Made by a program: the position numbers and the translations under genes. This document shows positions 1 through 64,000 of a stretch of 64,000 nucleotides of DNA, one piece after another. The DNA comes from Candidatus Magasanikiibacteriota bacterium. GTDB lineage: Bacteria > Patescibacteriota > Patescibacteriia > Magasanikbacterales > UBA922. The notes under the pieces were generated by a model. It searched no databases. It had not been told where the DNA came from and saw only the letters and a program-made list of their open reading frames with translations. How positions within the stretch are numbered: position 1 is the first letter of the stretch; each line of letters starts with the position of its first letter. The stretch is from NCBI GenBank assembly GCA_052033375.1, contig JBPOJQ010000003.1, positions 10,503-74,502 of the forward strand, written 5' to 3'.

Positions 1-1256
1 ACAACATCTTTTAGTACCGAAATCGGCATATCGATTTTATTCCCCTGTACTATATCAGCGTATGCCCCCATATTTTCAGATGTCACCAATACTCTTCGAG
101 GAGCTGTAAATAACGTGTCTACTTCTCCCTCCACAAATAATTTCGGGTCGAGTACTACACCCACCTTTGCACTTTCAACTGCATTTCCAATCTGAATTAA
201 TCCTTTTCCGTATGTCTCTGCATATGCAGCTTCATCTGGATTTGGTGTGTGTCGGACAGTAGACTGCAGTGTACGAACAATTTGATCGACATGCCACAGG
301 GGCTGTACACTCTTTACGAGCGCAGCAGCAGCACTCACAAAAGGCGCAGCAAATGAAGTCCCGTTCCACCCCGTTTCGTATAATTCCAAATTATTAGACG
401 AAGATGATCGAATTGGTCCGGCAATATCTACCCCCGGTGCAGTAATATCAATACATCCAGCACCAATATTTGAAAAACCTGCAAGACGACGTGTAGAGTC
501 AATCGCACTTACTCCAATGACTTCTGTATAAGGGTCGAACATATCATTACAAATCGGAAATCGAGGTGACTCATTGAGATTTTCCATCTCATTTCCTGCA
601 GCACCGACTACAATTACCCCTTTTTGATATGCGTAATTCACAGCCGATCGAACCTCTGGAACCGAACCTTTTCCCACCATGCTTATATTGATCACGTCTG
701 CACCATTATTTGCCGCGTAATATATGGCCTCGACTAATGCCTCGGGTGTGCCCAAGCCATTTTCGTCTACTACTTGTAAATTCATGAGTTTAGCACCATA
801 CGCAATACCCACACCATATTGTTTGTTATTTCCTGCGGCCCCAATAATGCCAGCCACCACCGTCGCATGATTGATTACCAAATGTTCACTATTCTCATCG
901 GTATCCGATTGTGTGTCTATTTCCGTATCTCTTTTTACAAAACTCCACCCATGTATATCATCGACATACCCATTTGCATCATCATCCCGTCCATTATTGG
1001 GCACTTCATCTGTATTTAGCCAAAGAGCATCCTTCAAATCAGGATGTTCTTCATCAAAACCATTATCAATAATTGCGACTACCACACCTGGCGCTCCTGA
1101 TGTCTGCTCCCACGCACGGTACACATCTGCTGTTGCATATGCCCATTGGAGTGCTTGAGGGTCGTTCGGAAATTGCGCAAATACCTTCTGTGTAGGCAGA
1201 AGCAACAGACCCAGAATACTCAGGATGTAGAGAGGGGTATTTCTAAGGCTTATCAT
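1..1256 (-). CDS. Subtilisin-like serine peptidase (S8 family), secreted; C-terminus runs off the left edge of the window
   Basis: Hand translation of the minus strand gives a signal-peptide-like N-terminus MISLRNTPLYILSILGLLLLP. The S8 catalytic-triad contexts are present: AIIDNGFD (Asp), NHATVVAGIIGA (His) and GTSFAAPFVSAAAAL (Ser). There is no in-frame stop before the edge, so it is missing from the ORF track. Confidence 0.75.
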   Translation of the reverse strand, partial: MISLRNTPLYILSILGLLLLPTQKVFAQFPNDPQALQWAYATADVYRAWEQTSGAPGVVVAIIDNGFDEEHPDLKDALWLNTDEVPNNGRDDDANGYVDDIHGWSFVKRDTEIDTQSDTDENSEHLVINHATVVAGIIGAAGNNKQYGVGIAYGAKLMNLQVVDENGLGTPEALVEAIYYAANNGADVINISMVGKGSVPEVRSAVNYAYQKGVIVVGAAGNEMENLNESPRFPICNDMFDPYTEVIGVSAIDSTRRLAGFSNIGAGCIDITAPGVDIAGPIRSSSSNNLELYETGWNGTSFAAPFVSAAAALVKSVQPLWHVDQIVRTLQSTVRHTPNPDEAAYAETYGKGLIQIGNAVESAKVGVVLDPKLFVEGEVDTLFTAPRRVLVTSENMGAYADIVQGNKIDMPISVLKDV

Positions 1257-1327
1257 ACTCAAAAAAACACTTGTTTTTTTTCGATAAATCTGCTAAATTA
1301 TCCTTATTAGTATAACATACGCCCTCT

Positions 1328-2752
1328 GTGTTCGCAAACATCACCTTTAGTTATCGAATGAGACAAATCTTGCTTCTGCTTGCTGATTTTGCTTCCTACT
1401 ACATAGGATTTATTCTGGCACTCAGCTTGCGCACTCTCTCGTTGCCGCCCATCGAAAATCTCGTACACCACCTAGGACCTTTTACCATAGTATTCAGTCT
1501 CTGGATCATTGCAAACTATGTAAACGGCCTCTATGATCTTCGCCTAATGACACTCAATAGCAATACACGCAGAACCATTGAATCTGCGATTGTTGCTTTT
1601 CTGATTGGAATGTTTTTTTTCTATCTCGTACCAAGCGACAACATTACCCCAAAAACAATACTCTTTCTCACTACGACAATTGGATTTGGTATTGCAGCCC
1701 TGTTTCGTGCGTTTTATCTCACCTACATCGGCACACATAAACTCAAAACACGAATTTTATTCCTTGGGGTCACTGAGGAGATACAAGAGCTTATCTCGAT
1801 TGTCACCAGTCAGCCGAACCTGGGATACCACGTCTCGGTTATTATTGATCCTGATAAGCATTTCCAAAAACCACCCCATCCAGGAGTAGAGCTCTACCAT
1901 ACACTAAATACCCTCCGACCTGCGATAGACACGCAACACATTCATACCGTAGTTGTGGCACCTGATATGAGTAACAAGGACGAGGTCAAACGTGAATTAT
2001 ATGAACTCCTCTTCTGGCAAGTGCAAATCCTTGATATGACTTCTTTTTATGAGATGGTAACTGGCCGAATTCCTCCAAGCACTTTTTCTGAAAGCTGGTT
2101 CCTAAGTAATTTGCAAACAGCCGAACATCCTGTATACACCAAAGCAAAACGTGGAGTTGATATTATCTTTGGTGTTTTTTTTGGATTAATTTTTATTATA
2201 CTTTTCCCTCTACTGGCAATCGCGATCAAACTTTCATCTCCAGGCCCTATTTTTTTCAAACAACAACGCGGAGAAAGAGAGACCAATCGAATGGTTGGCG
2301 AAGGTGGAAAAATTTTTTGGATGTACAAACTTCGAACAATGTATGTTCTTGCCGAAGATGGAAGTGCAGAAACACATGGATATGAATTCGCCAAAAAAAA
2401 CGATACTCGGATTACTCCGGTTGGCACATTTTTGAGAAAAACACGACTTGATGAATTACCTCAAGCTTTCAATCTCCTCAAAGGTGAAGTGACTCTGGTT
2501 GGCCCTCGACCAGAGCGTCCTGAAATAGTTGAAAAGCTTACTCAACTTATGCCGTATTATCCACTTCGCCATATTATTAAACCAGGTATCACCGGTTGGG
2601 CAGCAATACAACAACACTATACTGATGATATTGAGTCATCTCTCAAAAAACTACAATACGACCTGTACTATATTAAAAATAAATCAGCACTTCTTGACCT
2701 CTCGATTATACTTCGCACCATTAATGTAGTACTCAGAGGAATGGGACAATAA
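1328..2752 (+). CDS. Polyprenyl-phosphate glycosylphosphotransferase, the initiating sugar transferase (WbaP/EPS family)
   Basis: N-terminal transmembrane segments are present. The C-terminal catalytic block KLRTM...RLDELPQAFNLLKGEVTLVGPRPERPE is the hallmark of the bacterial sugar-transferase family. Confidence 0.8.
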   Translation: MFANITFSYRMRQILLLLADFASYYIGFILALSLRTLSLPPIENLVHHLGPFTIVFSLWIIANYVNGLYDLRLMTLNSNTRRTIESAIVAFLIGMFFFYLVPSDNITPKTILFLTTTIGFGIAALFRAFYLTYIGTHKLKTRILFLGVTEEIQELISIVTSQPNLGYHVSVIIDPDKHFQKPPHPGVELYHTLNTLRPAIDTQHIHTVVVAPDMSNKDEVKRELYELLFWQVQILDMTSFYEMVTGRIPPSTFSESWFLSNLQTAEHPVYTKAKRGVDIIFGVFFGLIFIILFPLLAIAIKLSSPGPIFFKQQRGERETNRMVGEGGKIFWMYKLRTMYVLAEDGSAETHGYEFAKKNDTRITPVGTFLRKTRLDELPQAFNLLKGEVTLVGPRPERPEIVEKLTQLMPYYPLRHIIKPGITGWAAIQQHYTDDIESSLKKLQYDLYYIKNKSALLDLSIILRTINVVLRGMGQ

Positions 2753-3075
2753 GAGTCGAAAATACACTGTTATTTAAGAAACTTTATTAGACCTGAGAGC
2801 AACTTTGAAATTTCAATAGATACAAGTATTTTCTTTGGTGAGGTGCCCTAGTAAACGCAAGGTATCATATAGACCGGACTTCTCCACATGATCCCTTTGA
2901 GACAAAAAGAAAATGGGAGAATTCTTTGTCTCCCTTTCTTTCAACACCTTTGGCAATATTTCATGATAGAGAGTGAGGCTCTCTGAATCTGATCTTTGAA
3001 ACTGTAATCTTTACAGTTCTGTACGCTATAATAAATACCGCATGTCAATCTTTTTGCTTTTTGCCATGCACTAAT

Positions 3076-3996
3076 TTATTCGATTCCCCATTCTTTTTTG
3101 AGTTCAGCAATTCCTTCTTCAAGAGAAATTGTAGGTTCCCAGCCAAGTAATTTTTTTGCCTTAGTGTTATCTGCTTGTGTAAAACGCATTTCACCAGGAA
3201 ATGATTCTACCAGCGTTGTTTCCCCGCCAATAAGCTCTGCGAGCTGATTCACCGAATATGGATGATTATTACCAATATTGATAGTTTCACCTTTTCCCAC
3301 TGTATCCTTGGTCATTGCAAGTATATTTGCCCGGACCACATCCGCCACATGCGTGTAATCTCGATAAAACTCACCATCACCACGAATCGTAAGCGGTTGA
3401 TTATTTTTTCGTTGCTGCAAAAATTTTCCAATAACCAACGCATAAGCACCCTCAGGATCAGCAAATTGTCCAAACACATTAAAATATACCAATGAGACTG
3501 TCTCTACTCTATACAATTCAGAAAATAATCGGCAATACTCCTCGCCTATAAATTTATGTAACGCATACGGAGCTAATGGTTTTTTAATCATGCTGTCCTC
3601 TTTCAGGGGATACATTTCTCTCGGTTGATCACCGTATGTTGAAGACGAGGAAGAGAATACTACACGTTTAGCTCCTGCGTCCCTCGCAGCAAGCAATACA
3701 TTGAGTGTACCATTCACATTTACATCATGGGTTTCTTGCGGGTGCTCGACTGAGTATACTACACGAGGCAGAGCTGCCATATGAAAAACCCCATCAACAC
3801 CCTTCATTTCACGAATCAATAGATCTAAGTCGCGAATATCGCCTTCGATGTATTGCACACCTTTCTGCAGACGTTCTTCTTTCCGTCCACCTGAAAAATT
3901 ATCAATTACCGTGACTAGATGTCCTATCTTTTTTAGCTCGATCACTAGATTGGTTCCAATAAATCCTGCCCCACCGGTTACGAGATAATGTGCCAT
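3076..3996 (-). CDS. NAD-dependent nucleotide-sugar epimerase/dehydratase (extended SDR, UDP-hexose 4-epimerase-like)
   Basis: N-terminal Rossmann motif VTGGAGFIGTNL, a YxxxK catalytic region and a conserved GalE/WbpP-like C-terminus. Confidence 0.75.
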   Translation of the reverse strand: MAHYLVTGGAGFIGTNLVIELKKIGHLVTVIDNFSGGRKEERLQKGVQYIEGDIRDLDLLIREMKGVDGVFHMAALPRVVYSVEHPQETHDVNVNGTLNVLLAARDAGAKRVVFSSSSSTYGDQPREMYPLKEDSMIKKPLAPYALHKFIGEEYCRLFSELYRVETVSLVYFNVFGQFADPEGAYALVIGKFLQQRKNNQPLTIRGDGEFYRDYTHVADVVRANILAMTKDTVGKGETINIGNNHPYSVNQLAELIGGETTLVESFPGEMRFTQADNTKAKKLLGWEPTISLEEGIAELKKEWGIE

Positions 3997-4016
3997 ATTT
4001 TTAGGATTAGCGTTAG

Positions 4017-5426
4017 TTAGTGAGATTTCGACTGAGAAAAAAATGGAGAGCCGACCGCAATCACAGAAAAACCTGCAGCAACCAAATCTGTATATTGATG
4101 TTGGAGAATCCGTCGACCATCCATAATAAGTGGTCGATTTTTTAGAGAGAGTAATTGGTCTCCAATTCCCCTAAACTGCGGCCAATCAGTAGCGATAATA
4201 CACACGTCAATGTCAGCTATTGCCTCGCTTGCATTATTGACATACGCAATCTTTTGATACAATTCATTCTTTTCAGGATTAAAGTATTTCTTAGCTTCCC
4301 CAAGTGCTGCAGGATCATACACTTTTATTTCTCCAACCCCAGTACCAAGTAATTCATGGATAATATTAATAGCACCTGAATTTCTAATATCATTTGTTGA
4401 CTGTTTGAATGCGACACCAAGCATACCTACTCGCTTGCCCGCCCACTGCACACCCGCATCAGTCTCTGCGCGACTAAAAAAATGATTACACTGGAATGTA
4501 TTCGCATCCAGAATCTCTCGAATAAGATGTGCGTGCGACCCTGCCTGTTCGAGCTGATTTGCAAGAGATGCTGCATCTTTGATAAAACAACTTCCACCTG
4601 CGTACAGACTATTATAGAGTCCCCAGGATCCGATACGGGGATCAGTAATCAAAATTTTTCTTACAGACTCATAATTTACATTATCGAAGTATTCGCACGT
4701 TCTCCCCACTACGTCATAGGTAGTGACCACTTTATTAAACAACAAAAAATTTGCCAGTAACTTTCCACACGCAGCTTCATAGGGATTCACTTCGATATAT
4801 GCAACAGTACTCGAGTCATAAAAACGCTGATAAATTTCACGCATGATCTGAAAATCTTCGGGTGTGTGTGCTCCCACTACCACTCGATCGGGATGTATAG
4901 AATCTTTGATTGCCTTCCCTTCAACAAGAAATTCTGGATTCGAGACAATACCAAAATTTTTTACCCCCTGTTCAGTAAATAATTTTTCCGTATAATCAAT
5001 CATCTGAATAGGGACTGTACTTTTATTCACAATCACCAATCGCTTTTCCTGTGCACCTCCATTTCGTCTAGATAGTAGAGGTCCCAGGTCTTTCACCGCC
5101 TGTTCATAATATGATAGATCGGTCTCTCCTGCTGCACCATGCTTTTCAGGTGTAGGAAGACACATAAAAACTACATCGACTCCGTGCACAAATTTCTCCA
5201 CGTCTGACAGTGTATTTGTGAAGGTAATCCGTTCGTTATTTCTAATTAAAAGCTCAGAGAGACCCTCCTCGTGAAGACATGACTGAATTGCCTCTCGATT
5301 ACCGCTCGAAAGTTTTTGTATCCTTATTGGGTCAATATCATATACGAGTGTATTATGTCCTGAATCTGCTGACACAGCTGCAGAACACGTACCTACAAAC
5401 CCCCCGCCAATATACAAAATATTCAT
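4017..5426 (-). CDS. UDP-glucose/GDP-mannose dehydrogenase family protein (UDP-glucose 6-dehydrogenase-like)
   Basis: N-terminal NAD-binding motif [11 protein letters not shown]. The catalytic cysteine motif [12 protein letters not shown] matches the GGSCFPKD consensus. Confidence 0.8.
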
Positions 5427-6361
5427 AACACTGTTCTAAAATATTCAATAGTTTCTTGTAATCCTTTGTTTATATCAATTTTTGGGGACCAATGCAAGAG
5501 CTTGCGAGCTTTAGTAATATCTGGACATCGCCGTCGCGGGTCATCAATTGGAAGCTTTTTCTCGACTATCTTGCTTTTGGAATCAGTCATTTTCTGTATC
5601 ATGGTAGCCAGCTCTTTTACGGTCTGTTCTTTTGGGTTGCCCAGATTAATAGGTCCTTGTAATTTCTTTCCCGAATTCATGAGTTTTATAAGACCATCTA
5701 CCAGGTCGCTTACATAGCAGAAACTACGTGTCTGAGTACCTTTACCGTACAAGGTAAGAGGCTTTTTTTGAAGTGCTTGGACAATAAAATTTGAAACGAC
5801 CCTTCCATCTTCTTTTGACATTCGCGGACCGTAGGTATTGAATATTCGCGCTACTTTAATCTCCATTCCATGCATGCGATGATAATCAAAAAATAAGGTT
5901 TCCGCCGCTCGTTTTCCTTCATCATAACATGCTCTCGGCCCAATCGAATTCACGTTTCCTCGATATTCTTCGGACTGTGGGTGTACTTCCGGGTCACCAT
6001 ATACTTCTGACGTAGACGCTTGAAGCACGCGCGCTTTGTGTTTTCGTGCAAAGCCTAAAACATTAATAACACCCATAGTACATGCTTTGGTTGTATGCAC
6101 TTGATTTGATTGGTAGTGAACCGGGGACGCTGGACATGCAAGATTATATACCTGATCTACTTTTTCTGTAATAAAAAAAGGGTCTACAATATCATGCTCG
6201 ATAAATTTAAAATTTTTATTTTTGAAAGCGTTCTCCAAATTTTTCTTCGAGCCGGTAAATAAATTATCAAGTCCAATCACTCGGTTCCCCTCTTTCAATA
6301 ACCGATCGGTCAAGTGTGAGCCGATAAATCCTGCAGCACCAGTAATAAGTATCGTTTTCAT
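5423..6361 (-). CDS. UDP-glucuronate decarboxylase (UDP-xylose synthase)
   Basis: [29 protein letters not shown] and [19 protein letters not shown] closely follow the UXS family signature. The start overlaps the upstream dehydrogenase by 4 nt. Confidence 0.8.
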
Positions 6362-6363
6362 AT

Positions 6364-7227
6364 TTACGTTTTTTTAAATATATTGTAGATACGTGCGATA
6401 ATCATTCGGCAGTTGATACCCAACCAAACAATTCCGTTCGTCACTACATTTGACTGTTTTGCGAAATGCTTTTGATAATATAACCACATCGCATCATAAA
6501 AATTAATAAGAGACTGCGCTTTCCGCTTCTTACTACTACTCCCACCAAGATGAATAATACGAGCCTCACTCACGTATACAATGCTCCACCCCTGATCTCC
6601 GATCCTCTTGCACCAATCCAAATCTTCTCCATAGAAAAAAAATCGTTCATCAAAACCACCTATTTTTTCAAACACTTCTCTTCGAAACATCATTCCAGCT
6701 CCGGAGATAGCCTCAACAGGTTCGGTTATATCAGGATTATCGCTCAATCTTTTATACGAGACAACATGTTTATTTTTTTTGAATATTTTTACCAGCCCAA
6801 AAAGATGAAAAAAGGCATTTTTTGGATTCGGTAAATTCCTCCGACACGCATGCTGAAATGTCATGTCCCCATTAAGCAGTTTTGGTCCTACGCACATAAC
6901 ATCTCTATGTTCATCCAAATATGCAACCAATACATTAACCGCACGATCGAGCACCACGGTGTCACTGTTCAATAAAAACATGTACTCACCTTGAGCAATT
7001 TTCATTCCCTGATTATTTGCTTTCCCAAAGCCCACATTTTCTGTGTTCTCAATTAATACTACCTGTGGAAATTCCTGCTTAATCATCTGAACACTCGCAT
7101 CTTTTGAATTATTATCAATCACGATAACTTCGTACTCAAACCCATGAGTTTCAGCAAAAATAGCACTAAGTGTCTGTCTCGTGAGATCACATGTATTCCA
7201 ATTCACTATGATAATTGAAAGTTTCAT
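6364..7227 (-). CDS. Glycosyltransferase family 2
   Basis: [16 protein letters not shown]...[14 protein letters not shown] is the GT-A DxD-type fold signature. Confidence 0.75.
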
Positions 7228-7229
7228 AG

Positions 7230-8189
7230 TTATTCTTTTTTAATCGCACCCATCCACCGTTCGTACACCCCGAGAGGCCAACCGCACATTTTTGCCACAT
7301 CACCGAGTATAATGACTGCGGGAAGTAAACATATACCAACGAACTTATATTGTATACTCTTATTCGCAGTAAATACAATCCAGCGTTTCCAAAACTTATA
7401 GTTATATATCAATATACCGCTAATAAGTAGTGCCCACAAACCTGGGTGTACTGCCCCCACAACACACAAACCTAGTGAAAAAACATACGTACTGTACCGA
7501 ATTATTTGTCGACCAAAAAATAATTGCGCATGTCCATCACCTCTCGTATATTTGAATAGTTGCAAACAATATTGTTTGAGTGTAGGTCGTGGTCTCCACA
7601 AAACTAGCGGTTCACGTATATACGTAGTCGGTATATTACATTTTTGTATATTGAGGTCAAATACAATGTCCTCACAAATCGGCAACCACTCAGGATACCC
7701 CCCTGCTTTTTCCCATACTGTTTTTTTAAACGCTACAGATCTACTTGAGGGTAGCCAGTCGTTCCCAAACTCATGTTTAGCTGGAATTGTAGCGGCGGCG
7801 ATGAGATACACTTTGAAAGGATCGCCTTTTTTGAACCATGGATTAAATGCAGTGGTCACAAATTCCGCTTCCAACTCTACTAAAGGGGTTGTAATTTTTT
7901 CAAACCACGCTACAGAATATGTACAGCCAGCATCCGCAACTACAATATAACTTCCTCGTGCATGAGCAATTGCCACATTTCTTCCGTGTGCTATATTTCC
8001 TTTTTCCTGAAAAATACGAAGTACAGTATTATTACGTGCCTGTTCTTGGAGCCATTCCCATGTGCCATCAGTAGACCCTCCATCGACAATGATGATTTCA
8101 TCAGGTTTTTTTGATTGATTAACAAAGCTGGTAAGCCATTCAGCTATATTATTTTTCTCATTCAAAACAGTCGTTATTAACGAAATCAT
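7230..8189 (-). CDS. Glycosyltransferase family 2 with a C-terminal membrane anchor
   Basis: ISLITTVLNEKNNIAEWL...IIIVDGGSTDGT in the N-terminal half, with hydrophobic helices in the C-terminal third. Confidence 0.7.
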   Translation of the reverse strand: MISLITTVLNEKNNIAEWLTSFVNQSKKPDEIIIVDGGSTDGTWEWLQEQARNNTVLRIFQEKGNIAHGRNVAIAHARGSYIVVADAGCTYSVAWFEKITTPLVELEAEFVTTAFNPWFKKGDPFKVYLIAAATIPAKHEFGNDWLPSSRSVAFKKTVWEKAGGYPEWLPICEDIVFDLNIQKCNIPTTYIREPLVLWRPRPTLKQYCLQLFKYTRGDGHAQLFFGRQIIRYSTYVFSLGLCVVGAVHPGLWALLISGILIYNYKFWKRWIVFTANKSIQYKFVGICLLPAVIILGDVAKMCGWPLGVYERWMGAIKKE

Positions 8190-9088
8190 ATTTTAGACTT
8201 TAGTCGCTTCAGCCACAAGCTGATTGAACCTAAACACGCTATTTCACCCATCATAACGAATTGACGTACACCTTTTTTGTATTTTTTTATAAAGATTTCT
8301 AAAGCACTCAAAAATAACTTCAACCTTTTCTCGTCATACCTCGTCTTAAAACTTCCCCCATAGACATGGAGTACGGGATCCGCATTAATAGCTTTGACTT
8401 GCCATTTAGAACGTTTCAACCGAAAACACAAATCAGTTTCCTCGAAATACATAAAATAATCTTCAGCTAATAATCCCACTTCTTCAAGTGCCTCTTTACG
8501 TAGCATACACGCAGCTCCAGTCACATAGTCAAGCTCTATCCCATCTATTGGTAGTTGCTGTGGAAATAGTGCAATACTTTTCAGTTTCTGTCTAATATTC
8601 TTTGGAAAAAAGATGGGTATGGGAATCAAATAGGTGAATACATTCATAACTGTTGGGAAATACCCACCGACTGATTGTAGCTCTCCGGTTGGATAAATTA
8701 ATTGAGGACTAAGTGCACCAATTTTTGAGTGCTCACTCATATACACATATAAATCTTCCAAGCTTTTCACCCCTGCTTCCGTATCACTATTAAGCAACCA
8801 GATGTATGGTTGCGTTGAATATTCTCTAATTGCACGATTATTTGCTCTAGCAAATCCTATATTTTCCTGATTTTCAATAGTAATTACATCTGGAAATTTC
8901 ATTTTAACTTGTTCGACTAACCCATCCTCTGAATTATTGTCAACCAAAATGACTTGCGCTGGAGTTACTGACGAATTATACAATGCCACCAAAGCTTTGT
9001 ATGTGAGCTCGGGTGTTTTGTAATTCACAATAATTACTGACACTGGGACAGTTTTTTTATTCTCCATAGCGTGCAGATTTCTGTGCAA
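8186..9088 (-). CDS. Glycosyltransferase family 2
   Basis: VSVIIVNYKTPELT...VILVDNNSEDG. Confidence 0.75.
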   Translation of the reverse strand: MHRNLHAMENKKTVPVSVIIVNYKTPELTYKALVALYNSSVTPAQVILVDNNSEDGLVEQVKMKFPDVITIENQENIGFARANNRAIREYSTQPYIWLLNSDTEAGVKSLEDLYVYMSEHSKIGALSPQLIYPTGELQSVGGYFPTVMNVFTYLIPIPIFFPKNIRQKLKSIALFPQQLPIDGIELDYVTGAACMLRKEALEEVGLLAEDYFMYFEETDLCFRLKRSKWQVKAINADPVLHVYGGSFKTRYDEKRLKLFLSALEIFIKKYKKGVRQFVMMGEIACLGSISLWLKRLKSKI

Positions 9089-9926
9089 TCAAAAATAATG
9101 TATCTCGAACATTGAGTGGAATTGCTCTAGATCTCAAAACAGACTTCGAACACCAGGTTGCTAATCGTGAAAAAAAATTAAATCCGGTCCAACTATACAA
9201 CAGACGAATAATATAGGGTATCGTAAACCATTTTCCATGATGAGAAACCTTAACAATACCAAGTCCTTTTTTATTCAACAAATTCTTCAAATGTGACACT
9301 CGAAAATAAAATAAGTGTTGCGGCGGCACAAATGCATGCCATCGTTTGCCCCACGCTCGCGCCCACACACTTCCAGCATCTGGCGTAGTTATAACAATCA
9401 CACCCCTATCTGTCAACATACGCGCTGCTTTTTCGAGAGTTAGTACAGGATCTTTCACATGCTCAATTAAATCATACATAACAATGACGTCAAATTTTTC
9501 TTCTGTTTCGTAGGTATCAAGGGATGCAACTGATACTTGCAAACCTTTTTTCTTTGCTTTTTCTACAGCATACTCAGACAAATCAATTCCTGAAACTGCC
9601 CACCCTCTCTCTCGTGCACGTTCCAAAAAAAATCCGGTCGCACACCCCACCTCAAACATAGTAATTTTCTGATGATCTCCAAATACCTTTGTTATTTCAT
9701 CGAGGTATCCTTCATAGGTCTTTTGTGTCACTTCTTTGTCCTGCTCATAATCCATATACCCATCAAGACTCACGTCTCCCGTAAAATAGCCCTCAGCATA
9801 GTAAGGCGCTAAATCCTCGGGCACATTTTCAACAGCCATCAGTTTACATTGCGGACATTTTTCAATACTAAATCCTTTTTTAGTGAAAAAATATTTCATT
9901 GCTCCTTCACAATTGATGCATTTCAT
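9057..9926 (-). CDS. Class I SAM-dependent methyltransferase with an N-terminal Cys4 zinc ribbon
   Basis: CxxC...CxxC at the N-terminus (MKCINCEG...CPQCK). The SAM-binding motif is FEVGCATGFFLERA. Confidence 0.7.
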   Translation of the reverse strand: MKCINCEGAMKYFFTKKGFSIEKCPQCKLMAVENVPEDLAPYYAEGYFTGDVSLDGYMDYEQDKEVTQKTYEGYLDEITKVFGDHQKITMFEVGCATGFFLERARERGWAVSGIDLSEYAVEKAKKKGLQVSVASLDTYETEEKFDVIVMYDLIEHVKDPVLTLEKAARMLTDRGVIVITTPDAGSVWARAWGKRWHAFVPPQHLFYFRVSHLKNLLNKKGLGIVKVSHHGKWFTIPYIIRLLYSWTGFNFFSRLATWCSKSVLRSRAIPLNVRDTLFLIAQKSARYGE

Positions 9927-11473
9927 AATTTTTCTAACAAAAATACACTATACTTGTACGTATAACTCTCGTAGCCCAAAATTTTTTCTTTATACTTTTT
10001 TAACTCAGAATCAAGTGGTACTGAATCAAAACGATCAATAATTACAAATCCTTCAGGTATTTTACTCTCACTTCCCTGATTTGTATTTGAATCATCTGAA
10101 CTCGTAGAAAAAAACCACACACGACTATGTGCCGGGATCAGGGATGCCTCATCACCATAAATAGGAGAAATTTTTTTGAAATACTTTTCTTTATAAAATA
10201 AATATGTTCCTTCATTTAAATCACCATTAATTACGACTTTATCACCATCTTTTCCATATTCATGCACAAACTGAAATGACTCAAACGTATTAAAATAGCT
10301 TGCATTAATATAATTTTTTTTATTATAGAAATTATACAAACCAACACTTGCTACAAAAAACCAAATTAGCACACATAATTTTTCTATATTTTTTGATTTG
10401 ATATAGCGCATAGACCCGACAAGTGCCATAACAAAGAGTGGGTATGCTACAAATACATATTTCGGATATACAATAAAATTGTATCGAGGATTAAATACAT
10501 TGAGAAATATCGTATTAATACTGATCAAGGCAACCGATACACCGAGAATAAAAATATGTGATGAAGAAAGCGTCCTCTTTTTAAGAGAAAGAATTATAAT
10601 TCCCAGTATGTACAATAGAAACAAAGCACCCGGAATGAGTACTACCAAATTCCATGGGAGTATATTCTCACCAAAGAAAAAAACATACACATGGAACGCT
10701 ACGGTGAGTGCGATATGCGATACTGAATTGGCCAATAAATTATGCTTTTCAAATCCCCCATCCCCTTGGAGCAGTATCCGGTCAAGCAGTAACCACAACA
10801 TTGGTATAAAACTGAGTACAATTATTAATTGAATCTTTACCCACGACCAGATGCTGTGTTGTAATCTTTTTTTTAATACCTGGTAACAAAGATACAGACT
10901 TGTTACTCCGAATATGTATATAAAGTGCGGGTAGTCGGTAAAGCATGTAGCTATACTTGCCAGTACATAGCCTAAAATATTTTTTCTATTCCATTTTTCA
11001 TGTGTAAGTAGGTAGAAATAATAAATGGACAACAAGCTAAATAGCGCTGCAAGCGTATGATACCTTGCCATCTGTCCAATCAACACAAAATAAGAAGAGA
11101 ATGCAGTAAAAAATGCAGAGAGATATGCATATTTTTTCTCAGACCATATTGTTCGCGCAAATACGTATACCACGGCTACAATACCAAGCGCAGATGCTAT
11201 TGAAACCAAACGGATAGTCATCTCGCTCCACGGCAAAATAAATGATGTGATTGTAACTAGCAGATAATATAGTGGCGGATGGTTATCTGGAACTTTACTA
11301 TATTCAATTAAAAACTGAATTGGATTATACGTTAGATACCCCAGTACAGCTGTCTCATCCATCCAAAATGTTCGTCCAGAAGCATTACTGAATAAGAGTA
11401 CTGCTGCGCATAGAAAAATTAATATACCGTATATATGTTCCATCACCCGTTTTTTGTATTTCTGAAGCAGCAT
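9923..11473 (-). CDS. Polytopic GT-C-type glycosyltransferase (GT39/GT83, PMT/ArnT-like)
   Basis: About 11-13 predicted transmembrane helices, with a DE motif in the first extracytoplasmic loop (FWMDETAVLGY). It lies immediately upstream of a DPM1/ArnC-like GT2, so the two look like a pair. Confidence 0.55.
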   Translation of the reverse strand: MLLQKYKKRVMEHIYGILIFLCAAVLLFSNASGRTFWMDETAVLGYLTYNPIQFLIEYSKVPDNHPPLYYLLVTITSFILPWSEMTIRLVSIASALGIVAVVYVFARTIWSEKKYAYLSAFFTAFSSYFVLIGQMARYHTLAALFSLLSIYYFYLLTHEKWNRKNILGYVLASIATCFTDYPHFIYIFGVTSLYLCYQVLKKRLQHSIWSWVKIQLIIVLSFIPMLWLLLDRILLQGDGGFEKHNLLANSVSHIALTVAFHVYVFFFGENILPWNLVVLIPGALFLLYILGIIILSLKKRTLSSSHIFILGVSVALISINTIFLNVFNPRYNFIVYPKYVFVAYPLFVMALVGSMRYIKSKNIEKLCVLIWFFVASVGLYNFYNKKNYINASYFNTFESFQFVHEYGKDGDKVVINGDLNEGTYLFYKEKYFKKISPIYGDEASLIPAHSRVWFFSTSSDDSNTNQGSESKIPEGFVIIDRFDSVPLDSELKKYKEKILGYESYTYKYSVFLLEKL

Positions 11474-11475
11474 AC

Positions 11476-12168
11476 TTACTTATTTCTTATCTGATATATG
11501 GTGTACCGAATAACCTGTTTCAAGAATAGCCAATGCTCCTTCCAATCTAGTTTTGAAGTGCTGTGTTTACGCATACGAAACTGATATGGAAATTCTTTAA
11601 TTTTTTCATAGTTTCCTTTTACCAATATTTCAAATAAGATTTTATACCCCTGTGTTTCAAGCGGTACATCCTTGATTACTGATTGCCGTAAGAAAAAATA
11701 GCCACTCAATGGATCTTTTGTACCAGTCAACCCTTTTGTCAAAAATACCCCAATTTCTGACAACACTTTTCTCCACCATACCCATTTCTCGACCGAACTT
11801 CCAGTTTTAAACCGACTCGCAACGGATATATCGCATTCATCAAGAGCGTATATCATGTTATTCAGAATACTCGGATCATGACTCAAGTCAGCATCCATCA
11901 CCCCAAGCACAGGTCGAGTACTCAAAGCAAATCCTTCCCGTACCGCGCTACCAAGTCCAAGTTTTTTGGCACGATGTATAACCTTGATTGGAAATTTTTT
12001 TATCAATTCTTCAGCAACCTCTCCTGTTCCATCAGGAGAATTATCATCTACAAAAATAATTTCCGCATTTATTTCATCAGTATTCAGAGAAGAAAAAATT
12101 CCTTCCACCAATAATGGAAGGTTTTTTGACTCATTATACGTCGGAATAATAATCGAGACAAACTTCAT
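11476..12168 (-). CDS. GT2 polyprenyl-phosphate sugar synthase (DPM1/ArnC-like)
   Basis: VSIIIPTYNESKNLPLLVEGI...EIIFVDDNSPDGTGEVA...VMDADLSHDP matches the Dpm1-like family. Confidence 0.75.
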   Translation of the reverse strand: MKFVSIIIPTYNESKNLPLLVEGIFSSLNTDEINAEIIFVDDNSPDGTGEVAEELIKKFPIKVIHRAKKLGLGSAVREGFALSTRPVLGVMDADLSHDPSILNNMIYALDECDISVASRFKTGSSVEKWVWWRKVLSEIGVFLTKGLTGTKDPLSGYFFLRQSVIKDVPLETQGYKILFEILVKGNYEKIKEFPYQFRMRKHSTSKLDWKEHWLFLKQVIRYTIYQIRNK

Positions 12169-12863
12169 ACTGCTTTTTTTTCAAATATCATCACGATACT
12201 TTTTGGAAATATCCGACTAATCAACCAACCGATAGGGAGGGTAAATATGTATATAAAAAATAAATATTTAAGTGGGGTAATGAACAGTCGAGTATCAAAT
12301 AACCAAATAAACGCAACTAAAGACTTGGGGAAACTTGGTGAGCCAGTCTGATGTTCTACATGTCGACGATTTTTATTTAGAAAAAACAAAAGAGCATATA
12401 CAACAGCCTCCATACCCCGTGTTTTTACTGTTTTGAGAGCTCGATAGTTCTTTTTTCTTAATGTATCTTTCAATACTATTGGGTCAACAATACGTACATG
12501 CCCCACCTCGTCAAAATATGAGGGTTTTAATTTGAGTAATTTTTTTTCCGAAACTTCCGCAGGCACGACAACAAAAAAATGCCCATTTGGTCGCAATACT
12601 CTATTAATTTCACTCAAAACAATATCGATATTATCTACATGTTCCAAGACGTCATATGCATGTACTTCATGGAAATAATTATCAGGAAATGGAAGTGACT
12701 TCCCGTCAGTCACATAGAATGTTCCTTCTGCATGCACCTTTTTAGCGTATTCAATATTTTTTTCTAAAATATCAATACCAACATACACACCTCTTTTGGA
12801 AAGAAATTTGTAATTTCCACTCCACCCACATCCGTAATCCAAGATTATTTTTTCTTCTGACAT
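12165..12863 (-). CDS. Class I SAM-dependent methyltransferase with a hydrophobic C-terminus
   Basis: ILDYGCGWSGNYKFLSKRG...GIDILEKNIEYAKK is an MTase motif I plus post-I region. Confidence 0.65.
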   Translation of the reverse strand: MSEEKIILDYGCGWSGNYKFLSKRGVYVGIDILEKNIEYAKKVHAEGTFYVTDGKSLPFPDNYFHEVHAYDVLEHVDNIDIVLSEINRVLRPNGHFFVVVPAEVSEKKLLKLKPSYFDEVGHVRIVDPIVLKDTLRKKNYRALKTVKTRGMEAVVYALLFFLNKNRRHVEHQTGSPSFPKSLVAFIWLFDTRLFITPLKYLFFIYIFTLPIGWLISRIFPKSIVMIFEKKAV

Positions 12864-13831
12864 ACAATCATTAATCCTTGTCCATGGTCCAGTCTCGTAA
12901 GAGATTCCACTAGTGAATTAATCGGATTCAATACAACATCGCATAATAGACGGATCACTTTGATCCTACTCAAAAACTTGGAAATTGCCACTACTCCTTT
13001 CACTAACACTGAATGTGCTTTGTATTCATTGTCAAAAAGCTCAACGTATGATTGTATTGGCCAAATTACACCCCAAATTTTCTTAACTATTACTGGCTCA
13101 AACCCATTTTTCTTCCACCGTTCTACACATGCACTAGGAAGTTCAAGTCCAATATGTCCTCCGATTTTTTCAATAAAATATTTCTGAAATAACTCAGGAT
13201 ATCGATGTGCAAATCGAAACCACCTATTATTACTATCATTTTCTATAATATGAACTGTCTTCCCTCCGGGTTTTAATACTCTATGTATCTCCTTCATAAT
13301 CTGATCTTTATCCTCGCTGCGAATATGTCCAAAAAAATCAGAACTCACTACGTAATCAAATGTATTATCGGAAAAAGGAAGTTTATTAACCCCACCTTGT
13401 ATGACCAAATCGTATCCTTTTTTTGCAATTGCAAGTGCATCAAAAGACAGATCAATACCTATTATTTTCCCATATTTTGTAAAATAATCTCTTCCCGCAC
13501 CACATGCTATATCGAGAACAAGATTATTTCTACCCTTGATATTTCTCTTAAAAAACCTTTCTCGACGATATGCGAGACTTATTTTTTCTAAAATTTGCTT
13601 TAGAATATTATTCCGATTTAATCCTTGAAACCAATGTTCTCCTAATTCACCAGAATAAATATGGTCATAAAATTCTTTGTCTTTTTCTGCCAATATTTCT
13701 CCGCTCACCAACACCCCATCTTTTTTTTCAAAAGTAAATGAGCATTTACTGCACGCGCGGGTTTCCCCAGCATCCTTATCAAGCGTTGCCCGACAATTAG
13801 GACAAATTAATATTTTTTCTAGTGATTCCAT
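12845..13831 (-). CDS. SAM-dependent methyltransferase with an N-terminal Trm112-like zinc ribbon
   Basis: ICPNCRATL...CSKCSFTF is a zinc ribbon. The SAM-binding motif is VLDIACGAGRDYF. Confidence 0.65.
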   Translation of the reverse strand: MESLEKILICPNCRATLDKDAGETRACSKCSFTFEKKDGVLVSGEILAEKDKEFYDHIYSGELGEHWFQGLNRNNILKQILEKISLAYRRERFFKRNIKGRNNLVLDIACGAGRDYFTKYGKIIGIDLSFDALAIAKKGYDLVIQGGVNKLPFSDNTFDYVVSSDFFGHIRSEDKDQIMKEIHRVLKPGGKTVHIIENDSNNRWFRFAHRYPELFQKYFIEKIGGHIGLELPSACVERWKKNGFEPVIVKKIWGVIWPIQSYVELFDNEYKAHSVLVKGVVAISKFLSRIKVIRLLCDVVLNPINSLVESLTRLDHGQGLMIVCQKKK

Positions 13832-13840
13832 ATATGCTTC

Positions 13841-15040
13841 TTAGGATTGTAAAACTTTTTTATAAACCTCAGTCGTATTTCTAATAAATTCTTCTACAAG
13901 GAAATTTTTTCTCTGCAATAGACATTCCTTTTTTAATTGAGCATATACATCCATATTCTCGAGGCTCTCCAATGCATCAGCTAGTGCGGGAGGGTGCGCT
14001 GGAGGAACGAGAATCCCTGCCCTACCAACCACTTCCGGTATTGCACCTGAATACGTAGAAAGTACCGGACAATTATTTGTTATCGCTTCAGCTGCCACAT
14101 ACCCGAACTGCTCCTGCCACACAGAATTTGGTATACTCCCGAGAATAAGCACGTGTGCACGTGAATAGAGTCTACGCAATACACGATTCGGTAATGAGTC
14201 TATAAAACGCACCGAACTGGATAGCCCAAACTCACGAACCAATCTCTTCAGATTCTCTTCCTCCCGGCCTTTTCCAATAAAAATAAGTTGTTTTGCTTGA
14301 TTCGTAGAGCGACTAAAAAAAATTTTCCACGCGTAGAGTACATCATACACGCCCTTTTCTTTTACCAAACGATTTACCGAGAGAAATATTTTTTTTTCTT
14401 GCCACTGAATCGCGTGATTATGCAATAGTTCTTCGAGTTGTATATCCTCTTCTGGATTTTTTTTCTCTACAACCACAGCAGGAGTGACTATCTGGATTTT
14501 TTTTTCTGGTACCCCCAAATCTCTCAACATATCAGCTGAATATGCAGATACAGGAAGAAACATATCAACACCGTCAATATTTTCTTGTCGATGTTTATAT
14601 ATAGTTCGAAGCCAAAAACGTGGTGGTTTTGAAAACAGTGGCCAGTAATTATACTCGAATCGCCCAAAACTATTATCCCATACGGTAGTTACAACTTTCA
14701 ATTTTGGATTTAACTTTTTAGCACGTACGGCTTGAGTGGTATAAAAATAACTAATTTCTGATGTATGCACAATATCAAAAGAAGAAACTTCTCTTTCTAA
14801 CCCAAACATCCACTGAAAACGTCCGCATATGCGCGCAGTAATTGGATTTAATACTCCGCTATCAGTACTTGAATGCAGGCGCTTCACAGGAAAAGCCACA
14901 TCAGTCGCATATAAATTTTTTCGAGTACAAAAACCCGTTACATCAAAAAAATCTGATAACTGTTCCCACAGTACCCCTTCCCAAGTATTGAGACTATCAC
15001 CTCGGACAAGTGCTATCCGTTTTTTCTTTTCAGACGCCAT
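13841..15040 (-). CDS. Glycosyltransferase family 4 (GT-B fold)
   Basis: C-terminal GT4/GT1 signature LIFIGKGREEENLKRL...GYVAAEAITNNCPVL with an E-x7-E-like context. Confidence 0.7.
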   Translation of the reverse strand: MASEKKKRIALVRGDSLNTWEGVLWEQLSDFFDVTGFCTRKNLYATDVAFPVKRLHSSTDSGVLNPITARICGRFQWMFGLEREVSSFDIVHTSEISYFYTTQAVRAKKLNPKLKVVTTVWDNSFGRFEYNYWPLFSKPPRFWLRTIYKHRQENIDGVDMFLPVSAYSADMLRDLGVPEKKIQIVTPAVVVEKKNPEEDIQLEELLHNHAIQWQEKKIFLSVNRLVKEKGVYDVLYAWKIFFSRSTNQAKQLIFIGKGREEENLKRLVREFGLSSSVRFIDSLPNRVLRRLYSRAHVLILGSIPNSVWQEQFGYVAAEAITNNCPVLSTYSGAIPEVVGRAGILVPPAHPPALADALESLENMDVYAQLKKECLLQRKNFLVEEFIRNTTEVYKKVLQS

Positions 15041-15843
15041 ACAAGACTATATAGATAAAGGTAGTAGATATACTGCTGGAATACTACTTGCCAGCCATAC
15101 CGGCTAGTATATAAACCATTGCGCAATTGACCCACGCTCATTTTGACAGGTTCCCACAATAAATACCATACGGTGTGCCGACGCACTTTTTTTGTAAAAC
15201 TAATCCATTTGTCAGGATTGATATTAAAGCCTTCATAATGCACTAAATTGGGGAAAAAAAATGTAGCATGAATTGGCACCCATCGTTTTGCTTTTCTAAA
15301 GAATGCTTTCCATCCAATATTATTATACACCGGACGATGATGTAAACGTAAACCCGACTTTACTGTTTTTCCGTCCACATATGCCCACCCATGAGTTATG
15401 GACAAATAGTGGAAATGATTCTTTTTGAACAAACAATCTTTTTGAAAACCCTTTACATAAATTGATTTTTTCAAATTCCACATTTCCCATTGAAAATTAT
15501 AACAATTAATATCTGTCCCCTCAGCCTCGGATACCAGTTTCTTGATCACTGCATGGTCATTTGTGTCAATGTACTCGTCAGCGTCAATTTGAAAAATCCA
15601 CTCACTGCGAGCCTGCTCATAACTAAAAACGCGATGAAGTGATGAATCGCCCGTATGTGGACGTATAAAAATTCGATCGGTATATTCCCTGACAATATCA
15701 AGCGTTCCATCGGTGCATTCTCCGTCATGTATTACCACAATCTCATCCACCAAATCCTTAACACTATCAAGACAACGACGAATAATCGTCGCCTCATTGT
15801 AGATTACCAAGCAGGCAGAAATTGTAGGAATTTTGGTATTCAT
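15013..15843 (-). CDS. Glycosyltransferase family 2-like
   Basis: ISACLVIYNEATIIRRCLDSV...IVVIHDGECTDGT. Confidence 0.6.
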   Translation of the reverse strand: MNTKIPTISACLVIYNEATIIRRCLDSVKDLVDEIVVIHDGECTDGTLDIVREYTDRIFIRPHTGDSSLHRVFSYEQARSEWIFQIDADEYIDTNDHAVIKKLVSEAEGTDINCYNFQWEMWNLKKSIYVKGFQKDCLFKKNHFHYLSITHGWAYVDGKTVKSGLRLHHRPVYNNIGWKAFFRKAKRWVPIHATFFFPNLVHYEGFNINPDKWISFTKKVRRHTVWYLLWEPVKMSVGQLRNGLYTSRYGWQVVFQQYIYYLYLYSLVWRLKRKNG

Positions 15844-15847
15844 ATAT

Positions 15848-17200
15848 TTATTTCAATTTATCTTCAAGGAAGTCTCTCACTTTATAATACAGTCTGAACG
15901 GAAGTCGTAATATATTAGCACATTTCTCAGTAACAGATAGCGTGCCGAAATCCACTTGCAACAGTGCTGGGTATTTTTCTTTATACGCGATAATATCTTC
16001 TGTGGTTGGCGAAAACGAAATGGCGTCAAAAGCATTACGTATATTCACATCGACCATCCCTCGTGTAACGCACTCAGTGAGTACTACTTTCTCGAATTGT
16101 GACGTGATGTGCACTGGTCTATTATCACGAAAGACTTTTCGATTTGCCGCATCGCCCATCTCACGGAGAATTGCCCGATTACTGAGCACATACCCTACTG
16201 CACGGGCCATGGTTTGTGGATGATTTGCGATAATACCATTTTTCATATGATCAATCTGTTCCAATTGACCATTATCTTTCCGTGGCGTCGAATTCACTAC
16301 CACTGGTTTTTTCCAGAACATTGCCTCATTTATCGTATTACCATTACACTCTCCGATTTTTGAACTATGCACGAGCACATCAAGCGCCTGGTAAAAACTA
16401 TGAATTTCTTTTTCACTAGAAGTCTCATCACGGATGATAAAGTGATTACTATAACCACTTCTCTCTATTCTCCTCTTTCTCGACTGCGGAACGCCGATAA
16501 TAATGAACTTAATATTTGGCACTATATCCACCAGATACGGCATCATTTCAATCACCAGATCGCTCCATTTCGCCACATGAGCTCGAGCAATTTTACCAAT
16601 AACGAAATCCTCTGGCTCAATACCCAAACTTTTTTTATACACTACGATCTCTTCTGGGGTAAGTGTGTATTTACTCAGAGCTTCTGCGTCTACCATGTTA
16701 TAGAGCACCCTCATGGATTGACCATTGAACGGCTTCCCTGAACGTGGCAGATATCGTTCATGTATATGCATTTTGCTCTGAAAAAAAGAGCAGTGAATAT
16801 GATCAGCAACCGCCTTAGTATATCCCCCAAACACATTTTTTTCAACTATGACAATACGTGGATCGTACGTATGAATTTTTGACACCAGTTCTACTTCAAG
16901 GGGGACTGAAAACCCCGAACGATGTATATGCACCACCTGGATATTATTTTTTTTAATGTAATTCATTATTTCATCAGCAGTATTGGTGATAGCATATGGT
17001 ACACCGAGCTCAATCAGAGATTTCTCACCTACCCCACCACTATACGCTGCTGCAAAAATATTAAAATATTTTCGATTTAAATATTTACAAAACCCAATCA
17101 TATTACGCGTGCCACCCGCGTAACCAAAATTTGAAACAAGTTCAAGAATATTTATTTTTGATATTTTCTCATCCATAATTCTAACATTACAAGCGACCAT
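15848..17200 (-). CDS. Glycosyltransferase family 4 (GT-B fold)
   Basis: GGTRNMIGFCKYL in the N-terminal domain, and FIIIGV...EAMFWKKPVVV in the C-terminal GT4 domain. The true start may be the internal Met MDEKISK. Confidence 0.65.
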   Translation of the reverse strand: MVACNVRIMDEKISKINILELVSNFGYAGGTRNMIGFCKYLNRKYFNIFAAAYSGGVGEKSLIELGVPYAITNTADEIMNYIKKNNIQVVHIHRSGFSVPLEVELVSKIHTYDPRIVIVEKNVFGGYTKAVADHIHCSFFQSKMHIHERYLPRSGKPFNGQSMRVLYNMVDAEALSKYTLTPEEIVVYKKSLGIEPEDFVIGKIARAHVAKWSDLVIEMMPYLVDIVPNIKFIIIGVPQSRKRRIERSGYSNHFIIRDETSSEKEIHSFYQALDVLVHSSKIGECNGNTINEAMFWKKPVVVNSTPRKDNGQLEQIDHMKNGIIANHPQTMARAVGYVLSNRAILREMGDAANRKVFRDNRPVHITSQFEKVVLTECVTRGMVDVNIRNAFDAISFSPTTEDIIAYKEKYPALLQVDFGTLSVTEKCANILRLPFRLYYKVRDFLEDKLK

Positions 17201-19032
17201 ATATGATTACTATAATCAGCACGTCCATTTATATGATCTCTCCACATATTTTCTCGAGCAGATAGTAAAAAGAAATCTCCAATTCGACTTGTCGCTGATA
17301 ACACAGTATCTTCAACGAGCGGTCTCAATTCTCGAGAAATACTAGTGTTCAATGGAAACGCAAACCCCCGTTTTGGTTTTTGAATAATTTCCCTCGGTAA
17401 TTTTGCGGCTACAATATCTTTCCAAATATATTTTTGTATTTTTCCTCGAATTTTATGCTGTACCGGCAGCTGAAGCGCTTTTTCCACGAGCCTGTAATCC
17501 AAAAATGGTGATCGTACTTCAAGACCACTTGCCATGCTCGCACTATCGATTTTTGCTAGGTACCCTTCCGCAAGACGTCCAGGAAAATCCGCAATCATTG
17601 CCTGGGATACTATGTCTTTCCCCGCCGTATGATCAAACCATTTGTGCATCTGCGCTCTCGCACGTTCACTATCAACTGCTTTCTTGAATTCCGGTGTATA
17701 AAGGTCGTCCTTCGTAAGATAAAAATGACTCTCTGGTAAGTTTTTTTTCCACAGAGCACAATATTCAGTATACGCCGAAAAGAAATCATTTTGTAATATT
17801 TCCATTTGGTAATGACGATGCGATCCTTTTTTTGCCATACGCATCATAATTTGGCGTATTAAATTCGGAATGCGTTGATAATGTTGCAATACAGTCACAA
17901 AACGATAATTTTTGTATCCACCGAAAAGTTCATCTGCTCCATCTCCACTCAAAACCACTGTTACATACTTTTTCATTTCGCGACTGATAATAAGACTTGG
18001 AATAGCTGACTGATCAAAGAATGGCTCATCGTAGTGATCAGCAATATGCATCATAATATCTGGAAGATCTCCTGGATTGATATGTAATTCATGATGATTA
18101 GTTTTAAAAAATTTAGACACTACTCGTGCCATGCGTTCATCCTCACTCTCGCCACCAATACTAATAACAAACGTATCAATAGGTGACGTCGATACTTCAC
18201 TCATTGCAGCGACGACAGAACTAGAATCAATTCCACCGCTCAAAAAGGCACCTAATGGCACGTCACTTATCATTCTCTTTTCGACTCCATCAAGAAATAA
18301 TTTCCAAAGATCATACTTCCACTGCGCATATGATGCCGTGGTATTTACCTCAAATGAAGTAGGATTCCAATATTCTTTAATACTCAGAGTATTCCGCTGC
18401 CACCAGAGATAGTGTCCAGCAGGTAATTTATGAATATGTGTAAAACCAGTACGTGGTGCTGGGGCATAGCTAAACGTTAGAGCCTCATCAATTGCCTGGA
18501 AATCTATAGTACGATCAATCGTTGAATCACTCAATAATGATTTTATCTCTGAAGCAAACACAAAGCGATTATGGTTGAAAAAATATTTAAATGGTTTTTT
18601 CCCCACCCGATCACGTGCTGCAAATAATTTTTTTTCACGACTATCCCATACTGCAAATGCAAACATTCCATTGAGTTTTTCTAAACACAACTCCTGCCAT
18701 TCAATAAATGCATACAGCAGTACCTCAGTATCACTTGAAGAATCAAATGAATAACCTTTTTCAACCAATTCACGTTTCAATTCTTGATAATTATAAATTT
18801 CACCATTAAAAACTATAGTAAATCGACCATCGCGACTTACTCTTGGCTGTCTGCCGCCACTTGAGAGATCGATAATCGCAAGCCGACGCTGACCCAACGC
18901 GACTGTCTGATCATCACTAAACCACACACCCTCATCATCAGGTCCCCGATGTTTGAGACACTGAAGCATCCGATTAATTGTATCAGGGTGTATTTTTCCA
19001 TTATCGTGAATGCTACCAGCGATACCGCACAT
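17152..19032 (-). CDS. Asparagine synthase (glutamine-hydrolysing) family amidotransferase (AsnB/WbpS-like)
   Basis: MCGIAG gives an N-terminal Cys2 class-II glutamine amidotransferase domain. The PP-loop motif is SGGIDSS. Length is about 626 aa. Confidence 0.8.
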   Translation of the reverse strand: MCGIAGSIHDNGKIHPDTINRMLQCLKHRGPDDEGVWFSDDQTVALGQRRLAIIDLSSGGRQPRVSRDGRFTIVFNGEIYNYQELKRELVEKGYSFDSSSDTEVLLYAFIEWQELCLEKLNGMFAFAVWDSREKKLFAARDRVGKKPFKYFFNHNRFVFASEIKSLLSDSTIDRTIDFQAIDEALTFSYAPAPRTGFTHIHKLPAGHYLWWQRNTLSIKEYWNPTSFEVNTTASYAQWKYDLWKLFLDGVEKRMISDVPLGAFLSGGIDSSSVVAAMSEVSTSPIDTFVISIGGESEDERMARVVSKFFKTNHHELHINPGDLPDIMMHIADHYDEPFFDQSAIPSLIISREMKKYVTVVLSGDGADELFGGYKNYRFVTVLQHYQRIPNLIRQIMMRMAKKGSHRHYQMEILQNDFFSAYTEYCALWKKNLPESHFYLTKDDLYTPEFKKAVDSERARAQMHKWFDHTAGKDIVSQAMIADFPGRLAEGYLAKIDSASMASGLEVRSPFLDYRLVEKALQLPVQHKIRGKIQKYIWKDIVAAKLPREIIQKPKRGFAFPLNTSISRELRPLVEDTVLSATSRIGDFFLLSARENMWRDHINGRADYSNHIWSLVMLELWMRKYQK

Positions 19033-19035
19033 ATT

Positions 19036-20931
19036 TTATATAGAGAATGATAGATGCACTAGCATTATATTGTCGATAGTCTTGAAGCGAGGAAATTTTT
19101 CTAGATTTGGATCAGATTGTGCAATTGATTTAGCATGATCCACCACTGCACGTATTCCTCCAGCTTCGATCAGCTCCCAAAAGGTATATAAACCATCTGT
19201 TGTGTGTATATCAATATCAGATGGAATTGCCCCATCAGTACATACTACCATTTGCTTCATATCAACCAGTGGCACCGCGGTGGTATCGACTCGAAATTTT
19301 CCACCACCATTAATGCGTGGAATTTCTCCTGTATTGAACTGTCGTAATGATTCCATCATCTCACCCAAAACAGGCGAAAAGCGATGGTCTGTTTTTTTAT
19401 TTTTAAGCACCTCTGAAACAGAGCATTTGTATTGTGTAGCCAGCGCACTAGCCACCTCTAATACTTTTTGGTCACGTGAGTGCACATGGTCAATAGTTAA
19501 TAGTCTAACAGAGCCATCGGTGTGCAGTCCAATTGCATATGCATCGCCTGCGTTTGAAATTTCTATCAATCCACGCTCACTATCTACACACACACCTACA
19601 ATTGAGCCGTATGGCACTGAATCAGAAAATTCAGTCTGTTCAATATCTGCATGATTTTTTTTCATGTCTCCTGCGATTGCAGTATTTATCTGCATAAGTA
19701 CATCAGCTGTTGAAGAGCTATGATTGATCTTAGTTGCATGTTGTAGTACTTGGTCACGTATATATTGTCCTCCGGTTTGCCCCCGTAGACTGGGCACCTC
19801 TGCCATCTGAGTACCTCCATCAACTACCAAAAAATAAGTACTGTTCTCATGTAGTACCGCGACGCATCCATCTTCATTAACCGTATTTCCTTCACCACGT
19901 TCAGTCAGAGCCTCGAGCTGCACCGTTATGTTTGGAAGACGAATTTCCTGTTTTCTTACACACCCGTCAACTAAATCTCTTGAAGAAAAGGGTGCCGACT
20001 TATCAAGTGATTCAAGTGCCGGAACTAGACTATCGGATAATTGATTCAGGACACTGTCAAATGATACCGTGGTTACCTGTTCGACATACTTTTGCAATCC
20101 TTTGATATACCTCCACGCATTTTCATTATGCAGAGGCATACGTTCACGCATAAATTGATCTGTAATCCGACCTGAAGGTGGTTTATCTTGATACGGATCA
20201 GACCAATTCGTTTGCTCGGCAGGACGAAAATCCTCTACTTGTTTAAGACGATTAGTGTGCGGAGCACGCTTCGCAAATTCATCTAAAAGACGTACTAGCA
20301 CTGCTTCAGGTGGTAATTTTTGAATAGCTTCATCCATTGATTGATCTGCGGGGGTCTGCATCAATGACTCATTTGGAAGTACAGCTAAAATGTCTTCGCG
20401 TATACCGATACGCTCCAGCGCTCTTTTCCCAATTGCTTCATTCGTATAAAAAAGATGGGTAACGAACCTACCATCATCATGGAGAGCAGCTGCAGCTGCT
20501 GTATGATGTGGATTCAGTGTATACAAATCGTTAATTGCTTTTTGTGCCCATGGTTCCTCGACATCTTGTATATCTTTTAGGTGATTCTTGATGTACTCGA
20601 CTACAATCTCTGCACCCTTTGTCGCAAGCTCGATATGTTCCTCGGGTCCTCCTGGCTTATCCCAATTAGCATAGCTTGATAGGTCGACAATCTCACCTGC
20701 AGCAAGACTTTTGTTTGCAGGAGTGAGACGCCATGGATGTTCTGCATTAGTTGGGGAAACTGCCTTATGATACCGACGGATTGCATCAACATCAGCCGCA
20801 GTAACAGGCTTTGTACTCTCAAGGATTGCAGTCCCGGCTAGTAGCTTCTGACCTTGCTCAATAACAAAAGAATATCGCTCACCTGCCTCAGGATCGACAA
20901 TAACTGGCGGACGCTCATGCCGTTCGGACAT
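19036..20931 (-). CDS. Hypothetical protein with a C-terminal PP2C/PPM-like phosphatase fold and an N-terminal domain of unknown function
   Basis: The C-terminal 280 aa carry four PPM-like motifs in the canonical order: FLVVDGGTQ, ISNAGDAYAIG, MVVCTDGA and KTIDNIMLVHLS. GC content is noticeably higher than in the neighbours. Confidence 0.45.
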   Translation of the reverse strand: MSERHERPPVIVDPEAGERYSFVIEQGQKLLAGTAILESTKPVTAADVDAIRRYHKAVSPTNAEHPWRLTPANKSLAAGEIVDLSSYANWDKPGGPEEHIELATKGAEIVVEYIKNHLKDIQDVEEPWAQKAINDLYTLNPHHTAAAAALHDDGRFVTHLFYTNEAIGKRALERIGIREDILAVLPNESLMQTPADQSMDEAIQKLPPEAVLVRLLDEFAKRAPHTNRLKQVEDFRPAEQTNWSDPYQDKPPSGRITDQFMRERMPLHNENAWRYIKGLQKYVEQVTTVSFDSVLNQLSDSLVPALESLDKSAPFSSRDLVDGCVRKQEIRLPNITVQLEALTERGEGNTVNEDGCVAVLHENSTYFLVVDGGTQMAEVPSLRGQTGGQYIRDQVLQHATKINHSSSTADVLMQINTAIAGDMKKNHADIEQTEFSDSVPYGSIVGVCVDSERGLIEISNAGDAYAIGLHTDGSVRLLTIDHVHSRDQKVLEVASALATQYKCSVSEVLKNKKTDHRFSPVLGEMMESLRQFNTGEIPRINGGGKFRVDTTAVPLVDMKQMVVCTDGAIPSDIDIHTTDGLYTFWELIEAGGIRAVVDHAKSIAQSDPNLEKFPRFKTIDNIMLVHLSFSI

Positions 20932-20939
20932 AGGATTTA

Positions 20940-22067
20940 TTATTCAATGACTATCGCATTAATCGTAGCGATAATATACAGTACCTCTTCATCAGTTAAT
21001 TTTGGATAGAGCGGAAGTGTGATTGTTGAGGCGCCGATATGCTCAGCGATTGGAAAAGCTCCTGGTTGAAAGCCGTATTTCTCGCGATAATATTTCATCA
21101 AATGAATCGTCCGGAAATTCACGGCAACTCCAATACCCGCGTCTTGAAGTGCGTGCAGGTATTCGTCTCGTTTTTCAGGTTTTACCCAAATAGTATAGAG
21201 ATGCCGAGCATGTTTGGTACCTGATAGTACGGCTGGTTTACCTATATGTGAATTTGCTTTAAACCCCTCATCATACATAGCCGCAATTCCTGCTTTTTTC
21301 GTCAAATATTCTTCCATTCTATCTATCTGATGAATAAGTACTGATGCTGCAATATTATTCATATTGCATTTATACCCTAAAAATTCCATGTCATAATGTT
21401 CATACCGTTTGGTATAACGATCAGCAGCATTTTTACTCATACCATGAAGACGCGCTTTGGCAAGCCAGGCATACCATTCAGCATTCTTAGTAACGAGCGC
21501 CCCACCTTCACCACTGGTAATATTTTTTGTAGCATAAAAACTAAAACATGAGATGTCTCCCAACTGTCCCGGACGGACTCCATCGCGCTCACCTTCGATA
21601 CAGTGGGCACAATCTTCGACTACTTTTAGCGCATGTTTATCGGCAATTCTTCGAATTTCCCGCATATCACACATTTGTCCATATAGATGGACGACGATAA
21701 TTGCTTTTGTTTTTGGTGTAATCGCAGATTCAATACGGCTCACGTCAATATTACCCGTGGTTTGTTCAACATCCACAAATACAGGCTGTGCGCCACAATA
21801 TTCAATCGCATTTGCAGTTGCAATAAATGATAGTGGTGTCGTAATTACTTCGTCACCAGGGCCCACACCAAAGCAGCGAAGCGCCAAAAGCAATGCATCT
21901 GTGCAAGACGTCACACCTACTGCATATTCTACACCAAGGTAGCGAGCAAATTTTTGTTCGAAATTTTTTACTACTTCGCCAGTTGTCAAAAACAGTGAAT
22001 CAAGCACTTTAATGCATTCTTCTTTATCCGCAGCAACTAGATTGTGCTTGTAAAATTCTATTTTCAT
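20940..22067 (-). CDS. DegT/DnrJ/EryC1/StrS-family PLP-dependent sugar aminotransferase
   Basis: GVTSCTDALLLALR...GDEVITTPLSFIATANAI, and the Schiff-base lysine context SFYATKNITSGEGG. Confidence 0.8.
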   Translation of the reverse strand: MKIEFYKHNLVAADKEECIKVLDSLFLTTGEVVKNFEQKFARYLGVEYAVGVTSCTDALLLALRCFGVGPGDEVITTPLSFIATANAIEYCGAQPVFVDVEQTTGNIDVSRIESAITPKTKAIIVVHLYGQMCDMREIRRIADKHALKVVEDCAHCIEGERDGVRPGQLGDISCFSFYATKNITSGEGGALVTKNAEWYAWLAKARLHGMSKNAADRYTKRYEHYDMEFLGYKCNMNNIAASVLIHQIDRMEEYLTKKAGIAAMYDEGFKANSHIGKPAVLSGTKHARHLYTIWVKPEKRDEYLHALQDAGIGVAVNFRTIHLMKYYREKYGFQPGAFPIAEHIGASTITLPLYPKLTDEEVLYIIATINAIVIE

Positions 22068-23098
22068 AACTCAAATAACACTGATCCTAATTTTACCTGT
22101 GACAACACCCTATCAGCGGCAATGAGGTACTTATAATGTTCGACCGTTTTGGTAACTAGCGTATCGGTAATCTCTCCTTTTTCAAGCGCTGATCTAATTT
22201 CTACAATACCGTCATAAATTGTTTTTTCAACATGGTAGTCAAGCGTATTTGTAATTTTATCAAAATTCACATGATAATTCCGTCGATCAGCATCATCTGG
22301 TGTTTCTTCAATAATTAAACTTGGAAAATATTTTTTAAACTGATGTGCGACCTGAAAGACTTGGTAGTTTTGTTCATTTGAACCAACATTGAAAATTTGT
22401 TTATTAATTTTTTCTTTCTGTGATTCATTAACAACTTTATCAAATGCTTTAATTACATCATCAATATGGACCAATGGACGCCATTGTTTACCACCACCCA
22501 TGATAAATAATTTATTATTTTTCCATGCATGCAATGTCATGATATTAATAATCAGATCAAAGCGCATACGTCGTTTTGATAATCCATACACAGTGCCATT
22601 TCGGAGAAATGTCACACAGAACGAATCATCACCCAACAACGCAATATCACGTTCAGCCAACAGTTTACAGCGCGCATAGGTGGAAACAGGAGCTGTGGGT
22701 GATTCTTCATTCATAATAGATTCCCCTGCGCCATAGACACTACATGACGAAGAGAGGATATATCGTGCGACTCCCATTTTTTTTGCTATTGTTGCCAATC
22801 TCACTGCGCCTTTGTAATTGATAGACTCAGTAATCTGTGGGAGCAATTCTGATGAAGGATCATTTGAAATTGAAGCCAAATCAATTACCACATCAACATC
22901 TTTTAAAATAGTCTCATCACATGAGCGGATATCTTCTTTTATAATCCTTAGTCGGGGATTACCTGCAAGATCATTCAAATTATCACCAAAAAAATAACGA
23001 TCAAGAGCGGTTATTGTATATCCTTTCTCTAAAAACTGTTCAACCATACGGGAACCGATATATCCCCCTGCTCCTGCAATCAGAATATGTGTACTCAT
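22064..23098 (-). CDS. NAD-dependent epimerase/dehydratase (SDR)
   Basis: Rossmann motif ILIAGAGGYIGSRMV. Typical length of about 340 aa. Confidence 0.7.
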   Translation of the reverse strand: MSTHILIAGAGGYIGSRMVEQFLEKGYTITALDRYFFGDNLNDLAGNPRLRIIKEDIRSCDETILKDVDVVIDLASISNDPSSELLPQITESINYKGAVRLATIAKKMGVARYILSSSCSVYGAGESIMNEESPTAPVSTYARCKLLAERDIALLGDDSFCVTFLRNGTVYGLSKRRMRFDLIINIMTLHAWKNNKLFIMGGGKQWRPLVHIDDVIKAFDKVVNESQKEKINKQIFNVGSNEQNYQVFQVAHQFKKYFPSLIIEETPDDADRRNYHVNFDKITNTLDYHVEKTIYDGIVEIRSALEKGEITDTLVTKTVEHYKYLIAADRVLSQVKLGSVLFEL

Positions 23099-23120
23099 AC
23101 TATGCGATACAAAAATAAAA

Positions 23121-24332
23121 TTACTTAAGATAGTTCACGTATGGACTTAATTTTTCTGCGATGATCTCACCAATAACAATTGAGCTCGTCGCAGCAGGTG
23201 ACGGCGCGTTAAGCACATGGAGCGCCTGTCGCTGTTCCATAAATAAAAAATCATCCACTAATCGACCCGATCGATCGACAGCCTGAGCCCTCACCCCACT
23301 CTCTGCAGGTTCTAGCATGTCTGCTGTAATATCAGGAACCAGCTGCTGGAGTGAATGCACAAATGCTCTTTTGCTCAATGATCGATACAATTCAAACGCA
23401 CCTATTTTACCATATCTTCCTAATAATTTCCAGAATCCCACAAATGTCATATTCAGGACCATATCGCTCAGCCGGACATCAGTTTTTTTGTATCCTTCCC
23501 GAGCAAATGCCAATACTGCATTCGGCCCAACCCCGACACTGCCATTAATATGCCTCGAGAAATGCACTCCTAAAAAAGGTAGGGCTGGATTTGGGGTTGG
23601 ATATATCAAACCTTTTACCAAATATTCATACTCAGACTTAAGTTTAAAATACTCTCCCCGAAAAGGGATAATGCGTACATCTGGTTTTGCACCACAGAGC
23701 TCTGCAATACGATCGGAAAAAAGTCCACCACAATTGATGAGAATATCATAAGTAAAATCTTCTCGTTCTGTATACACTTTCCACGTGCCATGAGAAAACG
23801 CAGCTTTAATCACCTGTGTATCCGTATGAATAGTGCCACCCCTAGCTGTCACCACCTTAGCATATGCGTTGGCAACCTGAGTATAATCAACAATAGCGGT
23901 CTCTGGAACCACCAATGCTTCATTTCCCTCAGCATAAGGCTCAATCTCACGTAATCGCTTGCGTCCAATTTTTTCTACCCCCACTATACTATTTTGTACA
24001 GCCCGTCTTTTGAGTTCTTCTAATTGAGCTGATTCTTCTGGGGAAGTTGCTACTATAACCTTACCTGTGACCTGAACCGAAATAGCATGTTCACGACAAA
24101 ATACTTTGAGTCTTTTTGATCCTTCAACACACAGCCGCGCCTTTAGAGAGCCTGGCCGATAATAAATACCTGAATGGATTACACCAGAGTTATGTCCGGT
24201 TTGGTGTAGCCCTAGACCACGCTCTTTTTCAATTACAGAAACCACCGCTTGCGGAAAACGATGAGTTACACCTACCGCAGTGGCAAGACCCACAATCCCT
24301 CCACCAATAATACCAACCCGCAGAGGTGACAT
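23121..24332 (-). CDS. FAD-dependent oxidoreductase, L-2-hydroxyglutarate oxidase (LhgO)-like
   Basis: The dinucleotide-binding motif VGIIGGGIVGLATA and the block HQTGHNSGVIHSGIYYRPGSLKARLC match the LhgO/YgaF family closely. Confidence 0.6.
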   Translation of the reverse strand: MSPLRVGIIGGGIVGLATAVGVTHRFPQAVVSVIEKERGLGLHQTGHNSGVIHSGIYYRPGSLKARLCVEGSKRLKVFCREHAISVQVTGKVIVATSPEESAQLEELKRRAVQNSIVGVEKIGRKRLREIEPYAEGNEALVVPETAIVDYTQVANAYAKVVTARGGTIHTDTQVIKAAFSHGTWKVYTEREDFTYDILINCGGLFSDRIAELCGAKPDVRIIPFRGEYFKLKSEYEYLVKGLIYPTPNPALPFLGVHFSRHINGSVGVGPNAVLAFAREGYKKTDVRLSDMVLNMTFVGFWKLLGRYGKIGAFELYRSLSKRAFVHSLQQLVPDITADMLEPAESGVRAQAVDRSGRLVDDFLFMEQRQALHVLNAPSPAATSSIVIGEIIAEKLSPYVNYLK

Positions 24333-24335
24333 ACA

Positions 24336-25100
24336 TTATGATACATGTTTATGATACACAAGCTCCATATTTTCAACCACAAAACCCATTTTTTGATAAA
24401 ACGCAGTTGCAGGAATATTTTCTGCCTCGGTAACAACTCTCACTGTAGAAATTTTTGATTTACTCAAAAATTGTAACGCGTGTTTCATTAAAAATGAACC
24501 AAGTCCTAAATTATGCCACCGCGGTACCACTCCAAGCAAATCAATATATCCGCAATCCCCTTTTATCTTTATGGTGACCAAACCTACCAACTCTTTGTTT
24601 TTTGTAATACAGAAGGATGCATCTGCGTAACCATTGTAGAGACTGTTAAATATCCATTCAGTATAGAGATCTTGCGATTTTTTTATTGGAAGCTCTAGAT
24701 CCCGAAAGTACCTGCTTGTGCCACCAATTACTACTGCCATTTTCTTAATGGATGCAATTTTCAATTGTGGAATTTCACTTGTTTTTTTAATAAATTCAAA
24801 TCCCGCAGGAAGCTTTGCGGAAAAAGTTCGCTTCATGTCCCTCAGTCGATAGGTTGCCCTACTACTTATGATATGAAAATTATTTTCCTCCAAAAATCGC
24901 GTAATTTTAGGTGAGCACGGTGCAAAACAAAAAATAATTTCAGGAGAATGTCCCACAACCAATGTTTGTTTAATTTTTTGTAAATCTACATTACCTGAAA
25001 TAAATAACTTTGTTACCTGTTTTTCAAAAATTTTTGTATCAAAATTATCAATTATTTTTTTAAACATACTATGTATAGACTTAAGTATCAAAAACCACAT
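24336..25100 (-). CDS. GNAT-family N-acetyltransferase (C-terminal GNAT domain, WecD-like architecture)
   Basis: LVGLVTIKIKGDCGYIDLLGVVPRWHNLGLGSFLMKHAL is a GNAT motif A/B region. Confidence 0.55.
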   Translation of the reverse strand: MWFLILKSIHSMFKKIIDNFDTKIFEKQVTKLFISGNVDLQKIKQTLVVGHSPEIIFCFAPCSPKITRFLEENNFHIISSRATYRLRDMKRTFSAKLPAGFEFIKKTSEIPQLKIASIKKMAVVIGGTSRYFRDLELPIKKSQDLYTEWIFNSLYNGYADASFCITKNKELVGLVTIKIKGDCGYIDLLGVVPRWHNLGLGSFLMKHALQFLSKSKISTVRVVTEAENIPATAFYQKMGFVVENMELVYHKHVS

Positions 25101-25746
25101 TCAGAGCTTTCTGACGCTCTTCGGCAGAAAATCTATATTTAATAAAAGCTGCGGGCACCCCGCCTACAATAGCAAATGGTTCCACGTCTTTTGTTACCAC
25201 TGCATGAGCGCCGACGATTGCCCCTCTTCCGATTGTAACATTCGGTAATACAGTCACCCCAGTCCCGAGCCATACATCATCTTCGATTATGACCGTACCG
25301 CACCGATCGGTTTGTCTACACATTGGTTTTGTCCAGTCTGAATATCCATGCATCGACGTAATAATATTACACCTTCCTGCAATCATCACATAATTTCCAA
25401 TACGTACCTCTCCCCCACTACCTACATAACATTCAGCGTTCAATGAAGAATTATTCCCAATTGTAAGATTTTCATGTTCACCAATAAGAACTGTACTCTT
25501 TCCAATCACAACATTATTGCCTATTCTAATATTTTTATTTCCCCCTTCGATATACACATTTTTTCCTATACGAATACCATCTCCTAAAAATACTTTATTC
25601 GGATGAGCTATCTTGACCCCCTTTTCGATTTCAACTTTTTGCCCCATTGCTCCACACACTCTCCGTAAAAAAAATACCCTCATCACACGCATACATCCAT
25701 TGAAACCGCGCACCATTCTCGCAACAATTGTATATATCATACACAC
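25081..25746 (-). CDS. Hexapeptide-repeat (LbH) sugar O-acetyltransferase
   Basis: Tandem [LIV]GxxxxI hexapeptide repeats (IRIGKNVYIEGGNKNIRIGNNVVIGKSTVLIG...). The real start may be an internal Met. Confidence 0.7.
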   Translation of the reverse strand: MCMIYTIVARMVRGFNGCMRVMRVFFLRRVCGAMGQKVEIEKGVKIAHPNKVFLGDGIRIGKNVYIEGGNKNIRIGNNVVIGKSTVLIGEHENLTIGNNSSLNAECYVGSGGEVRIGNYVMIAGRCNIITSMHGYSDWTKPMCRQTDRCGTVIIEDDVWLGTGVTVLPNVTIGRGAIVGAHAVVTKDVEPFAIVGGVPAAFIKYRFSAEERQKALNVVFDT

Positions 25747-25753
25747 AAAACTT

Positions 25754-26548
25754 TTATCGGACTAAGCGTTTGAAAATTAATAGTAAAAAATTCAAACATG
25801 ATTTTAGACTACTAAGCTGGGTAGGACCATTTTGTACACCAAAAACTTCTGGCACAGGTTCTTTGATTTTAGTTCCTATTATGCAATAGGTTTCCCGTCT
25901 TTTTTCTTTTCGTGTTCCATACGAGCTATATTCTTCATCATCTGTAGGTGATCTTTTCAGATGGGTCATGTGCCAATATTTATGATGCAGAATAGCAGTA
26001 CTTTCCTTTTGAAACACCTCACTACCATTAGCATATATCAGCATATCACTATTATAATCACCAGACCAATGGACGCCACGGCATATTCTGATAAACCGAG
26101 GGTAAAAAAAATCTTTTTTTCCTAACATTTCAATACTACCATTCTTACGATATGTATGAAACACATCACCGACACACAAATAAAACGGAGCAATCAAGCA
26201 ATCAATTTTCTTATTTTCTCGTATTACCTCTATAGCTTCACGCATTGCCCTCTGTGTCCACACCTCATCTCCATCAAGAATCATAAACCACTCTGTGGTC
26301 GTACGATCAATCATTTCTTGTCTCAACACAGTATGCTGTTTTTTATCACAGACGCCCTTTTCTTCAAAAATAATTTTTTGAGGATATTTTTTGATTATTT
26401 CACGTATAATCTCTGTGGTTGCATCAGTCGATCCTGTGTCAAAAATAATCAGTGAATCTACAAAATCAATCACGGATAATATTGCATACCGTATAAAATA
26501 TTCTTCATTTTTTACAATACAATGGGCAGTAATTGCCATATCATGCAC
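25754..26548 (-). CDS. Glycosyltransferase family 2-like
   Basis: ITAHCIVKNEEYFIRYAILSV...IIFDTGSTDATTE. Confidence 0.6.
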   Translation of the reverse strand: MHDMAITAHCIVKNEEYFIRYAILSVIDFVDSLIIFDTGSTDATTEIIREIIKKYPQKIIFEEKGVCDKKQHTVLRQEMIDRTTTEWFMILDGDEVWTQRAMREAIEVIRENKKIDCLIAPFYLCVGDVFHTYRKNGSIEMLGKKDFFYPRFIRICRGVHWSGDYNSDMLIYANGSEVFQKESTAILHHKYWHMTHLKRSPTDDEEYSSYGTRKEKRRETYCIIGTKIKEPVPEVFGVQNGPTQLSSLKSCLNFLLLIFKRLVR

Positions 26549-26551
26549 ACA

Positions 26552-27424
26552 TTAATCCTGGTACGGTTGTATACCTTTGGGCAACAATAAAAATTTCTTT
26601 TTGATTTTTTTTCGATATACGTAACGCACTAATTGATATAGGCCAAAGACCGAGGTGATTGTTTTAAAAATTCTAAATGAAGATTCCCTCATGATGCCCC
26701 GCATGTGATACCAATCAGTTTTTATACCAGGAAAGTATGTACGGGCAATTTTTAAATTTTCCAAACGACAAGGTAGCCAATTATTGAAAGAATTGCCCAG
26801 TGTACCCACCCGAAAAATAATTTTTTCTAATCTCTTGAAACGACAGCCTGCGACTACGCAACGTGCTAAAAAATCTCCATCTGCTGAATGTCGGTATTGC
26901 AAATCATAGGGAAATTTCTTTGCGATCTCGTTGCGTACAAATAGTGTAGAATGGCACGCTTGCATACCTTGCCACGCATTCGTATGTACATCCTTATTAG
27001 CCGGACACAATACTGCCTGACCACTAAAATTACCCACAAACCCTCCATATACGATATCGAAATTCGAATATTCCTGATCTTTATTTTTAAAAATTTCTTC
27101 AATAATAGTATTAGATATTAGATAATCCCCACTATTTAATATCTGTACCCATTCGCCCGATGCATGACAGACGCCTTTATTCATAGCATCGAACATTCCC
27201 GCATCCTTTTCACTCACCCAATATCCCAAACGAGGACTATACTTTTTTATGATATCAACGGTTCCATCAGTGGATCCACCATCGATAATAATATACTCGA
27301 TATGTGCACTGAACGTTTGATCGAGGACACAGCGTATTGTCCGCTCTACATTTTTTACATCATTAAAAACAACAGTTACTACCGTTACTACAGGCTTTCG
27401 ATTAACCTGACTCACTGGTTCCAT
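26552..27424 (-). CDS. Glycosyltransferase family 2
   Basis: VVTVVTVVFNDVKNVERTI...YIIIDGGSTDGTVD. Confidence 0.7.
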   Translation of the reverse strand: MEPVSQVNRKPVVTVVTVVFNDVKNVERTIRCVLDQTFSAHIEYIIIDGGSTDGTVDIIKKYSPRLGYWVSEKDAGMFDAMNKGVCHASGEWVQILNSGDYLISNTIIEEIFKNKDQEYSNFDIVYGGFVGNFSGQAVLCPANKDVHTNAWQGMQACHSTLFVRNEIAKKFPYDLQYRHSADGDFLARCVVAGCRFKRLEKIIFRVGTLGNSFNNWLPCRLENLKIARTYFPGIKTDWYHMRGIMRESSFRIFKTITSVFGLYQLVRYVYRKKIKKKFLLLPKGIQPYQD

Positions 27425-27429
27425 AACAG

Positions 27430-28254
27430 TTATTCTTTAGTAAACAAAAATAGACCACATCCATACACCTGTTTCTTAACCATACTTGGTTCAGCATCTT
27501 CGATCAGCCCTCCCTCATCTGGTAATAACGTAAATTCAACCAATTTAAGGCTTGGAAACGAAGAAACTATCTGTTCATACGAATAAATACGCTGAGCATT
27601 AAACATTAGCTTCGGAGCACCTACAGGTACCACAAACAACAAGTGACCGCCCTTTGCCACCACTCGTGATAGCTCTTTCATGGCTTTTAAGTCTGCCTCG
27701 GAATCAATAGGATCGCCATATCGGCCCAACCCGACATGCTCAACCGTGTGCATACATGACAAGGATTCAATACTACCATCAGGAAATGGTAATCTCAAAA
27801 GGTCGGCTTCTCCAAATTTTAAGTCTGATAACTTCAAATCTGTAGGTCGATAATCATAAAAATCAATAGGTATAAAAGCCGACGCAATCGCGCAGAAATT
27901 TAGAGTTGAGCTAATGTCTACATGTTTTTTTGGGCGCAATTCAGCGAGCTTTCGAGCTGCCCAGGCTGGATGATAGGTATAATGCCGGTCAAAATGCTGT
28001 AGATTAGCCATTTCGTGCAAAATAGGAGAAAAATTTTTAACTGATAACGTAAATCTAGTATCTCGAGAAAGTTCTGCTGATTTTTTAAATTTCTTCCAAT
28101 GATTTAAAAAAACTGAATACATTACTTTATCTCTGATGCGTCCCCATAATCGATGTGCAAAAATCAAAAATCCCAGAGGAAAAACTTTCTTCAAAAAAAT
28201 CTTTAATTTGACATTCATAATCCAAAAAATAAATATGCTTAATACCTCATACAA
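27430..28254 (-). CDS. Putative methyltransferase (DUF268-like class I MTase fold)
   Basis: N-terminal transmembrane segment. The block LSCMHTVEHVGLGRYGDPID resembles the DUF268 putative-methyltransferase family. This is the first gene of the long minus-strand block. Confidence 0.4.
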   Translation of the reverse strand: MYEVLSIFIFWIMNVKLKIFLKKVFPLGFLIFAHRLWGRIRDKVMYSVFLNHWKKFKKSAELSRDTRFTLSVKNFSPILHEMANLQHFDRHYTYHPAWAARKLAELRPKKHVDISSTLNFCAIASAFIPIDFYDYRPTDLKLSDLKFGEADLLRLPFPDGSIESLSCMHTVEHVGLGRYGDPIDSEADLKAMKELSRVVAKGGHLLFVVPVGAPKLMFNAQRIYSYEQIVSSFPSLKLVEFTLLPDEGGLIEDAEPSMVKKQVYGCGLFLFTKE

Positions 28255-28468
28255 TATAGTAGAAGTGTAATCAAAATTATCTACTGAGTCAACAGACCTA
28301 TCTTTTATATATCTTCATGTCTAGAGCCCATACAATAAAAAAATAATAATTTTTGTATACACCACTATGATTGACGTCCACTACATTTTCTGTTATGTTT
28401 ATCGACTCATCAGTCTGTCCTATTGATCGGCTGGCGAGACAACCCGACTCTCAACCAGAGGAGACCGA

Positions 28469-29171
28469 CATGCGAGATAATACGGCGTTTGGATACCCCA
28501 TCGCGACCCTCGAGAATCTCCATGAGGTTCTCACGAATCTCAAAATCGAGCGATGGAACTCTATCGCACCCACAGTCCTCCTCGAGGACTACCTCAAGCG
28601 TGATCTCTCTCCTGAGGATCGTACAGACCTCAGATATGTTCCTAAGACTGAAGTTCTCTTCCTCGAGAATCCTCACACCAAGGAGAGATTCACAGCCTTC
28701 CGGAACACTGGCAAGCCGTGGGTGACGGTCTTTGCAGTCATCCCCCATGAAGGCCAACTGCTCGTGCCCGTGACGGTCGAGTTCAAGCAAGGCTTCGGCG
28801 AAGTGGTGCTCGTGCCACCGAGTGGCGTCAAGAGCCGCACTGATCACTCATTCGCTGATACGGCGCGCCGCGAGTTCGAGGAGGAGACTGGATTCAAACT
28901 CGATCATGTGATCCCGCTCGCGGGAGGCATTATGCAAGGTGCCACAGTTCGACAGAACACGGGTGGTATCCATCCCTTCCTCGGAATCCTCAAGGATCCG
29001 ATCCAACGCGGTCCAAGCAAGCTCGATCACCATGAACTCCTCCGGATCATCCTGTTCCCGCTCGACGAGTGGCAAAAGGTGGTCTTGAGCGGACTGACCT
29101 ACGACATGGCATCGACTGTTGTCACGTACCATGCTCTTGCTCTACTACGTACGATGGGCATGGTCAAGTAG
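28469..29171 (+). CDS. NUDIX-hydrolase-like protein in GC-rich island 1
   Basis: Degenerate Nudix box GVKSRTDHSFADTARREFEEETGF (G-x5-[ED]-x8-REFxEExGF). A strong SD GGAGGAG lies 7 nt upstream of ATG 28469, so the ORF-track start at 28371 is probably too early. GC content is much higher than in the flanks. Confidence 0.5.
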
Positions 29172-29202
29172 AACATCTCTCGGCCCCCTGGGACCGAACA
29201 AG

Positions 29203-29245
29203 CCCCCCGGTGTGCATAAGGCACGCCGGGGGTTATTCATTTGTA
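29203..29245 (+). terminator. Rho-independent terminator after the NUDIX-like gene
   Basis: An 11-bp GC stem ccccggtgtgc/gcacgccgggg with one G-U pair and the loop ataag, followed by ttattcatttg. Confidence 0.6.
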
Positions 29246-29367
29246 ACCTACATTATTTCTATGCTACATGGTTTGACAGATACCCTTATTTTTCATACAC
29301 TATACTGGTAAATTACTATATCTTTTGAAGGAGTTTGGTGACTAATCTACCAAAATAAATATTAACT

Positions 29368-30297
29368 ATGAACATTTTGATTACTGGGGGTGCGGGCTAT
29401 ATTGGATCACTCGTAGTTTCAGAACTTTTGAAAAACGGACATACTGTACGCGTACTTGATAACCTTACGTTTGGACTTAATTCCCTCATGCCTTATTTTA
29501 TTGACGATCATTTTGAATTTATCAAAGGAGATATCAGAGACACTGACATCGTCAACAAATCAGTTCAAGGTATGGATGTCATTATCCACTTGGCTGGAAT
29601 TGTAGGCGCCCCAGCATGCAAACGGGATCCTAAATTAACTGAAGAAGTAAACTACCAAGGGACAGTTAACATCAATAATGCAAGAAAAGAATCGCAGAAA
29701 TTATTCTATGCATCAACCGGAAGTGTATATGGAAAAGTGGAAAATATCTGTACTGAAGAATCTCCTACCAATCCACTTTCTACATACGGAGATACTAAAC
29801 TACGAGGAGAATTAGAGGTAATGAGTAAAGGAAATGCAATCGCCTATCGATTTGCAACTGCATTTGGATTGTCAGCCCGCCCACGCTTAGATCTACTGCC
29901 TAATGATTTTGTATTTAATGCACTCAAGAATAAATATTTAGTAGTATACGACAAACACTTCAAACGAACATTCATCCATGTGCGAGATATCGTCAATTCA
30001 TATGTATTTGGAATTGAGCATTTTGATAGCATGAAAAATGAAGTTTACAACGTGGGATCAGAAAAAATGAACAAGACCAAAGAAGAAATCGCTCAAATGG
30101 TACGGGAGAAAATTAATTTTGAAATCCTCTATGTTGACCAGGGCATTCCTGACCCTGATCAAAGAGATTATGAAGTTTCATATCAAAAAATCCGTAACAA
30201 AGGCTTTGAACCTACTATCAGTTTTGAAAAGGGTCTCAACGAAATGATTAAGGGTCTTGAGCATCTGCGTATTTCAAATCCTTTTTCAAATGTATGA
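29368..30297 (+). CDS. NAD-dependent epimerase/dehydratase (SDR)
   Basis: ILITGGAGYIGSLVVSEL Rossmann motif with a YxxxK region. Confidence 0.75.
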   Translation: MNILITGGAGYIGSLVVSELLKNGHTVRVLDNLTFGLNSLMPYFIDDHFEFIKGDIRDTDIVNKSVQGMDVIIHLAGIVGAPACKRDPKLTEEVNYQGTVNINNARKESQKLFYASTGSVYGKVENICTEESPTNPLSTYGDTKLRGELEVMSKGNAIAYRFATAFGLSARPRLDLLPNDFVFNALKNKYLVVYDKHFKRTFIHVRDIVNSYVFGIEHFDSMKNEVYNVGSEKMNKTKEEIAQMVREKINFEILYVDQGIPDPDQRDYEVSYQKIRNKGFEPTISFEKGLNEMIKGLEHLRISNPFSNV

Positions 30298-31220
30298 GCA
30301 AAAAAATACTTATTCTTGGCGCAAGTGGTTTCGTGGGCAGTAATCTCACCACTGCACTTGAAAAACTAGGTCACACTGTATACCGTGCGTCACGCACACT
30401 AGGAGTCGATATAACTGACTACGGGCACATCGAACAATGTCTGCGAAAATTCACGCCAGACATTATTTTTAATTGCGCTGCACACGTGGGAAGTCTACAC
30501 TATGTGACTACGTACGCTGCAGATGTTATCCACGATAACGTACAGATGTCTCTCAATCTATACAAAGCTGTTGCCACAGTCTGTCCAAAGACAAAAATAA
30601 TCAACCCCCTTTCCAACTGCTCTTACCCTGGTACGAGCGCAATTCAAACCGAATCTGAATGGTGGAGTGGTGAAGTACATGATTCAGTTTTTTCATATGG
30701 TAATGCCAAACGGATACTATATGTAATTGCCACGTGCTACCAAAAACAACACAAAATCCACAGTGTAAATTTTCTTATCCCTAATACCTTTGGCCCAGGT
30801 GATTCGACTGACCCCAATAAAACTCACGCCCTCAATGGTATGATTATTCGTATGATTGAAGCACAGAAACGCGGAGATACCGAATTTGAAATTTGGGGTA
30901 CCGGCAGTCCAGTGCGCGAATGGGCATATATTGACGATGTGGTGCACGCTCTCATACATGGTATGGAAATTGATAAAGATACCCCCCACCCTATAAATAT
31001 TGCTCAACAAAAAGGATTCACTATAAAACAAACGGCTGAATTTATCGCCGAAGCGGTTCATTTCACAGGCAAACTCGTATTTAATACATCTTATGCCGAT
31101 GGTGCCCCAGTAAAAATTCTCGATGATAAAAAATTTCGACAACTATTCCCTGATTTTATTTTTTCTGACCACAAAAAAGGTATTGCAGCGACAGTCGCAT
31201 ATTACAAATCAATTTTATAA
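30294..31220 (+). CDS. GDP-L-fucose synthase-like 3,5-epimerase/4-reductase (Fcl/WcaG family)
   Basis: ILILGASGFVGSNL...IIFNCAAHVGSLHYVTTYAADVIHDNV...PLSNCSYPG runs parallel to the Fcl signature. Confidence 0.65.
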   Translation: MSKKILILGASGFVGSNLTTALEKLGHTVYRASRTLGVDITDYGHIEQCLRKFTPDIIFNCAAHVGSLHYVTTYAADVIHDNVQMSLNLYKAVATVCPKTKIINPLSNCSYPGTSAIQTESEWWSGEVHDSVFSYGNAKRILYVIATCYQKQHKIHSVNFLIPNTFGPGDSTDPNKTHALNGMIIRMIEAQKRGDTEFEIWGTGSPVREWAYIDDVVHALIHGMEIDKDTPHPINIAQQKGFTIKQTAEFIAEAVHFTGKLVFNTSYADGAPVKILDDKKFRQLFPDFIFSDHKKGIAATVAYYKSIL

Positions 31221-31231
31221 TTTATAACATT

Positions 31232-32365
31232 ATGACAAAAAAACCTTATGAGATCGGTAAAGAAATTCGTCCCTGGTCTGTATTTGTTCCATCAGAAACG
31301 GGACGCGAAGTAGACAAGGTATTACAATCCAAATGGATTAATACTGGCAAACAAGAAAAATTGCTGCGCGAACAATTTGCCAAACGATTCAACATCAAAC
31401 ACATCGTAGCATGCAATAGTGGTACTTCTGCTCTCCGCGCAAGCTTGGCTGTACTTGGGGTCGGTCCAGGCGATGAGGTTGTCTCTACACCGTATACGTT
31501 TATTGCCACGAATACTTCGATACTTGAACAAGGCGCAAGACCAGTATTTGCAGATATTAACTATGACACATTAAATATCGATCCACAGAGTATCGTGAAA
31601 AAAATTACAAAAAAAACTAAAGCTATCATGTGCGTCCATTACGGTGGTAATGCATGTGATATGGATGCTATTCGTAAAATCGGTCGAGATTACAACTTAC
31701 CAATTATTGAAGATTCTGCACATGCCATGAACGCAAAGTATAAAGGTGATTTTATCGGTACAAAAGGTGACATCATCACTTTCTCACTTCAGGTGGTAAA
31801 GATTATTACCTGCGGAGATGGAGGCATGATTGCAACCCCACATAAAAAATACTATGAAAAATTAAAGAGACAGGTATGGTTCGGTGTCGACCGAGAAAAT
31901 AAAAAAACTAGTATGATCGACCCGCTTCCTGATCGAATTGATACTCTGGGTTTCAAATATAATATGAATGATATTACCGCAACGATCGGTATTGTCGGAC
32001 TCAAACATATCAATGAGCCACTAGCTCGCCGTAAAAAAATCGGCGAACTCTACCGTCGCGAGTTTGAAAATTGTTCAAAAGTGCAAACAACTTATTATCC
32101 TGCTGAAAATACTCCAAATTACCAAATATTTCCGGTACACGTACAAAATCGAATGAAATTCGCTCTATTCATGCGTGAACATGGGATCTTTGTAAATATC
32201 AATAACCGTCGAAATGATAGATATTCAATTTTTGGGGGTATTAAAAACTTACCCAACCTCAAGCGCGCAGATGAAGATACGATTCTCATTCCTATCCATT
32301 ATGATCTAACTGATCACGATGTAGAAAAAATCATCGATACTGTTAAAAAATACGACCGCATCTGA
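31232..32365 (+). CDS. DegT/DnrJ/EryC1/StrS-family sugar aminotransferase
   Basis: ACNSGTSALRASLAVLGVGPGDEVVSTPYTFIATN, and the lysine context ITFSLQVVKIITCGDGG. Confidence 0.8.
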   Translation: MTKKPYEIGKEIRPWSVFVPSETGREVDKVLQSKWINTGKQEKLLREQFAKRFNIKHIVACNSGTSALRASLAVLGVGPGDEVVSTPYTFIATNTSILEQGARPVFADINYDTLNIDPQSIVKKITKKTKAIMCVHYGGNACDMDAIRKIGRDYNLPIIEDSAHAMNAKYKGDFIGTKGDIITFSLQVVKIITCGDGGMIATPHKKYYEKLKRQVWFGVDRENKKTSMIDPLPDRIDTLGFKYNMNDITATIGIVGLKHINEPLARRKKIGELYRREFENCSKVQTTYYPAENTPNYQIFPVHVQNRMKFALFMREHGIFVNINNRRNDRYSIFGGIKNLPNLKRADEDTILIPIHYDLTDHDVEKIIDTVKKYDRI

Positions 32366-32366
32366 C

Positions 32367-33155
32367 ATGAAACTTCCACACGCTCTTATCGGGCACACTG
32401 GTTTTGTAGGTAGTAATTTAGCACGCCAACACCGATTTGAATTACAATACAACTCGCGTACTATTGCCGAAAGTTCTGGAAAACAGGTCGATTTGTTAGT
32501 ATGCGCAGGCGCGCCAGGAACGAAATGGCTTGCCAATAGGGACCCTGAGCATGACTGGAAAAACATTCAGGCCCTCATGGAGAGCTTATCACATATACAG
32601 GCGCGCACCTGCGTCCTAATTTCTACTATTGATGTATACGCACCCGCTTATAGAGTCAATGAAAATTCCCCTATTGACCCTTCGATGTTGACAAGTTATG
32701 GAAAACATCGCCGGTTACTTGAAGAATTTGTGATTACACATTTTAATAGCCTCATCATACGATTGCCAGGTATTTTCGGTAATGGTCTTAAAAAAAATGT
32801 TATTTATGATTTTATACATAAAAACACAGACTCTCACGATGCTCGCAGTGTTCTCCAGTTCTACTCACTAGACCATCTCTGGTCTGACATTGAAAAAGCA
32901 ATACATCATGGACTTACACATCTGAATATTGCGACCGAACCAACCACCTTGCGTGAAATGGCAAAAGAAATTTTTAACATTAATTTTGATCACGAACCTA
33001 CTATCACCCCAGCTTACTATGACATGCAGACACTGCACGCACCTCTATGGGGTATGGAGTCACCCTATCTGTATACAAAAAAAGACGTGTTTATAGATCT
33101 TAAAAATTTCATCCACCAAAACTATACAATAGCAGATGCTCCACACCCCCGCTAG
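32367..33155 (+). CDS. NAD(P)-binding SDR-like reductase (RmlD-like)
   Basis: GHTGFVGSNL glycine-rich loop, SYGKHRR, and a length of about 260 aa. The assignment is weak. Confidence 0.45.
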   Translation: MKLPHALIGHTGFVGSNLARQHRFELQYNSRTIAESSGKQVDLLVCAGAPGTKWLANRDPEHDWKNIQALMESLSHIQARTCVLISTIDVYAPAYRVNENSPIDPSMLTSYGKHRRLLEEFVITHFNSLIIRLPGIFGNGLKKNVIYDFIHKNTDSHDARSVLQFYSLDHLWSDIEKAIHHGLTHLNIATEPTTLREMAKEIFNINFDHEPTITPAYYDMQTLHAPLWGMESPYLYTKKDVFIDLKNFIHQNYTIADAPHPR

Positions 33156-34450
33156 ACCGGCTGTCTCGGGGGTTTTTTAAATAGATACATTACCACACAC
33201 GCGCTATATAGATGGACAGCAACAGTCCCCATACCGAATGCGACCACTGCACCTATCACACCATACTGTGGGATAAAGAGGAGTCCACACATCACATTGA
33301 TGATTAATTGCAGAAATCCAGAGAAAGCAATAAGGTCTGTACGATTGTATACAGATATGATAAGGGGCAAAGGAATAGCCAAAAAATTCACCAGTGTAAA
33401 GTAGCTCAAATATGTATAAAGTGGCATAGAAGCTGCATACTTTTCACCAAAAATAAGAGACACAACAAACTGTGATGGATAAATACAGAAAGCCAGGAGT
33501 ACTGCAACAGGTACAATCCATTTAAAAACTTTTTTGGAGTAGGCCGCAAGTTCTTCCCTAGAAGTAATCTTGCTAATCTTCGGAATTAATACTGATGAGA
33601 TTGATTGAATTGCTAAACTATAGATGAAAATAAATTGAAATGCCACTGAATATATTGCAACCTGTCCCAGATCCAAAAAATTACTAATTAGTATTTGATC
33701 AATACGACTAGAAACGATTGCAGAAAATGACCAAATGGTAATCCAGAAACTATATCGCGCCAATTGTGAATGTAACTTTTTCTTCACATCTTCTTCTACT
33801 TTTATAGTATTAAAATTTTTGGGAAGTTTATGATAGAGCATTCCTAATAAAATCCATGGAATCAGCAAATACGCTAAAATCAATACATACAAATTCGTCA
33901 CCTTACATACAAGCAAAATCATAATGATGAGAAATCGAAGAATCCCTTTGAGTCCTTGCAACATCGAAGTCAATGTGAAATGCTGCATCGCTTGCAAATA
34001 TGTGGTGACAAACCCAAGTAAAATCACACCTCCCACACCCAAAAAAGAAAGGCGGAGTAGCCCTGTAATTGCGGGTTGCTTGAATATATATACTGCAATA
34101 TATTTTGCAAAAATGATTCCACCTACCGTAAGTATAGCCGACATGGTCAAACGCCAACGCCATACCGTCTTAACCAGCTGCGTCAGTTTACCGACCTCAT
34201 TACGCTCTCGGTAATAAGGGGCAAACCTAAGGAATCCAGCATTCAGTCCAAAATCGGATAATTCAGCAACAGTGCCCAATACCAAAATTGCCAATGAAAA
34301 TGCGCCAAAATTTTCTTTACTCAGCATGTGAGCTAATACAACATTCAGAGCAAACAATGCACCCCCATTGGCGAGTGCCCCTCCATACACAAACACAGCT
34401 TCATGGAGTGTTTTAGTCGATGCAATATTTTTTATCTTAACGAAGCGCAT
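33152..34450 (-). CDS. Wzx-like oligosaccharide flippase (MOP superfamily polysaccharide biosynthesis protein)
   Basis: 432 aa with about 12 hydrophobic helices, placed inside a glycan cluster. There is no soluble domain. Confidence 0.6.
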   Translation of the reverse strand: MRFVKIKNIASTKTLHEAVFVYGGALANGGALFALNVVLAHMLSKENFGAFSLAILVLGTVAELSDFGLNAGFLRFAPYYRERNEVGKLTQLVKTVWRWRLTMSAILTVGGIIFAKYIAVYIFKQPAITGLLRLSFLGVGGVILLGFVTTYLQAMQHFTLTSMLQGLKGILRFLIIMILLVCKVTNLYVLILAYLLIPWILLGMLYHKLPKNFNTIKVEEDVKKKLHSQLARYSFWITIWSFSAIVSSRIDQILISNFLDLGQVAIYSVAFQFIFIYSLAIQSISSVLIPKISKITSREELAAYSKKVFKWIVPVAVLLAFCIYPSQFVVSLIFGEKYAASMPLYTYLSYFTLVNFLAIPLPLIISVYNRTDLIAFSGFLQLIINVMCGLLFIPQYGVIGAVVAFGMGTVAVHLYSACVVMYLFKKPPRQPV

Positions 34451-35894
34451 AAGAAATTTTACGCCATTGCAGAAGTTGGTACAACGGATAGAGAATAATA
34501 AGTACTACCACGTAATAATAGTACCATAATTGTGTATCATTACCAGGTAACAAGAGCCCTGGAATATAAAACAAAAAAGGGGCCGCGGACAGCCAGCGGA
34601 TACCATTCTGTACTCTAGCATTACATGTGTCTGCAAGAAGAATCGCAGCGAACGGAATCAGCCAAATAACATACCAAGGGAAAAAAGATTTCTGCCACAC
34701 CAATAAATATACACTTAACCCAATATACGTCATTTGAATATATTCCTGTGTGGTTGCTACATATTTTTTCACCGCAATAGCATATGCCTTCGTACACAAT
34801 GGCCAAAGCAGAAATAATACCATAACACCTAATGATCCCTGGACTAATCGTGTGAGCCACCAGTGGGCTGACTGTGATTCACTGAATATAGCCTGCATTA
34901 TTGGTGAAAACGAATAATATATTGAAGCAAAAATGCTTTGGGCTGCCCATTTGCTTTGTAGAATAAGTGGATAAAACACCTGAAAACCTTGCCACAATCC
35001 AGACCAGGATACGACACTTACAAGCATCATCGCTATCATACTGCCCACCCCCTCTCGAAGATGTGTTTTCCATTTCTTCCGTTCTACCGTTTGCCACCAC
35101 CATAATACAAATACTGGCACCAAAAAAATAGGGATAAACTTCAACCATATCCCGACTGTTAGCGCACTTGCCACTACTACCCAACGCCTGTGTATAGCGC
35201 CTGCAAATGCAAGAAGTACCATACAAATCCAAAGCCCATCAAAATGTCCAGCAACCACCCATTCCCAAATTAAAAGTGGTTGTACAATCAACCAGGCAGT
35301 ACTCACATGCTTATGCGCATTTATTTGTCTACTCACATACTGCACCAGATAACTAACCCCAACCAGAGCACCCACCATCACAATCTTCCACAAAAAGCAG
35401 AAAAGAAGAAAATTACCTCGGCTTATCTTATAAAAAAAATCGAACAAGTGAACAGCCAATGGTCCGTACATTACACCATTTGTCTGACTCGACATCGCAT
35501 ACAATGGAGTCGTAACGAGTGTCCAATCTTCGACATATGGATTATTCGTTGCACCACCAATACTATAATAAAAACGCATATCAGCTGAGGTGAACGGAAT
35601 TACACATACTGCAGCTAATAAAATACCAATCAACCATATTTTTTCTTTTTTGCGCAATGATATATCAAAAGATAGAGTGCTCAAAAACCAACTAACATAT
35701 GTCAGCAAACCACACACCATAAGTACCGCCAATACTTGAACTATTTTTTGGTGGCCACCGGGTGCTGTACACCATGGCCAGTTAAAAATAAAACTACACT
35801 CATTAGAATAAACAAAAAATCTATTATATAGAGTTACTAATGCCCCCCCTACCAAAACCACAGAGAGAGCTCGTACATATTTTGTAGCGATCAT
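34437..35894 (-). CDS. Polytopic membrane protein, possibly a GT-C-type glycosyltransferase or glycan polymerase
   Basis: 485 aa with more than 10 transmembrane helices. No recognisable soluble motif. Cluster context only. Confidence 0.35.
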   Translation of the reverse strand: MIATKYVRALSVVLVGGALVTLYNRFFVYSNECSFIFNWPWCTAPGGHQKIVQVLAVLMVCGLLTYVSWFLSTLSFDISLRKKEKIWLIGILLAAVCVIPFTSADMRFYYSIGGATNNPYVEDWTLVTTPLYAMSSQTNGVMYGPLAVHLFDFFYKISRGNFLLFCFLWKIVMVGALVGVSYLVQYVSRQINAHKHVSTAWLIVQPLLIWEWVVAGHFDGLWICMVLLAFAGAIHRRWVVVASALTVGIWLKFIPIFLVPVFVLWWWQTVERKKWKTHLREGVGSMIAMMLVSVVSWSGLWQGFQVFYPLILQSKWAAQSIFASIYYSFSPIMQAIFSESQSAHWWLTRLVQGSLGVMVLFLLWPLCTKAYAIAVKKYVATTQEYIQMTYIGLSVYLLVWQKSFFPWYVIWLIPFAAILLADTCNARVQNGIRWLSAAPFLFYIPGLLLPGNDTQLWYYYYVVVLIILYPLYQLLQWRKISYALR

Positions 35895-36619
35895 ATACGA
35901 GGTTTGCGGACTACTGCAAAAAGAGACAGCCCAAAAGGAAGCCTATGAAATAACCTGAAACACCCCAATTCAATACTGTACAACGTTCGCATAACAAAAT
36001 TTATCACCCTAGAAGCTGGTCGCACATCTGATTCACCATTATTTTTGAAAAAACGTTGTATTACACGCATACCCGCTGCCGGCGCGAGAATAATCAAATG
36101 TATCCAACTTATAAACTCCACAGTACATGATGTAGTCAATACCTTTCTTAACCCCTCCTTGCTGTAGCGACGAACATGATGGAGGGCATGGTCATGGTAG
36201 GAAAATAATGATTGATGCGCTGGCACCGTAACAATAAATATTCCTCCGGGTTTTAACACCCGCGCCACCTCCTGTACAGCTGCCGCATCATCAGTGATAT
36301 GTTCCAATACATCTGACGCAATTACAACATCAAATGAACTATTTTGAAAAGGAAGCTTTTCAGCGAATCCATGATGCACGGTTAGATTCTTTTTTCTACA
36401 ATACTGTAAGGCATTCTCACTCATATCAACTCCTTCTACCGTGTAATTTTTTGATCGGACAAAATCCATGATAGCGCCTGTACCACAACCGATATCTAAA
36501 ACACTCGTACCCGCTACGGCGTATCGATCGAGTGCATTCGAGATATAATCACGTTTTGCAACAAACCACCAGTGACTTTTTTCAACCATGTCCATTTTTG
36601 CGTATTCTTGTAATTCCAT
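35891..36619 (-). CDS. Class I SAM-dependent methyltransferase
   Basis: VLDIGCGTGAIMDFV...GVDMSENALQYCRKK. Confidence 0.7.
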   Translation of the reverse strand: MELQEYAKMDMVEKSHWWFVAKRDYISNALDRYAVAGTSVLDIGCGTGAIMDFVRSKNYTVEGVDMSENALQYCRKKNLTVHHGFAEKLPFQNSSFDVVIASDVLEHITDDAAAVQEVARVLKPGGIFIVTVPAHQSLFSYHDHALHHVRRYSKEGLRKVLTTSCTVEFISWIHLIILAPAAGMRVIQRFFKNNGESDVRPASRVINFVMRTLYSIELGCFRLFHRLPFGLSLFAVVRKPRI

Positions 36620-36624
36620 ACTAT

Positions 36625-37350
36625 TTAATGATACAAACCTTTTAGACGATTTAGAAATATCTGACCAAGTTCTTTAATTGAACTTATAATAGCTTTTCCG
36701 ACATGCACACGTGAATCTTCATCATGGACCCAGGCGACCGGCATTTCACGAATTGATAATTTTTTGAAATGCGCAATATACAAGAGCTCAGTATCAAAAC
36801 CCCAACGATTGATATGCGCTCTCGAAAAAATAGTATTCACCGCCGCTTTCGAAAAACATTTAAAACCACACGTAAAATCAGTAATACCCGGCACAAGTAT
36901 ATTTGAAAGTTTGGTAAAACCGCGACCCAAAAAGGTTCTCAGTCTTGATTCACCTTTTTTAATCTCTGCACCCTGTAACCGACGACTGCCAATCACTACC
37001 ATGTCATCAGGTTGTAAAAACGTCAACAAATGATTGAATTCACTCAGTGGTGTTGCAAGATCTATGTCAAAAAAAATAATCCACTCCCCTGTTGCATGTT
37101 TGACTCCTTCTCGCACAGCATACCCTTTCCCCTGATTCTCATTGTAGCTCACGATGATAAAATTATATTTTGTACGATATTTTTCAAGAATGATTTTGGT
37201 CTGATCACACGATCCATCATCTACAAATATAATTTCGCTATTCACCCCTAGGTGATTAAAAAAAGAAAAAATAGCATCAATTGTTTTTGGTATTCTACTT
37301 TCCTCATTATAGACCGGAATCACTATAGAATAAAGTGCTTGCGTATGCAT
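36625..37350 (-). CDS. Glycosyltransferase family 2 (Dpm1/dolichyl-phosphate glucosyltransferase-like)
   Basis: YSIVIPVYNEESRIPKTIDAI...EIIFVDDGSCDQT...FFDIDLATP. Confidence 0.75.
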   Translation of the reverse strand: MHTQALYSIVIPVYNEESRIPKTIDAIFSFFNHLGVNSEIIFVDDGSCDQTKIILEKYRTKYNFIIVSYNENQGKGYAVREGVKHATGEWIIFFDIDLATPLSEFNHLLTFLQPDDMVVIGSRRLQGAEIKKGESRLRTFLGRGFTKLSNILVPGITDFTCGFKCFSKAAVNTIFSRAHINRWGFDTELLYIAHFKKLSIREMPVAWVHDEDSRVHVGKAIISSIKELGQIFLNRLKGLYH

Positions 37351-37436
37351 AGCGCAATTTTTAGATAGTAGTTTTGATAGAAATTACATTGCTTTTTCAC
37401 ACGCTCTGTTATATTTGAAATTACGAAACTATTCTG

Positions 37437-39551
37437 TTATTTGGCTTGGATTACAGGTTCTGTGGTCAGTAGTTGCTCGAGTATCGGTTTCCAACTTTCA
37501 TTCAATAAATATACGGTCGAACTACCAAACCAACCGAGTACTTTTTCTGATGTTTCTTTTGCTTCTTGCGTTTTATTCTGTGCGGCATATACCAGCGCTA
37601 ATCGCACCCACCCCTCACCAATACTCTCGAAATCACTGATTGATCGCTTGAGCACCTCTTCTGCCTCAGGTAATCTACCTTGTTGAATATAATTTTGCGC
37701 AAGTCCATAGAGAAATTGTTGACGTTTTGGCGATAGTTCAACCGCACGATGAAGCGCACCCTCGCTTTGTATCAAAAAATCTTTATTCTGCGTTGCTTGA
37801 TATAATAATTCGTATAACTGAGATAATACGAAATGTACCCGAACATCCAGAGGATGGAGGAGTTGATTTTTCTTAAGTTCTTCAACTGTTTCGTTGAACA
37901 GTATGACGGCCTGTTCGCCTTTCCCTTGCTGAATGAGCTGAGGAATTACCCCGAGAACTGTACGCGAAATATCATTACGTATATCATCGATATGCGGACT
38001 TGAAAATTCCAATGCATCATCATACAGTTGGGAAGTTGCAACCCCTGCATATACTTTTTGTATTGCCGTAATTGTCGCCTTGTTTGCACGTGCCGGTGTG
38101 ATGTTGGTCACATAGACCAATCCTAATACCATAATACCAATCATTACTACTAGACCAGACGACACATTTCGATTTGAATCTAGAGAAATGTTTTTTGCTG
38201 TTTTTACTACTTCTTCTTTTTCTTTTTTCTTCGAGACTACGCCACGTATTGAGAATGCCACGAATGCTAGAAAGACAAAAAAATACAAATACGATGTCGG
38301 ATTTTCAAATACCGTCACCAGTCCGACAAAATGCGCTACCAAAAATGAAGCCGAGATGTATCCTACCTGACGTCTAATCGTATTTCTTCTCACGCCAATA
38401 AAGATAAGAATACAAGCTGCGATATAGATACTGAGGTACAGTAATATGCCGACAACCCCCTGTACGGTAAGCGTATTAAAGATAACACTATGCGCATTAT
38501 CAAACCAGGTTTCATTCCATCCAAATTTCAAAAACTCAGGATTGTAATGTTCATTAAATGCATAATAAAAATTATTAGGCCCCCACCCGAATAATGGTTT
38601 CTCCTTCCACGCCTCGACTGCGGTCTTCCAAGCCATCGGACGTGTACTTTCAGTCGAATCGAGCGAAAACGAGGTATTGAGAAGCCGACCAAGTCCTGGA
38701 ATTCCTGACACAAACGCAGTTTGTCTAAAAACAAATAACAGCGCAATAATTACTACTCCTACTGCTGCGAGGTAGGTAATCAGCGTGCGAGTTTTACTTT
38801 TTTCCTTCTCCAATACAATATAGCAAAACGCAAGTGTCACAAAACCTGCGAGCATTCCCAGTATCGCACCTCGAGTTCCCCCCAAAAATATACCAAAAAA
38901 ACCCAACAGTCCCACTCCTAATGCACTATATTTCCAATTTTTATTCTGTTCTCTAAAAAATTGCAACCCCCCTAAAAACATTAAAAACAGTCCATATCCA
39001 CTATAATAAATAGAATTTCCTAATGTCGCAGATACACGCCATGAACCACTATTGAGCAATGCCTGCGGGTCTACAAACTTTTGCCACACCCCAATCAACA
39101 TTACAATTGAACCCAGTACAAGCGCTGATCGAAAAATTATATTCCATTCACGATCAGACTCAATTACTGATGCGGCAATCATGTATAACAACACATAGTG
39201 GGTAATCGTAAATAACCCCAACATACGTTCATGATTGTCCCAAAAACTATGATACCAATCGACTCCGGTAAACGTAGAGATAGCAAAACTGAGCCAAAAT
39301 AATAAGATACTAATCGTCAAAAATGAAAAACGTGGTCTATATTTTTTGAAATTTGAAATCAACATTACCCCATAACATCCTGCAATTATGAGCACGAGCG
39401 ATCGAAAAAAGACAATTTTAGGAACAATAAACGGAAAAATGTAATTGTTTAAGATAATCAATGGTGTAATAAATGTAGCCGCAATCAGATACGGAAGTGC
39501 TCGCCTGATGATAGTCGTCATACCTGCTGAATTTTTAAAATTTATGCCCAC
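37437..39551 (-). CDS. O-antigen ligase/Wzy_C-domain membrane protein fused to C-terminal TPR repeats
   Basis: About 12 transmembrane helices with the Wzy_C-like loop GGTRGAILGMLAG. The C-terminal 250 aa form TPR-like helical repeats (LALVYAAQNKTQEAKE, and others). Confidence 0.6.
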   Translation of the reverse strand: MGINFKNSAGMTTIIRRALPYLIAATFITPLIILNNYIFPFIVPKIVFFRSLVLIIAGCYGVMLISNFKKYRPRFSFLTISILLFWLSFAISTFTGVDWYHSFWDNHERMLGLFTITHYVLLYMIAASVIESDREWNIIFRSALVLGSIVMLIGVWQKFVDPQALLNSGSWRVSATLGNSIYYSGYGLFLMFLGGLQFFREQNKNWKYSALGVGLLGFFGIFLGGTRGAILGMLAGFVTLAFCYIVLEKEKSKTRTLITYLAAVGVVIIALLFVFRQTAFVSGIPGLGRLLNTSFSLDSTESTRPMAWKTAVEAWKEKPLFGWGPNNFYYAFNEHYNPEFLKFGWNETWFDNAHSVIFNTLTVQGVVGILLYLSIYIAACILIFIGVRRNTIRRQVGYISASFLVAHFVGLVTVFENPTSYLYFFVFLAFVAFSIRGVVSKKKEKEEVVKTAKNISLDSNRNVSSGLVVMIGIMVLGLVYVTNITPARANKATITAIQKVYAGVATSQLYDDALEFSSPHIDDIRNDISRTVLGVIPQLIQQGKGEQAVILFNETVEELKKNQLLHPLDVRVHFVLSQLYELLYQATQNKDFLIQSEGALHRAVELSPKRQQFLYGLAQNYIQQGRLPEAEEVLKRSISDFESIGEGWVRLALVYAAQNKTQEAKETSEKVLGWFGSSTVYLLNESWKPILEQLLTTEPVIQAK

Positions 39552-39609
39552 TCACTATAGCCCAAATAAGCCCTAATTGCAACCCTCATAAAGAAACTTA
39601 CGCCTTACC

Positions 39610-39650
39610 AAAAACACAACCCCGCCCTTCGAGAAGGGCGGGGTGTGTGT
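39610..39650 (-). terminator. Rho-independent terminator after the large surface-protein gene
   Basis: Perfect GC stem ccccgcccttc/gaagggcgggg. Read on the minus strand it is followed by ttgtgtttttgg. Confidence 0.6.
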
Positions 39651-39692
39651 TCTGTATTACTACAGAACAGATGGGAATACTCTCAAACTATG

Positions 39693-42600
39693 TTAGTTCA
39701 AAGTACCACCTACGACATCTGGATATCCAGACCATCGAGGTTCCATCTTCTTCAAGTCGGTGTATGACACGTCATTGGTATTGTCATTGTTAATGTCATA
39801 ACCCCATACAATTCCTGACGAGTCAACATCCTGGAGACTTCCCTGAGCGAACTTATCAGTAACGCCTGAGAAGGTTCCACGAACTTCGAACTGTACAGTC
39901 TCACCACTGTTGACACGTCGGTCGTCAACGTTTGTAAACTGAGTAAGGTCTACAGTTGTAGCATTACCAGCTTGTGAAACATGGTGGAGATTTCCTGGAG
40001 AAGTCCATGGAGTTGTTGTTGCCAAGTCAATACAGTTTCCTGTACTTACACGGCAAAGCTTCGTACCAGTAACACTTGAAGCGTCTGTTGCAAGCTGTAG
40101 TTTCAAGCTTGTTAAGAGAACATCGAGAGTGTCACCGTCTTCATCAGTGTTTGATCCTGCGTTTGCGGTAACTGAGAAGGTGAAGAAGGTCTGTTCACCA
40201 CCAGCAAGATTTCCATCTACAAAGCTGGTAGCAACGTTAGTTACCTGCGCACCTACTACAGTCATTTTCTTTCCAAGAGTCTCAGTAACAGTGATATCAC
40301 TTGCTGAGAGGTCACTCTTTGAAGAGACACCTTCTGCAGTAGTGTTATCATCTTCAAGTCTGAGTTTCAAATCAACACTTGAAGTTGCAGTACCATTGTC
40401 ACCGTTTCCAATGCCATTAACATTGATTCCGATATAGAGATACTTGGTAGTATCACGAGGTACTACATAGTTAACATCTTCGAGGGTGGTAGTAACACCA
40501 TTTCCAGTCTGACCACCTGAGAAATCATCAGTTCCAAGAGGTTTGGTCATTGCTGCATCCTCGTAGAGAGTAATCGATGCAAAGGTAGAATCGAGCACTG
40601 AAACAGTGTCTCCACCACCATTGTCGGTTGAAGTTGCAAAGATTACGAGATCCTTGAGTTTGATATCTTCGTTAGTTGCACGGAGCTGAATACGACCTGC
40701 AAGGTGCTTTGAAGTACCTGCGAGTACATAGTGGTCATTTCGAAGACCAGTGTAGTTGGTGTCGATTACAGCTTCGAGTGTACCAGAACCAGAAACGGTT
40801 ACGATACGACTACTTACAACTGCAGCTCCTGAGATTGCAGCGCCACTAGCGTTTTCTGCATCTACAGTATCGCCATCTTCGTCTTCTGCATCAACATCAG
40901 AAACCTGGGTCTCGATACTTCCAGTAGCGGATCCATCAGTGATGTTTGCATACACTTCGAAGTTGACTTTGTTTGCTGAGCCAGCCTTTACTACATAGCT
41001 AAATCCATTGAAGAGAGCGATTTCATCGTCTACATCACTTGTATTGTCTACAAGGTCAGTAGCGGTGTCTACAGCTTCTCCTACTGGAGCGATGTAGAGT
41101 TTCATCTCGTCAACGAGTGACTGCCAGAGATCACTGTCGTTTGATCCTTCAGTGATTTCAAGTGAGGTCACAGTAACGTCTGAAGTAGAACCAGCTTCAA
41201 GTGTACCACGGAATACGAGTACACTGTCAGTTCCAGCTACTACAGTCTCATCACTCAATGCTGAACTTCGTACAGTCAAAGATGAAGGACTTACAGTCAT
41301 TGTAGGACCAGTAAGGTTCGAACTTGAGAAGTCAGAAGTAGAGATTGCATTGTCAGATGATACACCTTCTGCATCAACATCAGATGCTGCCCAAGTGAAG
41401 TAATATGCATCACTTTCAACAGCATTACTTGCGATGTCACCTACGATTTCAAATTCATAGGTTACACCTTTGGTAAGACTCATGTTTTCTGCAGTGGTAG
41501 TAGCGTTTGCAGTTCCTGTAGTACAGGTTGCATCATAGTCAAGAGAGTAACTTCCCTTGCCATTCTTTTCACGCAAGCGAAGATCTTCGAGACATACAGC
41601 TGAATTTGGACGCATTACTACGAATTTCATTTCACTTGCATCAATATCTTCAGCAGTTGAAAGAATAGTAAAGGTACCAAATACTACATCATTCTGGTCT
41701 ACACGTACATCTTCGTTGGTTCCTTCAAGATCAACATTGATCTTTCCACCCTGAAGAGTTACAACGAGTGCGTCGTCAGCACCAGTACTTTGCAAGTTGT
41801 TGGTCACACCTGCGAGACTTCCAGGGAAGTCTACACTGTATGCCATTACATCAGCTTTTTCGTCGAGTACGAGTTCTACAGTATCACTGGTGTCAGCGAT
41901 TCCAAGATCAGCGTACACTTTGAGACGTTCAGTGTCTCCTGCTTCAACAGTAACTTTCTGGGTGAAATCAAATTTAACCCAGTCTCCGGTTACTACACCT
42001 GAAGCGATCAAAGCTCCACCTTGCATCAATTTCACGTTGGTCAAAACTGTTGCAGGAGCGGTTCCTTTTTGCTTCAAGGTAATACCAGTTACTTCTACAT
42101 CGTCAGTAGCTGCAGCAGTAATATCAAATTCACTTACTACTACATTGTTCTGACCGATCTTTGCACTTGCATCAGATCCACGACCAGTAACGGTGACGGT
42201 TCCAATATCTTGTGCTCCAAGTGTTACTGCATTACCACGAACTGGGAATGAACCACCTACTGAACCAGTAGCATCTACATCAGACGCTGTTCTGATTTCA
42301 AAGTAGTTCTGATCACCAGCAGTTGCAGTAGCATCAACATTCATGTCAGCTTTTACCCAGAATGTTTCAGTAGAGTTTGCTGAGATAGCTTTGTTGACAT
42401 TGAAAGTAACTTCATCATCGGTGTTCAATGAACGACCATTGTCGAGTCGAACTCCATTGTGATAGAGGTATACTTTTGCAAAGTCATTTCGACTTCCGAT
42501 TCCAGCTCGTTTCAAAGTAACCTGTTCAAGGGTACCAGCTGAAGATCCAGCTCGAACTGAGAATGCGAGATATTCAACTCCCTGTGCACCCATAGGTACA

Positions 42601-43382
42601 ACTCGTGAAGCTGAAGTATTTGAAGCGAGACTTACGGTAAGTGCTCCAGTGGTAGGGGTAGGTGCACTTCCATCAACCTGTGTTGGGTTTTCAAACGCAG
42701 TGTTTACAGTTACTGATCCACTTGCAACTGAAAGAGTAGCAAATGTTTCAGCTGATACAGTGCGAACGTCTGGTACACTTGATCCATCTACTTTGTGGAG
42801 CATACCATCTTTTACCCAATATACTGTTGATTCACCTGACTTCTTAACAAATTGTCCATCATGTGGTTTTGACTGACTCCAAGTAGTTCGGGTGTCAGTG
42901 TAGTTTGACCAGTGGAATGGACTAACGTCACGAAGAACAGATGCCCAGTTTGTTCCATAGAGAGCAGCTGCTGATTCTCCAGTGAGCTGTACGAGTTTGT
43001 TACCAGGGGTAACAGCGAATACAGCTGGAGCGTCTGAAAGTTTTACCAAGCGTGAACCAGGTCGGTAATCAATACCTGCTGGAGTAGCTACTGGGTAAGC
43101 AAAAAGACATTCACCAGATACAGTTACTACATCGTTGAAACTAAGATTCCAACTATTGAATACATCCACATGTGGGAAGTATGCGCGTTCCATGCCAGCG
43201 GTAAGATAATATACTGCTGAAGCACCTGACGCTTTAAACAAATCTCCTGCTTCGAGCTCTGGACAGGTTGCAGCCTGAGCAACTGAAGGAACGAGAGCCG
43301 CAAGGCCCATGCTCCAAGCGATGGTTACTCCGACTACAGAGGCTGTGAAAAGCTTCTTGCCGAATTTCATTACATCATTCAT
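39693..43382 (-). CDS. Large secreted Ser/Thr/Val/Gly/Asp-rich surface protein (S-layer-like, 1229 aa)
   Basis: Signal peptide ...LAALVPSVAQA-AT. The remainder is long, low-complexity and beta-rich with no catalytic motif. Such proteins are typical surface-array or adhesin proteins of small-genome bacteria. The reverse-strand ORFs that overlap it are ignored. Confidence 0.6.
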   Translation of the reverse strand: MNDVMKFGKKLFTASVVGVTIAWSMGLAALVPSVAQAATCPELEAGDLFKASGASAVYYLTAGMERAYFPHVDVFNSWNLSFNDVVTVSGECLFAYPVATPAGIDYRPGSRLVKLSDAPAVFAVTPGNKLVQLTGESAAALYGTNWASVLRDVSPFHWSNYTDTRTTWSQSKPHDGQFVKKSGESTVYWVKDGMLHKVDGSSVPDVRTVSAETFATLSVASGSVTVNTAFENPTQVDGSAPTPTTGALTVSLASNTSASRVVPMGAQGVEYLAFSVRAGSSAGTLEQVTLKRAGIGSRNDFAKVYLYHNGVRLDNGRSLNTDDEVTFNVNKAISANSTETFWVKADMNVDATATAGDQNYFEIRTASDVDATGSVGGSFPVRGNAVTLGAQDIGTVTVTGRGSDASAKIGQNNVVVSEFDITAAATDDVEVTGITLKQKGTAPATVLTNVKLMQGGALIASGVVTGDWVKFDFTQKVTVEAGDTERLKVYADLGIADTSDTVELVLDEKADVMAYSVDFPGSLAGVTNNLQSTGADDALVVTLQGGKINVDLEGTNEDVRVDQNDVVFGTFTILSTAEDIDASEMKFVVMRPNSAVCLEDLRLREKNGKGSYSLDYDATCTTGTANATTTAENMSLTKGVTYEFEIVGDIASNAVESDAYYFTWAASDVDAEGVSSDNAISTSDFSSSNLTGPTMTVSPSSLTVRSSALSDETVVAGTDSVLVFRGTLEAGSTSDVTVTSLEITEGSNDSDLWQSLVDEMKLYIAPVGEAVDTATDLVDNTSDVDDEIALFNGFSYVVKAGSANKVNFEVYANITDGSATGSIETQVSDVDAEDEDGDTVDAENASGAAISGAAVVSSRIVTVSGSGTLEAVIDTNYTGLRNDHYVLAGTSKHLAGRIQLRATNEDIKLKDLVIFATSTDNGGGDTVSVLDSTFASITLYEDAAMTKPLGTDDFSGGQTGNGVTTTLEDVNYVVPRDTTKYLYIGINVNGIGNGDNGTATSSVDLKLRLEDDNTTAEGVSSKSDLSASDITVTETLGKKMTVVGAQVTNVATSFVDGNLAGGEQTFFTFSVTANAGSNTDEDGDTLDVLLTSLKLQLATDASSVTGTKLCRVSTGNCIDLATTTPWTSPGNLHHVSQAGNATTVDLTQFTNVDDRRVNSGETVQFEVRGTFSGVTDKFAQGSLQDVDSSGIVWGYDINNDNTNDVSYTDLKKMEPRWSGYPDVVGGTLN

Positions 43383-43754
43383 AACTATTTTTAACCTTTT
43401 ACCTATAGCTGTACGCGACCTGGCTAAAGCCAGGTGTCACTGCGATAGGCATGTTTTAATTAATCCACTTCCCCCTCCAATATGGAGGGTCGACCTTGCT
43501 GGCGGTGGTTTTGTGCTCGAGGGCCAAACCCGAGCATTTTTTGCCCCTAAACCATAGAGTGTATCTATGGCACTGTATGGCAATCATGGAGACGAGCATT
43601 GTACAGAAACTCATCTTGCATAATTGCCACACTGTTCTAGGGGATGGCGTTCACACAAAAACTAGATAACAATTGATACACCTTGCTTCTACTCTTTCTT
43701 TTCGAGGCAAAGTGGAAAAGGACGTACATACTACCCTTTCCACTTTGTCCCGAA

Positions 43755-44963
43755 TTATTGGGTAGAAGTTCCACTCTTTGTGGTTGTTGTATTTGGAATT
43801 GAAGTCGTCTGATTTGTTGTAGTCGTACTGACTGGAGTCGGGGCAGTCGGTGTATTTCCTGTTTGTGTATTGATTTGTTCAATGACCGTGGTCACCTGTT
43901 CTGCAAGCGCTTTCGTCGTATTGATTGCCTGGAGCAAATCAGTCTCCTTGAGTGAATCTACTGTTTTTTTCTGTTCATCTATAATCTTTACTGTGGTAAG
44001 CGCCTCTACTATTGTAGTCTGGACAGGGCTAGTCGAGCTTGAAACAGTGCTCGTACTCGCAGGAACCGATGAATTCACGATGACGGCACTAGTACTCGTA
44101 GGTTGCTCAGTTAATTTTGTCTGCGCTTTGAGTGCTTCTGCCACAATTGATTCTACCGCTTGATCGATATGATCTTTTACAATTTCTTTTTCTTCATTTG
44201 AAATTTCCAAATTTGCTTCAGTCTTCTTTTGTACTGCATCCCCCACCATCTCAAGACTTTGCTTCGTCGTCTCAGCAGCAGTCTTTTCAATTGTCTCAGA
44301 AATTCCACCTACCTCCGCACTTTCGAGTGTTTCTTTCAAAGTCTGTGAAATATCTTGTGTAGAAAGTGATACTTCTTTTACCAAATCCTCTGAATCGATG
44401 AGTGCAATTGTTTTGATACTCTCTTGAGCAGAATCTAATTTTTTCTGGAGACTATCTACTGTCTTTTCTACTAATCTGGCTTTTTTCTCACCTTCTAGAT
44501 TGGTTGTTTCGACCACCTGTTTCAATACATGCGCTTGCTTTGACGCATATGAGAGTTTGAGTGATGCCTGCTCTGATTCTGGGGCAAGAGCAAGTCTACC
44601 ATTTTCAACTACCGAGTTGAATGCGCTTTTTGCTCCCCACAACACATCTCCCGGCTCTGCATACGCACTCGCAATCCACCCGAGTGTAGTGAGCATCAGG
44701 GCAAAAGCTACTGATGTCACTGGTTTTAGAGAACGGATAAGTGACTGAGGTATAAAAATTTTTGTCCACGTACTCATGGTGTGCGCCACACGGGGAGCTT
44801 CAGTCTGAGGATCACTGGATTGCAGTGATGTGTGCCCAATCTGGGTCATCAATTGTATTCGATTACGCAAAATCCACTCGCGATCAGGATTGATCCGAGT
44901 CTCAAGTTTTTTCATTCTTTTCAATTGTGACTTGAGTTCTTTCATACAAAATAGTCTGCGCAT
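43755..44963 (-). CDS. Anti-sigma-factor-like single-pass membrane protein with an extracytoplasmic coiled-coil and a Thr/Ser-rich tail
   Basis: It follows the ECF sigma gene at a 2-nt gap. One transmembrane segment, SVAFALMLTTLGWIASAYA, then KE-rich helical repeats and a C-terminal PT/ST-rich tail. Confidence 0.45.
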   Translation of the reverse strand: MRRLFCMKELKSQLKRMKKLETRINPDREWILRNRIQLMTQIGHTSLQSSDPQTEAPRVAHTMSTWTKIFIPQSLIRSLKPVTSVAFALMLTTLGWIASAYAEPGDVLWGAKSAFNSVVENGRLALAPESEQASLKLSYASKQAHVLKQVVETTNLEGEKKARLVEKTVDSLQKKLDSAQESIKTIALIDSEDLVKEVSLSTQDISQTLKETLESAEVGGISETIEKTAAETTKQSLEMVGDAVQKKTEANLEISNEEKEIVKDHIDQAVESIVAEALKAQTKLTEQPTSTSAVIVNSSVPASTSTVSSSTSPVQTTIVEALTTVKIIDEQKKTVDSLKETDLLQAINTTKALAEQVTTVIEQINTQTGNTPTAPTPVSTTTTNQTTSIPNTTTTKSGTSTQ

Positions 44964-44965
44964 GA

Positions 44966-45577
44966 TTACTTTTTCTTTCTACCAGGGTTTACTTTACTGT
45001 GCACCGATTTTTTATCCTCAATCATTTTCTTCAAAATCTTCAACGCACGATGGAGTGTTACTCGCACAGATACCGTGCTTTTTCCTAATATATGTGCAAT
45101 CTCGCTCGTTGATAATTCTTCAATATATTTGAGTACGATAATTTCTTGGTACTCTCTTTTCATTATTTTCAAATTTCTAAGTGCCAGCTCAACCTCCTGA
45201 TCACGCATAGCCGTCTCTTCGATATTATGATCATGGGCGACTGTTTCTAATACTTCAATGGTGCACTCTTTTCGTTTTGCTCGATTTCTAAAGAAATCAA
45301 CCAAGGAAGTACGCGCGATAGTGTAGATAAGCCCACTGAAACTCTTAATCTCTTTATCAGCCTCTCTCTGAATATCAGTAAGATAGTTCCACGTTTTCAA
45401 AAATACATCACTTGCAATATCTTCTGCCTCTTCTTTGTGCGAGACTTTGAGATAGATGAATCGGTATATTTTTGAAACATACCGGTCATAAAGTTCGCCA
45501 AAAGCTTCGGTATCTTTGTGTACCCGCACTCTATAGACAAGCTTCTTTTCGTTAAATGTATTCAGTGCCTTCACCAT
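44966..45577 (-). CDS. ECF-type RNA polymerase sigma-70 factor
   Basis: Region 2: YDRYVSKIYRFIYLKV...AEDIASDVFLKTW. Region 4 HTH: ELSTSEIAHILGKSTVSVRVTLHRALKILK. Confidence 0.85.
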   Translation of the reverse strand: MVKALNTFNEKKLVYRVRVHKDTEAFGELYDRYVSKIYRFIYLKVSHKEEAEDIASDVFLKTWNYLTDIQREADKEIKSFSGLIYTIARTSLVDFFRNRAKRKECTIEVLETVAHDHNIEETAMRDQEVELALRNLKIMKREYQEIIVLKYIEELSTSEIAHILGKSTVSVRVTLHRALKILKKMIEDKKSVHSKVNPGRKKK

Positions 45578-45754
45578 AGAAGACGGAAATATTATGAAAG
45601 TGTTACAGTTGGTCGAATACTATCATCTGGAGATACCCCAGACTATAGCATAAAAATGCCAAATAATAAAGGCTTACTGTACACATATATACGGTACCGC
45701 CCAAACACCGTAACAGGGTAAAATAAGCCCAAACATAGCCTTATTTAGGCTATT

Positions 45755-45895
45755 TTGTATATACTATTGTATACATTTTTGTTATATTTGTATATACTAT
45801 TCTATACAAATAGGCATCTGAACGTGCCCCCATCAGGGGTCTACCCTTGACAAAAACCGTATAATTGGTAGTATTTGTATATACAAATCTATACT
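45755..45895. promoter_or_regulatory. Three copies of a 21-bp palindromic operator-like motif TTGTATATAC-N5-TATAC(A/T), with inverted half-sites TGTATA/TATACA
   Basis: Copies lie at 45755-45775, 45788-45808 and 45875-45895. The first two are 33 bp apart centre to centre. The third overlaps the leader or first codons of the HTH gene. Confidence 0.55.
45847..45874 (+). promoter_or_regulatory. Sigma-70-like promoter for the HTH gene
   Basis: -35 TTGACA at 45847-45852, a 16-nt spacer, and -10 TAGTAT at 45869-45874. The third operator copy lies immediately downstream. Confidence 0.45.
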
Positions 45896-46285
45896 ATGGT
45901 AATTCAACCCCCCATCTCAACACCTGACCATAAAGAGATAATCAGAGTCTCAATTTCAGAAGCAGCACGTCTTTTTGGTGTTAATCCACAGACCATACGA
46001 CGAGCTATTAGAGACCAAGAGATCACATACGTCGTAGTCGCTGGTAGATATAAGATCAATTTTGAAAGTCTGGTGAAATGGTCACAGAGGAAAACCACGG
46101 TCAAAAACAAGACTGAAAAACACGGTATCGGACAATTCGTAGACAAATGGAAGATCTCTAATACCCTCTACTCTCCGAGTAAAAAAGCAGTGACTAAGAC
46201 AACGGTAGTACCTGAATCATTACCTGCTGAGCAACAAACAGACAACGTATCTACATCCGAGATCTCAACTAATACTGAGAATTAA
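45896..46285 (+). CDS. Excisionase-family (HTH_17/MerR-like) DNA-binding protein
   Basis: RVSISEAARLFGVNPQTIRRAIRDQEITYVVVAGRYKI matches the excisionase-type HTH. The ORF-track start at 45875 is a TTG inside the operator, so ATG 45896 is preferred. Confidence 0.55.
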   Translation: MVIQPPISTPDHKEIIRVSISEAARLFGVNPQTIRRAIRDQEITYVVVAGRYKINFESLVKWSQRKTTVKNKTEKHGIGQFVDKWKISNTLYSPSKKAVTKTTVVPESLPAEQQTDNVSTSEISTNTEN

Positions 46286-46330
46286 TGCTATACTAGAAAA
46301 GGATATTCGCGTGTTCTTTTTTCAAACACA

Positions 46331-46371
46331 ATTCCTAACATATACAGATTTCATTTTCCTAATATAAACGG
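46331..46371. repeat. Inverted repeat (10-bp arms TATACAGATT, 21-nt AT-rich spacer) upstream of the GC-rich lipoprotein gene
   Basis: tatacagatt...aatctgtata, perfect arms. Confidence 0.6.
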
Positions 46372-46437
46372 AATCTGTATACGCTAGGAGACGCCTAGTC
46401 GTACGATCTTTTCAACCTACCAAAAAGGGACCCCCCC

Positions 46438-47328
46438 ATGCTTCGCTCGATGTTTCTGTGCATCTTCCTCTTCCCGTTCATGAGCTGCGACATCACCATC
46501 CCGAAAAGCGGGAAAGTGATCCGAGGAACCTATCACAGTGCCGCAGACACCACCGGCGGCGAGGACACTGCCCCAGTCGACGTGTCTACGTCGACGGAGG
46601 CTGATGGCACCTCTGTCACCACTCCCCAGGACGTCGGCACCTCGACGGCGACCGACACCACCAGTACCTCGCTCGGTGAAGACACCGCCGACTCTCATGA
46701 CACCGAGAATCCGGTACCACCGACTCTCCGCGTCTGCAGCACAGACGGGGAGTGCATCGACGAGTACCCGAACAACGGGTTCGTCTGCGACGACGACGGA
46801 CACTGCACGCACCCGTCCTTCTCCTGCGAGACCGACATCGACTGTCCTCCGGACAAAAATGTCTGCAACGGCATCAAGGTGTGCCTTGATCGAAGCTGCT
46901 ACCTGACCGAAAACCCTGACTGCGATGATGGGAATCGCTGGACAGGCGACTTCTGCAGTCCAGCAGACGGCTGTGGACACTACAACATCGAGTGCACGGA
47001 CGACCAGGGCTGCGGGGAGGACGAGTACTGCGATACCGAAAGCAGGCGTTGCGAACCGATCGGCGCATGCGATAGTCCGGACGACTGCGATGACGGAAAT
47101 GCGTGCACCTATGATCGGTGTACGCTGACCGAGTGCTCAAACATACCTATCGCATGCGCCGACTGGGATCCGGACACCATGGATGTCTGCGACCCGACGT
47201 TGATGTGCCTCTTTACCGAGGGGTGCACCACGAACGCGAACTGTGTCGACGATGACTTCTCAACCGAAGACGTCTGCGATGACGGTTTCTGCAGGCACAT
47301 CTGCAAGGACGGTGAATGCCCTCCTTGA
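46438..47328 (+). CDS. Cysteine-rich secreted lipoprotein with Myxococcus-type cysteine-rich repeats (GC-rich island 2)
   Basis: Lipobox FMSC with Asp at +2 (CDIT). Asp/Thr-rich linker. Repeated CDDGNxCTxDxC spacing: DCDDGNRWTGDFCSP, DCDDGNACTYDRCTLTEC, and others. Very GC-rich. SD AAGGGA upstream. Confidence 0.65.
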   Translation: MLRSMFLCIFLFPFMSCDITIPKSGKVIRGTYHSAADTTGGEDTAPVDVSTSTEADGTSVTTPQDVGTSTATDTTSTSLGEDTADSHDTENPVPPTLRVCSTDGECIDEYPNNGFVCDDDGHCTHPSFSCETDIDCPPDKNVCNGIKVCLDRSCYLTENPDCDDGNRWTGDFCSPADGCGHYNIECTDDQGCGEDEYCDTESRRCEPIGACDSPDDCDDGNACTYDRCTLTECSNIPIACADWDPDTMDVCDPTLMCLFTEGCTTNANCVDDDFSTEDVCDDGFCRHICKDGECPP

Positions 47329-47382
47329 GGGCGTAGTGGTGGGTGAAGACACCTAAAGAGGATCCCACTACTGGGTCATGCG

Positions 47383-47430
47383 CGCCACACCAGCGCGCAT
47401 GACCCACTTCAATCTATTTTGCAATTTGCA
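47383..47430 (+). terminator. Rho-independent terminator
   Basis: Perfect 13-bp stem gggtcatgcgcgc/gcgcgcatgaccc with a 7-nt loop, then acttcaatctattttg. Confidence 0.6.
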
Positions 47431-47557
47431 GAAATACTACCTGTTGTATATCAAAGCTATGTCCACATACTACAACACGCACTATTTCTGCGCATTGGAA
47501 AACTGAAAAGACACGGTGTTTTTTCAGACAAGACGACTCACCCAACAGAGGAACACA

Positions 47558-48285
47558 TGTGGCGCATTGCTCTTTCTTTGGTCATCATGTTACTCGTGGC
47601 CTGCGACATCACGGACGGTGAATCATACGAGTCCCTCTCGATACACAGAGAGGATGTCACAGACACATCGAGTGACGGTGTACTCCAGCCAGCAGATGAC
47701 ATCATCCTCGAACATGGGCTCATGCGTGTCGAGAAAATCGACACTGCTCTTAGCCATCTATTCACCCCCGACACCACGTCTGATTCCACATCTGATGTAC
47801 AGGCACCCGACACTGCCGTACCAGACGAAATCGAGGTACTGTTCACAGAGACTATCCCCTGTACAGAGGACTGGCACTGTGCACCTGGCAAAGAGTGCAC
47901 TCCTGATGGACTCTGCATCACACAGCTCGTGTGGATCGCTGTCATTACAGGGTCCGACGGCTCTCATCCGCCAGTACTGGACCACAGCGGAGAGGAAGTC
48001 ACACTCTGGTATGGACGTGAACCATGGACAGAGACACATCAGGTTCCCTACACAGGATGGCTCCCGCTCGCAGAACTCTGCGAGAGTGGGATTGAAATGG
48101 AACTCCGGAATCCGTCTGACGACGGGTATCCATATGGCGAAGGATGTGTGACTGATTTCAAGAATCTGACACCCTACCTATTCGCCAAGCGACTGGAGTT
48201 CACCATCCATGAGAGCGGTACTGGAGACATGTGTCCAGAGATGCTCCACATCGCTCGAGATCAACTACCCTGCGACAAGGACTGA
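47558..48285 (+). CDS. Secreted lipoprotein of the same family, with the shared C-terminal LWYG module (GC-rich)
   Basis: Lipobox LLVAC with the same CDIT continuation. SD AGAGGAA 5 nt upstream. The C-terminal VTLWYGREPWTETH aligns with KVKLWYGNHTEPETY of the 60165-60902 gene. The ORF-track start at 47419 is AT-rich leader. Confidence 0.6.
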
Positions 48286-48298
48286 CGCATCCGGAGAG

Positions 48299-48375
48299 TG
48301 ACGCACGATACACCGCGTCGCTCTCCGGCCCACACACTTTCGAACTACTCATATTGAGTGGTTTTTTGTTATAAA
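48299..48375 (+). terminator. Terminator region: a GC hairpin (14-bp arms, one mismatch) followed by an AT hairpin and a T-run
   Basis: ccggagagtgacgc...gcgtcgctctccgg, then actca-tat-tgagt ggtttttt. Confidence 0.5.
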
Positions 48376-48529
48376 AATACTTATGTATATTCTGGAGAAA
48401 CCTACGACATCGACATCACAAACTCCGCTTGGACACACGTCCATCTATCTGATGCTGATGGTTTGTCTAGTGTACACAAAAATCCACACCGAAAAGGTGT
48501 GGATGTTGCTACTATACTTTTTTTCTACA

Positions 48530-49705
48530 TTAGACTCTTACTGAAGAAAATAATGGTGATTTTTTTGCTAATATACCTCGATATACACCTTCTGTCTTTT
48601 CTACAATATGTTCCCATTCATACTTCTCATAAATAATTGCACGATTCTGCTTACCTACCTTCATTCGATCTTCTTTCTTCAATTTCATAAATTTCTCAAG
48701 TCTGGACACCAGCGAGTCTACATCATTTTCTTTGAAAAACATTCGCTCATCTCCAATAATCTCTCTATGCTCTGGAATTGAGGAAAGTAATACTGGAATT
48801 CCATGGCTCATCGCTTGAAGTACTGTAATTGGCAAACCTTCATTTATTGACGGGTGTACGAGCGCACGCGCATGCGCATAGAGCTCATTGAGTGCTTCCC
48901 CAGACTGAAAATCAGTAAAAATTACATCATTCATAGTCGCTGCCGAAATATGCAGACTCTGAACATATGAATCAGTATATGCCGCCCCACCTACGATAGC
49001 CAATTTGAGCGACTGAATTGTTTTATTCTTTCTATTTCTTTCTTTTAATTTTTTGAATGCTTCAATCAAAATATGTGCTCCCTTATGGGGTACCAATCGA
49101 GAAATCATTACTATGTATCTACCAGACGCGAGACCAAATGATGTGATATGTGATTTTGTTTTTACCTTTGATGGCATATCGACCCCATTCGATATATACG
49201 TCGTATCTACACCATACTCAACTTTCAGATACTCGTGCAAACTTTTTGACACACAAATAGTGTCGTGTGCAAACGTATATGCAGCTCTCTCACCCAATCG
49301 AAGAATCGCCCTAGCAAACCAGTTCCATTTTTGATGAAAACGATCCAGTGAATGGAGCGTGACTATTACCCGCATCCGTGGTCTGAATATTCGAGGAATC
49401 CACGCGAGAAGAGCTGGGCCAACCCCGTGATAATGGATGACATCATAGGATGCAAAAAGTGCATGCATCGTCGAAGTGAAGACATGCACAATAGTATCAA
49501 GATGTTTGGTCTTAATCGTTCTAGTATGTACACGCTGAACACCCTCGACAGTATCAGTGCCTGTGCTACCGGTATACCATTTTCTCGAGTATACGGTCAC
49601 TGTGTGTCCACGTTCAGCAAGACGAACCGAAAGATCGTGAACGTGTCTCTCAACGCCACCGTAGACTGCGGGAATACCTTTTTGACCAATCATGGCTATA
49701 CGCAT
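48530..49705 (-). CDS. Glycosyltransferase family 4
   Basis: MRIAMIGQKGIPAVYGGVERHVHDLS...GHTVTV in the N-terminal domain. C-terminal GT4 motifs LAIVGGAAY...EGLPITVLQAMSHGIPVL. Confidence 0.75.
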   Translation of the reverse strand: MRIAMIGQKGIPAVYGGVERHVHDLSVRLAERGHTVTVYSRKWYTGSTGTDTVEGVQRVHTRTIKTKHLDTIVHVFTSTMHALFASYDVIHYHGVGPALLAWIPRIFRPRMRVIVTLHSLDRFHQKWNWFARAILRLGERAAYTFAHDTICVSKSLHEYLKVEYGVDTTYISNGVDMPSKVKTKSHITSFGLASGRYIVMISRLVPHKGAHILIEAFKKLKERNRKNKTIQSLKLAIVGGAAYTDSYVQSLHISAATMNDVIFTDFQSGEALNELYAHARALVHPSINEGLPITVLQAMSHGIPVLLSSIPEHREIIGDERMFFKENDVDSLVSRLEKFMKLKKEDRMKVGKQNRAIIYEKYEWEHIVEKTEGVYRGILAKKSPLFSSVRV

Positions 49706-49854
49706 ATGCTACAGATATACACAGTTATATCGGATTAACGAACATCGTAGTATAACACAGACAAGAGCTTTTGTCAAGCATGGTTTTCTCTCTGGTATAT
49801 GATATAAAATTGCTTATTTTAGCCATTTTTTTACTTCTTCTCCCCTATACGTTC

Positions 49855-51705
49855 TTAGCGTACAGTACCACCTTTTGCACCCCCTCGCGCATCTGTGTTG
49901 AGCGATGCATCAAAAGCACCGAGCGCACGCGTGAAAGAGTAGCCGATATACGAATCCCACCCAGAAATTTCGACACTCTGTATCAAAACTGGAGTGGTGC
50001 CGCGATCAGCCTCAGTCGGTGTCAAACTAAGCTCAAAAAATACACCTGCATTCGAGTGTGCTGAAATAGTTCCCATATTCCAACGTAGTGTGCGTGTCGA
50101 TGGAGTATATACTGGTGCTGAACCTTGGGTAACACTAGTTTTTCCAGTCCACACGACTCCAGGAGACAATCGCGCAGTAAATATACCCTCAGTCACATTA
50201 CTCGTTGTGTTACGTATAGTGAATAGACCTGCATACTTGGTCTCTTTTCCCACTTCAGGAGGAAGAGGTCCTCTACCCAATTGATCCCCCTCATCCGTAT
50301 AATAACGAATTTCACCAACCAATGTGACGTCAGTACCAACTTTGATTGATTCAGGTACTGAGACCGCCTCTACTGATACTTCTGGTGCTAATAGCACATT
50401 CCCTTTAAATCGAACCGTGGGCTGAAGTACGATATTGGTACCTGCATCAGATGTGGAAATAACTGGAACTAATAAGGTGATGACTCGTGATTCTCCGGAT
50501 GGTATTGAACGCAAATTAGTGTGACGGACTGAATTAAGTGTCACGGTATTCTGAGCTATCGAGCCTGCATTTGCTCGTGCTGCTTCTGACACATTTACTG
50601 TTCCTCGTGGAAACGACACCTCAATCACTCCTCCCGACAACTCTACAGTACCTCTATTGAAAATATTCACTAATAGCCTTCCTGTCTCACCAGGTTTGAG
50701 AGATGAAATCGCTGAATCCCACGCAGTGGTTATCTGCACTTCAGGATGTCCAATTGTCATGGTTTTTTTCACGACTGATTGTGGAATCGTCTTCCCCTGC
50801 ACGATAATTGCTGGTGCAAGTTCGATTGTATACCCGGACTGTGGGAGAGTGTCTGAGATATGCAATGATCCCCGTAATGTCACCGCCACATTCGGACGTA
50901 ATTCAGATACTGACCACGCATGCTGGTCTCCCAGACCTTCAGTCGTTGAGACATGTTCTACGACTCCAATTGTCTGGAACGGTGCAAGTGGAAATACGAT
51001 ATCTCGCAATATCTCATCGCCTGTGTTGGTAAGCGTGATAGAAAAAGGAATATGTGAATCTTCAATCACCTTATCCTGGATGTCGATTGATGCATTGAGA
51101 AGTGAACCACGCAAAAATATGATATGCGGACCTACTTTTTCTTCAACATGATTCTTTCCGTCCTGTCGATATGCGATCGTTGCATGAATATGATCTTCTA
51201 CATTGGGTGTTCCATAAAATCTTCCTGCCACTGATACACTCCCTTCTTCACCCACTCCAATAGTTCGAAGATTGAATGTCTGCGTTTCACTTTCGAATTG
51301 CTCTTTCGGTTCAGCTGCACCGACAATAAAACCATCGGGCAACTCGACAGATAATCGCACATCAGCCAAACGCACACTGCTCTCATTTGTATAGTTAATG
51401 GTATATGTGACATATTCACCACTCAATACCCTATCCTTCGAAGGGACGACAGAGAGATACACCAACTCGGTCACTGTCGGATTATACGTACTCCACCCAA
51501 GCAGTGCAGCACCAATGACTATGAGTGTTGCCACCAATGACATGTCGAATAAAAATAATTTTCTTGCATGTGAAAACTGGAGATGATACCGCTTTTGATA
51601 ATGCATCTCGGCAAAATGAATTGGTGATGCTAAAAATGCGAAAAACCATCGATGTGGAGCGTGGAATAAATGGTGCTTAGTGAGATGTGTTTCAACGAAT
51701 TTCAT
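49855..51705 (-). CDS. Membrane-anchored beta-rich repeat protein (DUF11/CARDB-like), hypothetical
   Basis: N-terminal transmembrane segment LVATLIVIGAALLGW, then about 550 aa of beta-strand-rich Thr/Val/Ser repeats with no catalytic motif. Confidence 0.4.
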   Translation of the reverse strand: MKFVETHLTKHHLFHAPHRWFFAFLASPIHFAEMHYQKRYHLQFSHARKLFLFDMSLVATLIVIGAALLGWSTYNPTVTELVYLSVVPSKDRVLSGEYVTYTINYTNESSVRLADVRLSVELPDGFIVGAAEPKEQFESETQTFNLRTIGVGEEGSVSVAGRFYGTPNVEDHIHATIAYRQDGKNHVEEKVGPHIIFLRGSLLNASIDIQDKVIEDSHIPFSITLTNTGDEILRDIVFPLAPFQTIGVVEHVSTTEGLGDQHAWSVSELRPNVAVTLRGSLHISDTLPQSGYTIELAPAIIVQGKTIPQSVVKKTMTIGHPEVQITTAWDSAISSLKPGETGRLLVNIFNRGTVELSGGVIEVSFPRGTVNVSEAARANAGSIAQNTVTLNSVRHTNLRSIPSGESRVITLLVPVISTSDAGTNIVLQPTVRFKGNVLLAPEVSVEAVSVPESIKVGTDVTLVGEIRYYTDEGDQLGRGPLPPEVGKETKYAGLFTIRNTTSNVTEGIFTARLSPGVVWTGKTSVTQGSAPVYTPSTRTLRWNMGTISAHSNAGVFFELSLTPTEADRGTTPVLIQSVEISGWDSYIGYSFTRALGAFDASLNTDARGGAKGGTVR

Positions 51706-51837
51706 AGATATCTATCTCAAAACTTAAAACTCAAAATTCAAAACGAGAACTACAAATGTACAACTCCTTATTCTTCAATGTAATAATACTTGATCCAAGC
51801 ATATTTGCAACTTCTGCAAGCTCATTTTGTTTTTATT

Positions 51838-53847
51838 TTACAATGCCCCTTCACTCAACGTCACAATTTCATCTATTCCATCAAAATCAATATCAAGTGC
51901 TCGCACCTCTACCCCTGGCTTGAATACTGTAGAGTATGCGTCAAATGATTTGTATTTTTCTTTTCCCTCAAGTGAGAATACTCTGACTGTCGGTTTTCCT
52001 CCATATCCTTTTCCTGCAATAATTTCCTGCACCCCATCTCCATCCACATCTCCAGCAGCTACTGACACCCCGCCTGTAAACGATGTTTCAAAAGCTGTAA
52101 ACGAATGTATTTTTTTATACTCATATCCAAATAAAGTGATCGTCGGACGTGCTCCTGCTCCTGACCCAACAATGAGACGGGATGGTACTTTTTCTGTTGC
52201 CTTGGTCAGACTAATGTGATACCCGCCTGTATAGGTATTTCCAAATGGAAAAAAATCATTTGCTAATGTATTCCCATGACGATTGTACGACCGAATTGGT
52301 TCTCGAAAACCTGCGCTCGGCGCTGTATATATTTCATAAAAGCCATCATTATTCAAATCACCCACTGCCACATTCAATGAACCTGTATAATTTGCACCAT
52401 ACGGCATCAATCTGAATAAAATCTGGCCATCATCTCTCCATGCTTGAATTTTATTTCCCATCACCACAATCAATTCTTCAGCTCCATTAAAATCCAAATC
52501 AATGTGAGCAATCTGAGCACCACCTTTGTGTTTCTCCTCAAAAACGAAGAATCCATTTTTTGCCCGCTCGCCATCTGCTCTGAAAAAACGAGCAAAAAAA
52601 CCATTGGTAAACACAATCTGTTTGAGCGTCTGAAATGTCTTGAGTAATATAATTCCATCTTTTGGCGCAAGTGTGACTTCTGCAACAATTGCTCCATTAT
52701 TTATTTCTGTATCCTGCGTACCATGTATTTTTTCATATTCACCACCGAGAGAGACACCTCGCGTCTCGCCTGTACTATTGACAACCGCAATTCCATTTTC
52801 AAATGTTCTACTCCACACGTCTTCGGCATATTTGGATTTTCCTGTCTGCGAGCGTGCAGATCCGAGCGGATCGCCAAGCGATACTCCATATTCATCATAA
52901 TTCCACAGCCGTGCATGATCCTTGTCCCCATAATCAAACGAATAGTAGCCATTTTCAAGCAATGCTGAAGTAAGACCAAAACGCATACTGCGATAATTTT
53001 TTGCATTCTCGACATTTCCTGTATTTGCATTGATAATATTCACTGTTGGTCGATTTCTTGTAAGCTGATTCTCCTGATACACAGACATAATTTCTGACCA
53101 TGGATGATTCTGAAAATTTTCAATCATCTTTCCATTGAGTGATTCAGTATACCCTCGCGTATGCCCATTACCGATAATAATAGGATCACCCGGAGCCTGT
53201 GCGCGAGTATCCTCATATAATTTTTTCATTCCTTCATACCATTTCTGGTCAATACCTGTATCTGGAGACCCGTTGCGATCATAATCTACCCGAGTACCTG
53301 AAAACCATGTGAGATCTTTCCACGCATTATCATAAAATACACCGTCCCATACTCCAGATCCCAAAATTTCTGTAGCAACAAAATGAGACAAGTACTCATT
53401 GAAATTCTTTCCATTATGTTCTGGGGCATTTTCAGCTAGATTGAGCATTGTCGTGCCCTGCCAAAAACTATATGCAGCACCCAGGTCGTTTGCCAGATAC
53501 CACTCGGAAGAAATTCCTCGCGCCAAACGATCACGCATCTTACTCGGACCCCCGAGCGCATCATTTCGAATTTCTTGGGGAGTAATGTATGCAAGCAAAA
53601 TAATCCCCGGATTCAAGCGACGCAATTCACGGAGACGCTCGGGATTGGTCACTTGATTTTCCATATCAAGGACCAAGAGATCCCATTTTGCAAGTTCACG
53701 CATCTCAGCATCCGTAATACTCCATTTCAAAAAATAATTTGCAGTTTTTGGATACGTCTCAGTATATGCAACAGACACACTCACTACAGTGCCATATGCG
53801 CACAGTCCGAGAAACAAAATTGATTGTATGAAACGCGCCAATGTCAT
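51838..53847 (-). CDS. Secreted glycoside-hydrolase-like (GHL) domain protein with C-terminal FG-GAP/VCBS repeats
   Basis: Signal peptide. The N-terminal about 400 aa (WDGVFYDNAW..., GNGHTRGY...) resemble the putative glycoside-hydrolase GHL families. The C-terminus carries calcium-binding FG-GAP-type repeats: DLNNDGFYEI, GDVDGDGVQEII, DIDFDGIDEIV. Confidence 0.45.
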   Translation of the reverse strand: MTLARFIQSILFLGLCAYGTVVSVSVAYTETYPKTANYFLKWSITDAEMRELAKWDLLVLDMENQVTNPERLRELRRLNPGIILLAYITPQEIRNDALGGPSKMRDRLARGISSEWYLANDLGAAYSFWQGTTMLNLAENAPEHNGKNFNEYLSHFVATEILGSGVWDGVFYDNAWKDLTWFSGTRVDYDRNGSPDTGIDQKWYEGMKKLYEDTRAQAPGDPIIIGNGHTRGYTESLNGKMIENFQNHPWSEIMSVYQENQLTRNRPTVNIINANTGNVENAKNYRSMRFGLTSALLENGYYSFDYGDKDHARLWNYDEYGVSLGDPLGSARSQTGKSKYAEDVWSRTFENGIAVVNSTGETRGVSLGGEYEKIHGTQDTEINNGAIVAEVTLAPKDGIILLKTFQTLKQIVFTNGFFARFFRADGERAKNGFFVFEEKHKGGAQIAHIDLDFNGAEELIVVMGNKIQAWRDDGQILFRLMPYGANYTGSLNVAVGDLNNDGFYEIYTAPSAGFREPIRSYNRHGNTLANDFFPFGNTYTGGYHISLTKATEKVPSRLIVGSGAGARPTITLFGYEYKKIHSFTAFETSFTGGVSVAAGDVDGDGVQEIIAGKGYGGKPTVRVFSLEGKEKYKSFDAYSTVFKPGVEVRALDIDFDGIDEIVTLSEGAL

Positions 53848-53850
53848 ACA

Positions 53851-54933
53851 TTAATGAGATGAAACAAATGATGCATATATTTGTGCAATGGCACGATAAT
53901 GATCGTGTATATCGCCCTGTTGCTGTACATACTTCTGTGCTGTCTTTCCGACATTCGATATTTTTTCTGGATTCTCAAGCACCTGTCCAAGCAGACGTTT
54001 CAATTCTTGAACATTGCCTGTTTCGAACAGATACCCTGTGCGTGCATTCTCGATGATCCCCGCCCCCGCAGCAGTGCTTGCAATAACCACCCGACCTGCT
54101 GCCATAGATTCGAGTACTACGAGACTCATACCTTCCCATAACGACGGCTGTAGTACGATATCGATATCTTTGAGGGCCATCGCCATATCACTCTCATATC
54201 CATGCCAGACGATACGATGCGCAATTCCCAGTGCTCGCGCAGTATATTCCAATTCAGACTGAAGACTTCCCTCTCCATACACATGGTACTCCCACGGAAG
54301 ATGCTTTAATTCAGCGAGTGCACGCAATGCGTACACGTGCCCTTTTTGTTCTTCCAATCTTCCAATTGTTGCAAGTGATATATGTGTCGCATCTATTTTT
54401 TTTGTAGTGACTCTGCGCCATTTTTTCGTCTCAACTCCGTTATAGATAATGCGTATTTTTTCTTCAGGAATATTGAAATGGTCACGCGAATATACTGCCA
54501 CCGAATCAGATACGGCCACGACTGCGTCAACTTTTTTCAAACATATTTTCCATATCATACGCTTCATAAACGATGTATGATATTCCACATTATGCACCGT
54601 CGAAATCCAGATAGTCTGAGGGTATATCCGTTTCCATGCATATCCAATGATGTCACCCCCCATCAGATGGGTGTGAATGATATCTGGCTTGATGCGCAAC
54701 AACTCACGTTTCAAAAATTTCCACACACCCCACCGTCCCCCATGCACCTTCCGACTTCCCACAATCAATCGCGCTTTTGTCTGCTCGAACAATGGACGCA
54801 ATGCACCGTCATCGACACTACTCATCACATATACTGAAAAATCTTTTTTGCTAAATTCTTGTGCATACTGCAACACCAGACGTTCAGCGCCACCTGGATA
54901 TAATCGTGGAATGACTTGTACAATCGTGGTCAT
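53851..54933 (-). CDS. Glycosyltransferase family 4
   Basis: From the internal Met: MTTIVQVIPRLYPGGAERLVLQY, plus C-terminal GT4 motifs. The upstream extension of the ORF (MCCIAMNAK...) is unlikely to be real. Confidence 0.7.
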   Translation of the reverse strand: MTTIVQVIPRLYPGGAERLVLQYAQEFSKKDFSVYVMSSVDDGALRPLFEQTKARLIVGSRKVHGGRWGVWKFLKRELLRIKPDIIHTHLMGGDIIGYAWKRIYPQTIWISTVHNVEYHTSFMKRMIWKICLKKVDAVVAVSDSVAVYSRDHFNIPEEKIRIIYNGVETKKWRRVTTKKIDATHISLATIGRLEEQKGHVYALRALAELKHLPWEYHVYGEGSLQSELEYTARALGIAHRIVWHGYESDMAMALKDIDIVLQPSLWEGMSLVVLESMAAGRVVIASTAAGAGIIENARTGYLFETGNVQELKRLLGQVLENPEKISNVGKTAQKYVQQQGDIHDHYRAIAQIYASFVSSH

Positions 54934-54940
54934 AAATCTA

Positions 54941-56422
54941 TTAGGTAATCTCGGTATCGATTTTATATTTATTTGGTCTGAAATGAGTATAAAATGCATC
55001 TCCTTCGCGTTCATGGCGATACAGCACATGCGCCGATATCGCCAACATCAATGGCACCCACATACGCGCTGAATAATATTGGGTATTAAACAGTTGAAAA
55101 AATAAAGGGGCGATAATAAGACACAGACACAAATGTGCAACCGCGCGAGCCTCGAGAGTATATTCTTTTGATTTGATACGCGCGTATACCGAGGATATAA
55201 GTATACCAATAAATAACCCAAATGTAGCGACCCCTACGATCCCCTGTTCGGATAAAATTTTCATGAGAATACTATGTGCATCAATTGGATCGCCAAATTC
55301 ATATGTAAAATAACGTACATCTTCCAATCGTCCAACGAAGGTCCCCACTCCTTGTCCAAACAATGGATGTTCTAGAAAAAAATTCCAGGCGACTTCTGTC
55401 AGCGTGATACGTGCACTATTCGAAGACGAGACGACAGCGCTCTGCAAAAGCATACCCATATATACCCCCGCAGGAATAAAAAATATAAGTATACCAATCA
55501 TATAGCCTCTTATTTTTTTCCATTTGATATGTGATCGAAATATATACAGTGCAAGTACTCCCTCGACAATAAGCGTAAGCCAACTTGCCCGAGAAAAGGT
55601 AAGAAACGCAGTAACGCCACAGATAATACTCGCACAAATATACACAAGCCTGCGCACATCAGTCTTTGCAGCATAGGCAAGATATATTGCAATTGGCAAC
55701 GCCACCACCAGCACTTCGGCAAGCAAAATATGGCCACTAAAGACATCATAATTAAATGGTTGCCAACCGAATACTGAAATCGGCACGGCACGCGCAATGC
55801 TTCCGCTTCCCCCGACGACAAAAGATAGTAGCCCCAATAGTGCACCAATAACACCCATCCACACTACCACTTCGAGTGCATGGGATAGTGTTTTTTTGGT
55901 ACGTATAATATTTGCACCCAAAACCACGTATGCAATATACACAAATACGATAAATCGTATGGTGTAAGAAATACTCGGCTGCAATTCCCATCCTCCCACA
56001 TTCATCAATGATACTGCGGCAGATGCTACAAACAATCCATACCATGTAATCTCTGGAAGATTAATCCGATGTTTTTCTCCATATAACCATTTGCGTATTA
56101 AATAGAATATATATGAGCCAACCATAAGTAGTGCCCACATATCGACCATTGGCGCATACAATTCGAATATTTCAGAAGATGATCCAAGTATTCCACGAAA
56201 TATGTCGGCATGAAATTCCCACCCAATAAGTGGATAGAGAATAAGCAGAATATAGAGGCCTGCTTCCAGATGGTACGAAAAAAATAACATAACCAAACAT
56301 ATCAACAGTCCCAAGACCGCTATATTTCCCTTGAGCATCAACGCAAGTAGTATCAGAGCTATGAGCGCACCCACTCCAAATATTCCTGAAAATTTTGATG
56401 TTTCAGACTGAGGAATACTCAT
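54941..56422 (-). CDS. O-antigen ligase/polymerase-like (Wzy_C) polytopic membrane protein
   Basis: About 12 transmembrane helices with a Wzy_C-like loop FLTFSRASWLTLIVEG. Confidence 0.55.
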   Translation of the reverse strand: MSIPQSETSKFSGIFGVGALIALILLALMLKGNIAVLGLLICLVMLFFSYHLEAGLYILLILYPLIGWEFHADIFRGILGSSSEIFELYAPMVDMWALLMVGSYIFYLIRKWLYGEKHRINLPEITWYGLFVASAAVSLMNVGGWELQPSISYTIRFIVFVYIAYVVLGANIIRTKKTLSHALEVVVWMGVIGALLGLLSFVVGGSGSIARAVPISVFGWQPFNYDVFSGHILLAEVLVVALPIAIYLAYAAKTDVRRLVYICASIICGVTAFLTFSRASWLTLIVEGVLALYIFRSHIKWKKIRGYMIGILIFFIPAGVYMGMLLQSAVVSSSNSARITLTEVAWNFFLEHPLFGQGVGTFVGRLEDVRYFTYEFGDPIDAHSILMKILSEQGIVGVATFGLFIGILISSVYARIKSKEYTLEARAVAHLCLCLIIAPLFFQLFNTQYYSARMWVPLMLAISAHVLYRHEREGDAFYTHFRPNKYKIDTEIT

Positions 56423-57501
56423 ACACTGGTGGTAGTAATCTTACGATATATGTCCTCATACGCCTTTGACATAGTCTCTACGCTCCCCCTTTTCTCCACC
56501 CACCGCTTTCCTTGGACTGCTATTTTTTTTGCCAGAATTGGATTCGAGATATATTCTCGGATGGCTTGTGCGAGCTGTCGACTGTCCTCTGCTTCGACCA
56601 ATACACCATTTTCTCTATCACTAATAATTTCGGGGATACCCCCGACACGGGAAGCGATTACGAGCCGGCCTGATGCCAATGCTTCGAGGATGACGATTCC
56701 CAGCCCCTCCCACCGCGAAGGAGCGAGCACTATATCTGCGTCTGCATATGCCGCGGCAGCATTCTCGGTTGCTGGTTTCCACATCACACGATCACCCAAT
56801 CCTAATTCTTTGGCATACTGCATGAGTTGTTCTTTTTTTTCTCCCTCACCCACTATTGTCAACATGCATGGGATATCAGTAATTTTTTGTAGTGCCTCAA
56901 GCGCACGCGCGTGTCCTTTTTGTTCTACCACTCTTCCAATCATGAGTAATTTATATGGCGATGCAAAAGATGCGGGGGGGATTTTGGCAAAATGCGCTAA
57001 TTCAATACCATGCATAATCACTCGAGTATGTTCGGGTGCAATCCCATACGCAATTTTCATGTATTCTCGGACAGCATGTGACGGCGCCGTGTACACGCGA
57101 GAATAATTTTTCATTACACGTTTGATTCTTCCCCAGAGCCACGATTCTTGTAAATTAATATTATGTTCAGTTGTGACTACAGGAATATCCACTGACTTTG
57201 CAGCCAGTCTACCCCACAAATCTGCACTAAAAAGATGTGTATGTACTACATCAGCCCCCATACCACGGAGCATCTGTGCCAGTTTTTTTCTGCGACTCAG
57301 ATACCCGATGTGATCTAGCGGAAACACGCTACATGCAACAGTGGATGGTAATTCCCGAGCAAGCGGACGATCATCCCAGAGTGTAATCACTGACTGACGA
57401 ATATATTTTGATGATATGTGTTTTGCAAGCGATACCACAAAACGCTCGGCTCCTCCGAAACCAAGTCTAGGAATAATATGCACGACGTGTATTTGTTTCA
57501 T
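56419..57501 (-). CDS. Glycosyltransferase family 4
   Basis: IHVVHIIPRLGFGGAERFVVSLAKH, and the C-terminal EGLGIVILEALASGRLVIASRVGGIPEII. Confidence 0.75.
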   Translation of the reverse strand: MKQIHVVHIIPRLGFGGAERFVVSLAKHISSKYIRQSVITLWDDRPLARELPSTVACSVFPLDHIGYLSRRKKLAQMLRGMGADVVHTHLFSADLWGRLAAKSVDIPVVTTEHNINLQESWLWGRIKRVMKNYSRVYTAPSHAVREYMKIAYGIAPEHTRVIMHGIELAHFAKIPPASFASPYKLLMIGRVVEQKGHARALEALQKITDIPCMLTIVGEGEKKEQLMQYAKELGLGDRVMWKPATENAAAAYADADIVLAPSRWEGLGIVILEALASGRLVIASRVGGIPEIISDRENGVLVEAEDSRQLAQAIREYISNPILAKKIAVQGKRWVEKRGSVETMSKAYEDIYRKITTTSV

Positions 57502-57547
57502 ACAATTTCATCTAAGTATATCATATGCAGAAGAAAAATTAAAAAGA

Positions 57548-57582
57548 AAAAATAACAAACAAAAAACCGCATAGTGCGGTTA
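57548..57582 (-). terminator. Rho-independent terminator of the GC-rich lipoprotein gene
   Basis: aaccgca-tag-tgcggtt hairpin. On the minus strand it is followed by ttttttgtttgtt. Confidence 0.6.
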
Positions 57583-57592
57583 TTCTAGCGTG

Positions 57593-57640
57593 CCCTTCTA
57601 CTCTATCTTCAAGATAATACTTGAATTCAGAGTAGAGGGG
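57593..57640. repeat. Inverted repeat (12-bp arms, one mismatch, 24-nt AT-rich spacer) at the left edge of GC island 3
   Basis: cccttctactct...agagtagagggg, with a nested ttcaag/cttgaa palindrome in the spacer. Confidence 0.55.
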
Positions 57641-57766
57641 AGGAAGCGGTCGCTGTAGTAGCGAGCGCACTTCCCCCAGTTTGTGTGATTGTCTTCGAAC
57701 ATTCACCTACAGAAGCGAATCACACGTTCACTTCGAGATGCTCCTGCAGTCGTCGCAGAAGAAGTT

Positions 57767-59815
57767 CTAGGGTGCCGCGGGGCATCCCAGGTCGTTGTCA
57801 CCGTTCTCGTCGGAGAGCCACAGGTTGCCCGGCGGAGCGCCGTCGCATGCCTGCGGATCACGAACCTCGAAGTCGTTCGCCTTCGTGACACCATTGACCA
57901 TGACGGTCAGGGTGGACTTCGAGGGGAACCCCGGGTTGCAGTCCCAGAACAAGTTCGTGCTCGGACGGTTGACGGCGATGTCGACGCCCCAGCTGCATGC
58001 GAGCGTCTTCGGCAAGGTCCCGTCGAAGGGCATGTTGCCGGAGATCGTCGTCCCGTTGTAGTAGAAATTGACCTGCCAGGTCTCCGACGTGTCGGTCGAC
58101 GAGACCTGCACGCGGACACCTTCCACGTGCTGGCAGACGAGCTCGACGCAGGTGTCGTAGGTCAGGGGATTGCTGTCGTTGCAATCCGCGTTGACCGTGC
58201 AGTTCCCCGTCGGCGTGTACACGCAACCCGTCGCCGGATCGCAGGTGTCGGTGGTGTTGGAGTTCCCGTCGTTGCACACCACCGCGGTGTGCTGCACCCC
58301 CATCTCGGGATCGCACGCGTCGATGGTGCAGGCGTTGTTGTCGTTCGTCGTCACCGCCATGTGTTGGCAGGTGTTTGCCGAACAACTGTCGATCGTGCAG
58401 ACGCTTCCGTCATCGCACGTGAGCGGCGTACCCGCGACGCACCCGGAAGCCGGGTTGCACGTCTCGGTGCCGTTGCATGCGTTCCCATCGTCGCAGACGA
58501 TCGCGACGTGTGTGACCGCGCCGGTCTCGGGATCGCACGCGTCGATGGTGCAGGCGTTGTTGTCGTTCACCGGATCGACCTTCTGCGCCATGCACTGTCC
58601 ATTGACGGGATTGCACGTGAGGCCTCCGCAGAGGTCCCCGCCGCAGTCCTTCTCGACGTGGGTGACCACGCCGGTCTCGGGATCGCACGAATCGATCGTG
58701 CAGTTGTCCCCGTCGGTCAGGACCTTCCAGCCCGTCTCGACGCACACATGTTCCGCGCACGCCATCTCGGTGACGCACGCGGTGGTGGGCTCGCAGTCGT
58801 CGTCGTCTGCGCATTCGCACGCCTCGGACGGCATGAACGCGTACTCGCAGACGCCCTGCAAGTTGCAGGTGTCGGTGGTGCACGTGTCGCCGTCGTCGCA
58901 CTCGGCCCCCTCACCTTCCGAATCGCAGTACACGAGACACGAGAGGTTCGGCAGATCCCAGGGCAACACGTCGGGGTAGAGGTCTCCGTCGCAGTCGACG
59001 TCGCAGACGTCGCCCATGCTGTCCTCGTCCATGTCCTCCTGCCCCGCGTTCTTGAAGCGGGGGCAATTGTCCTCGCCCTCGCAGATGGGCATCACCAGCG
59101 CGTTTCGCGGCATCGAGACGGGGGCAGCTTCGTCGCAGAAGCTGTCGTTGTCGTCGTCGGTGTCGCAGACGTCGCCCCAATCGTCGCCGTCCAGGTTCGC
59201 CTGGTCGGGGTTGACGTTGTCGGGGCAGTTGTCGACGGGGTTCAAGACCCCGTCGCCGTCGACGTCGTTGTCGCAGACGTCTCCGACGAAATCGTCGTCC
59301 AGGTTCGCCTGGTCGGGGTTCGGATCGGCGGGGCAGTTGTCCTCGCCCGCACACATCTCGACCTGACCCGGATGGGATTTCTCCCACCCGTCCTCGTCGA
59401 GCCAGGGGTCGCAGAAGCCGTCGTTGTCGTTATCGTTGTCGCAGACGTCTCCGAAGAGATCCCCGACCACGGTGACGTTGCCGTCGGCACCGGCCAGGAC
59501 CTGGTCCAGGTTCGCCTGGTCGGGGTTCGGATCGGCGGGGCAGTTGTCGACGGGGTTCAAGACCCCGTCGCCGTCGCGATCGGTGTCGCAGACGTCGCCC
59601 ATGCCGTCGCCGTCGGTGTCCACCTGGTCGGGGTTGTACCACCCCAAGCAGTTGTCGCGGTTGTCCGCGACGTCGTCACCGTCGGTGTCCGCGGCCTTCG
59701 TGAAGCCGAGCCCGCCGTCGTTGCCGGATTCGTCATACGCACACGCCGCCATGAACCCCATGGCAAGGGCACCCAAGATGCAGAGCACCCGGGTGTTGTT
59801 GTTCTTCAGACGCAT
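57767..59815 (-). CDS. Secreted lipoprotein with about 8 thrombospondin-type-3 calcium-binding repeats, many Myxococcus-type cysteine-rich repeats and the shared C-terminal module (682 aa)
   Basis: Signal and lipobox ...GFMAAC. TSP3 units DTDGDGMGDVCDTDRDGDGVLNPVDNCPADPNPDQANLD are repeated. Cysteine-rich units DNNACTIDACDPETGAVTHVAIVCDDGNACNG are repeated. SD GGAGGAAGG lies 4 nt upstream. Very GC-rich. The C-terminal LFWDCNPGFPSKSTL aligns with TYWGCNDGLPSKRDI of the 60165-60902 gene. Confidence 0.7.
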   Translation of the reverse strand: MRLKNNNTRVLCILGALAMGFMAACAYDESGNDGGLGFTKAADTDGDDVADNRDNCLGWYNPDQVDTDGDGMGDVCDTDRDGDGVLNPVDNCPADPNPDQANLDQVLAGADGNVTVVGDLFGDVCDNDNDNDGFCDPWLDEDGWEKSHPGQVEMCAGEDNCPADPNPDQANLDDDFVGDVCDNDVDGDGVLNPVDNCPDNVNPDQANLDGDDWGDVCDTDDDNDSFCDEAAPVSMPRNALVMPICEGEDNCPRFKNAGQEDMDEDSMGDVCDVDCDGDLYPDVLPWDLPNLSCLVYCDSEGEGAECDDGDTCTTDTCNLQGVCEYAFMPSEACECADDDDCEPTTACVTEMACAEHVCVETGWKVLTDGDNCTIDSCDPETGVVTHVEKDCGGDLCGGLTCNPVNGQCMAQKVDPVNDNNACTIDACDPETGAVTHVAIVCDDGNACNGTETCNPASGCVAGTPLTCDDGSVCTIDSCSANTCQHMAVTTNDNNACTIDACDPEMGVQHTAVVCNDGNSNTTDTCDPATGCVYTPTGNCTVNADCNDSNPLTYDTCVELVCQHVEGVRVQVSSTDTSETWQVNFYYNGTTISGNMPFDGTLPKTLACSWGVDIAVNRPSTNLFWDCNPGFPSKSTLTVMVNGVTKANDFEVRDPQACDGAPPGNLWLSDENGDNDLGCPAAP

Positions 59816-59868
59816 TTGGCCTTCCTCCGTAGTGTGAGGCCGTTGAACTCCAGCAGTGACACTGTGTC

Positions 59869-59938
59869 TCAGCTAGAGGGTGGCTATCGATACAAGATAT
59901 GTTGCATATATCAGTATCTGCACCCATCCTCTAGCTGA
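59869..59938. repeat. Inverted repeat (15-bp arms, one mismatch, 39-nt spacer) upstream of the 57767-59815 gene
   Basis: tcagctagagggtgg...ccatcctctagctga. Confidence 0.55.
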
Positions 59939-60164
59939 ACATAGAACTTATGTGATTATAATGAACATACACACTTGAGAATGATTCTCCAGTGGCGCAT
60001 ACCAGATACCTCTCTAGATATCCGATATGCGTGGACACAATCGTACCAACATATCAAGAAAAGAGTATTTTGTCAATATAATTCTATAAAGTGAATTAGT
60101 GGTGCTCGCGAAAGGAGGCGGCATAGCGTATACGCCATCCTACCCTTCGCGAGACACCCGCCCC

Positions 60165-60902
60165 TCAGTCACATGCGAGCTGTGCCTGCAGGAAGTAGAG
60201 ATCCCCCTCTCCCTTCCCACCGCACGCAGTGTTGGGGACCTCCCATCCGAGATCCGCGGCAAAATAACCGAATGCCTCTGCACCGTCGATCTCGACCGCG
60301 ATATCCCTCTTCGAGGGAAGACCATCGTTGCATCCCCAGTATGTCCCTGGAAACTCCTGGTCCTCTACCGCGAGAGTGAGCATGCCGTTTTCGACGCAGA
60401 GATCCATCTTCCGGATCTCGAAGCTCGAGTTCATGGGATAGGTCTCTGGCTCGGTGTGATTCCCATACCAGAGCTTCACCTTCCCCGGACGCTCTGCGCG
60501 TACGGTGAAATGAGTCACCCGGTGTACACTGGAGCATGCCCCAGTGTCGGGGACGCACTCGTCATCCGTCCAGCGATTCCCATCGTCGCAGTCGATTGCT
60601 CGATTACGACATGTGCCCTGGATGCAGACATCGATCGTGCACATGTCGCCATCATCGCAGGGGTTTCCCTCTGCAATGAACTCCTCGATGTCGCACTCAC
60701 TGGGCGACGCCGGAGGAAGCTCGATCTCGTACCGATCACGGATGACCCGCGAATCAGCATCTTCGACTTCCTGGAGTATATCCTCGATCCCCGTCGACGT
60801 ATCGACCTGGATCATGGTCGTACCCCTCTGTCTCATGTCCTCGATGCACGCAGTCGTAATCACGAAGTAACAGACGCACAAACGAAACATCTTAGAAAGC
60901 AT
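60165..60902 (-). CDS. Cysteine-rich lipoprotein, a family member with the shared C-terminal module
   Basis: Start at ATG 60902 (MLSKMFRLCVCYFVITTAC lipobox) with SD GAGGGGA upstream. The ORF-track start is a GTG 12 nt earlier. Motifs NPCDDGDMCTIDVC and DCDDGNRWTDDEC. C-terminal LWYG...YWGCNDGLPSK. Confidence 0.6.
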   Translation of the reverse strand: MLSKMFRLCVCYFVITTACIEDMRQRGTTMIQVDTSTGIEDILQEVEDADSRVIRDRYEIELPPASPSECDIEEFIAEGNPCDDGDMCTIDVCIQGTCRNRAIDCDDGNRWTDDECVPDTGACSSVHRVTHFTVRAERPGKVKLWYGNHTEPETYPMNSSFEIRKMDLCVENGMLTLAVEDQEFPGTYWGCNDGLPSKRDIAVEIDGAEAFGYFAADLGWEVPNTACGGKGEGDLYFLQAQLACD

Positions 60903-60990
60903 GTGTCCCCTCACGTATTGGTATGAACTGGCGTGTAGAATTCCTCTACCGTTGATATACCATCATCATATGGATATACCCAAGGTAATG

Positions 60991-61017
60991 GAATTTAAAA
61001 AACCCGTGGATACGGGT
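60991..61017. terminator. Bidirectional rho-independent terminator
   Basis: aaaaaa-cccgt-ggat-acggg-ttttt. Confidence 0.55.
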
Positions 61018-61365
61018 TTTTCCCGCGTAAAAGTCGATCTTCTCCGCGGCTCATTTTCGTAACCCGCTTCATAGTAAAGCAGATACACCATTGTACCATA
61101 CCACACACAGGTGTTGTATGACTGGGTCAGCATAGTATGCCTATTCTGACCGTGTTATTTCCCACATCTCTTTACCAATACTCACTAGTCGCTCACTGTA
61201 ATCTGAGTTCTGAATTTTGATAAAGATATGTTGGAATGGGAGAGGGGCTCGTCAATGAATCGTTTGCACGATCCACTGAACGCTAGGCCCCGCTCCCGCA
61301 ACTTGTACCATAGTGAACCCTGAGTCTTGTTGCTAAACTACTCAGGGTACGTACCGATATGTCCT

Positions 61366-62373
61366 CTACTCCTCGGGGCAGTAGAAGTTGGTCCACCGGT
61401 TCAGGTCGCAGACGAGCCAGCAGCCGTGCTGCTCGGGCGTCGTCCCGACGAATACGTCCGCAGGCGCGTAGTTGTAGTGCGCGTCTGCGTTCGTGACACA
61501 ACGGTCCTCGCCGTTGTCGTTTCCGACAACGAAGTCAGACCCGACCTGGTTCACGAACTGCTGGACATTGAACAAGGCAACCTCACCCTCACAAATCGTG
61601 AGGGTGTGGCAGGAGCCAGCACCGTCCGGGCAGGACATCCAGATGGCCTCGGGCCACCCGAGGGAGCCCGCACCGCCAACCGACGCCTGAAAGCGCCAGT
61701 TCTGCTTCACCGTGAAGGTGAAGCACTCCGGCGAACCCTGATCTTCGCAGCGGTTCGAGGAGTTGTTGCACTCCTCGCCATCCCCGCAGTCGCCATCCTC
61801 GACGCAGCAACCGGGGATGGGCGTGTTGTAGCACACACCACTCACCGTGTTGCGCCAATCTTCCGTGCAGATGTCTCCATCATCGCACGTGAAGGTTGCG
61901 TCATGGCAGGCGCCCCACTGGCCCCAGTGGCCGGCGGAGCACGTCCGCTCCTGCGTCCCCGTGTTACCGGTGCCGCAGGACTTCGACTGCTCGGACCCAT
62001 CGACGCACTCGTCGGGGTCTGCGCAGGTGCCCCACTGGCCCCAGTGGCCGGTGGTGGCGCACGTCCTCGTCTTCGTCCCGCGACCATTGAGGCCGCAGGA
62101 CACCTGCTCGGTCGCGCCGACCGAGCACTGCTGGGTGGGGGGGAACGGCGTGCTGTCGCACACGTTCCCTCTGCCGTCGCCGTCCGCGTCCGCCTGATCC
62201 TGGTTCGGATCGGCGGGGCAGTTGTCGGCGTCGTCCTTGACGCCGTCGTTGTCGAAGTCGGTGTCGGTGTCGGTGCAGTCGTCGCAGCCCTCCTCGGGCT
62301 GCTTCTCCCAGTCGCACGCGACCGCGACGATGATGAACGACGACGACAGGACGAACATGGTGATGTTCTTCAT
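61366..62373 (-). CDS. Lipoprotein with TSP3 repeats and a cysteine-rich C-terminal region (family member)
   Basis: Lipobox VAVAC with Asp at +2. TSP3 units DFDNDGVKDDADNCPADPNQDQADADGDGRGNVCD. Cysteine-rich C-terminus. SD GGAAAGGAA upstream. GC-rich. Confidence 0.65.
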   Translation of the reverse strand: MKNITMFVLSSSFIIVAVACDWEKQPEEGCDDCTDTDTDFDNDGVKDDADNCPADPNQDQADADGDGRGNVCDSTPFPPTQQCSVGATEQVSCGLNGRGTKTRTCATTGHWGQWGTCADPDECVDGSEQSKSCGTGNTGTQERTCSAGHWGQWGACHDATFTCDDGDICTEDWRNTVSGVCYNTPIPGCCVEDGDCGDGEECNNSSNRCEDQGSPECFTFTVKQNWRFQASVGGAGSLGWPEAIWMSCPDGAGSCHTLTICEGEVALFNVQQFVNQVGSDFVVGNDNGEDRCVTNADAHYNYAPADVFVGTTPEQHGCWLVCDLNRWTNFYCPEE

Positions 62374-62459
62374 GACTATTCCTTTCCCCCTGTCTGAGGG
62401 GGACTCTCGAGTGATCTCGCCGGAAACCTTCCGGCGAACATTGTAACGCTATGGTACTT

Positions 62460-62512
62460 CCGCAGCGTGTAGAGAACATATTTTTGTAAAAACACACTCT
62501 CTACACACTGCG
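62460..62512. repeat. Inverted repeat (16-bp arms, one mismatch, 21-nt AT-rich spacer) upstream of the 61366-62373 gene
   Basis: ccgcagcgtgtagaga...tctctacacactgcgg. A second, perfect 7-bp inverted repeat tacagaa-tttc-ttctgta lies at 62531-62548. Confidence 0.6.
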
Positions 62513-62749
62513 GATTTGTAAGGTACATGTACAGAATTTCTTCTGTATATGAAGTAGTGTCCACCTGTCTACTCCCTATACAATAGAAATACGTATCATA
62601 ATTTTTCTCACCTTATTCCCCACATCCATATGATATGAAGAGTAAGTTGAGCTCTGGAGAACGAGAAGGTGCCACCCTTCATACGTTTTCCAGAGCGATC
62701 GATTCCCGAGCCCTCATTTTCCTCCGAAGAGGTATTGAGGAGCTCCTGA

Positions 62750-63577
62750 CTAGAACCGATATCCGGCGGTGAACACACCGCCGAGACCAAAGGAGATCTC
62801 CTCCGGTCTCATCTCGACACCGAGGATGGCGTCGAGACCGAGCACCGCTCTCCGATCTTCCCCGAGGAAGTACCGGATTGCAGGCCCGAGGCCCGCCGTG
62901 AAGTGATCCGTTCGGCTGAAATTACCGTGATCGACCAGCGTGCCGACCACGATCCCACCCGTAAGGAACCCTTCTCCCCAGAGGTAACCGGTCCGTGCGG
63001 ACCAGCCGAACCCATGGGGCGATGCCCCCGCACCGGCGACGAGGAAGAATTCCCCGCCCTGGTTCGGAAACACCAGACCGACTTCGACGCCAGCTGAGAG
63101 GCCGACGAGATCACTCGCCAGCCACCCGCCGAGGCCGAACATCGGCCCCCCGAGCTTGTCGATCTTGCCCTTGATGCCGGCGACCTCGACCTCGAGCTTG
63201 TCGATCTTGCCCTTGATGCCGGCGACCTCCGCACCGAGCTGTTTGCACTGCCCGAGCAGGGTCACCAGGTCCGCGGACGGACCCTTGACCTCCATGAGCG
63301 CCCCCTCGAGGGACGTGATCTTCCCCTCGAGGGACGTGATCTTCCCCTCGAGGTTCTGATCTGTCCTGCGGAGAGCTCCTGCCCTGCGGAGAGCTCCTGC
63401 CCTCCACTTCTCCTTCTCGACCTCGAAGCGAATCGCCTCGAGGTCGACGAGTGCTGCGCGAGCCTTGTCGACCGCCCCCTTTCGGATCTGGTCGAACTGC
63501 TCTTGGGCGGTGGGCTCTGCAGCCTGCACCGGCGACGCGACCAGCATCAGCATGGCCGCAACGATCATCATCATTCC
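62750..63577 (-). CDS. Secreted coiled-coil protein with in-frame tandem repeats and a Gly-rich beta C-terminal domain ending in Phe (outer-membrane-barrel-like)
   Basis: Probable start at MMMIVAAMLMLVASPVQA-AEP (signal peptide). The ORF-track start at 63895 adds an Arg-rich extension that looks artefactual. Repeats: AGALRR x2, LEGKITS x2 and a 14-aa unit built on AGIKGKIDKL x2. C-terminal ...GGVFTAGYRF. Confidence 0.5.
   Translation of the reverse strand, partial: GMMMIVAAMLMLVASPVQAAEPTAQEQFDQIRKGAVDKARAALVDLEAIRFEVEKEKWRAGALRRAGALRRTDQNLEGKITSLEGKITSLEGALMEVKGPSADLVTLLGQCKQLGAEVAGIKGKIDKLEVEVAGIKGKIDKLGGPMFGLGGWLASDLVGLSAGVEVGLVFPNQGGEFFLVAGAGASPHGFGWSARTGYLWGEGFLTGGIVVGTLVDHGNFSRTDHFTAGLGPAIRYFLGEDRRAVLGLDAILGVEMRPEEISFGLGGVFTAGYRF
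63152..63401. repeat. Nucleotide-level tandem duplications inside the coiled-coil gene
   Basis: A 42-nt unit x2 at 63152-63235 (36 nt identical), a 21-nt unit x2 at 63303-63344, and an 18-nt unit x2 at 63366-63401. Confidence 0.7.
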
Positions 63578-63621
63578 CTTCACGGCATTTCTCCTTCCCC
63601 TCCGTGAGGAGGGGACGTGAC

Positions 63622-63945
63622 TCAGTTGTTGCTGCCCTTGTCGATCTGGCCGCCGAAGGCGACCGTTCCGAGACGCCAGCACCGTGCTGCCGCCTCGTCG
63701 TCTTCTGCCTGGATCAGGCACTTCGCTGCCCTCTGGCACTCGAGTCCCTGATCCTCGTCGCCGGTCTTGTCGACGAATTCGTACACGCACTCCTTGAGTG
63801 CGAGTTCGAATTTCTCGTCCACGTTTCTGCCCTTGGCGGCACCGCGGAAGACCGTCTCGATCCCACCCTCGAAGGTGGCGACGACGACCGACCACTCCTG
63901 ATCGGTGAAGAAGCCACCGGGGCGGAGCCCCTTGACCTGCGTCAT
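63622..63945 (-). CDS. Hypothetical GC-rich ORF; may extend beyond the window edge
   Basis: Open frame with codon-like periodicity in a GC-rich context. No recognisable motif. Confidence 0.25.
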   Translation of the reverse strand: MTQVKGLRPGGFFTDQEWSVVVATFEGGIETVFRGAAKGRNVDEKFELALKECVYEFVDKTGDEDQGLECQRAAKCLIQAEDDEAAARCWRLGTVAFGGQIDKGSNN

Positions 63946-64000
63946 GACGCAGGTCCCGAACTCGTCCCCGGACAGCCCTTTGCAGGGATCCGCCGGGTTC

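Follow-up and report, generated by a model that had tools for sequence, protein, structure and literature searches.

Known systems and organisation of the locus

Comparable systems that have been studied experimentally are the S-layer glycosylation (slg) clusters of Gram-positive bacteria. They encode an initiating enzyme of the WbaP type, a homologue of Asn synthase (wsfA in P. alvei) and a lipid-carrier glucose side-branch pair (PMC2943079). Their predicted S-layer O-oligosaccharyltransferases (O-OTases), WsaB and WsfB, carry a Wzy_C domain; WsfB and PglL alike have a TPR at the C terminus, the small TPR protein WsaA comes before WsaB, and sgsE lies near its slg cluster (PMC2943079). The locus described here has counterparts of the initiator, the Asn synthase homologue and the side-branch pair. 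The Geobacillus arrangement, with sgsE near wsaA (TPR) and wsaB (Wzy_C), is mirrored by a surface-protein gene near the gene for a Wzy_C-TPR membrane protein, which joins the same two elements as Paenibacillus WsfB. Export differs, through Wzx here and an ABC transporter in the model clusters, and this counts against the likeness. On the basis of synteny, we put at roughly 55% the probability that the locus is a cell-surface glycosylation island, organised like Gram-positive slg clusters, that O-glycosylates a surface or S-layer protein. Such an island would be an instance of an already known kind of system.

The window analysed, 64,000 nucleotides long, comes from a Candidatus Magasanikbacteria (Patescibacteria/CPR) bacterium with a tiny genome, which gives ~55 kb to sugar-building genes that flank those of the Wzy_C-TPR protein and a large secreted surface protein (Table 1). 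Scans of every window ORF of at least 150 aa against Pfam and NCBIfam revealed a near-continuous, almost wall-to-wall glycan-biosynthesis region at 1328-57501, interrupted at 45.9-48.3 kb by non-glycan genes (one HTH regulator, two Cys-rich ORFs of high GC), which confirms the ~55-kb glycosylation supercluster proposed in a sequence-only reading. Most enzymes named in that reading were likewise recovered, including the initiating phosphoglycosyltransferase, a Wzx-like flippase, two Wzy_C proteins (one TPR-fused), a Dpm1-like GT2 next to a PMT-like GT-C, Ugd, two DegT aminotransferases, an AsnB-like amidotransferase and two acetyltransferases (GNAT and hexapeptide). Its counts were slightly too high: Pfam supports 14 glycosyltransferases (8 GT2, 5 GT4 and 1 GT-C) where at least 16 had been claimed, and 5 methyltransferases where at least 6 had been. 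A 485-aa membrane protein with no Pfam match is a candidate GT-C or polymerase and may be one further glycosyltransferase. Six SDR epimerase/dehydratase/reductase-type proteins are present; the UXS, Fcl and RmlD assignments hold at family level and not as specific enzymes, because scores fell below NCBIfam equivalog cut-offs. A 631-aa protein within the sugar operon had no NCBIfam match and, beyond weak PP2C_2 and HD hits, no Pfam match.

Table 1 Features of the glycan-biosynthesis region (positions within the window; scores in bits or E-values)
Positions	Strand	Feature	Evidence
1328..2752	+	Initiating polyprenyl-phosphate hexose-1-phosphate transferase (WbaP/WcaJ/WsaP type)	Pfam Bac_transf 1.5e-55, CoA_binding_3; NCBIfam TIGR03025 352.6 bits (cut-off 295.55)
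3076..6361	-	Nucleotide-sugar block: SDR 4-epimerase-like; UDP-glucose 6-dehydrogenase (Ugd, 4017-5426); UXS/ArnA-like SDR (5423-6361)	Pfam Epimerase, UDPG_MGDP_dh, GDP_Man_Dehyd; NCBIfam NDP-sugar dehydrogenase 267.6 bits (cut-off 189.8), other assignments below cut-offs
6364..9926	-	Three GT2 (at 6364, 7230, 8186), SAM methyltransferase	Pfam Glycos_transf_2 x3, Methyltransf_23
9923..12168	-	PMT_2 GT-C (9923-11473) and GtrB/Dpm1/ArnC-like GT2 (at 11476)	Pfam PMT_2, PMT, Glycos_transf_2 8.6e-30; family-level NCBIfam matches to PgfS, ArnC, AglJ
12165..17200	-	Two methyltransferases, then GT4 (at 13841), GT2 (at 15013), GT4 (at 15848)	Pfam
17152..19032	-	AsnB-type glutamine amidotransferase	Pfam Asn_synthase 2.3e-86, GATase_7; NCBIfam TIGR01536 470.8 bits (cut-off 267.1)
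19036..20931	-	631-aa protein	Weak Pfam PP2C_2 (2e-4), HD (0.05)
20940..28254	-	DegT aminotransferase, SDR, L-2-hydroxyglutarate oxidase, GNAT, hexapeptide acetyltransferase, two GT2 (at 25754, 26552), DUF268-type methyltransferase	Pfam; NCBIfam LhgO 529.7 bits (cut-off 299)
29368..33155	+	Second nucleotide-sugar block: SDR, Fcl-like SDR (30294-31220), DegT aminotransferase, 262-aa SDR-like protein	Pfam; NCBIfam GDP-L-fucose synthase 164.6 bits (below cut-off 500)
33152..34450	-	Wzx-type flippase	Pfam Polysacc_synt 4.4e-21, Polysacc_synt_3
34437..37350	-	Module: GtrB-like GT2 (36625-37350), methyltransferase (35891-36619), 485-aa polytopic membrane protein (34437-35894)	Pfam
37437..39551	-	Wzy_C-TPR membrane protein, proposed O-OTase	Pfam Wzy_C 71.4 bits (cut-off 31.7), TPR
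39619..39644	-	Strong intrinsic terminator hairpin after surface-protein gene	11-bp stem, 8 G-C pairs, T-rich tail
39693..43382	-	1229-aa secreted acidic surface protein (S-layer-like), proposed glycan acceptor	Signal peptide, composition, AF2
43755..45577	-	ECF-type sigma factor (44966-45577), single-pass anti-sigma-like protein (43755-44963)	Pfam Sigma70_r2, r4_2
45875..46285	+	Divergent HTH_17 regulator	Pfam HTH_17 5.5e-8; position conserved in relatives
46438..48285	+	Two high-GC3 Cys/Asp-rich secreted proteins	GC3 0.74 and 0.53 (neighbours 0.26-0.41)
48530..57501	-	Second surface block: GT4 (at 48530), DUF11 surface protein, GHL15 + FG-GAP protein, GT4 (at 53851), second Wzy_C (493 aa, 54941-56422), GT4 (at 56419)	Pfam

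A conserved surface-protein and Wzy_C-TPR cassette

Relatives of Wzy_C-TPR are encoded in 202 species-level genomes, and the homologues that carry names belong to Magasanikbacteria or Patescibacteria. Enough upstream sequence was available at 62 species-level loci. In 48 of these a surface-protein gene can be recognised upstream of Wzy_C-TPR on the same strand, and 3 more have an unrecognised ORF of 1159-1302 aa there; in the other 11 the ligase gene lies in a different, glycan-only context, which counts against the O-glycosylation reading. The gap between the two genes is below 350 bp in 22 of the 48 (21 at no more than 311 bp, one pair overlapping), and the pair is retained down to 28-46% protein identity. 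The conserved core consists of HTH_17, ECF sigma, anti-sigma-like protein, a surface protein of ~1200 aa, a strong terminator and Wzy_C-TPR. The full cassette occurs in 35 of the 48, with the sigma/anti-sigma pair kept in at least 35 loci. The order HTH_17/sigma/anti-sigma/~1200-aa protein/(small TPR protein, extra Wzy_C)/Wzy_C-TPR is kept at 80, 60, 47 and 46% identity. Conservation in relatives, a check that the sequence-only reading had itself proposed, thus held for the surface-gene/Wzy_C-TPR pair but not for the 55 kb as one unit, of which only the core cassette and the 48.5-57.5 kb block are conserved. The gene set of that block adjoins the sigma/surface cassette in the distant GCA_016193335.1 (L087) and is partly present in L001 and L002.

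A hairpin equivalent to the terminator, at -18 kcal/mol or stronger, was found in all 47 relatives compared with 7 of 141 random segments. The surface-protein gene forms a transcription unit of its own with a strong terminator, and the neighbouring ECF sigma/anti-sigma pair probably regulates it. The tail of the anti-sigma-like protein is rich in S, T and P and predicted to lie outside the cell, and the homologue of this protein in locus L003 matches DUF5667.

The length, secretion and Ser/Thr richness (S+T 21%) claimed for the surface protein were borne out, but its gene sits inside the region and does not abut its edge. The mature protein, after removal of the signal peptide, is 125 kDa with a pI of 4.2, and its AF2 model (pLDDT 84) shows a conserved, three-repeat N-terminal α/β domain of ~200 aa followed by ~8 tandem Ig-like domains. 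Neither an LPXTG motif nor a membrane anchor was found in it. Fold matches were generic tandem Ig-like arrays (hydin, PrgB, macroglobulins) and included no known S-layer protein, which counts against an S-layer reading. Among matches carrying a source name, the family is confined to Magasanikbacteria/Patescibacteria, and it diverges faster than the ligase. That the protein forms an S-layer and accepts the glycan is what we infer for it.

The Wzy_C-TPR protein and a proposed pathway

Translation of Wzy_C-TPR probably starts at the ATG at 39521. Its predicted model (AF2, pLDDT 87) matches the WaaL fold (7tpg_B, E 2.5e-6, TMt 0.65), and R227, R304 and H354, all invariant, line up with the 'GTRG', Arg and 'AH' motifs of WaaL as an Arg/Arg/His triad. 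Across 37 aligned sequences, mean column identity was 55%, with 90 invariant columns. The second Wzy_C protein aligns to the Wzy_C-TPR profile with the Arg and His motifs kept. Because a 13th TM helix is predicted and the K/R-rich loops all lie on one side, the TPR domain falls on the catalytic-loop side and is predicted to be extracytoplasmic. The profile matched a deposited 'Oligosaccharyltransferase' (E 4.7e-5) and WaaL (8.7e-5) alike; neither sequence nor fold distinguishes O-OTases from WaaL-type ligases or some Wzy polymerases. The PglL-specific accessory domains PglL_A and Wzy_C_2 were not detected by Pfam in Wzy_C-TPR, which counts against an O-OTase. A described CPR (Parcubacteria) genome is without lipid A and LPS genes (PMC5220378); if this holds for the present host, the classical WaaL acceptor is absent.

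In the scheme we infer for acceptor, step order and sugars, polyprenyl phosphate would be primed by the WbaP-type phosphoglycosyltransferase, and cytoplasmic GT2 and GT4 enzymes would then build an oligosaccharide or repeat unit. Ugd and the SDR, DegT, amidotransferase, acetyltransferase and methyltransferase genes would supply the sugars, which should accordingly include uronic, amino, N-acyl and O-methyl types. Wzx would flip the lipid-linked glycan, the second Wzy_C or the 485-aa protein would perhaps polymerise it, and Wzy_C-TPR would move it en bloc onto Ser, Thr or Tyr residues of the surface protein encoded beside it, which the outward-facing TPR domain would hold. Single side-branch sugars would be added outside the membrane by the two GtrB-like GT2 plus membrane-transferase modules, as we read the PMT_2 module at 9923..12168. 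The dedicated S-layer glycoprotein decoration pathway put forward from the sequence gains partial support, from synteny, the slg-like architecture and the predicted TPR location.

Alternative explanations

The same enzymes could instead make a Wzx/Wzy-dependent wall- or membrane-linked glycopolymer (secondary cell-wall polymer, capsule or lipoglycan) that the surface protein binds through its N-terminal domain, with Wzy_C-TPR acting as polymerase or as ligase to a non-protein acceptor and the glycan serving as anchor or coat. We consider this possible but rather unlikely. The standard parts of that pathway are present (Wzx, an initiator of the WbaP type and two Wzy_C proteins), the fold and triad of Wzy_C-TPR are those of a glycan-to-lipid ligase, and a surface protein with a conserved N-terminal domain and no anchor of its own would need a wall ligand; a ligand-receptor pair would explain the conserved adjacency equally well. 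Clostridioides difficile offers a precedent, as its slpA/cwp genes adjoin an anionic-polymer (PS-II) locus whose glycan is a wall anchor, not a protein modification. However, Pfam scans found no Wzz/PCP chain-length regulator, LCP-family wall ligase or ABC exporter among the window ORFs, and a fused or adjacent TPR module is a feature of known S-layer O-OTases. Even where the ligase of a relative is 82% identical, the glycan genes downstream of Wzy_C-TPR have been exchanged for others, a turnover between close relatives like that of O-antigen-type loci. A polymerase usually changes along with the repeat unit it acts on, and a polymer that serves as anchor would be expected to evolve in step with a conserved domain that binds it, whereas hypervariable glycan genes beside a highly conserved ligase are the pattern expected of a glycan-promiscuous transferase.

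The region might also hold several independent envelope-glycan pathways and surface-protein genes, for example a protein O-mannosylation-like GtrB/GT-C route and one or two polysaccharide routes, with the DUF11 and GHL15-FG-GAP proteins as separate surface proteins and only shared regulation or location linking surface protein and Wzy_C-TPR. The region comprises three strand blocks, with two each of Wzy_C genes, GtrB-like plus membrane-transferase modules and nucleotide-sugar blocks; its 48.5-57.5 kb part is conserved independently of 1.3-37.3 kb, and the surface gene is missing from the 11 glycan-only ligase loci. The GT2/methyltransferase/485-aa(-Wzx) module travels as a cassette: the trio follows Wzy_C-TPR directly, order kept, in five distant relatives (L056, L057, L065, L070 and L081), and L069 has the GT2 and the membrane protein, with no match for the methyltransferase. 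Yet the whole window has only one initiating phosphoglycosyltransferase and one Wzx flippase, and if the surface gene and the ligase gene had no functional connection, it would be difficult to account for their remaining close neighbours on one strand down to 28-46% identity. We consider this explanation improbable; for the core cassette it is in any case compatible with O-glycosylation.

The Cys-rich repeat genes of the locus reach a GC3 of up to 0.89, compared with ~0.33 in neighbours. High-GC3 genes occupy the equivalent position in L001 and L002, and sequence homologues occur in L005, L006, L012 and L013.

A surface protein and a transferase kept together across Magasanikbacteria

Overall, the link between the ~1200-residue secreted surface protein and the membrane transferase that combines a Wzy_C domain with TPR repeats (Wzy_C-TPR, the ligase) is strong and lineage-wide. 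Four relatives whose ligase homologues are 80, 60, 47 and 46% identical share one gene order, with a divergent HTH_17 gene, a sigma factor, an anti-sigma-like protein (~400-430 aa, with DUF5667 in one), a 1205-1264-aa protein and Wzy_C-TPR; in some relatives Wzy_C-TPR is preceded by a small TPR protein, an extra Wzy_C paralogue or both, and glycosyltransferase and nucleotide-sugar genes follow downstream of the core. A scan of one genome per species revealed 202 genomes with a Wzy_C-TPR relative, from which 80 loci were fetched. Profile HMMs of the cassette were then searched against six-frame ORFs of the fetched loci and counts were taken over the 62 loci whose upstream sequence reached 4.5 kb or more. 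A surface-protein gene was recognizable upstream, on the same strand as the ligase, in 48 of the 62 (22 of these 48 with a gap of <350 bp), and 35 contained the whole cassette. Three loci had an unrecognized ORF of 1159-1302 aa at the surface-gene position, and in 11 the ligase occurred in a different, glycan-gene context. Because the order is kept, the core of the ~55-kb supercluster proposed by the sequence-only reading holds together in relatives rather than being split into unrelated operons.

Among homologues with a source name, those of the ligase and the surface protein taken together belonged nearly all to Candidatus Magasanikbacteria or Patescibacteria, and those of the surface-protein family to these alone. 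In the distant genome GCA_016193335.1 (L087; surface protein 28% identical), a second block also lies beside the cassette, comprising a DUF11 protein, a GT4, a GHL15-FG-GAP protein, another GT4, a Wzy_C protein and Cys-rich repeat proteins.

Two side observations concern these loci. In many relatives, another and larger Wzy_C(-TPR) paralogue (~720-750 aa) and/or a one-helix TPR protein of ~205-240 aa lies between the surface gene and Wzy_C-TPR (L003, L004, L009, L029, L062, L064, L068, L072, L073, L075, L077 and L080), and the window has the fused form only. The Magasanikbacteria cassette is present in dozens of MAG records from third parties under the title 'uncultured Gammaproteobacteria bacterium' (L006-L011, L013, L019 and others), including the complete 1.23-Mb chromosome OZ246405.1, and in another record titled 'Candidatus Udaeobacter sp.', so these titles look like mislabels.

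The ligase has a WaaL-like fold and a predicted external TPR domain

Pfam Wzy_C (PF04932) matched the ligase with 71.4 bits (cut-off, 31.7), and mean column identity across the family was 55%. An AF2 model from a 37-sequence alignment (pLDDT 87) revealed a polytopic fold like that of WaaL, in which a large external loop connects TM9 to TM10; the best solved structural match was WaaL (7tpg_B; Foldseek E 2.5e-6, TMt 0.65 over target). Three residues, R227, R304 and H354, are invariant in the 37 sequences and align with the WaaL motifs 'GTRGA', 'VRLKIW' and 'AHND'. Searched against the PDB, the family profile A1 matched 9rmk_A, a deposited 610-residue chain named 'Oligosaccharyltransferase', and WaaL 7tpg_B about equally (E 4.7e-5 and 8.7e-5), and a smaller profile, A3, matched WaaL alone. 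Queried as single sequences, the membrane domains of the two Wzy_C proteins matched nothing in the PDB, and WaaL and the oligosaccharyltransferase were reached by profiles only. Neither PglL_A (PF15864) nor Wzy_C_2 (PF11846) was among the Pfam matches of the ligase at E ≤0.001. The structural prediction that the sequence-only reading had called for bears out a WaaL fold and its catalytic residues, with the oligosaccharyltransferase and WaaL about equal by profile E value.

In the model, 12 WaaL-type helices are followed by a K/R-rich segment (residues 441-462), a thirteenth helix (465-501) and the TPR domain (509-696). All K/R-rich loops lie on one side, and from the positive-inside rule together with WaaL topology the TPR domain is predicted to share the outer face of the membrane with the catalytic loop. 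The listed GTG start of the gene (39551) probably lies upstream of the true one; in relatives the protein starts at Met11 (ATG 39521), and a promoter-like TTGCAA-17-TATAGT lies near the start.

The second Wzy_C protein of the window (493 aa; Pfam Wzy_C, 70.6 bits) matched the ligase profile with an hhalign probability of 96% and keeps the Arg and His motifs. Judged by sequence, it could be either a polymerase or a second ligase.

The surface protein has its own terminator

The surface protein starts with a signal peptide (…VAQA, followed by ATC) and matures to 125 kDa with a pI of 4.2, rich in Thr (11.7%) and Ser (9.6%) with 0.5% Cys. In its AF2 model (pLDDT 84), three similar repeats make up a ~200-residue N-terminal α/β domain, which a short linker of Pro, Thr and Ala connects to a row of about eight β-sandwich domains. 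Foldseek matched this model to generic tandem Ig-like arrays only, which speaks neither for nor against any specific S-layer family, and a relaxed Pfam search (E up to 5) with the surface and anti-sigma-like proteins gave only noise (E 0.21 to 3.4). Members of the family remain 1.1-1.3 thousand residues long and have diverged more rapidly than the ligase, with the N-terminal domain as the conserved part. Since the sequence has no LPXTG motif or membrane anchor, this domain is probably what holds the protein to the wall.

A strong hairpin terminator lies 3' of the surface-protein gene. Hairpins of ≤-18 kcal/mol within 120 nt of the surface-gene stop were found in all 47 relatives, as against 7 of 141 segments taken at random; folding energy was chosen as the measure because the T-tract pairs with an upstream A-tract, making a separate T-run criterion unsuitable. 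This conserved hairpin agrees with a structural gene that has a transcript of its own and is probably expressed at a high level.

The anti-sigma-like protein contains a single membrane helix and ends in a tail with a very high content of Ser, Thr and Pro (…NTPTAPTPVSTTTTNQTTSIPNTTTTKSGTSTQ), which is predicted to be extracellular. Such low-complexity stretches are typical targets of O-glycosylation, so the tail could be a second glycosylation substrate or a sensor of glycosylation state.

Glycan genes form a near-continuous region and turn over between relatives

We listed the ORFs of the window and scanned about 50 of them with Pfam and NCBIfam, revealing that nearly all genes from 1328 to 57501 are glycan-related. 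The near-continuous glycan region described from the sequence is therefore confirmed, with small corrections. Pfam supported 14 glycosyltransferases and five methyltransferases, both slightly fewer than first counted, and the enzymes named UXS, Fcl and RmlD keep these names at family level but not as specific enzymes because all scored below the NCBIfam equivalog cut-offs. The S8 protease, with the D/H/S motifs …AIIDNGFD…, …HATVVAG… and …GTSFAAPF…, is the left border of the region.

Features of the window, with evidence where scored
Feature	Position	Strand	Evidence or remark
Secreted subtilisin-like (S8) serine protease	3-1292	-	Left flank; runs off left end
WbaP/WcaJ-type initiating phosphoglycosyltransferase	1328-2752	+	TIGR03025, 352.6 bits (cut-off 295.55); Bac_transf
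Run of 24 tightly packed/overlapping genes (25 kb), in order: SDR epimerase, Ugd, UXS/ArnA-like SDR; three GT2, methyltransferase; PMT_2 GT-C, GtrB/Dpm1-like GT2; two methyltransferases; GT4, GT2, GT4; AsnB-type amidotransferase; 631-aa protein without assigned function; DegT, SDR, L-2-hydroxyglutarate oxidase; GNAT, hexapeptide acetyltransferase, two GT2, DUF268-type methyltransferase	3076-28254	-	Pfam/NCBIfam
631-aa protein	19036-20931		Weak PP2C_2 (2e-4) and HD (0.05) similarity
L-2-hydroxyglutarate oxidase equivalog	23121-24332		NCBIfam, 529.7 bits (cut-off 299)
NUDIX-like protein, SDR, Fcl-like SDR, DegT, 262-aa protein	28371-33155	+	
Wzx, 485-aa membrane protein, methyltransferase, GtrB-like GT2	Part of 33152-45577	-	485-aa protein without Pfam match
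Module of GtrB-like GT2, methyltransferase and 485-aa membrane protein	33152-37350		At ~12.0-16.5 kb in L056, L057, L065, L069, L070, L081
Wzy_C-TPR (704 aa), surface protein (1229 aa), anti-sigma-like protein (402 aa), ECF-type sigma	Rest of 33152-45577	-	
Wzy_C-TPR (ligase)	37437-39551	-	
Promoter-like TTGCAA-17-TATAGT	39582-39554	-	
Hairpin terminator of surface-protein gene	39644-39619	-	
Surface protein	39693-43382	-	
Anti-sigma-like protein	43755-44963		
HTH_17 gene (divergent) and two high-GC ORFs	Between 45577 and 48530		
GT4, DUF11 protein, GHL15 + FG-GAP protein, GT4, second Wzy_C (493 aa), GT4	48530-57501		
Second Wzy_C	54941-56422		
High-GC Cys-rich repeat proteins	57.7-64 kb		Right flank
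High-GC3 ORFs	28371-29171, 46438-47328, 47419-48285, 57767-59815, 60165-60914, 61366-62373, 62750-63895		GC3 0.53-0.89

No Wzz chain-length regulator was matched by Pfam among the window ORFs, no LCP or CWB2 domain was found in the window, and export is represented by a Wzx flippase (Polysacc_synt) instead of ABC-transporter domains (Wzm/Wzt), of which the window has none. No RNA family was detected when the whole window was scanned with Rfam, and the relaxed Pfam scan (E up to 5) gave no match for the 485-aa membrane protein or a 288-aa ORF. A weaker alternative is that the island combines several unrelated pathways. The window has a single initiator and a single flippase, which speaks for a common backbone pathway to which side-branch modules are added.

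Two genes inside the sugar operon deserve mention. The L-2-hydroxyglutarate oxidase lies between an SDR and a GNAT gene, near a DegT aminotransferase, and we infer that it may convert 2-hydroxyglutarate back into 2-oxoglutarate, to be used by a WbpB/WbpE-like oxidase-aminotransferase pair. The 631-aa protein in mid-operon had no NCBIfam match and no homologue in any of 84 fetched loci.

We compared every window protein with all fetched loci using tblastn. In the closest relatives (ligase 82-55% identical), no orthologue of the window glycan genes was found within 10 kb downstream of the ligase, where other glycan genes occur instead (for example, an NTP-transferase, acetaldehyde dehydrogenase and TPP-enzyme set in L001). 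The module of a GtrB-like GT2, a methyltransferase and the 485-aa membrane protein (sometimes with Wzx), absent from these closest relatives, directly follows the ligase in the same order in five distant ones (L056, L057, L065, L070 and L081; GT2 63-65% identical), and in L069 its GT2 and membrane protein were seen with no methyltransferase match. This patchy distribution suggests that the module has been exchanged as a cassette between lineages. A conserved transferase amid exchangeable glycan cassettes is typical of loci for O-antigen, capsule and general O-glycosylation.

Comparison with known glycosylation systems

Geobacillus stearothermophilus NRS 2004/3a (sgsE, wsaA, wsaB, wsaP) and Paenibacillus alvei (wsfA-H, wsfB, wsfP) have S-layer glycosylation (slg) clusters, and each of the traits given next from a review of these systems has a counterpart in the window or its relatives. 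Their predicted S-layer O-oligosaccharyltransferases, WsaB and WsfB, have a Wzy_C domain, like PilO and PglL; WsfB and PglL have a C-terminal TPR motif, whereas WsaB is without one and is preceded by the small TPR protein WsaA (PMC2943079). The window has the fused arrangement and its relatives have both. The sgsE gene is close to its slg cluster and transcribed alone, glycans are initiated by WbaP-type enzymes, and the P. alvei cluster encodes an Asn synthase homologue and two proteins that together charge a lipid carrier with glucose and transfer the sugar as a branch (PMC2943079). The window, for its part, has a gene for a putative surface-layer protein, probably a transcription unit of its own, beside the glycan cluster, a WbaP-type initiator, an Asn synthase homologue, a lipid-carrier pair for a single-sugar side branch, methyltransferases and tightly packed, overlapping genes. 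The likeness is one of architecture, with WsaB and WsfB compared with the ligase by their published description. Model slg clusters are ~16-25 kb, compared with ~55 kb here, and unlike them the window relies on Wzx rather than a Wzm/Wzt ABC transporter, has a second Wzy_C protein, has an ECF sigma/anti-sigma/HTH cassette attached and belongs to a CPR bacterium, of a different phylum.

With PglL and TfpO (PilO) of Neisseria, Acinetobacter and Pseudomonas, the ligase shares the Wzy_C catalytic domain and the combination of a conserved transferase with a variable glycan locus, and we propose that it likewise transfers en bloc from an undecaprenyl-PP-glycan after Wzx-type flipping. PglL is also reported to have a C-terminal TPR motif (PMC2943079). 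In contrast to PglL, however, the ligase has no PglL_A or Wzy_C_2 domain and its gene lies beside a single putative dedicated acceptor, whereas PglL serves many periplasmic proteins; the window's host is presumed, from other CPR genomes, to be monoderm and to lack LPS, unlike the hosts of PglL and TfpO.

WaaL of Cupriavidus metallidurans (PDB 7TPG) is the best structural match, with aligned Arg/Arg/His motifs, but it has 12 transmembrane helices and no TPR, whereas the modelled ligase adds a thirteenth helix and a predicted external TPR domain of ~200 residues. The lipid A-core acceptor of WaaL is not expected in CPR bacteria, and one described genome (Parcubacteria) is without lpxC, kdsA and lipid A genes (PMC5220378). 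If the present organism resembles that genome, a classical WaaL role would be unlikely.

Other systems resemble parts of the locus. The slpA/cwp region of the monoderm Clostridioides difficile places an S-layer gene beside a large glycan locus (PS-II anionic polymer), whose product, attached to the wall by LCP-type ligases, anchors CWB2 domains; there, the glycan serves the surface layer. The window differs in having no LCP or CWB2, and its conserved neighbour is Wzy_C-TPR. The protein O-mannosyltransferases TMTC1-4, grouped here with PMT, combine a membrane glycosyltransferase with lumenal/external TPR repeats and act on β-sandwich (cadherin) domains, and in Streptococcus mutans Pgf pairs of a GtrB-like GT2 and a membrane transferase modify surface adhesins. 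Small GT2s of the window match the PgfS model at family level, far below equivalog cut-offs, but the catalytic fold of the ligase differs from TMTC, PMT and Pgf enzymes, which are GT-C proteins using Dol-P or Und-P monosaccharide donors.

A possible dedicated protein O-glycosylation system or a wall polymer

In architecture the locus corresponds to known S-layer O-glycosylation systems, which would make this a further case of the known S-layer/protein O-glycosylation type, new for its phylum; we found no description of such a system in the CPR phylum in the literature searched. The interpretation given by the sequence-only reading is partly supported by the conserved genomic link and this architecture, with the surface protein a presumed acceptor and S-layer component.

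A more far-reaching form of this reading, to which as a whole we give a probability of about 0.3, has four parts. The ligase would be a dedicated O-oligosaccharyltransferase kept beside the main surface-layer protein by nearly all Magasanikbacteria; its external TPR domain would recognize, in this protein alone, either the linkers or the folded Ig-like domains; glycan cassettes that can be swapped would give each species a different sugar coat; and the ECF sigma/anti-sigma pair, of which the anti-sigma protein has an external Ser/Thr/Pro-rich tail, would sense the state of the layer. The main rival to protein O-glycosylation is that a wall polymer made by the Wzx/Wzy route anchors or coats the surface protein, with the ligase acting as its polymerase or ligase. 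A WaaL fold and a standard polysaccharide parts list would suit such a polymer, and the N-terminal domain of the surface protein would need a wall ligand; however, neither Wzz nor LCP proteins are encoded in the window, conservation of the ligase is high despite the turnover of the glycan genes, and hypervariability would not be expected of an anchor polymer.

CPR/Patescibacteria genomes are ~1 Mb, and the locus devotes ~4-5% of such a genome to surface glycans. What is concrete is that a surface protein of ~1200 aa is paired, in a conserved way, with a Wzy_C transferase bearing TPR repeats, and that this transferase occurs in ~200 species-level genomes. If protein O-glycosylation proves true, the major surface protein of Magasanikbacteria would be identified, the slg/PglL logic of en bloc protein O-glycosylation would extend to CPR bacteria, and the hypervariable glycan cassettes would represent surface diversification with a bearing on host attachment and phage evasion. 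Should all four parts hold, no surface-layer and protein-glycosylation system would have been defined in a CPR bacterium before this one, and it would offer a way to study how these episymbionts appear to hosts and phages.

Codon bias of the Cys-rich repeat genes

Seven ORFs of the window have a GC3 of 0.53-0.89, compared with 0.26-0.41 for all other window genes, and the spacers between these high-GC genes reach a GC of only 0.42-0.45. Genes at equivalent positions show the same bias in the independent assemblies L001 (1998-3152 and 19613-20170) and L002 (1557-2327), and the bias was also seen in L085. Chimeric assembly was considered as the source of the 52-65% GC stretches and rejected because of this recurrence in independent assemblies and the AT-rich spacers. 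Candidate causes are repeated transfer from high-GC (Myxococcota-like) donors, GC-biased conversion among repeat paralogues, or codon selection. Most of the seven encode Cys/Asp-rich secreted proteins, with a NUDIX-like gene sharing the bias; Dicty_CTDC and TSP_3 repeats are clear in one, and Pfam repeat matches of the others are weak or absent. In L087 (10001-13450 and 21297-22508), two CTDC proteins have a GC3 of 0.84 and 0.94 among neighbours at 0.32-0.52, and across these genomes the class spans 0.53-0.94 compared with ~0.3-0.5 for other genes.

Follow-up and report, generated by a model that had tools for sequence, protein, structure and literature searches.

The locus analyzed here raises the question of why genes with high GC content and strong Shine-Dalgarno (SD) sites stand within an AT-rich stretch of a Patescibacteria genome, and whether they were recently transferred from a high-GC Gram-negative donor, as an earlier note on this DNA had proposed. 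The window, i.e., the whole stretch of DNA that was analyzed (64,000 nt, 42.6% GC overall), has as its backbone a Patescibacteria (Magasanikbacteria-like) cell-envelope polysaccharide locus, whose genes show a GC3 of 0.331 ± 0.034 (n = 44, maximum 0.41). The GC-rich islands claimed in this backbone are real and very significant: seven complete island genes have GC3 values of 0.63, 0.74, 0.53, 0.89, 0.68, 0.88, and 0.70 (z = 5.8–16.2 relative to the backbone). They lie at three places, as had been claimed, but the third is not a single block and comprises at least four separate GC-rich genes, with spacers whose GC falls to 0.36–0.47. The features are as follows:

28371–28399, + strand: sigma-70-like promoter of island 1 (TTGACG-17 nt-TATGTT), start codon ~100 nt downstream
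28457–28463, + strand: SD AGAGGAG, 6 nt from the start codon (ATG, 28470) (duplex −9.1 kcal/mol)
28470–29171, + strand: Nudix-family hydrolase, 233 aa (GC 0.55, GC3 0.63; Pfam NUDIX 23.2 bits, cut-off 21.1)
29204–29232, + strand: terminator of island 1, a 12-bp G/C hairpin, then UUAUUCAUUU (fold z = −3.9)
45896–46285, + strand: HTH_17 gene of the backbone, adjoining island 2; AT-rich, without SD (Pfam HTH_17 4.8e-8)
46425–46430, + strand: weak SD AAGGGA of island 2 gene 1
46438–47328, + strand: Cys/Asp-rich secreted protein (gene 1), 296 aa (lipobox FMSC-D, GC3 0.74)
47372–47406, + strand: 14-bp perfect hairpin after gene 1 (z = −6.0)
47547–47553, + strand: SD AGAGGAA of island 2 gene 2
47557–48285, + strand: secreted protein (gene 2), 242 aa (lipobox LVAC-D, GC3 0.53)
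48291–48364, + strand: two 3′ hairpins after gene 2 (z = −6.5), the second (48342–48364) followed by a U-run
57565–57680, − strand: three tandem 3′ hairpins of the 682-aa gene (z = −6.4), the last (57565–57581) followed by a U-run
57767–59815, − strand: 682-aa lipobox (MAAC) protein (GC 0.65, GC3 0.89)
59820–59828, − strand: SD GGAGGAAGG of the 682-aa gene
59816–60076, − strand: promoter-like TTGACA-N17-TATGTT (60076–60048) and ~230-nt leader of the 682-aa gene
60101–60158, − strand: long 3′ hairpin of the 245-aa gene (z = −5.3)
60165–60902, − strand: 245-aa secreted protein (lipobox TTAC-I, GC3 0.68)
60906–60912, − strand: SD GAGGGGA of the 245-aa gene
60991–61022, − strand: terminator of the 335-aa gene (hairpin and U-run), with more hairpins ahead of it (61230–61365)
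61366–62373, − strand: 335-aa Cys-rich protein (lipobox AVAC-D, one TSP3-like repeat, GC3 0.88)
62379–62390, − strand: SD GGGGGAAAGGAA of the 335-aa gene
62640–62749, − strand: 3′ hairpins of the barrel gene
62750–63583, − strand: 277-aa barrel protein with signal peptide, coiled-coil stalk, and C-terminal barrel (GC3 0.70)
63591–63603, − strand: SD GGAGGGGAAGGAG of the barrel gene
63622–64000, − strand: GC-rich ORF on the 5′ side of the barrel gene; the ORF may extend past the window edge

Translation signals separate the same two sets of genes. The anti-SD duplex energy of the seven island genes averages −8.0 kcal/mol (all −5.0 or stronger, the weakest motif being the AAGGGA of the gene starting at 46438), whereas the 44 backbone genes average −0.1 kcal/mol (Mann–Whitney p = 1.5e-5), and the island sites also exceed random positions within GC-rich DNA (p = 1.7e-5). 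A strong SD thus precedes 7/7 island genes versus 1/44 backbone genes (−4.4 kcal/mol), which bears out the claim of SD-led islands in a backbone without SD, with a mild selection bias in that the starts at 47557, 60902, and 63583 were picked within longer ORFs by signal peptide and SD. Conversely, T at −1 is found in 37/44 backbone genes versus 0/7 island genes. The 16S rRNA 3′ end, read in the relative L008 rather than in the window organism, is GGATCACCTCCTTTCT and keeps the canonical anti-SD, so that ribosomes could still pair with an SD. Codon preference in the island genes is inverted relative to the backbone in every amino-acid family, with G-ending codons favored (GAG 0.77, AAG 0.85, CAG 0.87) and C as the most frequent third base (0.48), and their proteins are enriched in Asp (11.4% vs. 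4.8%), Cys (6.2% vs. 1.0%), Gly, and Thr. As the earlier note had recognized, composition and translation signals mark the island genes as a class that is foreign to the backbone.

This GC-richness is limited to single transcription units, including their 5′ leaders and 3′UTRs; it ends at the transcript ends and spans no block, each unit being flanked by AT-rich spacers with promoter-like sites. Every island gene is followed by one to three 3′ hairpins (z = −3.9 to −6.5). The four hairpin terminators described previously all exist, the last of them (about 60997–61022) being weaker alone (z = −1.3) and followed by a U-run.

The Nudix unit of island 1 gives the clearest view of inheritance. Its promoter, SD, and terminator are conserved in the window, L010, and L008: the orthologous units of both relatives carry ATTGAC-N17-TATGTT/TACATT at an equal distance, the SDs of the orthologues read CAGGAG (L010), ACAGGAGAA (L008), and CAGGAGG (L023), and the hairpin is retained in L010 despite base changes on both arms. 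The L010 orthologue is syntenic and its protein 85% identical, the DNA of the two loci aligns colinearly with a nucleotide identity equal to that of the backbone, and divergence at fourfold sites (0.30) equals that of the backbone neighbors (0.29 and 0.32), indicating that the gene pre-dates the split from the closest relative. Only nine homologues were found among 5.8 billion proteins, all with an invariant REFEEETG box, and the sole named one belongs to Patescibacteria. Neutral decay of composition is only marginally disfavored for the window–L010 pair (ancestral GC4 ~0.84, P = 0.054), and GC4 remains at 0.66–0.77 in the comparison with L008 despite saturated fourfold sites.

Island 2 is embedded in the backbone, as had been stated, although not between glycosyltransferase genes, since its left neighbors are the HTH_17 gene and an ECF sigma factor; the left junction is confirmed by Logan contig L001. 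Its two products share a lipobox-CDIT N-terminus. Gene 1 has a sub-threshold Dicty_CTDC match and a counterpart by position in L002 (11193–12344, GC3 0.64, 29–35% identity), and gene 2 has no Pfam match. The HTH_17 gene had been taken for an excisionase-family mobility gene, but it is a conserved backbone gene found at the same position in L002 (75% identical) and L013, and, being AT-rich and without an SD, it does not belong to the GC-rich class. It is preceded by three 30-nt repeats (45745–45894). In agreement with the earlier note, no tRNA, integrase, or flanking direct repeat/target duplication was found in the window; searches for phage DNA similarity found none, and the plasmid search gave a single match, no better than chance (68% identity over 3% of the query).

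Island 3 begins with the 682-aa protein, which carries thrombospondin type 3 and Dicty_CTDC Cys-rich repeats (Pfam Dicty_CTDC 1.2e-34, TSP_3 2.1e-18) and has orthologues in L011 and L012 (80–82% identical). Its gene shows a dN/dS of 0.58; the 3′ end and 3′UTR are 85% identical to L002, and the promoter/leader region, which contains a hairpin with 25-nt arms (59869–59938) and matches no Rfam family, is 91–96% identical in L011. With myxobacterial and other Cys-rich TSP_3/Dicty_CTDC proteins, the 682-aa protein shares above-cut-off repeats of a secreted, acidic, calcium-binding type, but unlike myxobacterial MtsC it scores 114 bits (cut-off 350) with no MYXO-CTERM tag detected, and its best full-length relatives are encoded on Patescibacteria-like contigs. 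The 245-aa protein has a 79% identical orthologue in L011 (2818–3555, SD AGGAGGGGA), and the L011 slot matching the 335-aa gene holds a 588-aa paralogue-like gene (36% identity).

The last complete gene of island 3 had been noted for a barrel-like C-terminal Phe, and this remark is supported by structure prediction: AlphaFold2 (8-sequence alignment) models the C-terminus as an 8-stranded OmpA/OmpX-like beta-barrel ending in Phe (pLDDT about 90–96), and the best Foldseek matches of the model are OmpA, OprF, NspA, Ail, and OmpX (probability 1.00). On the strength of this model, one island gene encodes a truly diderm-type fold. The protein shares with the OmpA/OmpX/NspA/Ail family eight predicted long antiparallel strands, a C-terminal aromatic residue, and a signal peptide, but it differs in having no OMP family match in Pfam or NCBIfam and an N-terminal coiled-coil stalk, with recent tandem duplications, in place of the periplasmic domain. 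It is nearly an orphan (~7 full-length relatives among 1.84 billion representatives). The phylum Patescibacteria is not known to have an outer membrane, so that an OmpA-like barrel is odd there and suggests that this gene, if no other, is of foreign origin. The ORF upstream, which gave no family match, is probably co-transcribed with it. Asp at +2, found in 3/5 lipobox proteins and previously read as a sign of a diderm donor, carries no information on the donor, since the Asp +2 sorting rule is, as far as is known, specific to Enterobacterales.

The comparison with relatives, which covers about 10 loci, revealed GC-rich SD-led genes in matching slots in related Patescibacteria of other samples (L002, L010, L013, and L011), so that GC mosaicism with SD-led genes, which the earlier note had held to speak against transfer if found throughout the genome, is present at the lineage level. 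Gene order in L002 is exactly that of the window, and the two slots are again filled by GC-rich genes; the same neighborhood of Ca. Magasanikbacteria L013 holds a Dicty_CTDC gene (GC3 0.84, SD present), L011 has three consecutive GC-rich SD-led orthologues with AT-rich spacers between them, and Ca. Azambacteria L022 shows a comparable mosaic. The slot occupants of the window and L002 are 29–35% identical, a value also expected from independent replacement, versus 54–81% for backbone proteins, and dN/dS is 0.16–0.58 for island genes versus 0.05–0.06 for backbone genes. Identity between the window and L011 is a mosaic that varies between about 50% and 98% over 5 kb, and the L011 flank past the terminator differs from the window, suggesting that the units may move. 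Under a two-state relaxation (neutral-decay) model, acquisition before the window–L002 split would set a GC4 ceiling of about 0.56, and the observed GC3 in the window and L002 is 0.89 and 0.85 in one slot and 0.74 and 0.64 in the other.

Since relatives share the arrangement, we regard it as old and maintained rather than as a recent import, and the explanation we favor, with a confidence only somewhat above even, is that the islands belong to a class of autonomous, SD-dependent expression units, each of one gene, that is old and spread across the lineage of Magasanikbacteria-like (ABY1-type) Patescibacteria, and that a continuing process keeps their GC content high. In each unit, a sigma-70-like promoter located in an AT-rich spacer is followed by a structured leader and a strong SD, and the coding sequence, which is GC-rich, is followed by one to three 3′ hairpins. 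The bulk of the genome, in contrast, is AT-rich, mostly operonic, and reliant on SD-independent starts, typically with T at −1. The SD would set start-site choice on mRNAs too GC-rich and too structured for the SD-independent route, and the hairpins would end and protect the transcript. The products, which are mostly exported, fast-evolving Cys/Asp-rich repeat proteins of a calcium-binding, lipoprotein-like type, together with the coiled-coil/beta-barrel protein, probably form an interface with a host or the surroundings; the Nudix enzyme is a further member of the class. The units would be inherited vertically in fixed slots, with recombinational exchange among related Patescibacteria, and an ongoing force, perhaps selection on transcript or synonymous sites and/or GC-biased conversion through frequent recombination, would uphold their GC content. 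The favored explanation also agrees with published work in which gene transfer in Patescibacteria is mostly within the phylum (PMC12455944). An ancient foreign origin of some families, and continuing exchange, are possible.

A different account of the persistent GC-richness is continuing re-import, in which slots are repeatedly refilled from high-GC SD-using diderms (possibly episymbiont hosts) or from a circulating GC-rich pool, so that GC and SD are always fresh and need no maintenance. The low identity of slot occupants relative to backbone proteins, the mosaic divergence and differing downstream flank of L011, the diderm-type barrel, and a GC3 too high for neutral survival since the window–L002 split all fit this account, as do the thrombospondin type 3/Dicty_CTDC proteins that are common, at similar identity, in high-GC Myxococcota (including L024, 75% GC). 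We nevertheless consider it unlikely, because searches of 5.8 billion and 1.84 billion proteins found no homologue above ~45% identity for any island protein outside Patescibacteria-like contigs, divergence of the Nudix gene kept pace with that of its neighbors, relatives retain promoter, leader, SD, and terminator along with the gene, L002 has a homologous 3′ end and 3′UTR in its counterpart of the 682-aa gene, the AT-rich spacers are unlike an imported high-GC block, and no integrases or attachment repeats were found. Another account, that of the earlier note, is one or a few recent transfers into this genome from a Myxococcota-/Bdellovibrionota-like donor. The strong deviation in composition and codon usage, the SD sites and terminators, the barrel, and the partial NCBIfam similarity to MtsC agree with such a donor, yet the islands occupy the same positions in relatives of other samples, synonymous divergence matches that of the backbone, GC-richness is limited to single genes, and mobility genes, tRNAs, and target duplications were not found, the HTH_17 gene being backbone. 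The search for donor taxa identified none: no high-GC donor emerged among the Nudix homologues, and neither the Nudix nor the barrel protein has a close non-Patescibacteria homologue. These findings contradict recent transfer in the case of island 1 and of the slots that islands 2 and 3 occupy, and as a whole it is very improbable.

The compositional signal could also be a by-product of Asp/Cys/Gly/Thr/Pro-rich proteins and very high expression, with a preference for C-ending codons, strong SDs, and terminators. The amino acid enrichment and the predominance of third-base C agree with this, and 5/6 other Patescibacteria sets favor C-ending over G-ending Leu codons in their GC-rich genes (CTC/(CTC+CTG) 0.52–0.80, versus 0.47 in L004/L005 and 0.51 in the Myxococcota-like L024). 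However, GC3 itself moves from 0.33 to as high as 0.89, a shift far beyond any translational selection we know of; G-ending codons are favored as well, two of the GC-rich genes (those of the Nudix enzyme and the 242-aa protein) encode products that are not Cys-rich, and leaders and 3′UTRs are GC-rich too, which makes this account improbable. Finally, GC-rich fragments of another organism might have been joined to a Patescibacteria contig by chimeric assembly or bin contamination. The contig does come from a metagenome, the last 1.6 kb (62.4–64.0 kb) has no independent junction support, and the exact barrel protein was not found elsewhere on record, but independent Logan contigs are 100% identical across three island–backbone junctions (both of island 1 and the left one of island 2), the same junctions occur in L002, L010, and L013, and every unit has its AT-rich, promoter-bearing flanks; we give this explanation hardly any credence.

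Old, maintained single-gene units would resemble several known systems in part. Classical genomic islands, including those of Patescibacteria (PMC12455944), share the sharp deviation in composition and codon usage and the fast-evolving surface or accessory cargo, but the units of the window are gene-sized, lack integrase, tRNA, direct repeats, and an identified donor, occupy the same slots in relatives, co-diverge with the backbone, and have a GC-richness that outlasted the saturation of synonymous sites.

Small-genome host-associated bacteria have fast-evolving, recombining surface-protein families such as the mycoplasma variable lipoproteins, which the island genes resemble in lipoprotein-type export, high dN/dS, internal repeats, mosaic divergence, and conserved loci with variable contents. 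Unlike in those systems, the composition and translation signals of the island genes are radically different from those of the remaining genes, and neither a phase-variation switch nor an array of silent cassettes was seen.

The closest likeness in translation is to the Bacteroidia, whose SD-less genomes keep a sequestered anti-SD and have rpsU as the one strongly SD-led gene (PMC7797042, PMC9976891, PMC13000453). Here too the bulk of genes lack an SD, the 16S rRNA (read in a relative) keeps CCUCC, and a small minority has strong SDs, but the phylum is another one, the minority consists of GC-rich secreted-protein genes and the Nudix gene rather than rpsU, and starts in the backbone have T at −1 instead of the upstream adenines described for Bacteroidia (PMC13000457). 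Sequestration in Bacteroidia involves bS21, bS18, and bS6, and the likeness drawn here is one of SD pattern and anti-SD; by this analogy, the strong-SD minority suggests a separate initiation route.

Our analysis of the sliding GC profile of the window (overall GC of 42.6%) identified three high regions, located at ~28.4-29.25 kb, 46.4-48.35 kb and 57.6-64.0 kb, within an AT-rich remainder (hereafter, the backbone). These three islands encode the following genes:

28470-29171, plus strand: Nudix-family gene, 233 amino acids (island 1)
46438-47328, plus strand: lipobox-protein gene (island 2)
47557-48285, plus strand: lipobox-protein gene (island 2)
57767-59815, minus strand: gene of a 682 amino acid repeat protein (island 3)
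60165-60902, minus strand: gene of a 245 amino acid protein (island 3)
61366-62373, minus strand: gene of a 335 amino acid protein (island 3)
62750-63583, minus strand: gene of a 277 amino acid protein with a predicted barrel domain (island 3)

The GC content at third codon positions (GC3) of the seven island genes is 0.63, 0.74, 0.53, 0.89, 0.68, 0.88 and 0.70, corresponding to z = 5.8-16.2 relative to the backbone (0.331 +/- 0.034, maximum 0.41, n = 44 genes). Codon preference is reversed across all amino acid families, as illustrated by the island versus backbone fractions of GAC (0.72 vs. 0.24), AAG (0.85 vs. 0.23), ATC (0.87 vs. 0.22), and CTC (0.59 vs. 0.17). The island proteins have a high content of Asp, Cys, Gly and Thr; since codon preference is inverted in every family, this content alone is insufficient to produce the GC shift, and amino acid composition as its sole cause was ruled out by the largest shifts being at GC3 and fourfold sites. 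The GC-richness is limited to single transcription units, extending in each of them from ~60 nt 5' of the start codon through the 3' hairpins, and the spacers of island 3 drop to 0.36-0.47 GC.

Next to composition, the two classes of genes differ in their translation signals. Taking as the start of each island gene the first ATG or GTG giving a signal peptide or a conserved N-terminus, a purine-rich Shine-Dalgarno (SD) sequence is present 3-8 nt 5' of the start in 7/7 genes. Pairing with the canonical anti-SD has a mean predicted energy of -8.0 kcal/mol in the islands (all seven genes at -5.0 or stronger) and of -0.1 kcal/mol in the backbone, where 43/44 genes are weaker than -4.4 and a single one reaches this value (Mann-Whitney p = 1.5e-5; p = 1.7e-5 for island genes against random positions within GC-rich DNA). 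It should be noted that these statistics rest on curated or database-called starts; automated gene calls across loci, which take the best SD of 40 candidate starts, inflate the backbone scores and give p = 0.046 only. In addition, a T at position -1 of the start codon (TATG or TGTG) is found in 37/44 backbone genes (e.g., those starting at 3996, 5426, 6361, and 7227) and 0/7 island genes, and may represent a lineage-specific start-codon context; the same is seen in the related loci L008 and L013. The GC-rich, SD-bearing islands described in the earlier note are therefore confirmed, on firmer ground than from the sequence alone (7/7 SD, GC3 z of 5.8-16.2).

There is no 16S gene within the 64 kb of the window, and the anti-SD was read in L008, which harbors a complete 16S gene with the 3' exon GGATCACCTCCTTTCT, where the canonical anti-SD (CCUCC tail) is intact. 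Backbone genes of L008 and of the Magasanikbacteria locus L013 likewise lack an SD. The L008 16S thus indicates that a canonical anti-SD is kept in a Patescibacterium whose bulk genes are SD-less. A group I intron splits the 16S gene of L008 (5936-9506, minus strand) ~40 nt from its 3' end, and LAGLIDADG ORFs were called in this region. In Bacteroidia, the anti-SD is kept yet sequestered (by bS21, bS18 and bS6), and a single gene, rpsU, has a strong SD (PMC7797042, PMC9976891, PMC13000453). Initiation in the window is alike in that most genes lack an SD, and unlike in that the SD-led genes seen in the window are not rpsU; the window encodes no ribosomal proteins, and the retained anti-SD is that of the relative L008. 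As SD-independent initiation would rely on AT-rich, unstructured start regions, GC-rich transcripts would depend on an SD to select their start. Four genomes with proteins 44-85% identical to that of the window have preserved the SD of the Nudix unit, which argues that it is functional. In the more distant locus L023 (1896-3587), the Nudix gene is only mildly GC-enriched (GC3 of 0.47 vs. 0.26-0.39) and keeps a strong SD, as does the AT-rich gene preceding it; SD and GC-richness are therefore separable.

In three units, a short G/C hairpin with an SD-like 3' arm is located directly 5' of a second, free SD:

Window 63591-63610: CCCCTCC-tcac-GGAGGGG AAGGAG
Window 62379-62400: TCCCCCT-cagac-AGGGGGA AAGGAA
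L011 (locus with island 3 orthologues, from another sample) ~550-589: CCCCGA-ttgaa-TCGGGG AGGAG

Such a hairpin could stabilise the 5' end or control translation. SD-sequestering hairpins as a regulatory device common to all units were rejected, being present in some units and inconsistently so.

Each unit also has a predicted sigma-70-like promoter in its AT-rich spacer, such as ATTGAC-N17-TATGTT ~100 nt upstream of the Nudix gene and TTGACA-N17-TATGTT ~260 nt upstream of the 682 amino acid protein gene, the latter followed by a long structured leader. Downstream of each of the seven island genes lie one to three hairpins of high stability (z = -3.9 to -6.5), several with U-runs, and the four terminators named in the earlier note are all present. 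The leader of the 682 amino acid protein gene (59816-60076; ~230 nt) harbors a hairpin with 25-nt arms at 59869-59938 and is 91-96% identical in L011, a value that exceeds the first two-thirds of the adjoining coding sequence (73-87%) and not its C-terminal third (95-98%). An Rfam scan of the window found no known family, leader or riboswitch.

The backbone corresponds to a cell-envelope polysaccharide locus encoding a sugar transferase, epimerases, a dehydrogenase, an aminotransferase, a flippase, Wzy-like ligases and glycosyltransferases, together with a GHL15/FG-GAP protein and an ECF sigma factor. Two of its longest-ORF calls (53851-55029 and 54941-56422) share 89 nt, and translation of the former probably begins at a downstream ATG, as judged from its L002 orthologue (360 vs. 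392 amino acids). Three copies of a ~30-nt, partly palindromic repeat (TTTGTATATAC.A.TCTATAC) are found at 45745-45894, directly upstream of the HTH_17 gene (45896-46285), and look like candidate operator sites for its autoregulation. This HTH_17 gene, named in the earlier note as mobility-related, is a conserved gene of the backbone.

A scan with the GHL15/FG-GAP protein, using one genome per species, identified five loci (38-73% identity), one of them from Candidatus Magasanikbacteria (L005). L002 and L003 have the gene order of the window, L004 has several neighbouring genes in common with L005, and L006 is linked to the group solely through a 38% match of this protein. L002, L003, L004 and L006 (CAZMEW01, CAZCHJ01, CAZXEV01, and CAZQUL01) are titled 'uncultured Gammaproteobacteria', and these titles look wrong. 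L013 has the same neighbourhood as the window (large protein, sigma factor, HTH_17, DUF11 protein, GT4, GHL15). These matches thus assign the window to a Patescibacterium of the ABY1/Magasanikbacteria type.

A comparative analysis revealed GC-rich genes at the same positions in these relatives. In L002, whose gene order matches exactly and whose backbone proteins are 54-81% identical to those of the window, both corresponding slots hold GC-rich genes, namely a thrombospondin-repeat gene beside the same glycosyltransferase (GC3 of 0.85) and a lipoprotein gene between HTH_17 and GT4 (GC3 of 0.64); the gene of the 682 amino acid protein is 85% identical to L002 over its 3' end and 3'UTR. L011 and L012, from other samples, encode three consecutive GC-rich orthologues of island 3 genes with AT-rich spacers between them and strong SDs (-9.5 to -11.0). 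L013 harbors a Dicty_CTDC gene with an SD (GC3 of 0.84) and another with a GC3 of 0.94 in an SD-less backbone (GC3 of 0.32-0.52), and in L022 (Ca. Azambacteria) GC alternates between 0.35 and 0.70, with seven GC-rich, mostly SD-led genes. In the more distant relatives L004 (7836-9656) and L005 (11201-12942), GC-rich genes unrelated to those of the window (GC3 of 0.62-0.76) directly follow the GHL15/FG-GAP gene, and this site is a further conserved slot with different cargo. The 21.9-kb L006 locus, part of a 1.34-Mb contig, has a uniform ~52% GC without mosaicism in that stretch, so the two-class composition is not universal among relatives. Outside the Patescibacteria, a thrombospondin-repeat homologue in a 2.9-Mb genome (L014) has the composition of its flanks, and the Myxococcota-like L024 has a uniform 75% GC. 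The use of C- versus G-ending codons was compared between the GC-rich genes of seven Patescibacteria sets (the window islands and six related loci) and a Myxococcota-like genome of 75% GC; only a weak CTC-over-CTG difference was found, and this codon dialect was dropped as a discriminator.

The island 1 gene encodes a Nudix-family enzyme (Pfam NUDIX, 23.2 bits, cut-off 21.1) with an invariant Nudix box (R134, E135, E138, E139, and G141). Only nine homologues were found among 5.8 billion clustered proteins, the sole named source being a Patescibacteria MAG, and a scan of metagenome contigs with the Nudix alignment gave only generic Nudix-box matches (29-43% identity). The homologues in L010 and L023 lie within AT-rich polysaccharide-biosynthesis loci resembling the backbone. 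In L010, from another sample, the Nudix gene (85% identical, GC3 of 0.67) adjoins the same methyltransferase between flanks of 0.34-0.38 GC, with the SD CAGGAG and a hairpin preserved through base changes on both arms. L008 encodes a Nudix gene with an SD (GC3 of 0.77) and a second SD-led gene (GC3 of 0.86), both lying among SD-less genes with T at -1.

The window and L010 are colinear over the whole 3.3 kb (~85-92% identity) and differ at 30% of fourfold sites in the Nudix gene and at 29% and 32% in its two backbone neighbours, which places the Nudix gene before the split of the two lineages. Relative to L008, fourfold sites of both are saturated (72-75% different), with the GC at these sites (GC4) still at 0.66-0.77. 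A two-state relaxation model was fitted to the backbone fourfold sites and puts the retention per lineage at 0.29 for the time after the window-L002 split. According to this model, a gene acquired before that split, even at a GC4 of 1.0, would now be at 0.56 or below. The slot occupants of the window and L002 exceed this ceiling (GC3 of 0.89 and 0.85 in one slot, and of 0.74 and 0.64 in the other), which therefore calls for either a continuing GC-keeping force or independent refilling of the slots. Taken by itself, the window-L010 Nudix pair only marginally disfavours neutral decay starting from a GC4 of ~0.84 in the ancestor (P = 0.054), which limits this argument. At the protein level, island genes evolve much faster than their backbone neighbours (dN/dS of 0.58, 0.22, and 0.16 in three island pairs vs. 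0.05-0.06). The identity between the window and L011 over 5 kb is a mosaic (~50%, 75-93%, 96% in the leader, 73-87%, and 95-98% in the C-terminal third of the 682 amino acid protein gene) that collapses past the terminator, pointing to recombination between diverged lineages and possibly to some mobility of the units. This mosaic fits the published observation that gene transfer into Patescibacteria comes mostly from other Patescibacteria (PMC12455944).

With slightly better than even confidence, we consider the islands to be self-contained units that are long-resident and lineage-wide, depend on an SD, and have a maintained GC content, as judged from ~10 sampled loci. The earlier note had interpreted them as a recent transfer from a high-GC Gram-negative donor. 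The part of this interpretation that holds is a distinct gene class with diderm-like features; the recent import is mostly unsupported. The deviant composition and codon usage relative to the host genome (GC3 z of 5.8-16.2) is what a genomic island would present. Against this, the same slots are filled in L002, L010, L011 and L013 instead of being empty in close relatives, the Nudix gene is older than the window-L010 split, with a fourfold divergence equal to that of the backbone, and GC3 values of the slot occupants lie above the neutral ceiling of 0.56. Moreover, neither an integrase or transposase (among the proteins scanned with Pfam, HTH_17 only), nor a tRNA, nor direct repeats flanking the units were found in the window; phage collections showed no similarity to it, and plasmid collections gave one chance-level match (3% of query, 68% identity). 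Closest homologues in a donor lineage were found neither for the Nudix gene (nine homologues) nor for the near-orphan barrel gene, and no donor lineage stands out for the island genes in these comparisons. A recent transfer is thus highly improbable. An assembly chimera is barely credible, as independent Logan contigs of the sample that yielded the window match it at 100% identity over both island 1 junctions and the left island 2 junction, making it very unlikely for islands 1 and 2.

Continuing re-import into hot-spot slots, which we regard as rather unlikely, offers through independent refilling the other way to occupants above the neutral ceiling of the window-L002 model. The identity between the window and L011 over 5 kb is a mosaic (~50%, 75-93%, 96% in the leader, 73-87%, and 95-98% in the C-terminal third of the 682 amino acid protein gene) that collapses past the terminator, pointing to recombination between diverged lineages and possibly to some mobility of the units. 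This mosaic fits the published observation that gene transfer into Patescibacteria comes mostly from other Patescibacteria (PMC12455944). A pure by-product of expression or composition is improbable, given that codon preference is inverted in every amino acid family and that GC3 and fourfold sites shift most.

A literature search did not find this pattern described; the islands combine two known kinds, the genomic island and the lineage that lacks SDs but has kept its anti-SD. Compositional islands are routinely taken as recent transfers, and here such a signature persists at fixed positions past synonymous saturation, so that GC- or codon-based detection of transfer in this phylum would mislabel a stable, functional gene class. 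The pattern also suggests that Bacteroidia are not alone: in a second bacterial lineage, most genes would do without an SD, and the anti-SD would be kept and used by a small special gene set. This SD-led set is enriched in fast-evolving exported proteins, likely the contact surface of uncultured, probably episymbiotic cells, and the combination of GC3 and SD provides a simple sequence rule for candidate host-interaction genes.

Among these proteins, five encoded in islands 2 and 3 are putative lipoproteins, with hydrophobic N-termini ending in a lipobox-like Cys (FMSC, LVAC, MAAC, TTAC, and AVAC, identified by eye), and four of them are Cys/Asp-rich. Asp +2 sorting is a rule of Enterobacterales. 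The Asp at +2 of the lipobox, cited in the earlier note as a sign of a diderm donor, is present in three of the five proteins only and, the rule being specific to Enterobacterales, is uninformative on the donor. The 682 amino acid protein scores 118.1 bits with the Pfam repeat model Dicty_CTDC (cut-off 27) and 66.1 bits with TSP_3 (cut-off 25), and the other three Cys-rich island genes score under the Pfam cut-offs for thrombospondin type 3 and Dicty_CTDC. Its likeness to MtsC, a myxobacterial MYXO-CTERM cell-cohesion protein, is partial and sub-threshold (NCBIfam NF047638, 114.3 bits, cut-off 350). An exact-sequence look-up of this protein found no match; besides one 80% orthologue on a Logan contig, its matches are 30-51% identical (most of them 30-45%) and cover a third to half of the protein, with named sources that include Magasanikbacteria, Azambacteria, Bradymonadia, Polyangiaceae and Bacteroidota. 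At 30-45% identity, matches of the repeat protein come from Patescibacteria and Myxococcota alike. A diversity-generating retroelement or phase variation was considered and dropped, as the window has no silent cassette array and a Pfam scan of ~30 window proteins, covering about half of the backbone ORFs, detected no reverse transcriptase.

The protein encoded at 62750-63583 harbors a signal peptide (N-terminus MKGMMMIVAAMLMLVASPVQA followed by AEP), a coiled coil, and a C-terminal domain without a family match, ending in FTAGYRF with a C-terminal F/W retained in relatives. A single-sequence AlphaFold model leaves this domain unresolved, whereas AlphaFold2 with an alignment of the seven detectable full-length relatives predicts eight antiparallel strands of 10-16 residues (pLDDT ~90-96) closing a barrel, for which Foldseek retrieved OmpA, OprF, NspA, Ail and OmpX (E = 1.8e-5 to 7.5e-4, probability 1.00). 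The signal peptide and the C-terminal aromatic residue (beta-signal) are also those of OmpA/OmpX-like proteins, and the remark in the earlier note on a barrel-like C-terminal Phe is upheld. None of the Pfam and NCBIfam outer-membrane protein models matches even at E = 1. Only about seven distant full-length relatives were detected among 1.84 billion representatives; a word-indexed search among 5.8 billion clustered proteins retrieved no match, not even the protein itself, and neither did an exact-sequence look-up. The repeat and barrel families could plausibly have arisen long ago in diderm bacteria. What an OmpA-like barrel would do in a phylum with no known outer membrane is a testable question.

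A broader reading, quite unlikely when taken jointly, is that one small genome runs two regimes, an AT-rich, SD-independent bulk and a GC-rich, SD-dependent set reserved for host-interface proteins. Access to the anti-SD would gate the second regime, as in the bS21-dependent switch of Flavobacterium, and the hairpin-capped, GC-rich mRNAs would be unusually stable. In its boldest form, the barrel and its coiled-coil stalk would not serve the envelope of the symbiont itself; once exported, they would insert into a diderm host's outer membrane and act there as an anchor.

Finally, the coiled-coil stalk of the barrel protein harbors recent in-frame tandem duplications (window 63148-63231 and 63282-63353), with a 42-nt segment present twice (93% identity) and a 21-nt segment two to three times, giving EVAGIKGKIDKL twice and LEGKITS twice; because of these duplications, the length of the stalk appears to be evolving.

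Follow-up and report, generated by a model that had tools for sequence, protein, structure and literature searches.

What are the four inverted repeats that sit beside the GC-rich genes of this 64,000-nt stretch of DNA (the window) from a Magasanikbacteria-like (CPR) bacterium? An earlier note had offered three answers: binding sites for a dedicated regulator, MITE-like relics, or structured RNA in the leaders and trailers of the genes. We think the last is probably right. The repeats, IR1 to IR4, look to us like stems of RNA hairpins that are separate from one another, unrelated in sequence and active in cis within long, multi-hairpin untranslated regions (UTRs). The host mRNAs encode GC-rich, secreted, cysteine-rich lipoproteins. 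As elements the hairpins would be ordinary; what is unusual is their genomic setting. The affiliation with Candidatus Magasanikbacteria is suggested by relatives that share synteny with the window.

All four repeats are real and well above chance. Each is the best of its own spacer (P ≤ 0.013 in 300 dinucleotide shuffles of that spacer; P = 0.000 for IR3 and IR4), which bears out the claim that such arms are unlikely to arise by accident. Across all 16 spacers there are 14 repeats with arms of at least 12 nt, against 0.57 expected from shuffles, and five with arms of at least 14 nt, against 0.05. IR2 (12-nt arms) and IR3 (15-nt arms), each with one mismatch, lie exactly where the earlier note placed them (Table 1). 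IR4 has 17-nt arms with one mismatch and is slightly longer than first described (62460–62512, 16-nt arms). IR1 exists, but the end coordinate it had been given, 46371, was wrong: its arms are 46339–46350 and 46372–46383 (12 nt, one mismatch), extendable to the limits in Table 1. Comparable repeats at 47417–47502, 62651–62696, 60105–60153, 59997–60030 and 43701–43754 had been passed over.

Table 1. Hairpins, structured regions and host genes in the window.
Feature	Position	Strand	Setting or description
IR1 hairpin	46333..46389	+	Spacer between HTH_17 gene (ends 46285) and lipoprotein gene 46438–47328
GC-rich gene, 296-aa cysteine-rich lipoprotein	46438..47328	+	IR1 within its leader
Hairpin, 32-nt arms, 81% complementary	47417..47502	+	About 54 nt upstream of second GC-rich lipoprotein gene (ATG 47557)
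Whole structured 3′ UTR of 682-aa gene	57555..57766	-	Hairpins after stop codon, IR2, intrinsic terminator
IR2, last 3′ UTR hairpin of 682-aa gene	57593..57640	-	Outer stem 11–12 bp, inner 6 bp, loop 6 nt
GC-rich gene, 682-aa lipoprotein	57767..59815	-	65% GC, GC3 0.89; flanked by IR2 and IR3
Promoter and ~225-nt leader of 682-aa gene	59816..60076	-	Predicted, consensus match
IR3, 70-nt hairpin	59869..59938	-	5′ leader of 682-aa gene, 53 nt upstream of ATG (59815)
Hairpin without T-run	60105..60153	-	Directly past stop codon of 245-aa GC-rich gene
Short palindrome GGTAGAGGAATTCTACACGCC	60931..60951	-	28 nt upstream of 245-aa gene ATG; further TAGAGG inside
GC-rich gene, 335-aa cysteine-rich lipoprotein	61366..62373	-	IR4 within its leader
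IR4 hairpin	62459..62514	-	Leader of 335-aa gene, 85 nt upstream of ATG (62373)
Hairpin, 13-nt arms and inner helix	62651..62696	-	54 nt downstream of stop codon of coiled-coil gene (62750–63577)

The GC-rich lipoprotein genes reach a GC3 of 0.89, in a neighbourhood where other genes are at about 0.35, and IR1, IR3 and IR4 lie 48–85 nt upstream of their start codons. Long-loop repeats (arms of at least 12 nt, at most one mismatch, loop of at least 17 nt) do adjoin these genes, as had been claimed: five of six fall in the 2.1 kb of flanking spacers and one in the 3.1 kb of others (P about 0.04, by our own binomial estimate). We found no sequence common to the four hairpins.

The AT-rich stretches of 21–39 nt described between the arms are there, but they are not true loops. 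They are partly self-complementary, with inner helices and apical loops of only 4–9 nt, so that each repeat is a near-continuous hairpin of 48–70 nt, a shape not expected of a pair of protein half-sites. On the sense strand each of the seven spacers next to GC-rich genes folds far better than its shuffles (z -4.3 to -11.3), and the sense z is more negative than the antisense in five and tied in two. Most other spacers range from +1 to -2.7, with three exceptions (39552–39692, 43383–43754 and 45578–45896). The positions are also what the structured-RNA suggestion would call for: downstream of predicted promoters and ahead of ribosome-binding sites, or past a stop codon and before a terminator. 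IR3 and IR4 would belong to 5′ leaders downstream of predicted sigma-70-like promoters, IR1 to an intercistronic leader running from the HTH gene to a lipoprotein gene whose ATG is 48 nt away, and IR2 is the final stem-loop of a conserved ~200-nt 3′ UTR ahead of an intrinsic terminator. The promoters, strong and conserved, are predicted 110–200 nt upstream of the leader hairpins; they are consensus matches, and the transcription start sites are putative to the same degree.

IR2 follows the gene for the 682-aa lipoprotein, which carries thrombospondin type 3 and Dicty_CTDC cysteine-rich repeats. Just past it lies the intrinsic terminator (stem 57565–57581 plus T-run), and in every relative IR2 falls between stop codon and canonical terminator, so it must be transcribed. 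Its helix is kept in seven genomes, with 93.3% of alignment cells paired. Compensatory changes affect 5 of 17 pairs (1.8 ± 1.0 in shuffles, of which 4 in 500 reached five), the covariation score is 0.196 against 0.095 (0/500 shuffles), and controls in which the helix was slid along gave 0–1 compensated pairs. The 3′ UTR as a whole behaves likewise: a five-genome alignment gives 66 pairs, 91% paired, with 14 compensatory pairs against 5.1 ± 1.7 (0/500 shuffles). It can be aligned even between genomes in which the C-terminal domains are only 37–43% identical in amino acids, and it is 94% identical to that of the related locus L003. A covariance model built on IR2 matched IR2 orthologs only.

IR1 has evolved in a similar way. 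Its RNA folds at -19.6 kcal/mol (z -6.7), two relatives (L016 and L017) have the identical bracket architecture, and three pairs of its basal 5-bp helix have been swapped there with compensation (U-A to C-G, C-G to U-A and U-A to C-G). A third relative, L018, has an unrelated hairpin with 13-bp arms in the same place of a homologous leader. Two further observations concern this hairpin. A pair of -35-like and -10-like hexamers (TATACA-16-TATAAA) overlaps it and is not conserved in L016; were this a genuine promoter, transcription would miss the left arm. The right arm (UAGGA) has two possible partners, the left arm and a CCUAG further downstream, and similar alternatives can be drawn in L016 and L018.

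It is at IR1 that the regulator idea has most to be said for it. The arms would be DNA half-sites at which a dimeric regulator, the HTH_17 protein or a factor under ECF-sigma control, represses or activates the GC-rich genes. Both arms contain TATACAGAT, which recurs in the palindromes of the HTH gene’s own promoter, one perfect (ATTTGTATATACAAAT, 45873–45888) and one split (45786–45811). TATACARAT occurs 11 times in the window (1.9 expected), six of them around the HTH gene, and in L016 the half-sites of the HTH promoter are conserved while their 8-bp spacer differs, as a real operator would be expected to behave. There are also the promoter-like hexamers within IR1, and TAGAGR is about 5-fold enriched in island spacers (partly our own count). 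For IR1, then, the claim of a regulator site can point to the motif it has in common with the HTH promoter, but the orthologs in L016, L017 and L018 keep a hairpin without TATACARAT. For IR2 to IR4 the claim is not supported. The TAGAG(G/A) core that had been noticed is present as described, yet TAGAGR occurs 59 times in the window and random arms have a 5-mer common to three of four in about 4% of trials, so what IR2, IR3 and IR4 have in common is near chance level. IR2 arms vary with compensation, TAGAG becoming TTGAG in L018 with a matching change opposite; the orientation of GTAGAG differs, outward in IR2 but inward in IR4; IR2 sits in a 3′ UTR; a protein site does not require self-complementary spacers; and the ECF-type motif GTAAC-N16-CGTC is present only upstream of the sigma gene itself. 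Operators are, on balance, an unlikely explanation of the repeats.

IR3 folds at -36 kcal/mol (z -4.8), with arms identical in L003 and all four substitutions in the apical part; it carries no covariation information because L003 is its sole ortholog and the arms are invariant. Its leader begins at a predicted sigma-70-like promoter (TTGACA-17-TATGTT with TG, 60076–60048) and holds a 16-bp hairpin (59997–60030), a hairpin at 59972–59994, IR3, and a hairpin covering the GGAGG ribosome-binding site. Promoter and leader are 92.8% identical to L003, the coding sequence 87.6%. IR4, for which no ortholog was found among the relatives, forms 26 consecutive base pairs (five of them G.U) around a 4-nt loop on the sense strand (-37.2 kcal/mol, z -9.2); on the antisense strand the stem is interrupted (-27.9 kcal/mol). 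The hairpins at 47417–47502 (-24.2 kcal/mol, z -4.4; no ortholog to compare) and 62651–62696 (-26.3 kcal/mol, z -4.5) are stable too, and the one at 60105–60153 is kept in L003 with one compensatory pair. The short palindrome at 60931–60951, identical in L003, folds weakly (-5.8 kcal/mol, z -1.2) and is doubtful as a hairpin.

Is RNA, and not DNA, the functional form? We infer that it is, from evidence that points both ways. Between the window and L003 the UTRs are 93–94% identical and the adjacent coding sequences 82–88%, and within the UTRs paired positions differ at 5.6% and unpaired ones at 14.3% (fold of the window alone; Fisher p = 2e-4). Paired positions of the antisense fold are slower evolving as well (p = 0.004), so a DNA-level structure is conceivable. 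Several hairpins are sense-specific through G.U pairs: IR4, 59995–60032 (-22.5 kcal/mol sense, -10.7 antisense) and 60100–60158, which encloses 60105–60153 (-40.4 and -29.6). IR1, 47417–47502, IR2 and IR3, however, have folds that are 3–9 kcal/mol more stable on the antisense strand, and the asymmetry does not consistently favour the mRNA strand. That would suit DNA hairpins or cruciforms bounding exchangeable GC-rich cassettes, whether as attC-like recombination sites or as breakpoints of homologous exchange. Exchange would also account for 57552–61027 being 87.7% identical to L003 (about 71% in flanking genes), with dS of 0.19–0.60 inside the island and 1.1–2.1 outside; the homology stops right past the terminator next to IR2, and in L016 the outermost part of the right arm of IR2 and the terminator are replaced by different sequence. 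Even so, we consider it very unlikely. No attC core site (RYYYAAC...GTTRRRY) occurs anywhere in 44–64 kb, Pfam and NCBIfam scans of the neighbouring genes scanned revealed no recombinase, and gene order beside the glycosyltransferase is identical in each of the six relatives whose sequence extends to it. The hairpin sequences all differ, so no single enzyme could recognise them, and the low dS may merely reflect extreme codon bias (GC3 0.89).

MITE-like relics we reject. Decayed elements that had brought the GC-rich genes into the genome, or arrived with them, would look much like this: terminal inverted repeats of 12–17 nt, an AT-rich centre, 48–70 bp in all, placed beside compositionally foreign genes, in spacers where relatives do hold MITE-like palindromes. 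But the repeats are unlike each other and everything else in 128 kb (the window and related loci), no target-site duplications were found around them, and hairpins occupy orthologous positions in up to seven genomes, with compensatory evolution at IR1 and IR2 that argues for selection on pairing, not decay. The true mobile palindrome (GTCATTYCGAGCG...) looks different; some relatives have it and others do not, and the window lacks it. We give the idea next to no credence.

As RNA, the stems might still act on transcription and not on mRNA decay, as terminators lacking a U-tract, attenuators or pause sites, keeping apart transcription units that lie close together or permitting conditional read-through. 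The hairpins at 60105–60153, 62651–62696 and 47370–47408 come right past stop codons with no good T-run, and the alternative pairing of the IR1 right arm is of the kind seen in attenuators. We think this improbable nonetheless: a T-run follows none of IR1 to IR4, canonical terminators are found where evidently needed (57565–57581, 60998–61021 and 48342–48364), and a stable terminator 50–85 nt before a start codon would silence its gene unless countered by an anti-terminator, of which none is evident. Our preferred reading, hairpins that act on the mRNA itself, would have the stems block exonucleolytic decay from either end and/or offer sites for double-strand-specific processing, and thereby determine how abundant the surface-protein mRNAs are. 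That proposal draws on analogy with bacteria outside the CPR.

How do these hairpins compare with known systems? With Correia, RUP, REP-BIME and MITE sequences they share a length of 48–70 bp, terminal inverted repeats and an intergenic position. Unlike those families they are single-copy, mutually unrelated and free of target-site duplications, and relatives have them at orthologous positions, where they have evolved with compensation. CpxQ and SroC are small RNAs derived from 3′ UTRs in enterobacteria. In the 3′ UTR here no processing, internal promoter or target is evident, but it too is highly conserved, more so than the coding sequence upstream, and its last parts are a stem-loop, then an A/U-rich linker, then an intrinsic terminator. 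Among 3′ stabilisers are the ‘positive retroregulator’ of Bacillus thuringiensis cry genes and the REP stem-loops of Escherichia coli (malE-malF), which lie between stop codon and transcript end and there block 3′-to-5′ exonucleases. IR2 is likewise a stable stem-loop, one of several, in that interval, although it is locus-specific where REP is dispersed, a separate canonical terminator follows it, and conservation with covariation extends beyond one hairpin to the whole 200-nt 3′ UTR. For the leaders the counterparts are E. coli ompA, Bacillus subtilis aprE and S-layer genes, in which 5′ stem-loops stabilise abundant mRNAs for envelope or secreted proteins. In these known cases the protective hairpin starts at the 5′ end or no more than a few nucleotides from it, whereas IR3 and IR4 are internal (the hairpin closest to the predicted 5′ end is 59997–60030 and not IR3), and in our CPR host stabilisation is proposed by analogy. 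The likeness is otherwise close: leaders of 150–300 nt, stable hairpins that separate a strong (here predicted) promoter from the ribosome-binding site, genes whose products are exported surface proteins, and structure kept where sequence is not.

Secreted cysteine-rich lipoprotein genes stand out here, with a GC3 of 0.68-0.89 in a genome of about 0.35 and with long, hairpin-packed untranslated regions (UTRs) under structural constraint. They form two groups, one on each strand, in a polysaccharide-biosynthesis locus of 38-44% GC, and their products carry lipoprotein-type signal peptides and cysteine-rich repeats, among them Pfam TSP_3 and Dicty_CTDC repeats in the 682-aa protein. GC3 is 0.89 in the 682-aa gene and 0.68 in the 245-aa gene, against 0.33-0.41 in the neighboring glycosyltransferase genes, and the spacers between the GC-rich genes have only 42-47% GC. 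The same range of GC3 with spacers of host-like composition runs through the surface-protein genes of the window (46438-48285 and 57767-64000) and of the related contig L003 (4500-13400). We found no explanation for why so extreme a codon composition is maintained in the surface-protein genes. At least six relatives share the GC-rich arrangement in synteny; it is therefore no recent island.

It was beside these genes that an earlier note picked out four long inverted repeats, IR1 to IR4, and all four are present in the sequence. Their coordinates had been reported accurately except for IR1, whose end at 46371 left out the right arm. In an independent repeat search of the 64-kb window, all of them fell within the top 13 longest short-range inverted repeats. 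The contention that such arms are unlikely by chance was sound: scanning with ungapped arms and at most one mismatch gave, across all 16 spacers, 14 repeats whose arms reach 12 nt or more, against 0.57 expected, and 300 dinucleotide-preserving shuffles per spacer returned P = 0.007, 0.013, 0.000 and 0.000 for IR1, IR2, IR3 and IR4, respectively. Five further comparable repeats had escaped the note's list and are entered in the table.

Coordinates of the repeats, regulatory genes, GC-rich gene groups and mobile palindromes (window positions unless a contig is named)
Feature	Position	Arms (nt)	Spacer (nt)
IR1	46339-46383	12	21
IR2	57593-57640	12	24
IR3	59869-59938	15	40
IR4	62459-62514	17	22
Further repeat	47417-47502		
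Further repeat	62651-62696		
Further repeat	60105-60153		
Further repeat	59997-60030		
Further repeat	43701-43754		
ECF sigma gene	44966-45577		
HTH_17 gene	45897-46285		
GC-rich gene group, plus strand	46438-48285		
GC-rich gene group, minus strand	57767 to window end		
GTCATTYCGAGCG palindrome copy	L003 13341-13442		
GTCATTYCGAGCG palindrome copy	L003 19221-19331		
GTCATTYCGAGCG palindrome copy	L003 19670-19784		
GTCATTYCGAGCG palindrome copy	L018 1486-1580		

The repeats sit where leaders and trailers would be. Read in the direction of the genes, four repeats end upstream of a start codon: IR1 by 48 nt (ATG 46438), the repeat at 47417-47502 by about 54 nt (ATG 47557), IR3 by 53 nt (ATG 59815) and IR4 by 85 nt (ATG 62373). 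The 3' UTR of the 682-aa gene contains IR2, which stands 127 nt past the stop codon, with a canonical terminator (stem 57565-57581 plus T-run) 13 nt beyond it. A sigma-70-type promoter with a strong consensus match (TTGACA-17-TATGTT with TG, 60076-60048) stands 110 nt upstream of IR3; in L003, promoters just as good (TTGACA-17-TATAGT and TTGACA-17-TATACT) precede two other GC-rich genes, some 45 and 180 nt ahead of the long hairpin that each gene has.

What had been described as AT-rich spacers between the arms prove, on RNA folding, partly self-complementary rather than plain loops. IR4 folds into 26 consecutive pairs closed by a 4-nt loop, IR2 gains an inner helix of 6 bp closed by 6 unpaired nt, two inner helices are added in IR3, and the helix of IR1 runs on to a 9-nt loop. 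Single hairpins reach folding z-scores of -4.4 to -9.2 against composition-matched shuffles. The leaders and trailers hold several more hairpins, one of which covers the GGAGG ribosome-binding site of the 682-aa gene. On the gene strand, all seven spacers flanking GC-rich genes fold with whole-spacer z of -4.3 to -11.3; most other spacers in the window lie between +1 and -2.7, the exceptions being two terminator/leader spacers and the HTH promoter region. The 372-nt spacer 43383-43754, upstream of a 1229-aa gene that is not markedly GC-rich, equals the island spacers in strength of structure (gene-strand z -9.0), so long structured leaders are not exclusive to GC-rich genes. It opens with the palindrome at 43701-43754, whose arms are 26 nt long and which directly follows the stop codon of the next gene downstream of the ECF sigma.

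Relatives were scarce when sought through the GC-rich genes themselves. The 682-aa protein has only one close homolog among 5.8 billion proteins, on contig L001 (part of L003), which is syntenic with the window; a search with the 245-aa protein gave only itself and one homolog, and neither a 22-mer of the conserved leader nor a C-terminal-domain profile had a match in JGI metagenomes. Exact-sequence look-ups left three window proteins without a record, likewise the 100%-identical P0121, and led from P0241 only to a 2.1-kb contig inside the window. With the neighboring glycosyltransferase as query, more syntenic relatives appeared (L016, L017, L018/L019, L020, L022 and L023). Several of these contigs carry recorded gene calls on the wrong strand within GC-rich genes (L018 3-830 and 1398-1625, L020 190-606, L016 317-1201); the true gene is on the opposite strand and truncated where the contig stops, and its C-terminal domain is a homolog of the one in the 682-aa protein. 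Such calls may explain why protein searches return few orthologs. Assemblies also tend to break within the repeat-rich 682-aa gene.

Only one GTDB genome has an ortholog of the 245-aa gene, L003 (CAYSXR010000001.1), and its public title reads 'uncultured Gammaproteobacteria bacterium'. The title is probably a taxonomic mislabel, since the L003 locus shows synteny with the window and the closest named homologs of the adjacent glycosyltransferase are labeled Candidatus Magasanikbacteria, a lineage of the Patescibacteria/candidate phyla radiation (CPR), or Patescibacteria. Elsewhere among the relatives, L017 (5784-6152) and L018 (7451-7819) have, between their 669-aa and 616-aa genes, a 122-aa member of the 23S_rRNA_IVP family (PF05635); neither the window (51706-51837) nor L016 has it at the equivalent place.

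In every relative that reaches the site, a GC-rich gene adjoins the glycosyltransferase, followed by a homologous 3' UTR. An alignment of this UTR from five genomes yields an RNAalifold structure of 66 pairs in which 91% of cells are paired; double changes that compensate each other are seen at 14 pairs, where column shuffles give 5.1 +/- 1.7 (0/500) and slid controls 1-5. The IR2 helix is present in 7/7 genomes reaching the site and is 93.3% paired across them; five of its 17 pairs are compensated, against 1.8 +/- 1.0 in shuffles (4/500 reach this value), the covariation score is matched by 0/500, one G.U pair is invariant in all seven sequences, and the apical loop varies from 6 to 25 nt. 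The bracket architecture of IR1 recurs unchanged in L016 and L017, where a base of 5 bp leads through a bulge to one C-G pair and through a second bulge to the long helix, with three compensatory swaps in the base and more in the apical part; at the same position in the recognizably homologous leader of L018 there is an unrelated hairpin with 13-bp arms. IR3 has its sole ortholog in L003, where the arms are identical and all four substitutions are apical, an invariance with a probability of about 0.12 by chance that carries no covariation information. For IR4, protein and metagenome searches found no ortholog; at its site L003 has a different, 588-aa gene whose leader contains a different long hairpin. 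Between window and L003, UTR positions that are paired in a window-only MFE fold have diverged by 5.6% and unpaired positions by 14.3% (Fisher p = 2e-4).

The earlier note had offered three readings: binding sites for a dedicated regulator, MITE-like relics that brought in the GC-rich cassettes, or structured RNA in leaders and trailers. Only the last has gained support. The hairpins and the whole spacers show an excess of folding energy, and compensatory pairs occur in IR1, in IR2 and across the whole 3' UTR. We conclude with moderate confidence that the repeats are cis-acting mRNA stem-loops, acting in their RNA rather than their DNA form. Position argues for it, since consensus promoter and terminator matches put the repeats either past a promoter and ahead of the ribosome-binding site or past a stop codon and ahead of a terminator; so does the conservation of structure without conservation of sequence. 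Each hairpin is, moreover, unique, which would not fit a single DNA-binding or recombination protein. IR2, lying between stop codon and terminator, is transcribed by construction; the 5' elements are probably transcribed as well. Our confidence goes no higher because the strand asymmetry of single hairpins is mixed. The mRNA strand folds better through G.U pairs in IR4, in 59995-60032, in 60100-60158 and in the L003 hairpin at 7640, and the opposite strand folds better in IR1, in 47417-47502, in IR3 and, slightly, in IR2. For whole spacers the z-score favors the gene strand in five of seven, with ties in the other two.

Were the repeats operators, their half-sites should stay alike between orthologous sites while the spacer varies, and here the regulator option finds no support: the arms of IR2 vary with compensation, and those of IR1 differ in L016 and L018. 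The TAGAG(G/A) core that the earlier note saw in three of the four is there, and we do not take it for a binding motif. The sharing is near chance (TAGAGR occurs 59 times in the window against 43 expected, and a 5-mer common to three of four random arms turns up in about 4% of trials), the half-site orientation is unlike between IR2 and IR4, and in L018 the core is lost from IR2 with pairing kept, CTCTAC/GTAGAG having become CTTCAAC/GTTGAG. Nor did a link to the ECF sigma factor emerge: the motif GTAAC-N15-18-CGTC occurs in the window only at 45582-45606, before the sigma gene, and at one intragenic site, with none near the repeats. The copy before the sigma gene (GTAAC-N16-CGTC, minus strand) ends 3 nt before the ATG, an arrangement in which the transcript of the ECF sigma gene would be leaderless or near-leaderless, and autoregulated.

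The HTH protein is the one regulator with a possible tie to a repeat. The sequence TATACARAT occurs 11 times in the window against 1.9 expected, and six copies cluster around the HTH gene: two palindromic pairs in its promoter region and one copy in each arm of IR1. Within that region (45754-45894), a perfect 16-bp palindrome, ATTTGTATATACAAAT (45873-45888), falls between the predicted -10 element and the HTH_17 ATG, and a copy split by an 8-bp spacer is at 45786-45811. These promoter palindromes are probably an autoregulatory operator. Conserved half-sites around a free spacer were found in them, and not in IR1 or IR2; in L016 the HTH promoter half-sites are conserved and the 8-bp spacer differs. 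Given TATACARAT in both arms and the operator-like behavior of the promoter half-sites, IR1 may double as an HTH binding site in this genome. Set against this, the IR1-orthologous hairpins of L016, L017 and L018 lack TATACARAT, and the half-site orientation in IR1 is inverted with respect to the promoter palindromes. Promoter-like hexamers overlapping IR1 are not conserved. The HTH and lipoprotein genes probably share one transcript, in which case IR1 would be an intercistronic hairpin.

Mobile-element relics ought to be related to one another, and these repeats are not. All-against-all BLAST of 12 spacers gave only matches of 9-16 nt with E > 0.04, and a covariance model of IR2 matched orthologous IR2 sites only, even at E <= 10 (128 kb). 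Target-site duplications are likewise missing, with no direct repeat of at least 3 bp abutting any of six repeats. The repeats are present at orthologous sites: no presence/absence polymorphism was seen for IR2 (7/7 genomes), and the IR1 hairpin is in both L016 and L017. Across the window and the related loci, the MITE reading therefore falls for want of repeat relationship, of duplications and of empty sites.

A genuinely mobile palindrome does occur in the relatives, as a family of repeats about 100 bp long (GTCATTYCGAGCG...GAGGAATCTTTCC...CGCTCGGAATGAC; GTCATTYCGAGCG...CGCTCGRAATGAC) that behaves like a MITE. There are three copies in L003 and one in L018, in each case with one copy just past the terminator that follows IR2, and none in the window, L016, L020 or L023. 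A second small palindromic repeat, AAACTTAAAACTCAAAATT..., occurs at L003 158-270 and 9760-9810, one copy of which breaks the L003 spacer equivalent to window 61030-61160. In the window itself, two GC-rich genes carry the 14-mer GATGTGGGRAATAA in their trailers, identically oriented (61152-61165 and 62606-62619, minus strand), and L003 has it in part; with a BLAST E of about 1, it may be chance.

Other known classes fared no better. Integron attC cores (RYYYAAC ... GTTRRRY), sought by regular expression on either strand of 44-64 kb, are missing, and there is no integrase among the neighbor genes scanned. IR1-IR4 have no T-run, and the scan for intrinsic terminators listed none of them. Rfam (cmscan, 44000-64000, E <= 1) gave no family, only two sub-threshold chance matches: snoR26, and mir-5014 on IR4 with 25 bits against a gathering score of 101. 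We take the repeats to be neither mobile-element scars nor a regulon motif.

As mRNA stem-loops, the leader hairpins and the 3' hairpin cluster that ends in IR2 would set transcript stability, and the long perfect stems of IR3 and IR4 (>20 bp) may be sites for double-strand-specific processing. The UTRs are better conserved than either the coding sequence or the flanking genes. Window 57552-61027 and L003 9878-13340 are 87.7% identical, with spacers at 93-94% and the flanking glycosyltransferase genes at about 71%. Two island genes have dS of 0.19 and 0.60, against 1.1-2.1 outside, and the dN/dS of the 682-aa gene is 0.58. Extreme codon bias may account for the low dS; it does not explain why even unpaired UTR positions, at 14% divergence, have changed so much less than synonymous sites in the genes on either side. 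The similarity of the segment would follow from recent exchange between lineages, and equally from UTRs being under pervasive constraint.

To our knowledge, almost nothing is known of post-transcriptional control in CPR bacteria, and the literature on Magasanikbacteria cysteine-rich proteins and on S-layer leader stability yielded nothing useful. These bacteria are thought to depend on contact with a host cell, which is why their surface proteins matter. One pair of GC-rich genes (62750-63577, minus strand, and L003 6247-7182) encodes proteins with a signal peptide, coiled-coil repeats and a glycine-rich C-terminal part ending in an aromatic residue (...TAGYRF, ...LGHEF); these C-termini resemble an outer-membrane beta-barrel signature, unexpected in a CPR bacterium. 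The analysis yields a 3' UTR motif of about 200 nt, with covariation and absent from Rfam, together with hairpins that are concrete candidates for mRNA stability or processing elements. A bolder idea, which we consider unlikely, is that extreme-GC3 surface-protein genes and AT-rich, hairpin-dense UTRs make up a dedicated expression module, the 3' UTR being a new cis-regulatory RNA or a source of small RNA and the leader hairpins co-ordinating the cysteine-rich adhesins. If that were true, processing or recognition would take place at the leader hairpins, and the module may pass between lineages as a unit.

Stem-loops that stabilize transcripts are well established elsewhere: in the ompA and aprE leaders, in the leaders of S-layer genes, in the 3' retroregulator of the cry gene and in REP stabilizers. 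As UTR stem-loops, the elements described here are ordinary in kind. It is their setting that is unusual: a CPR genome, surface-protein genes of extreme GC3, and UTRs conserved beyond the coding sequence.
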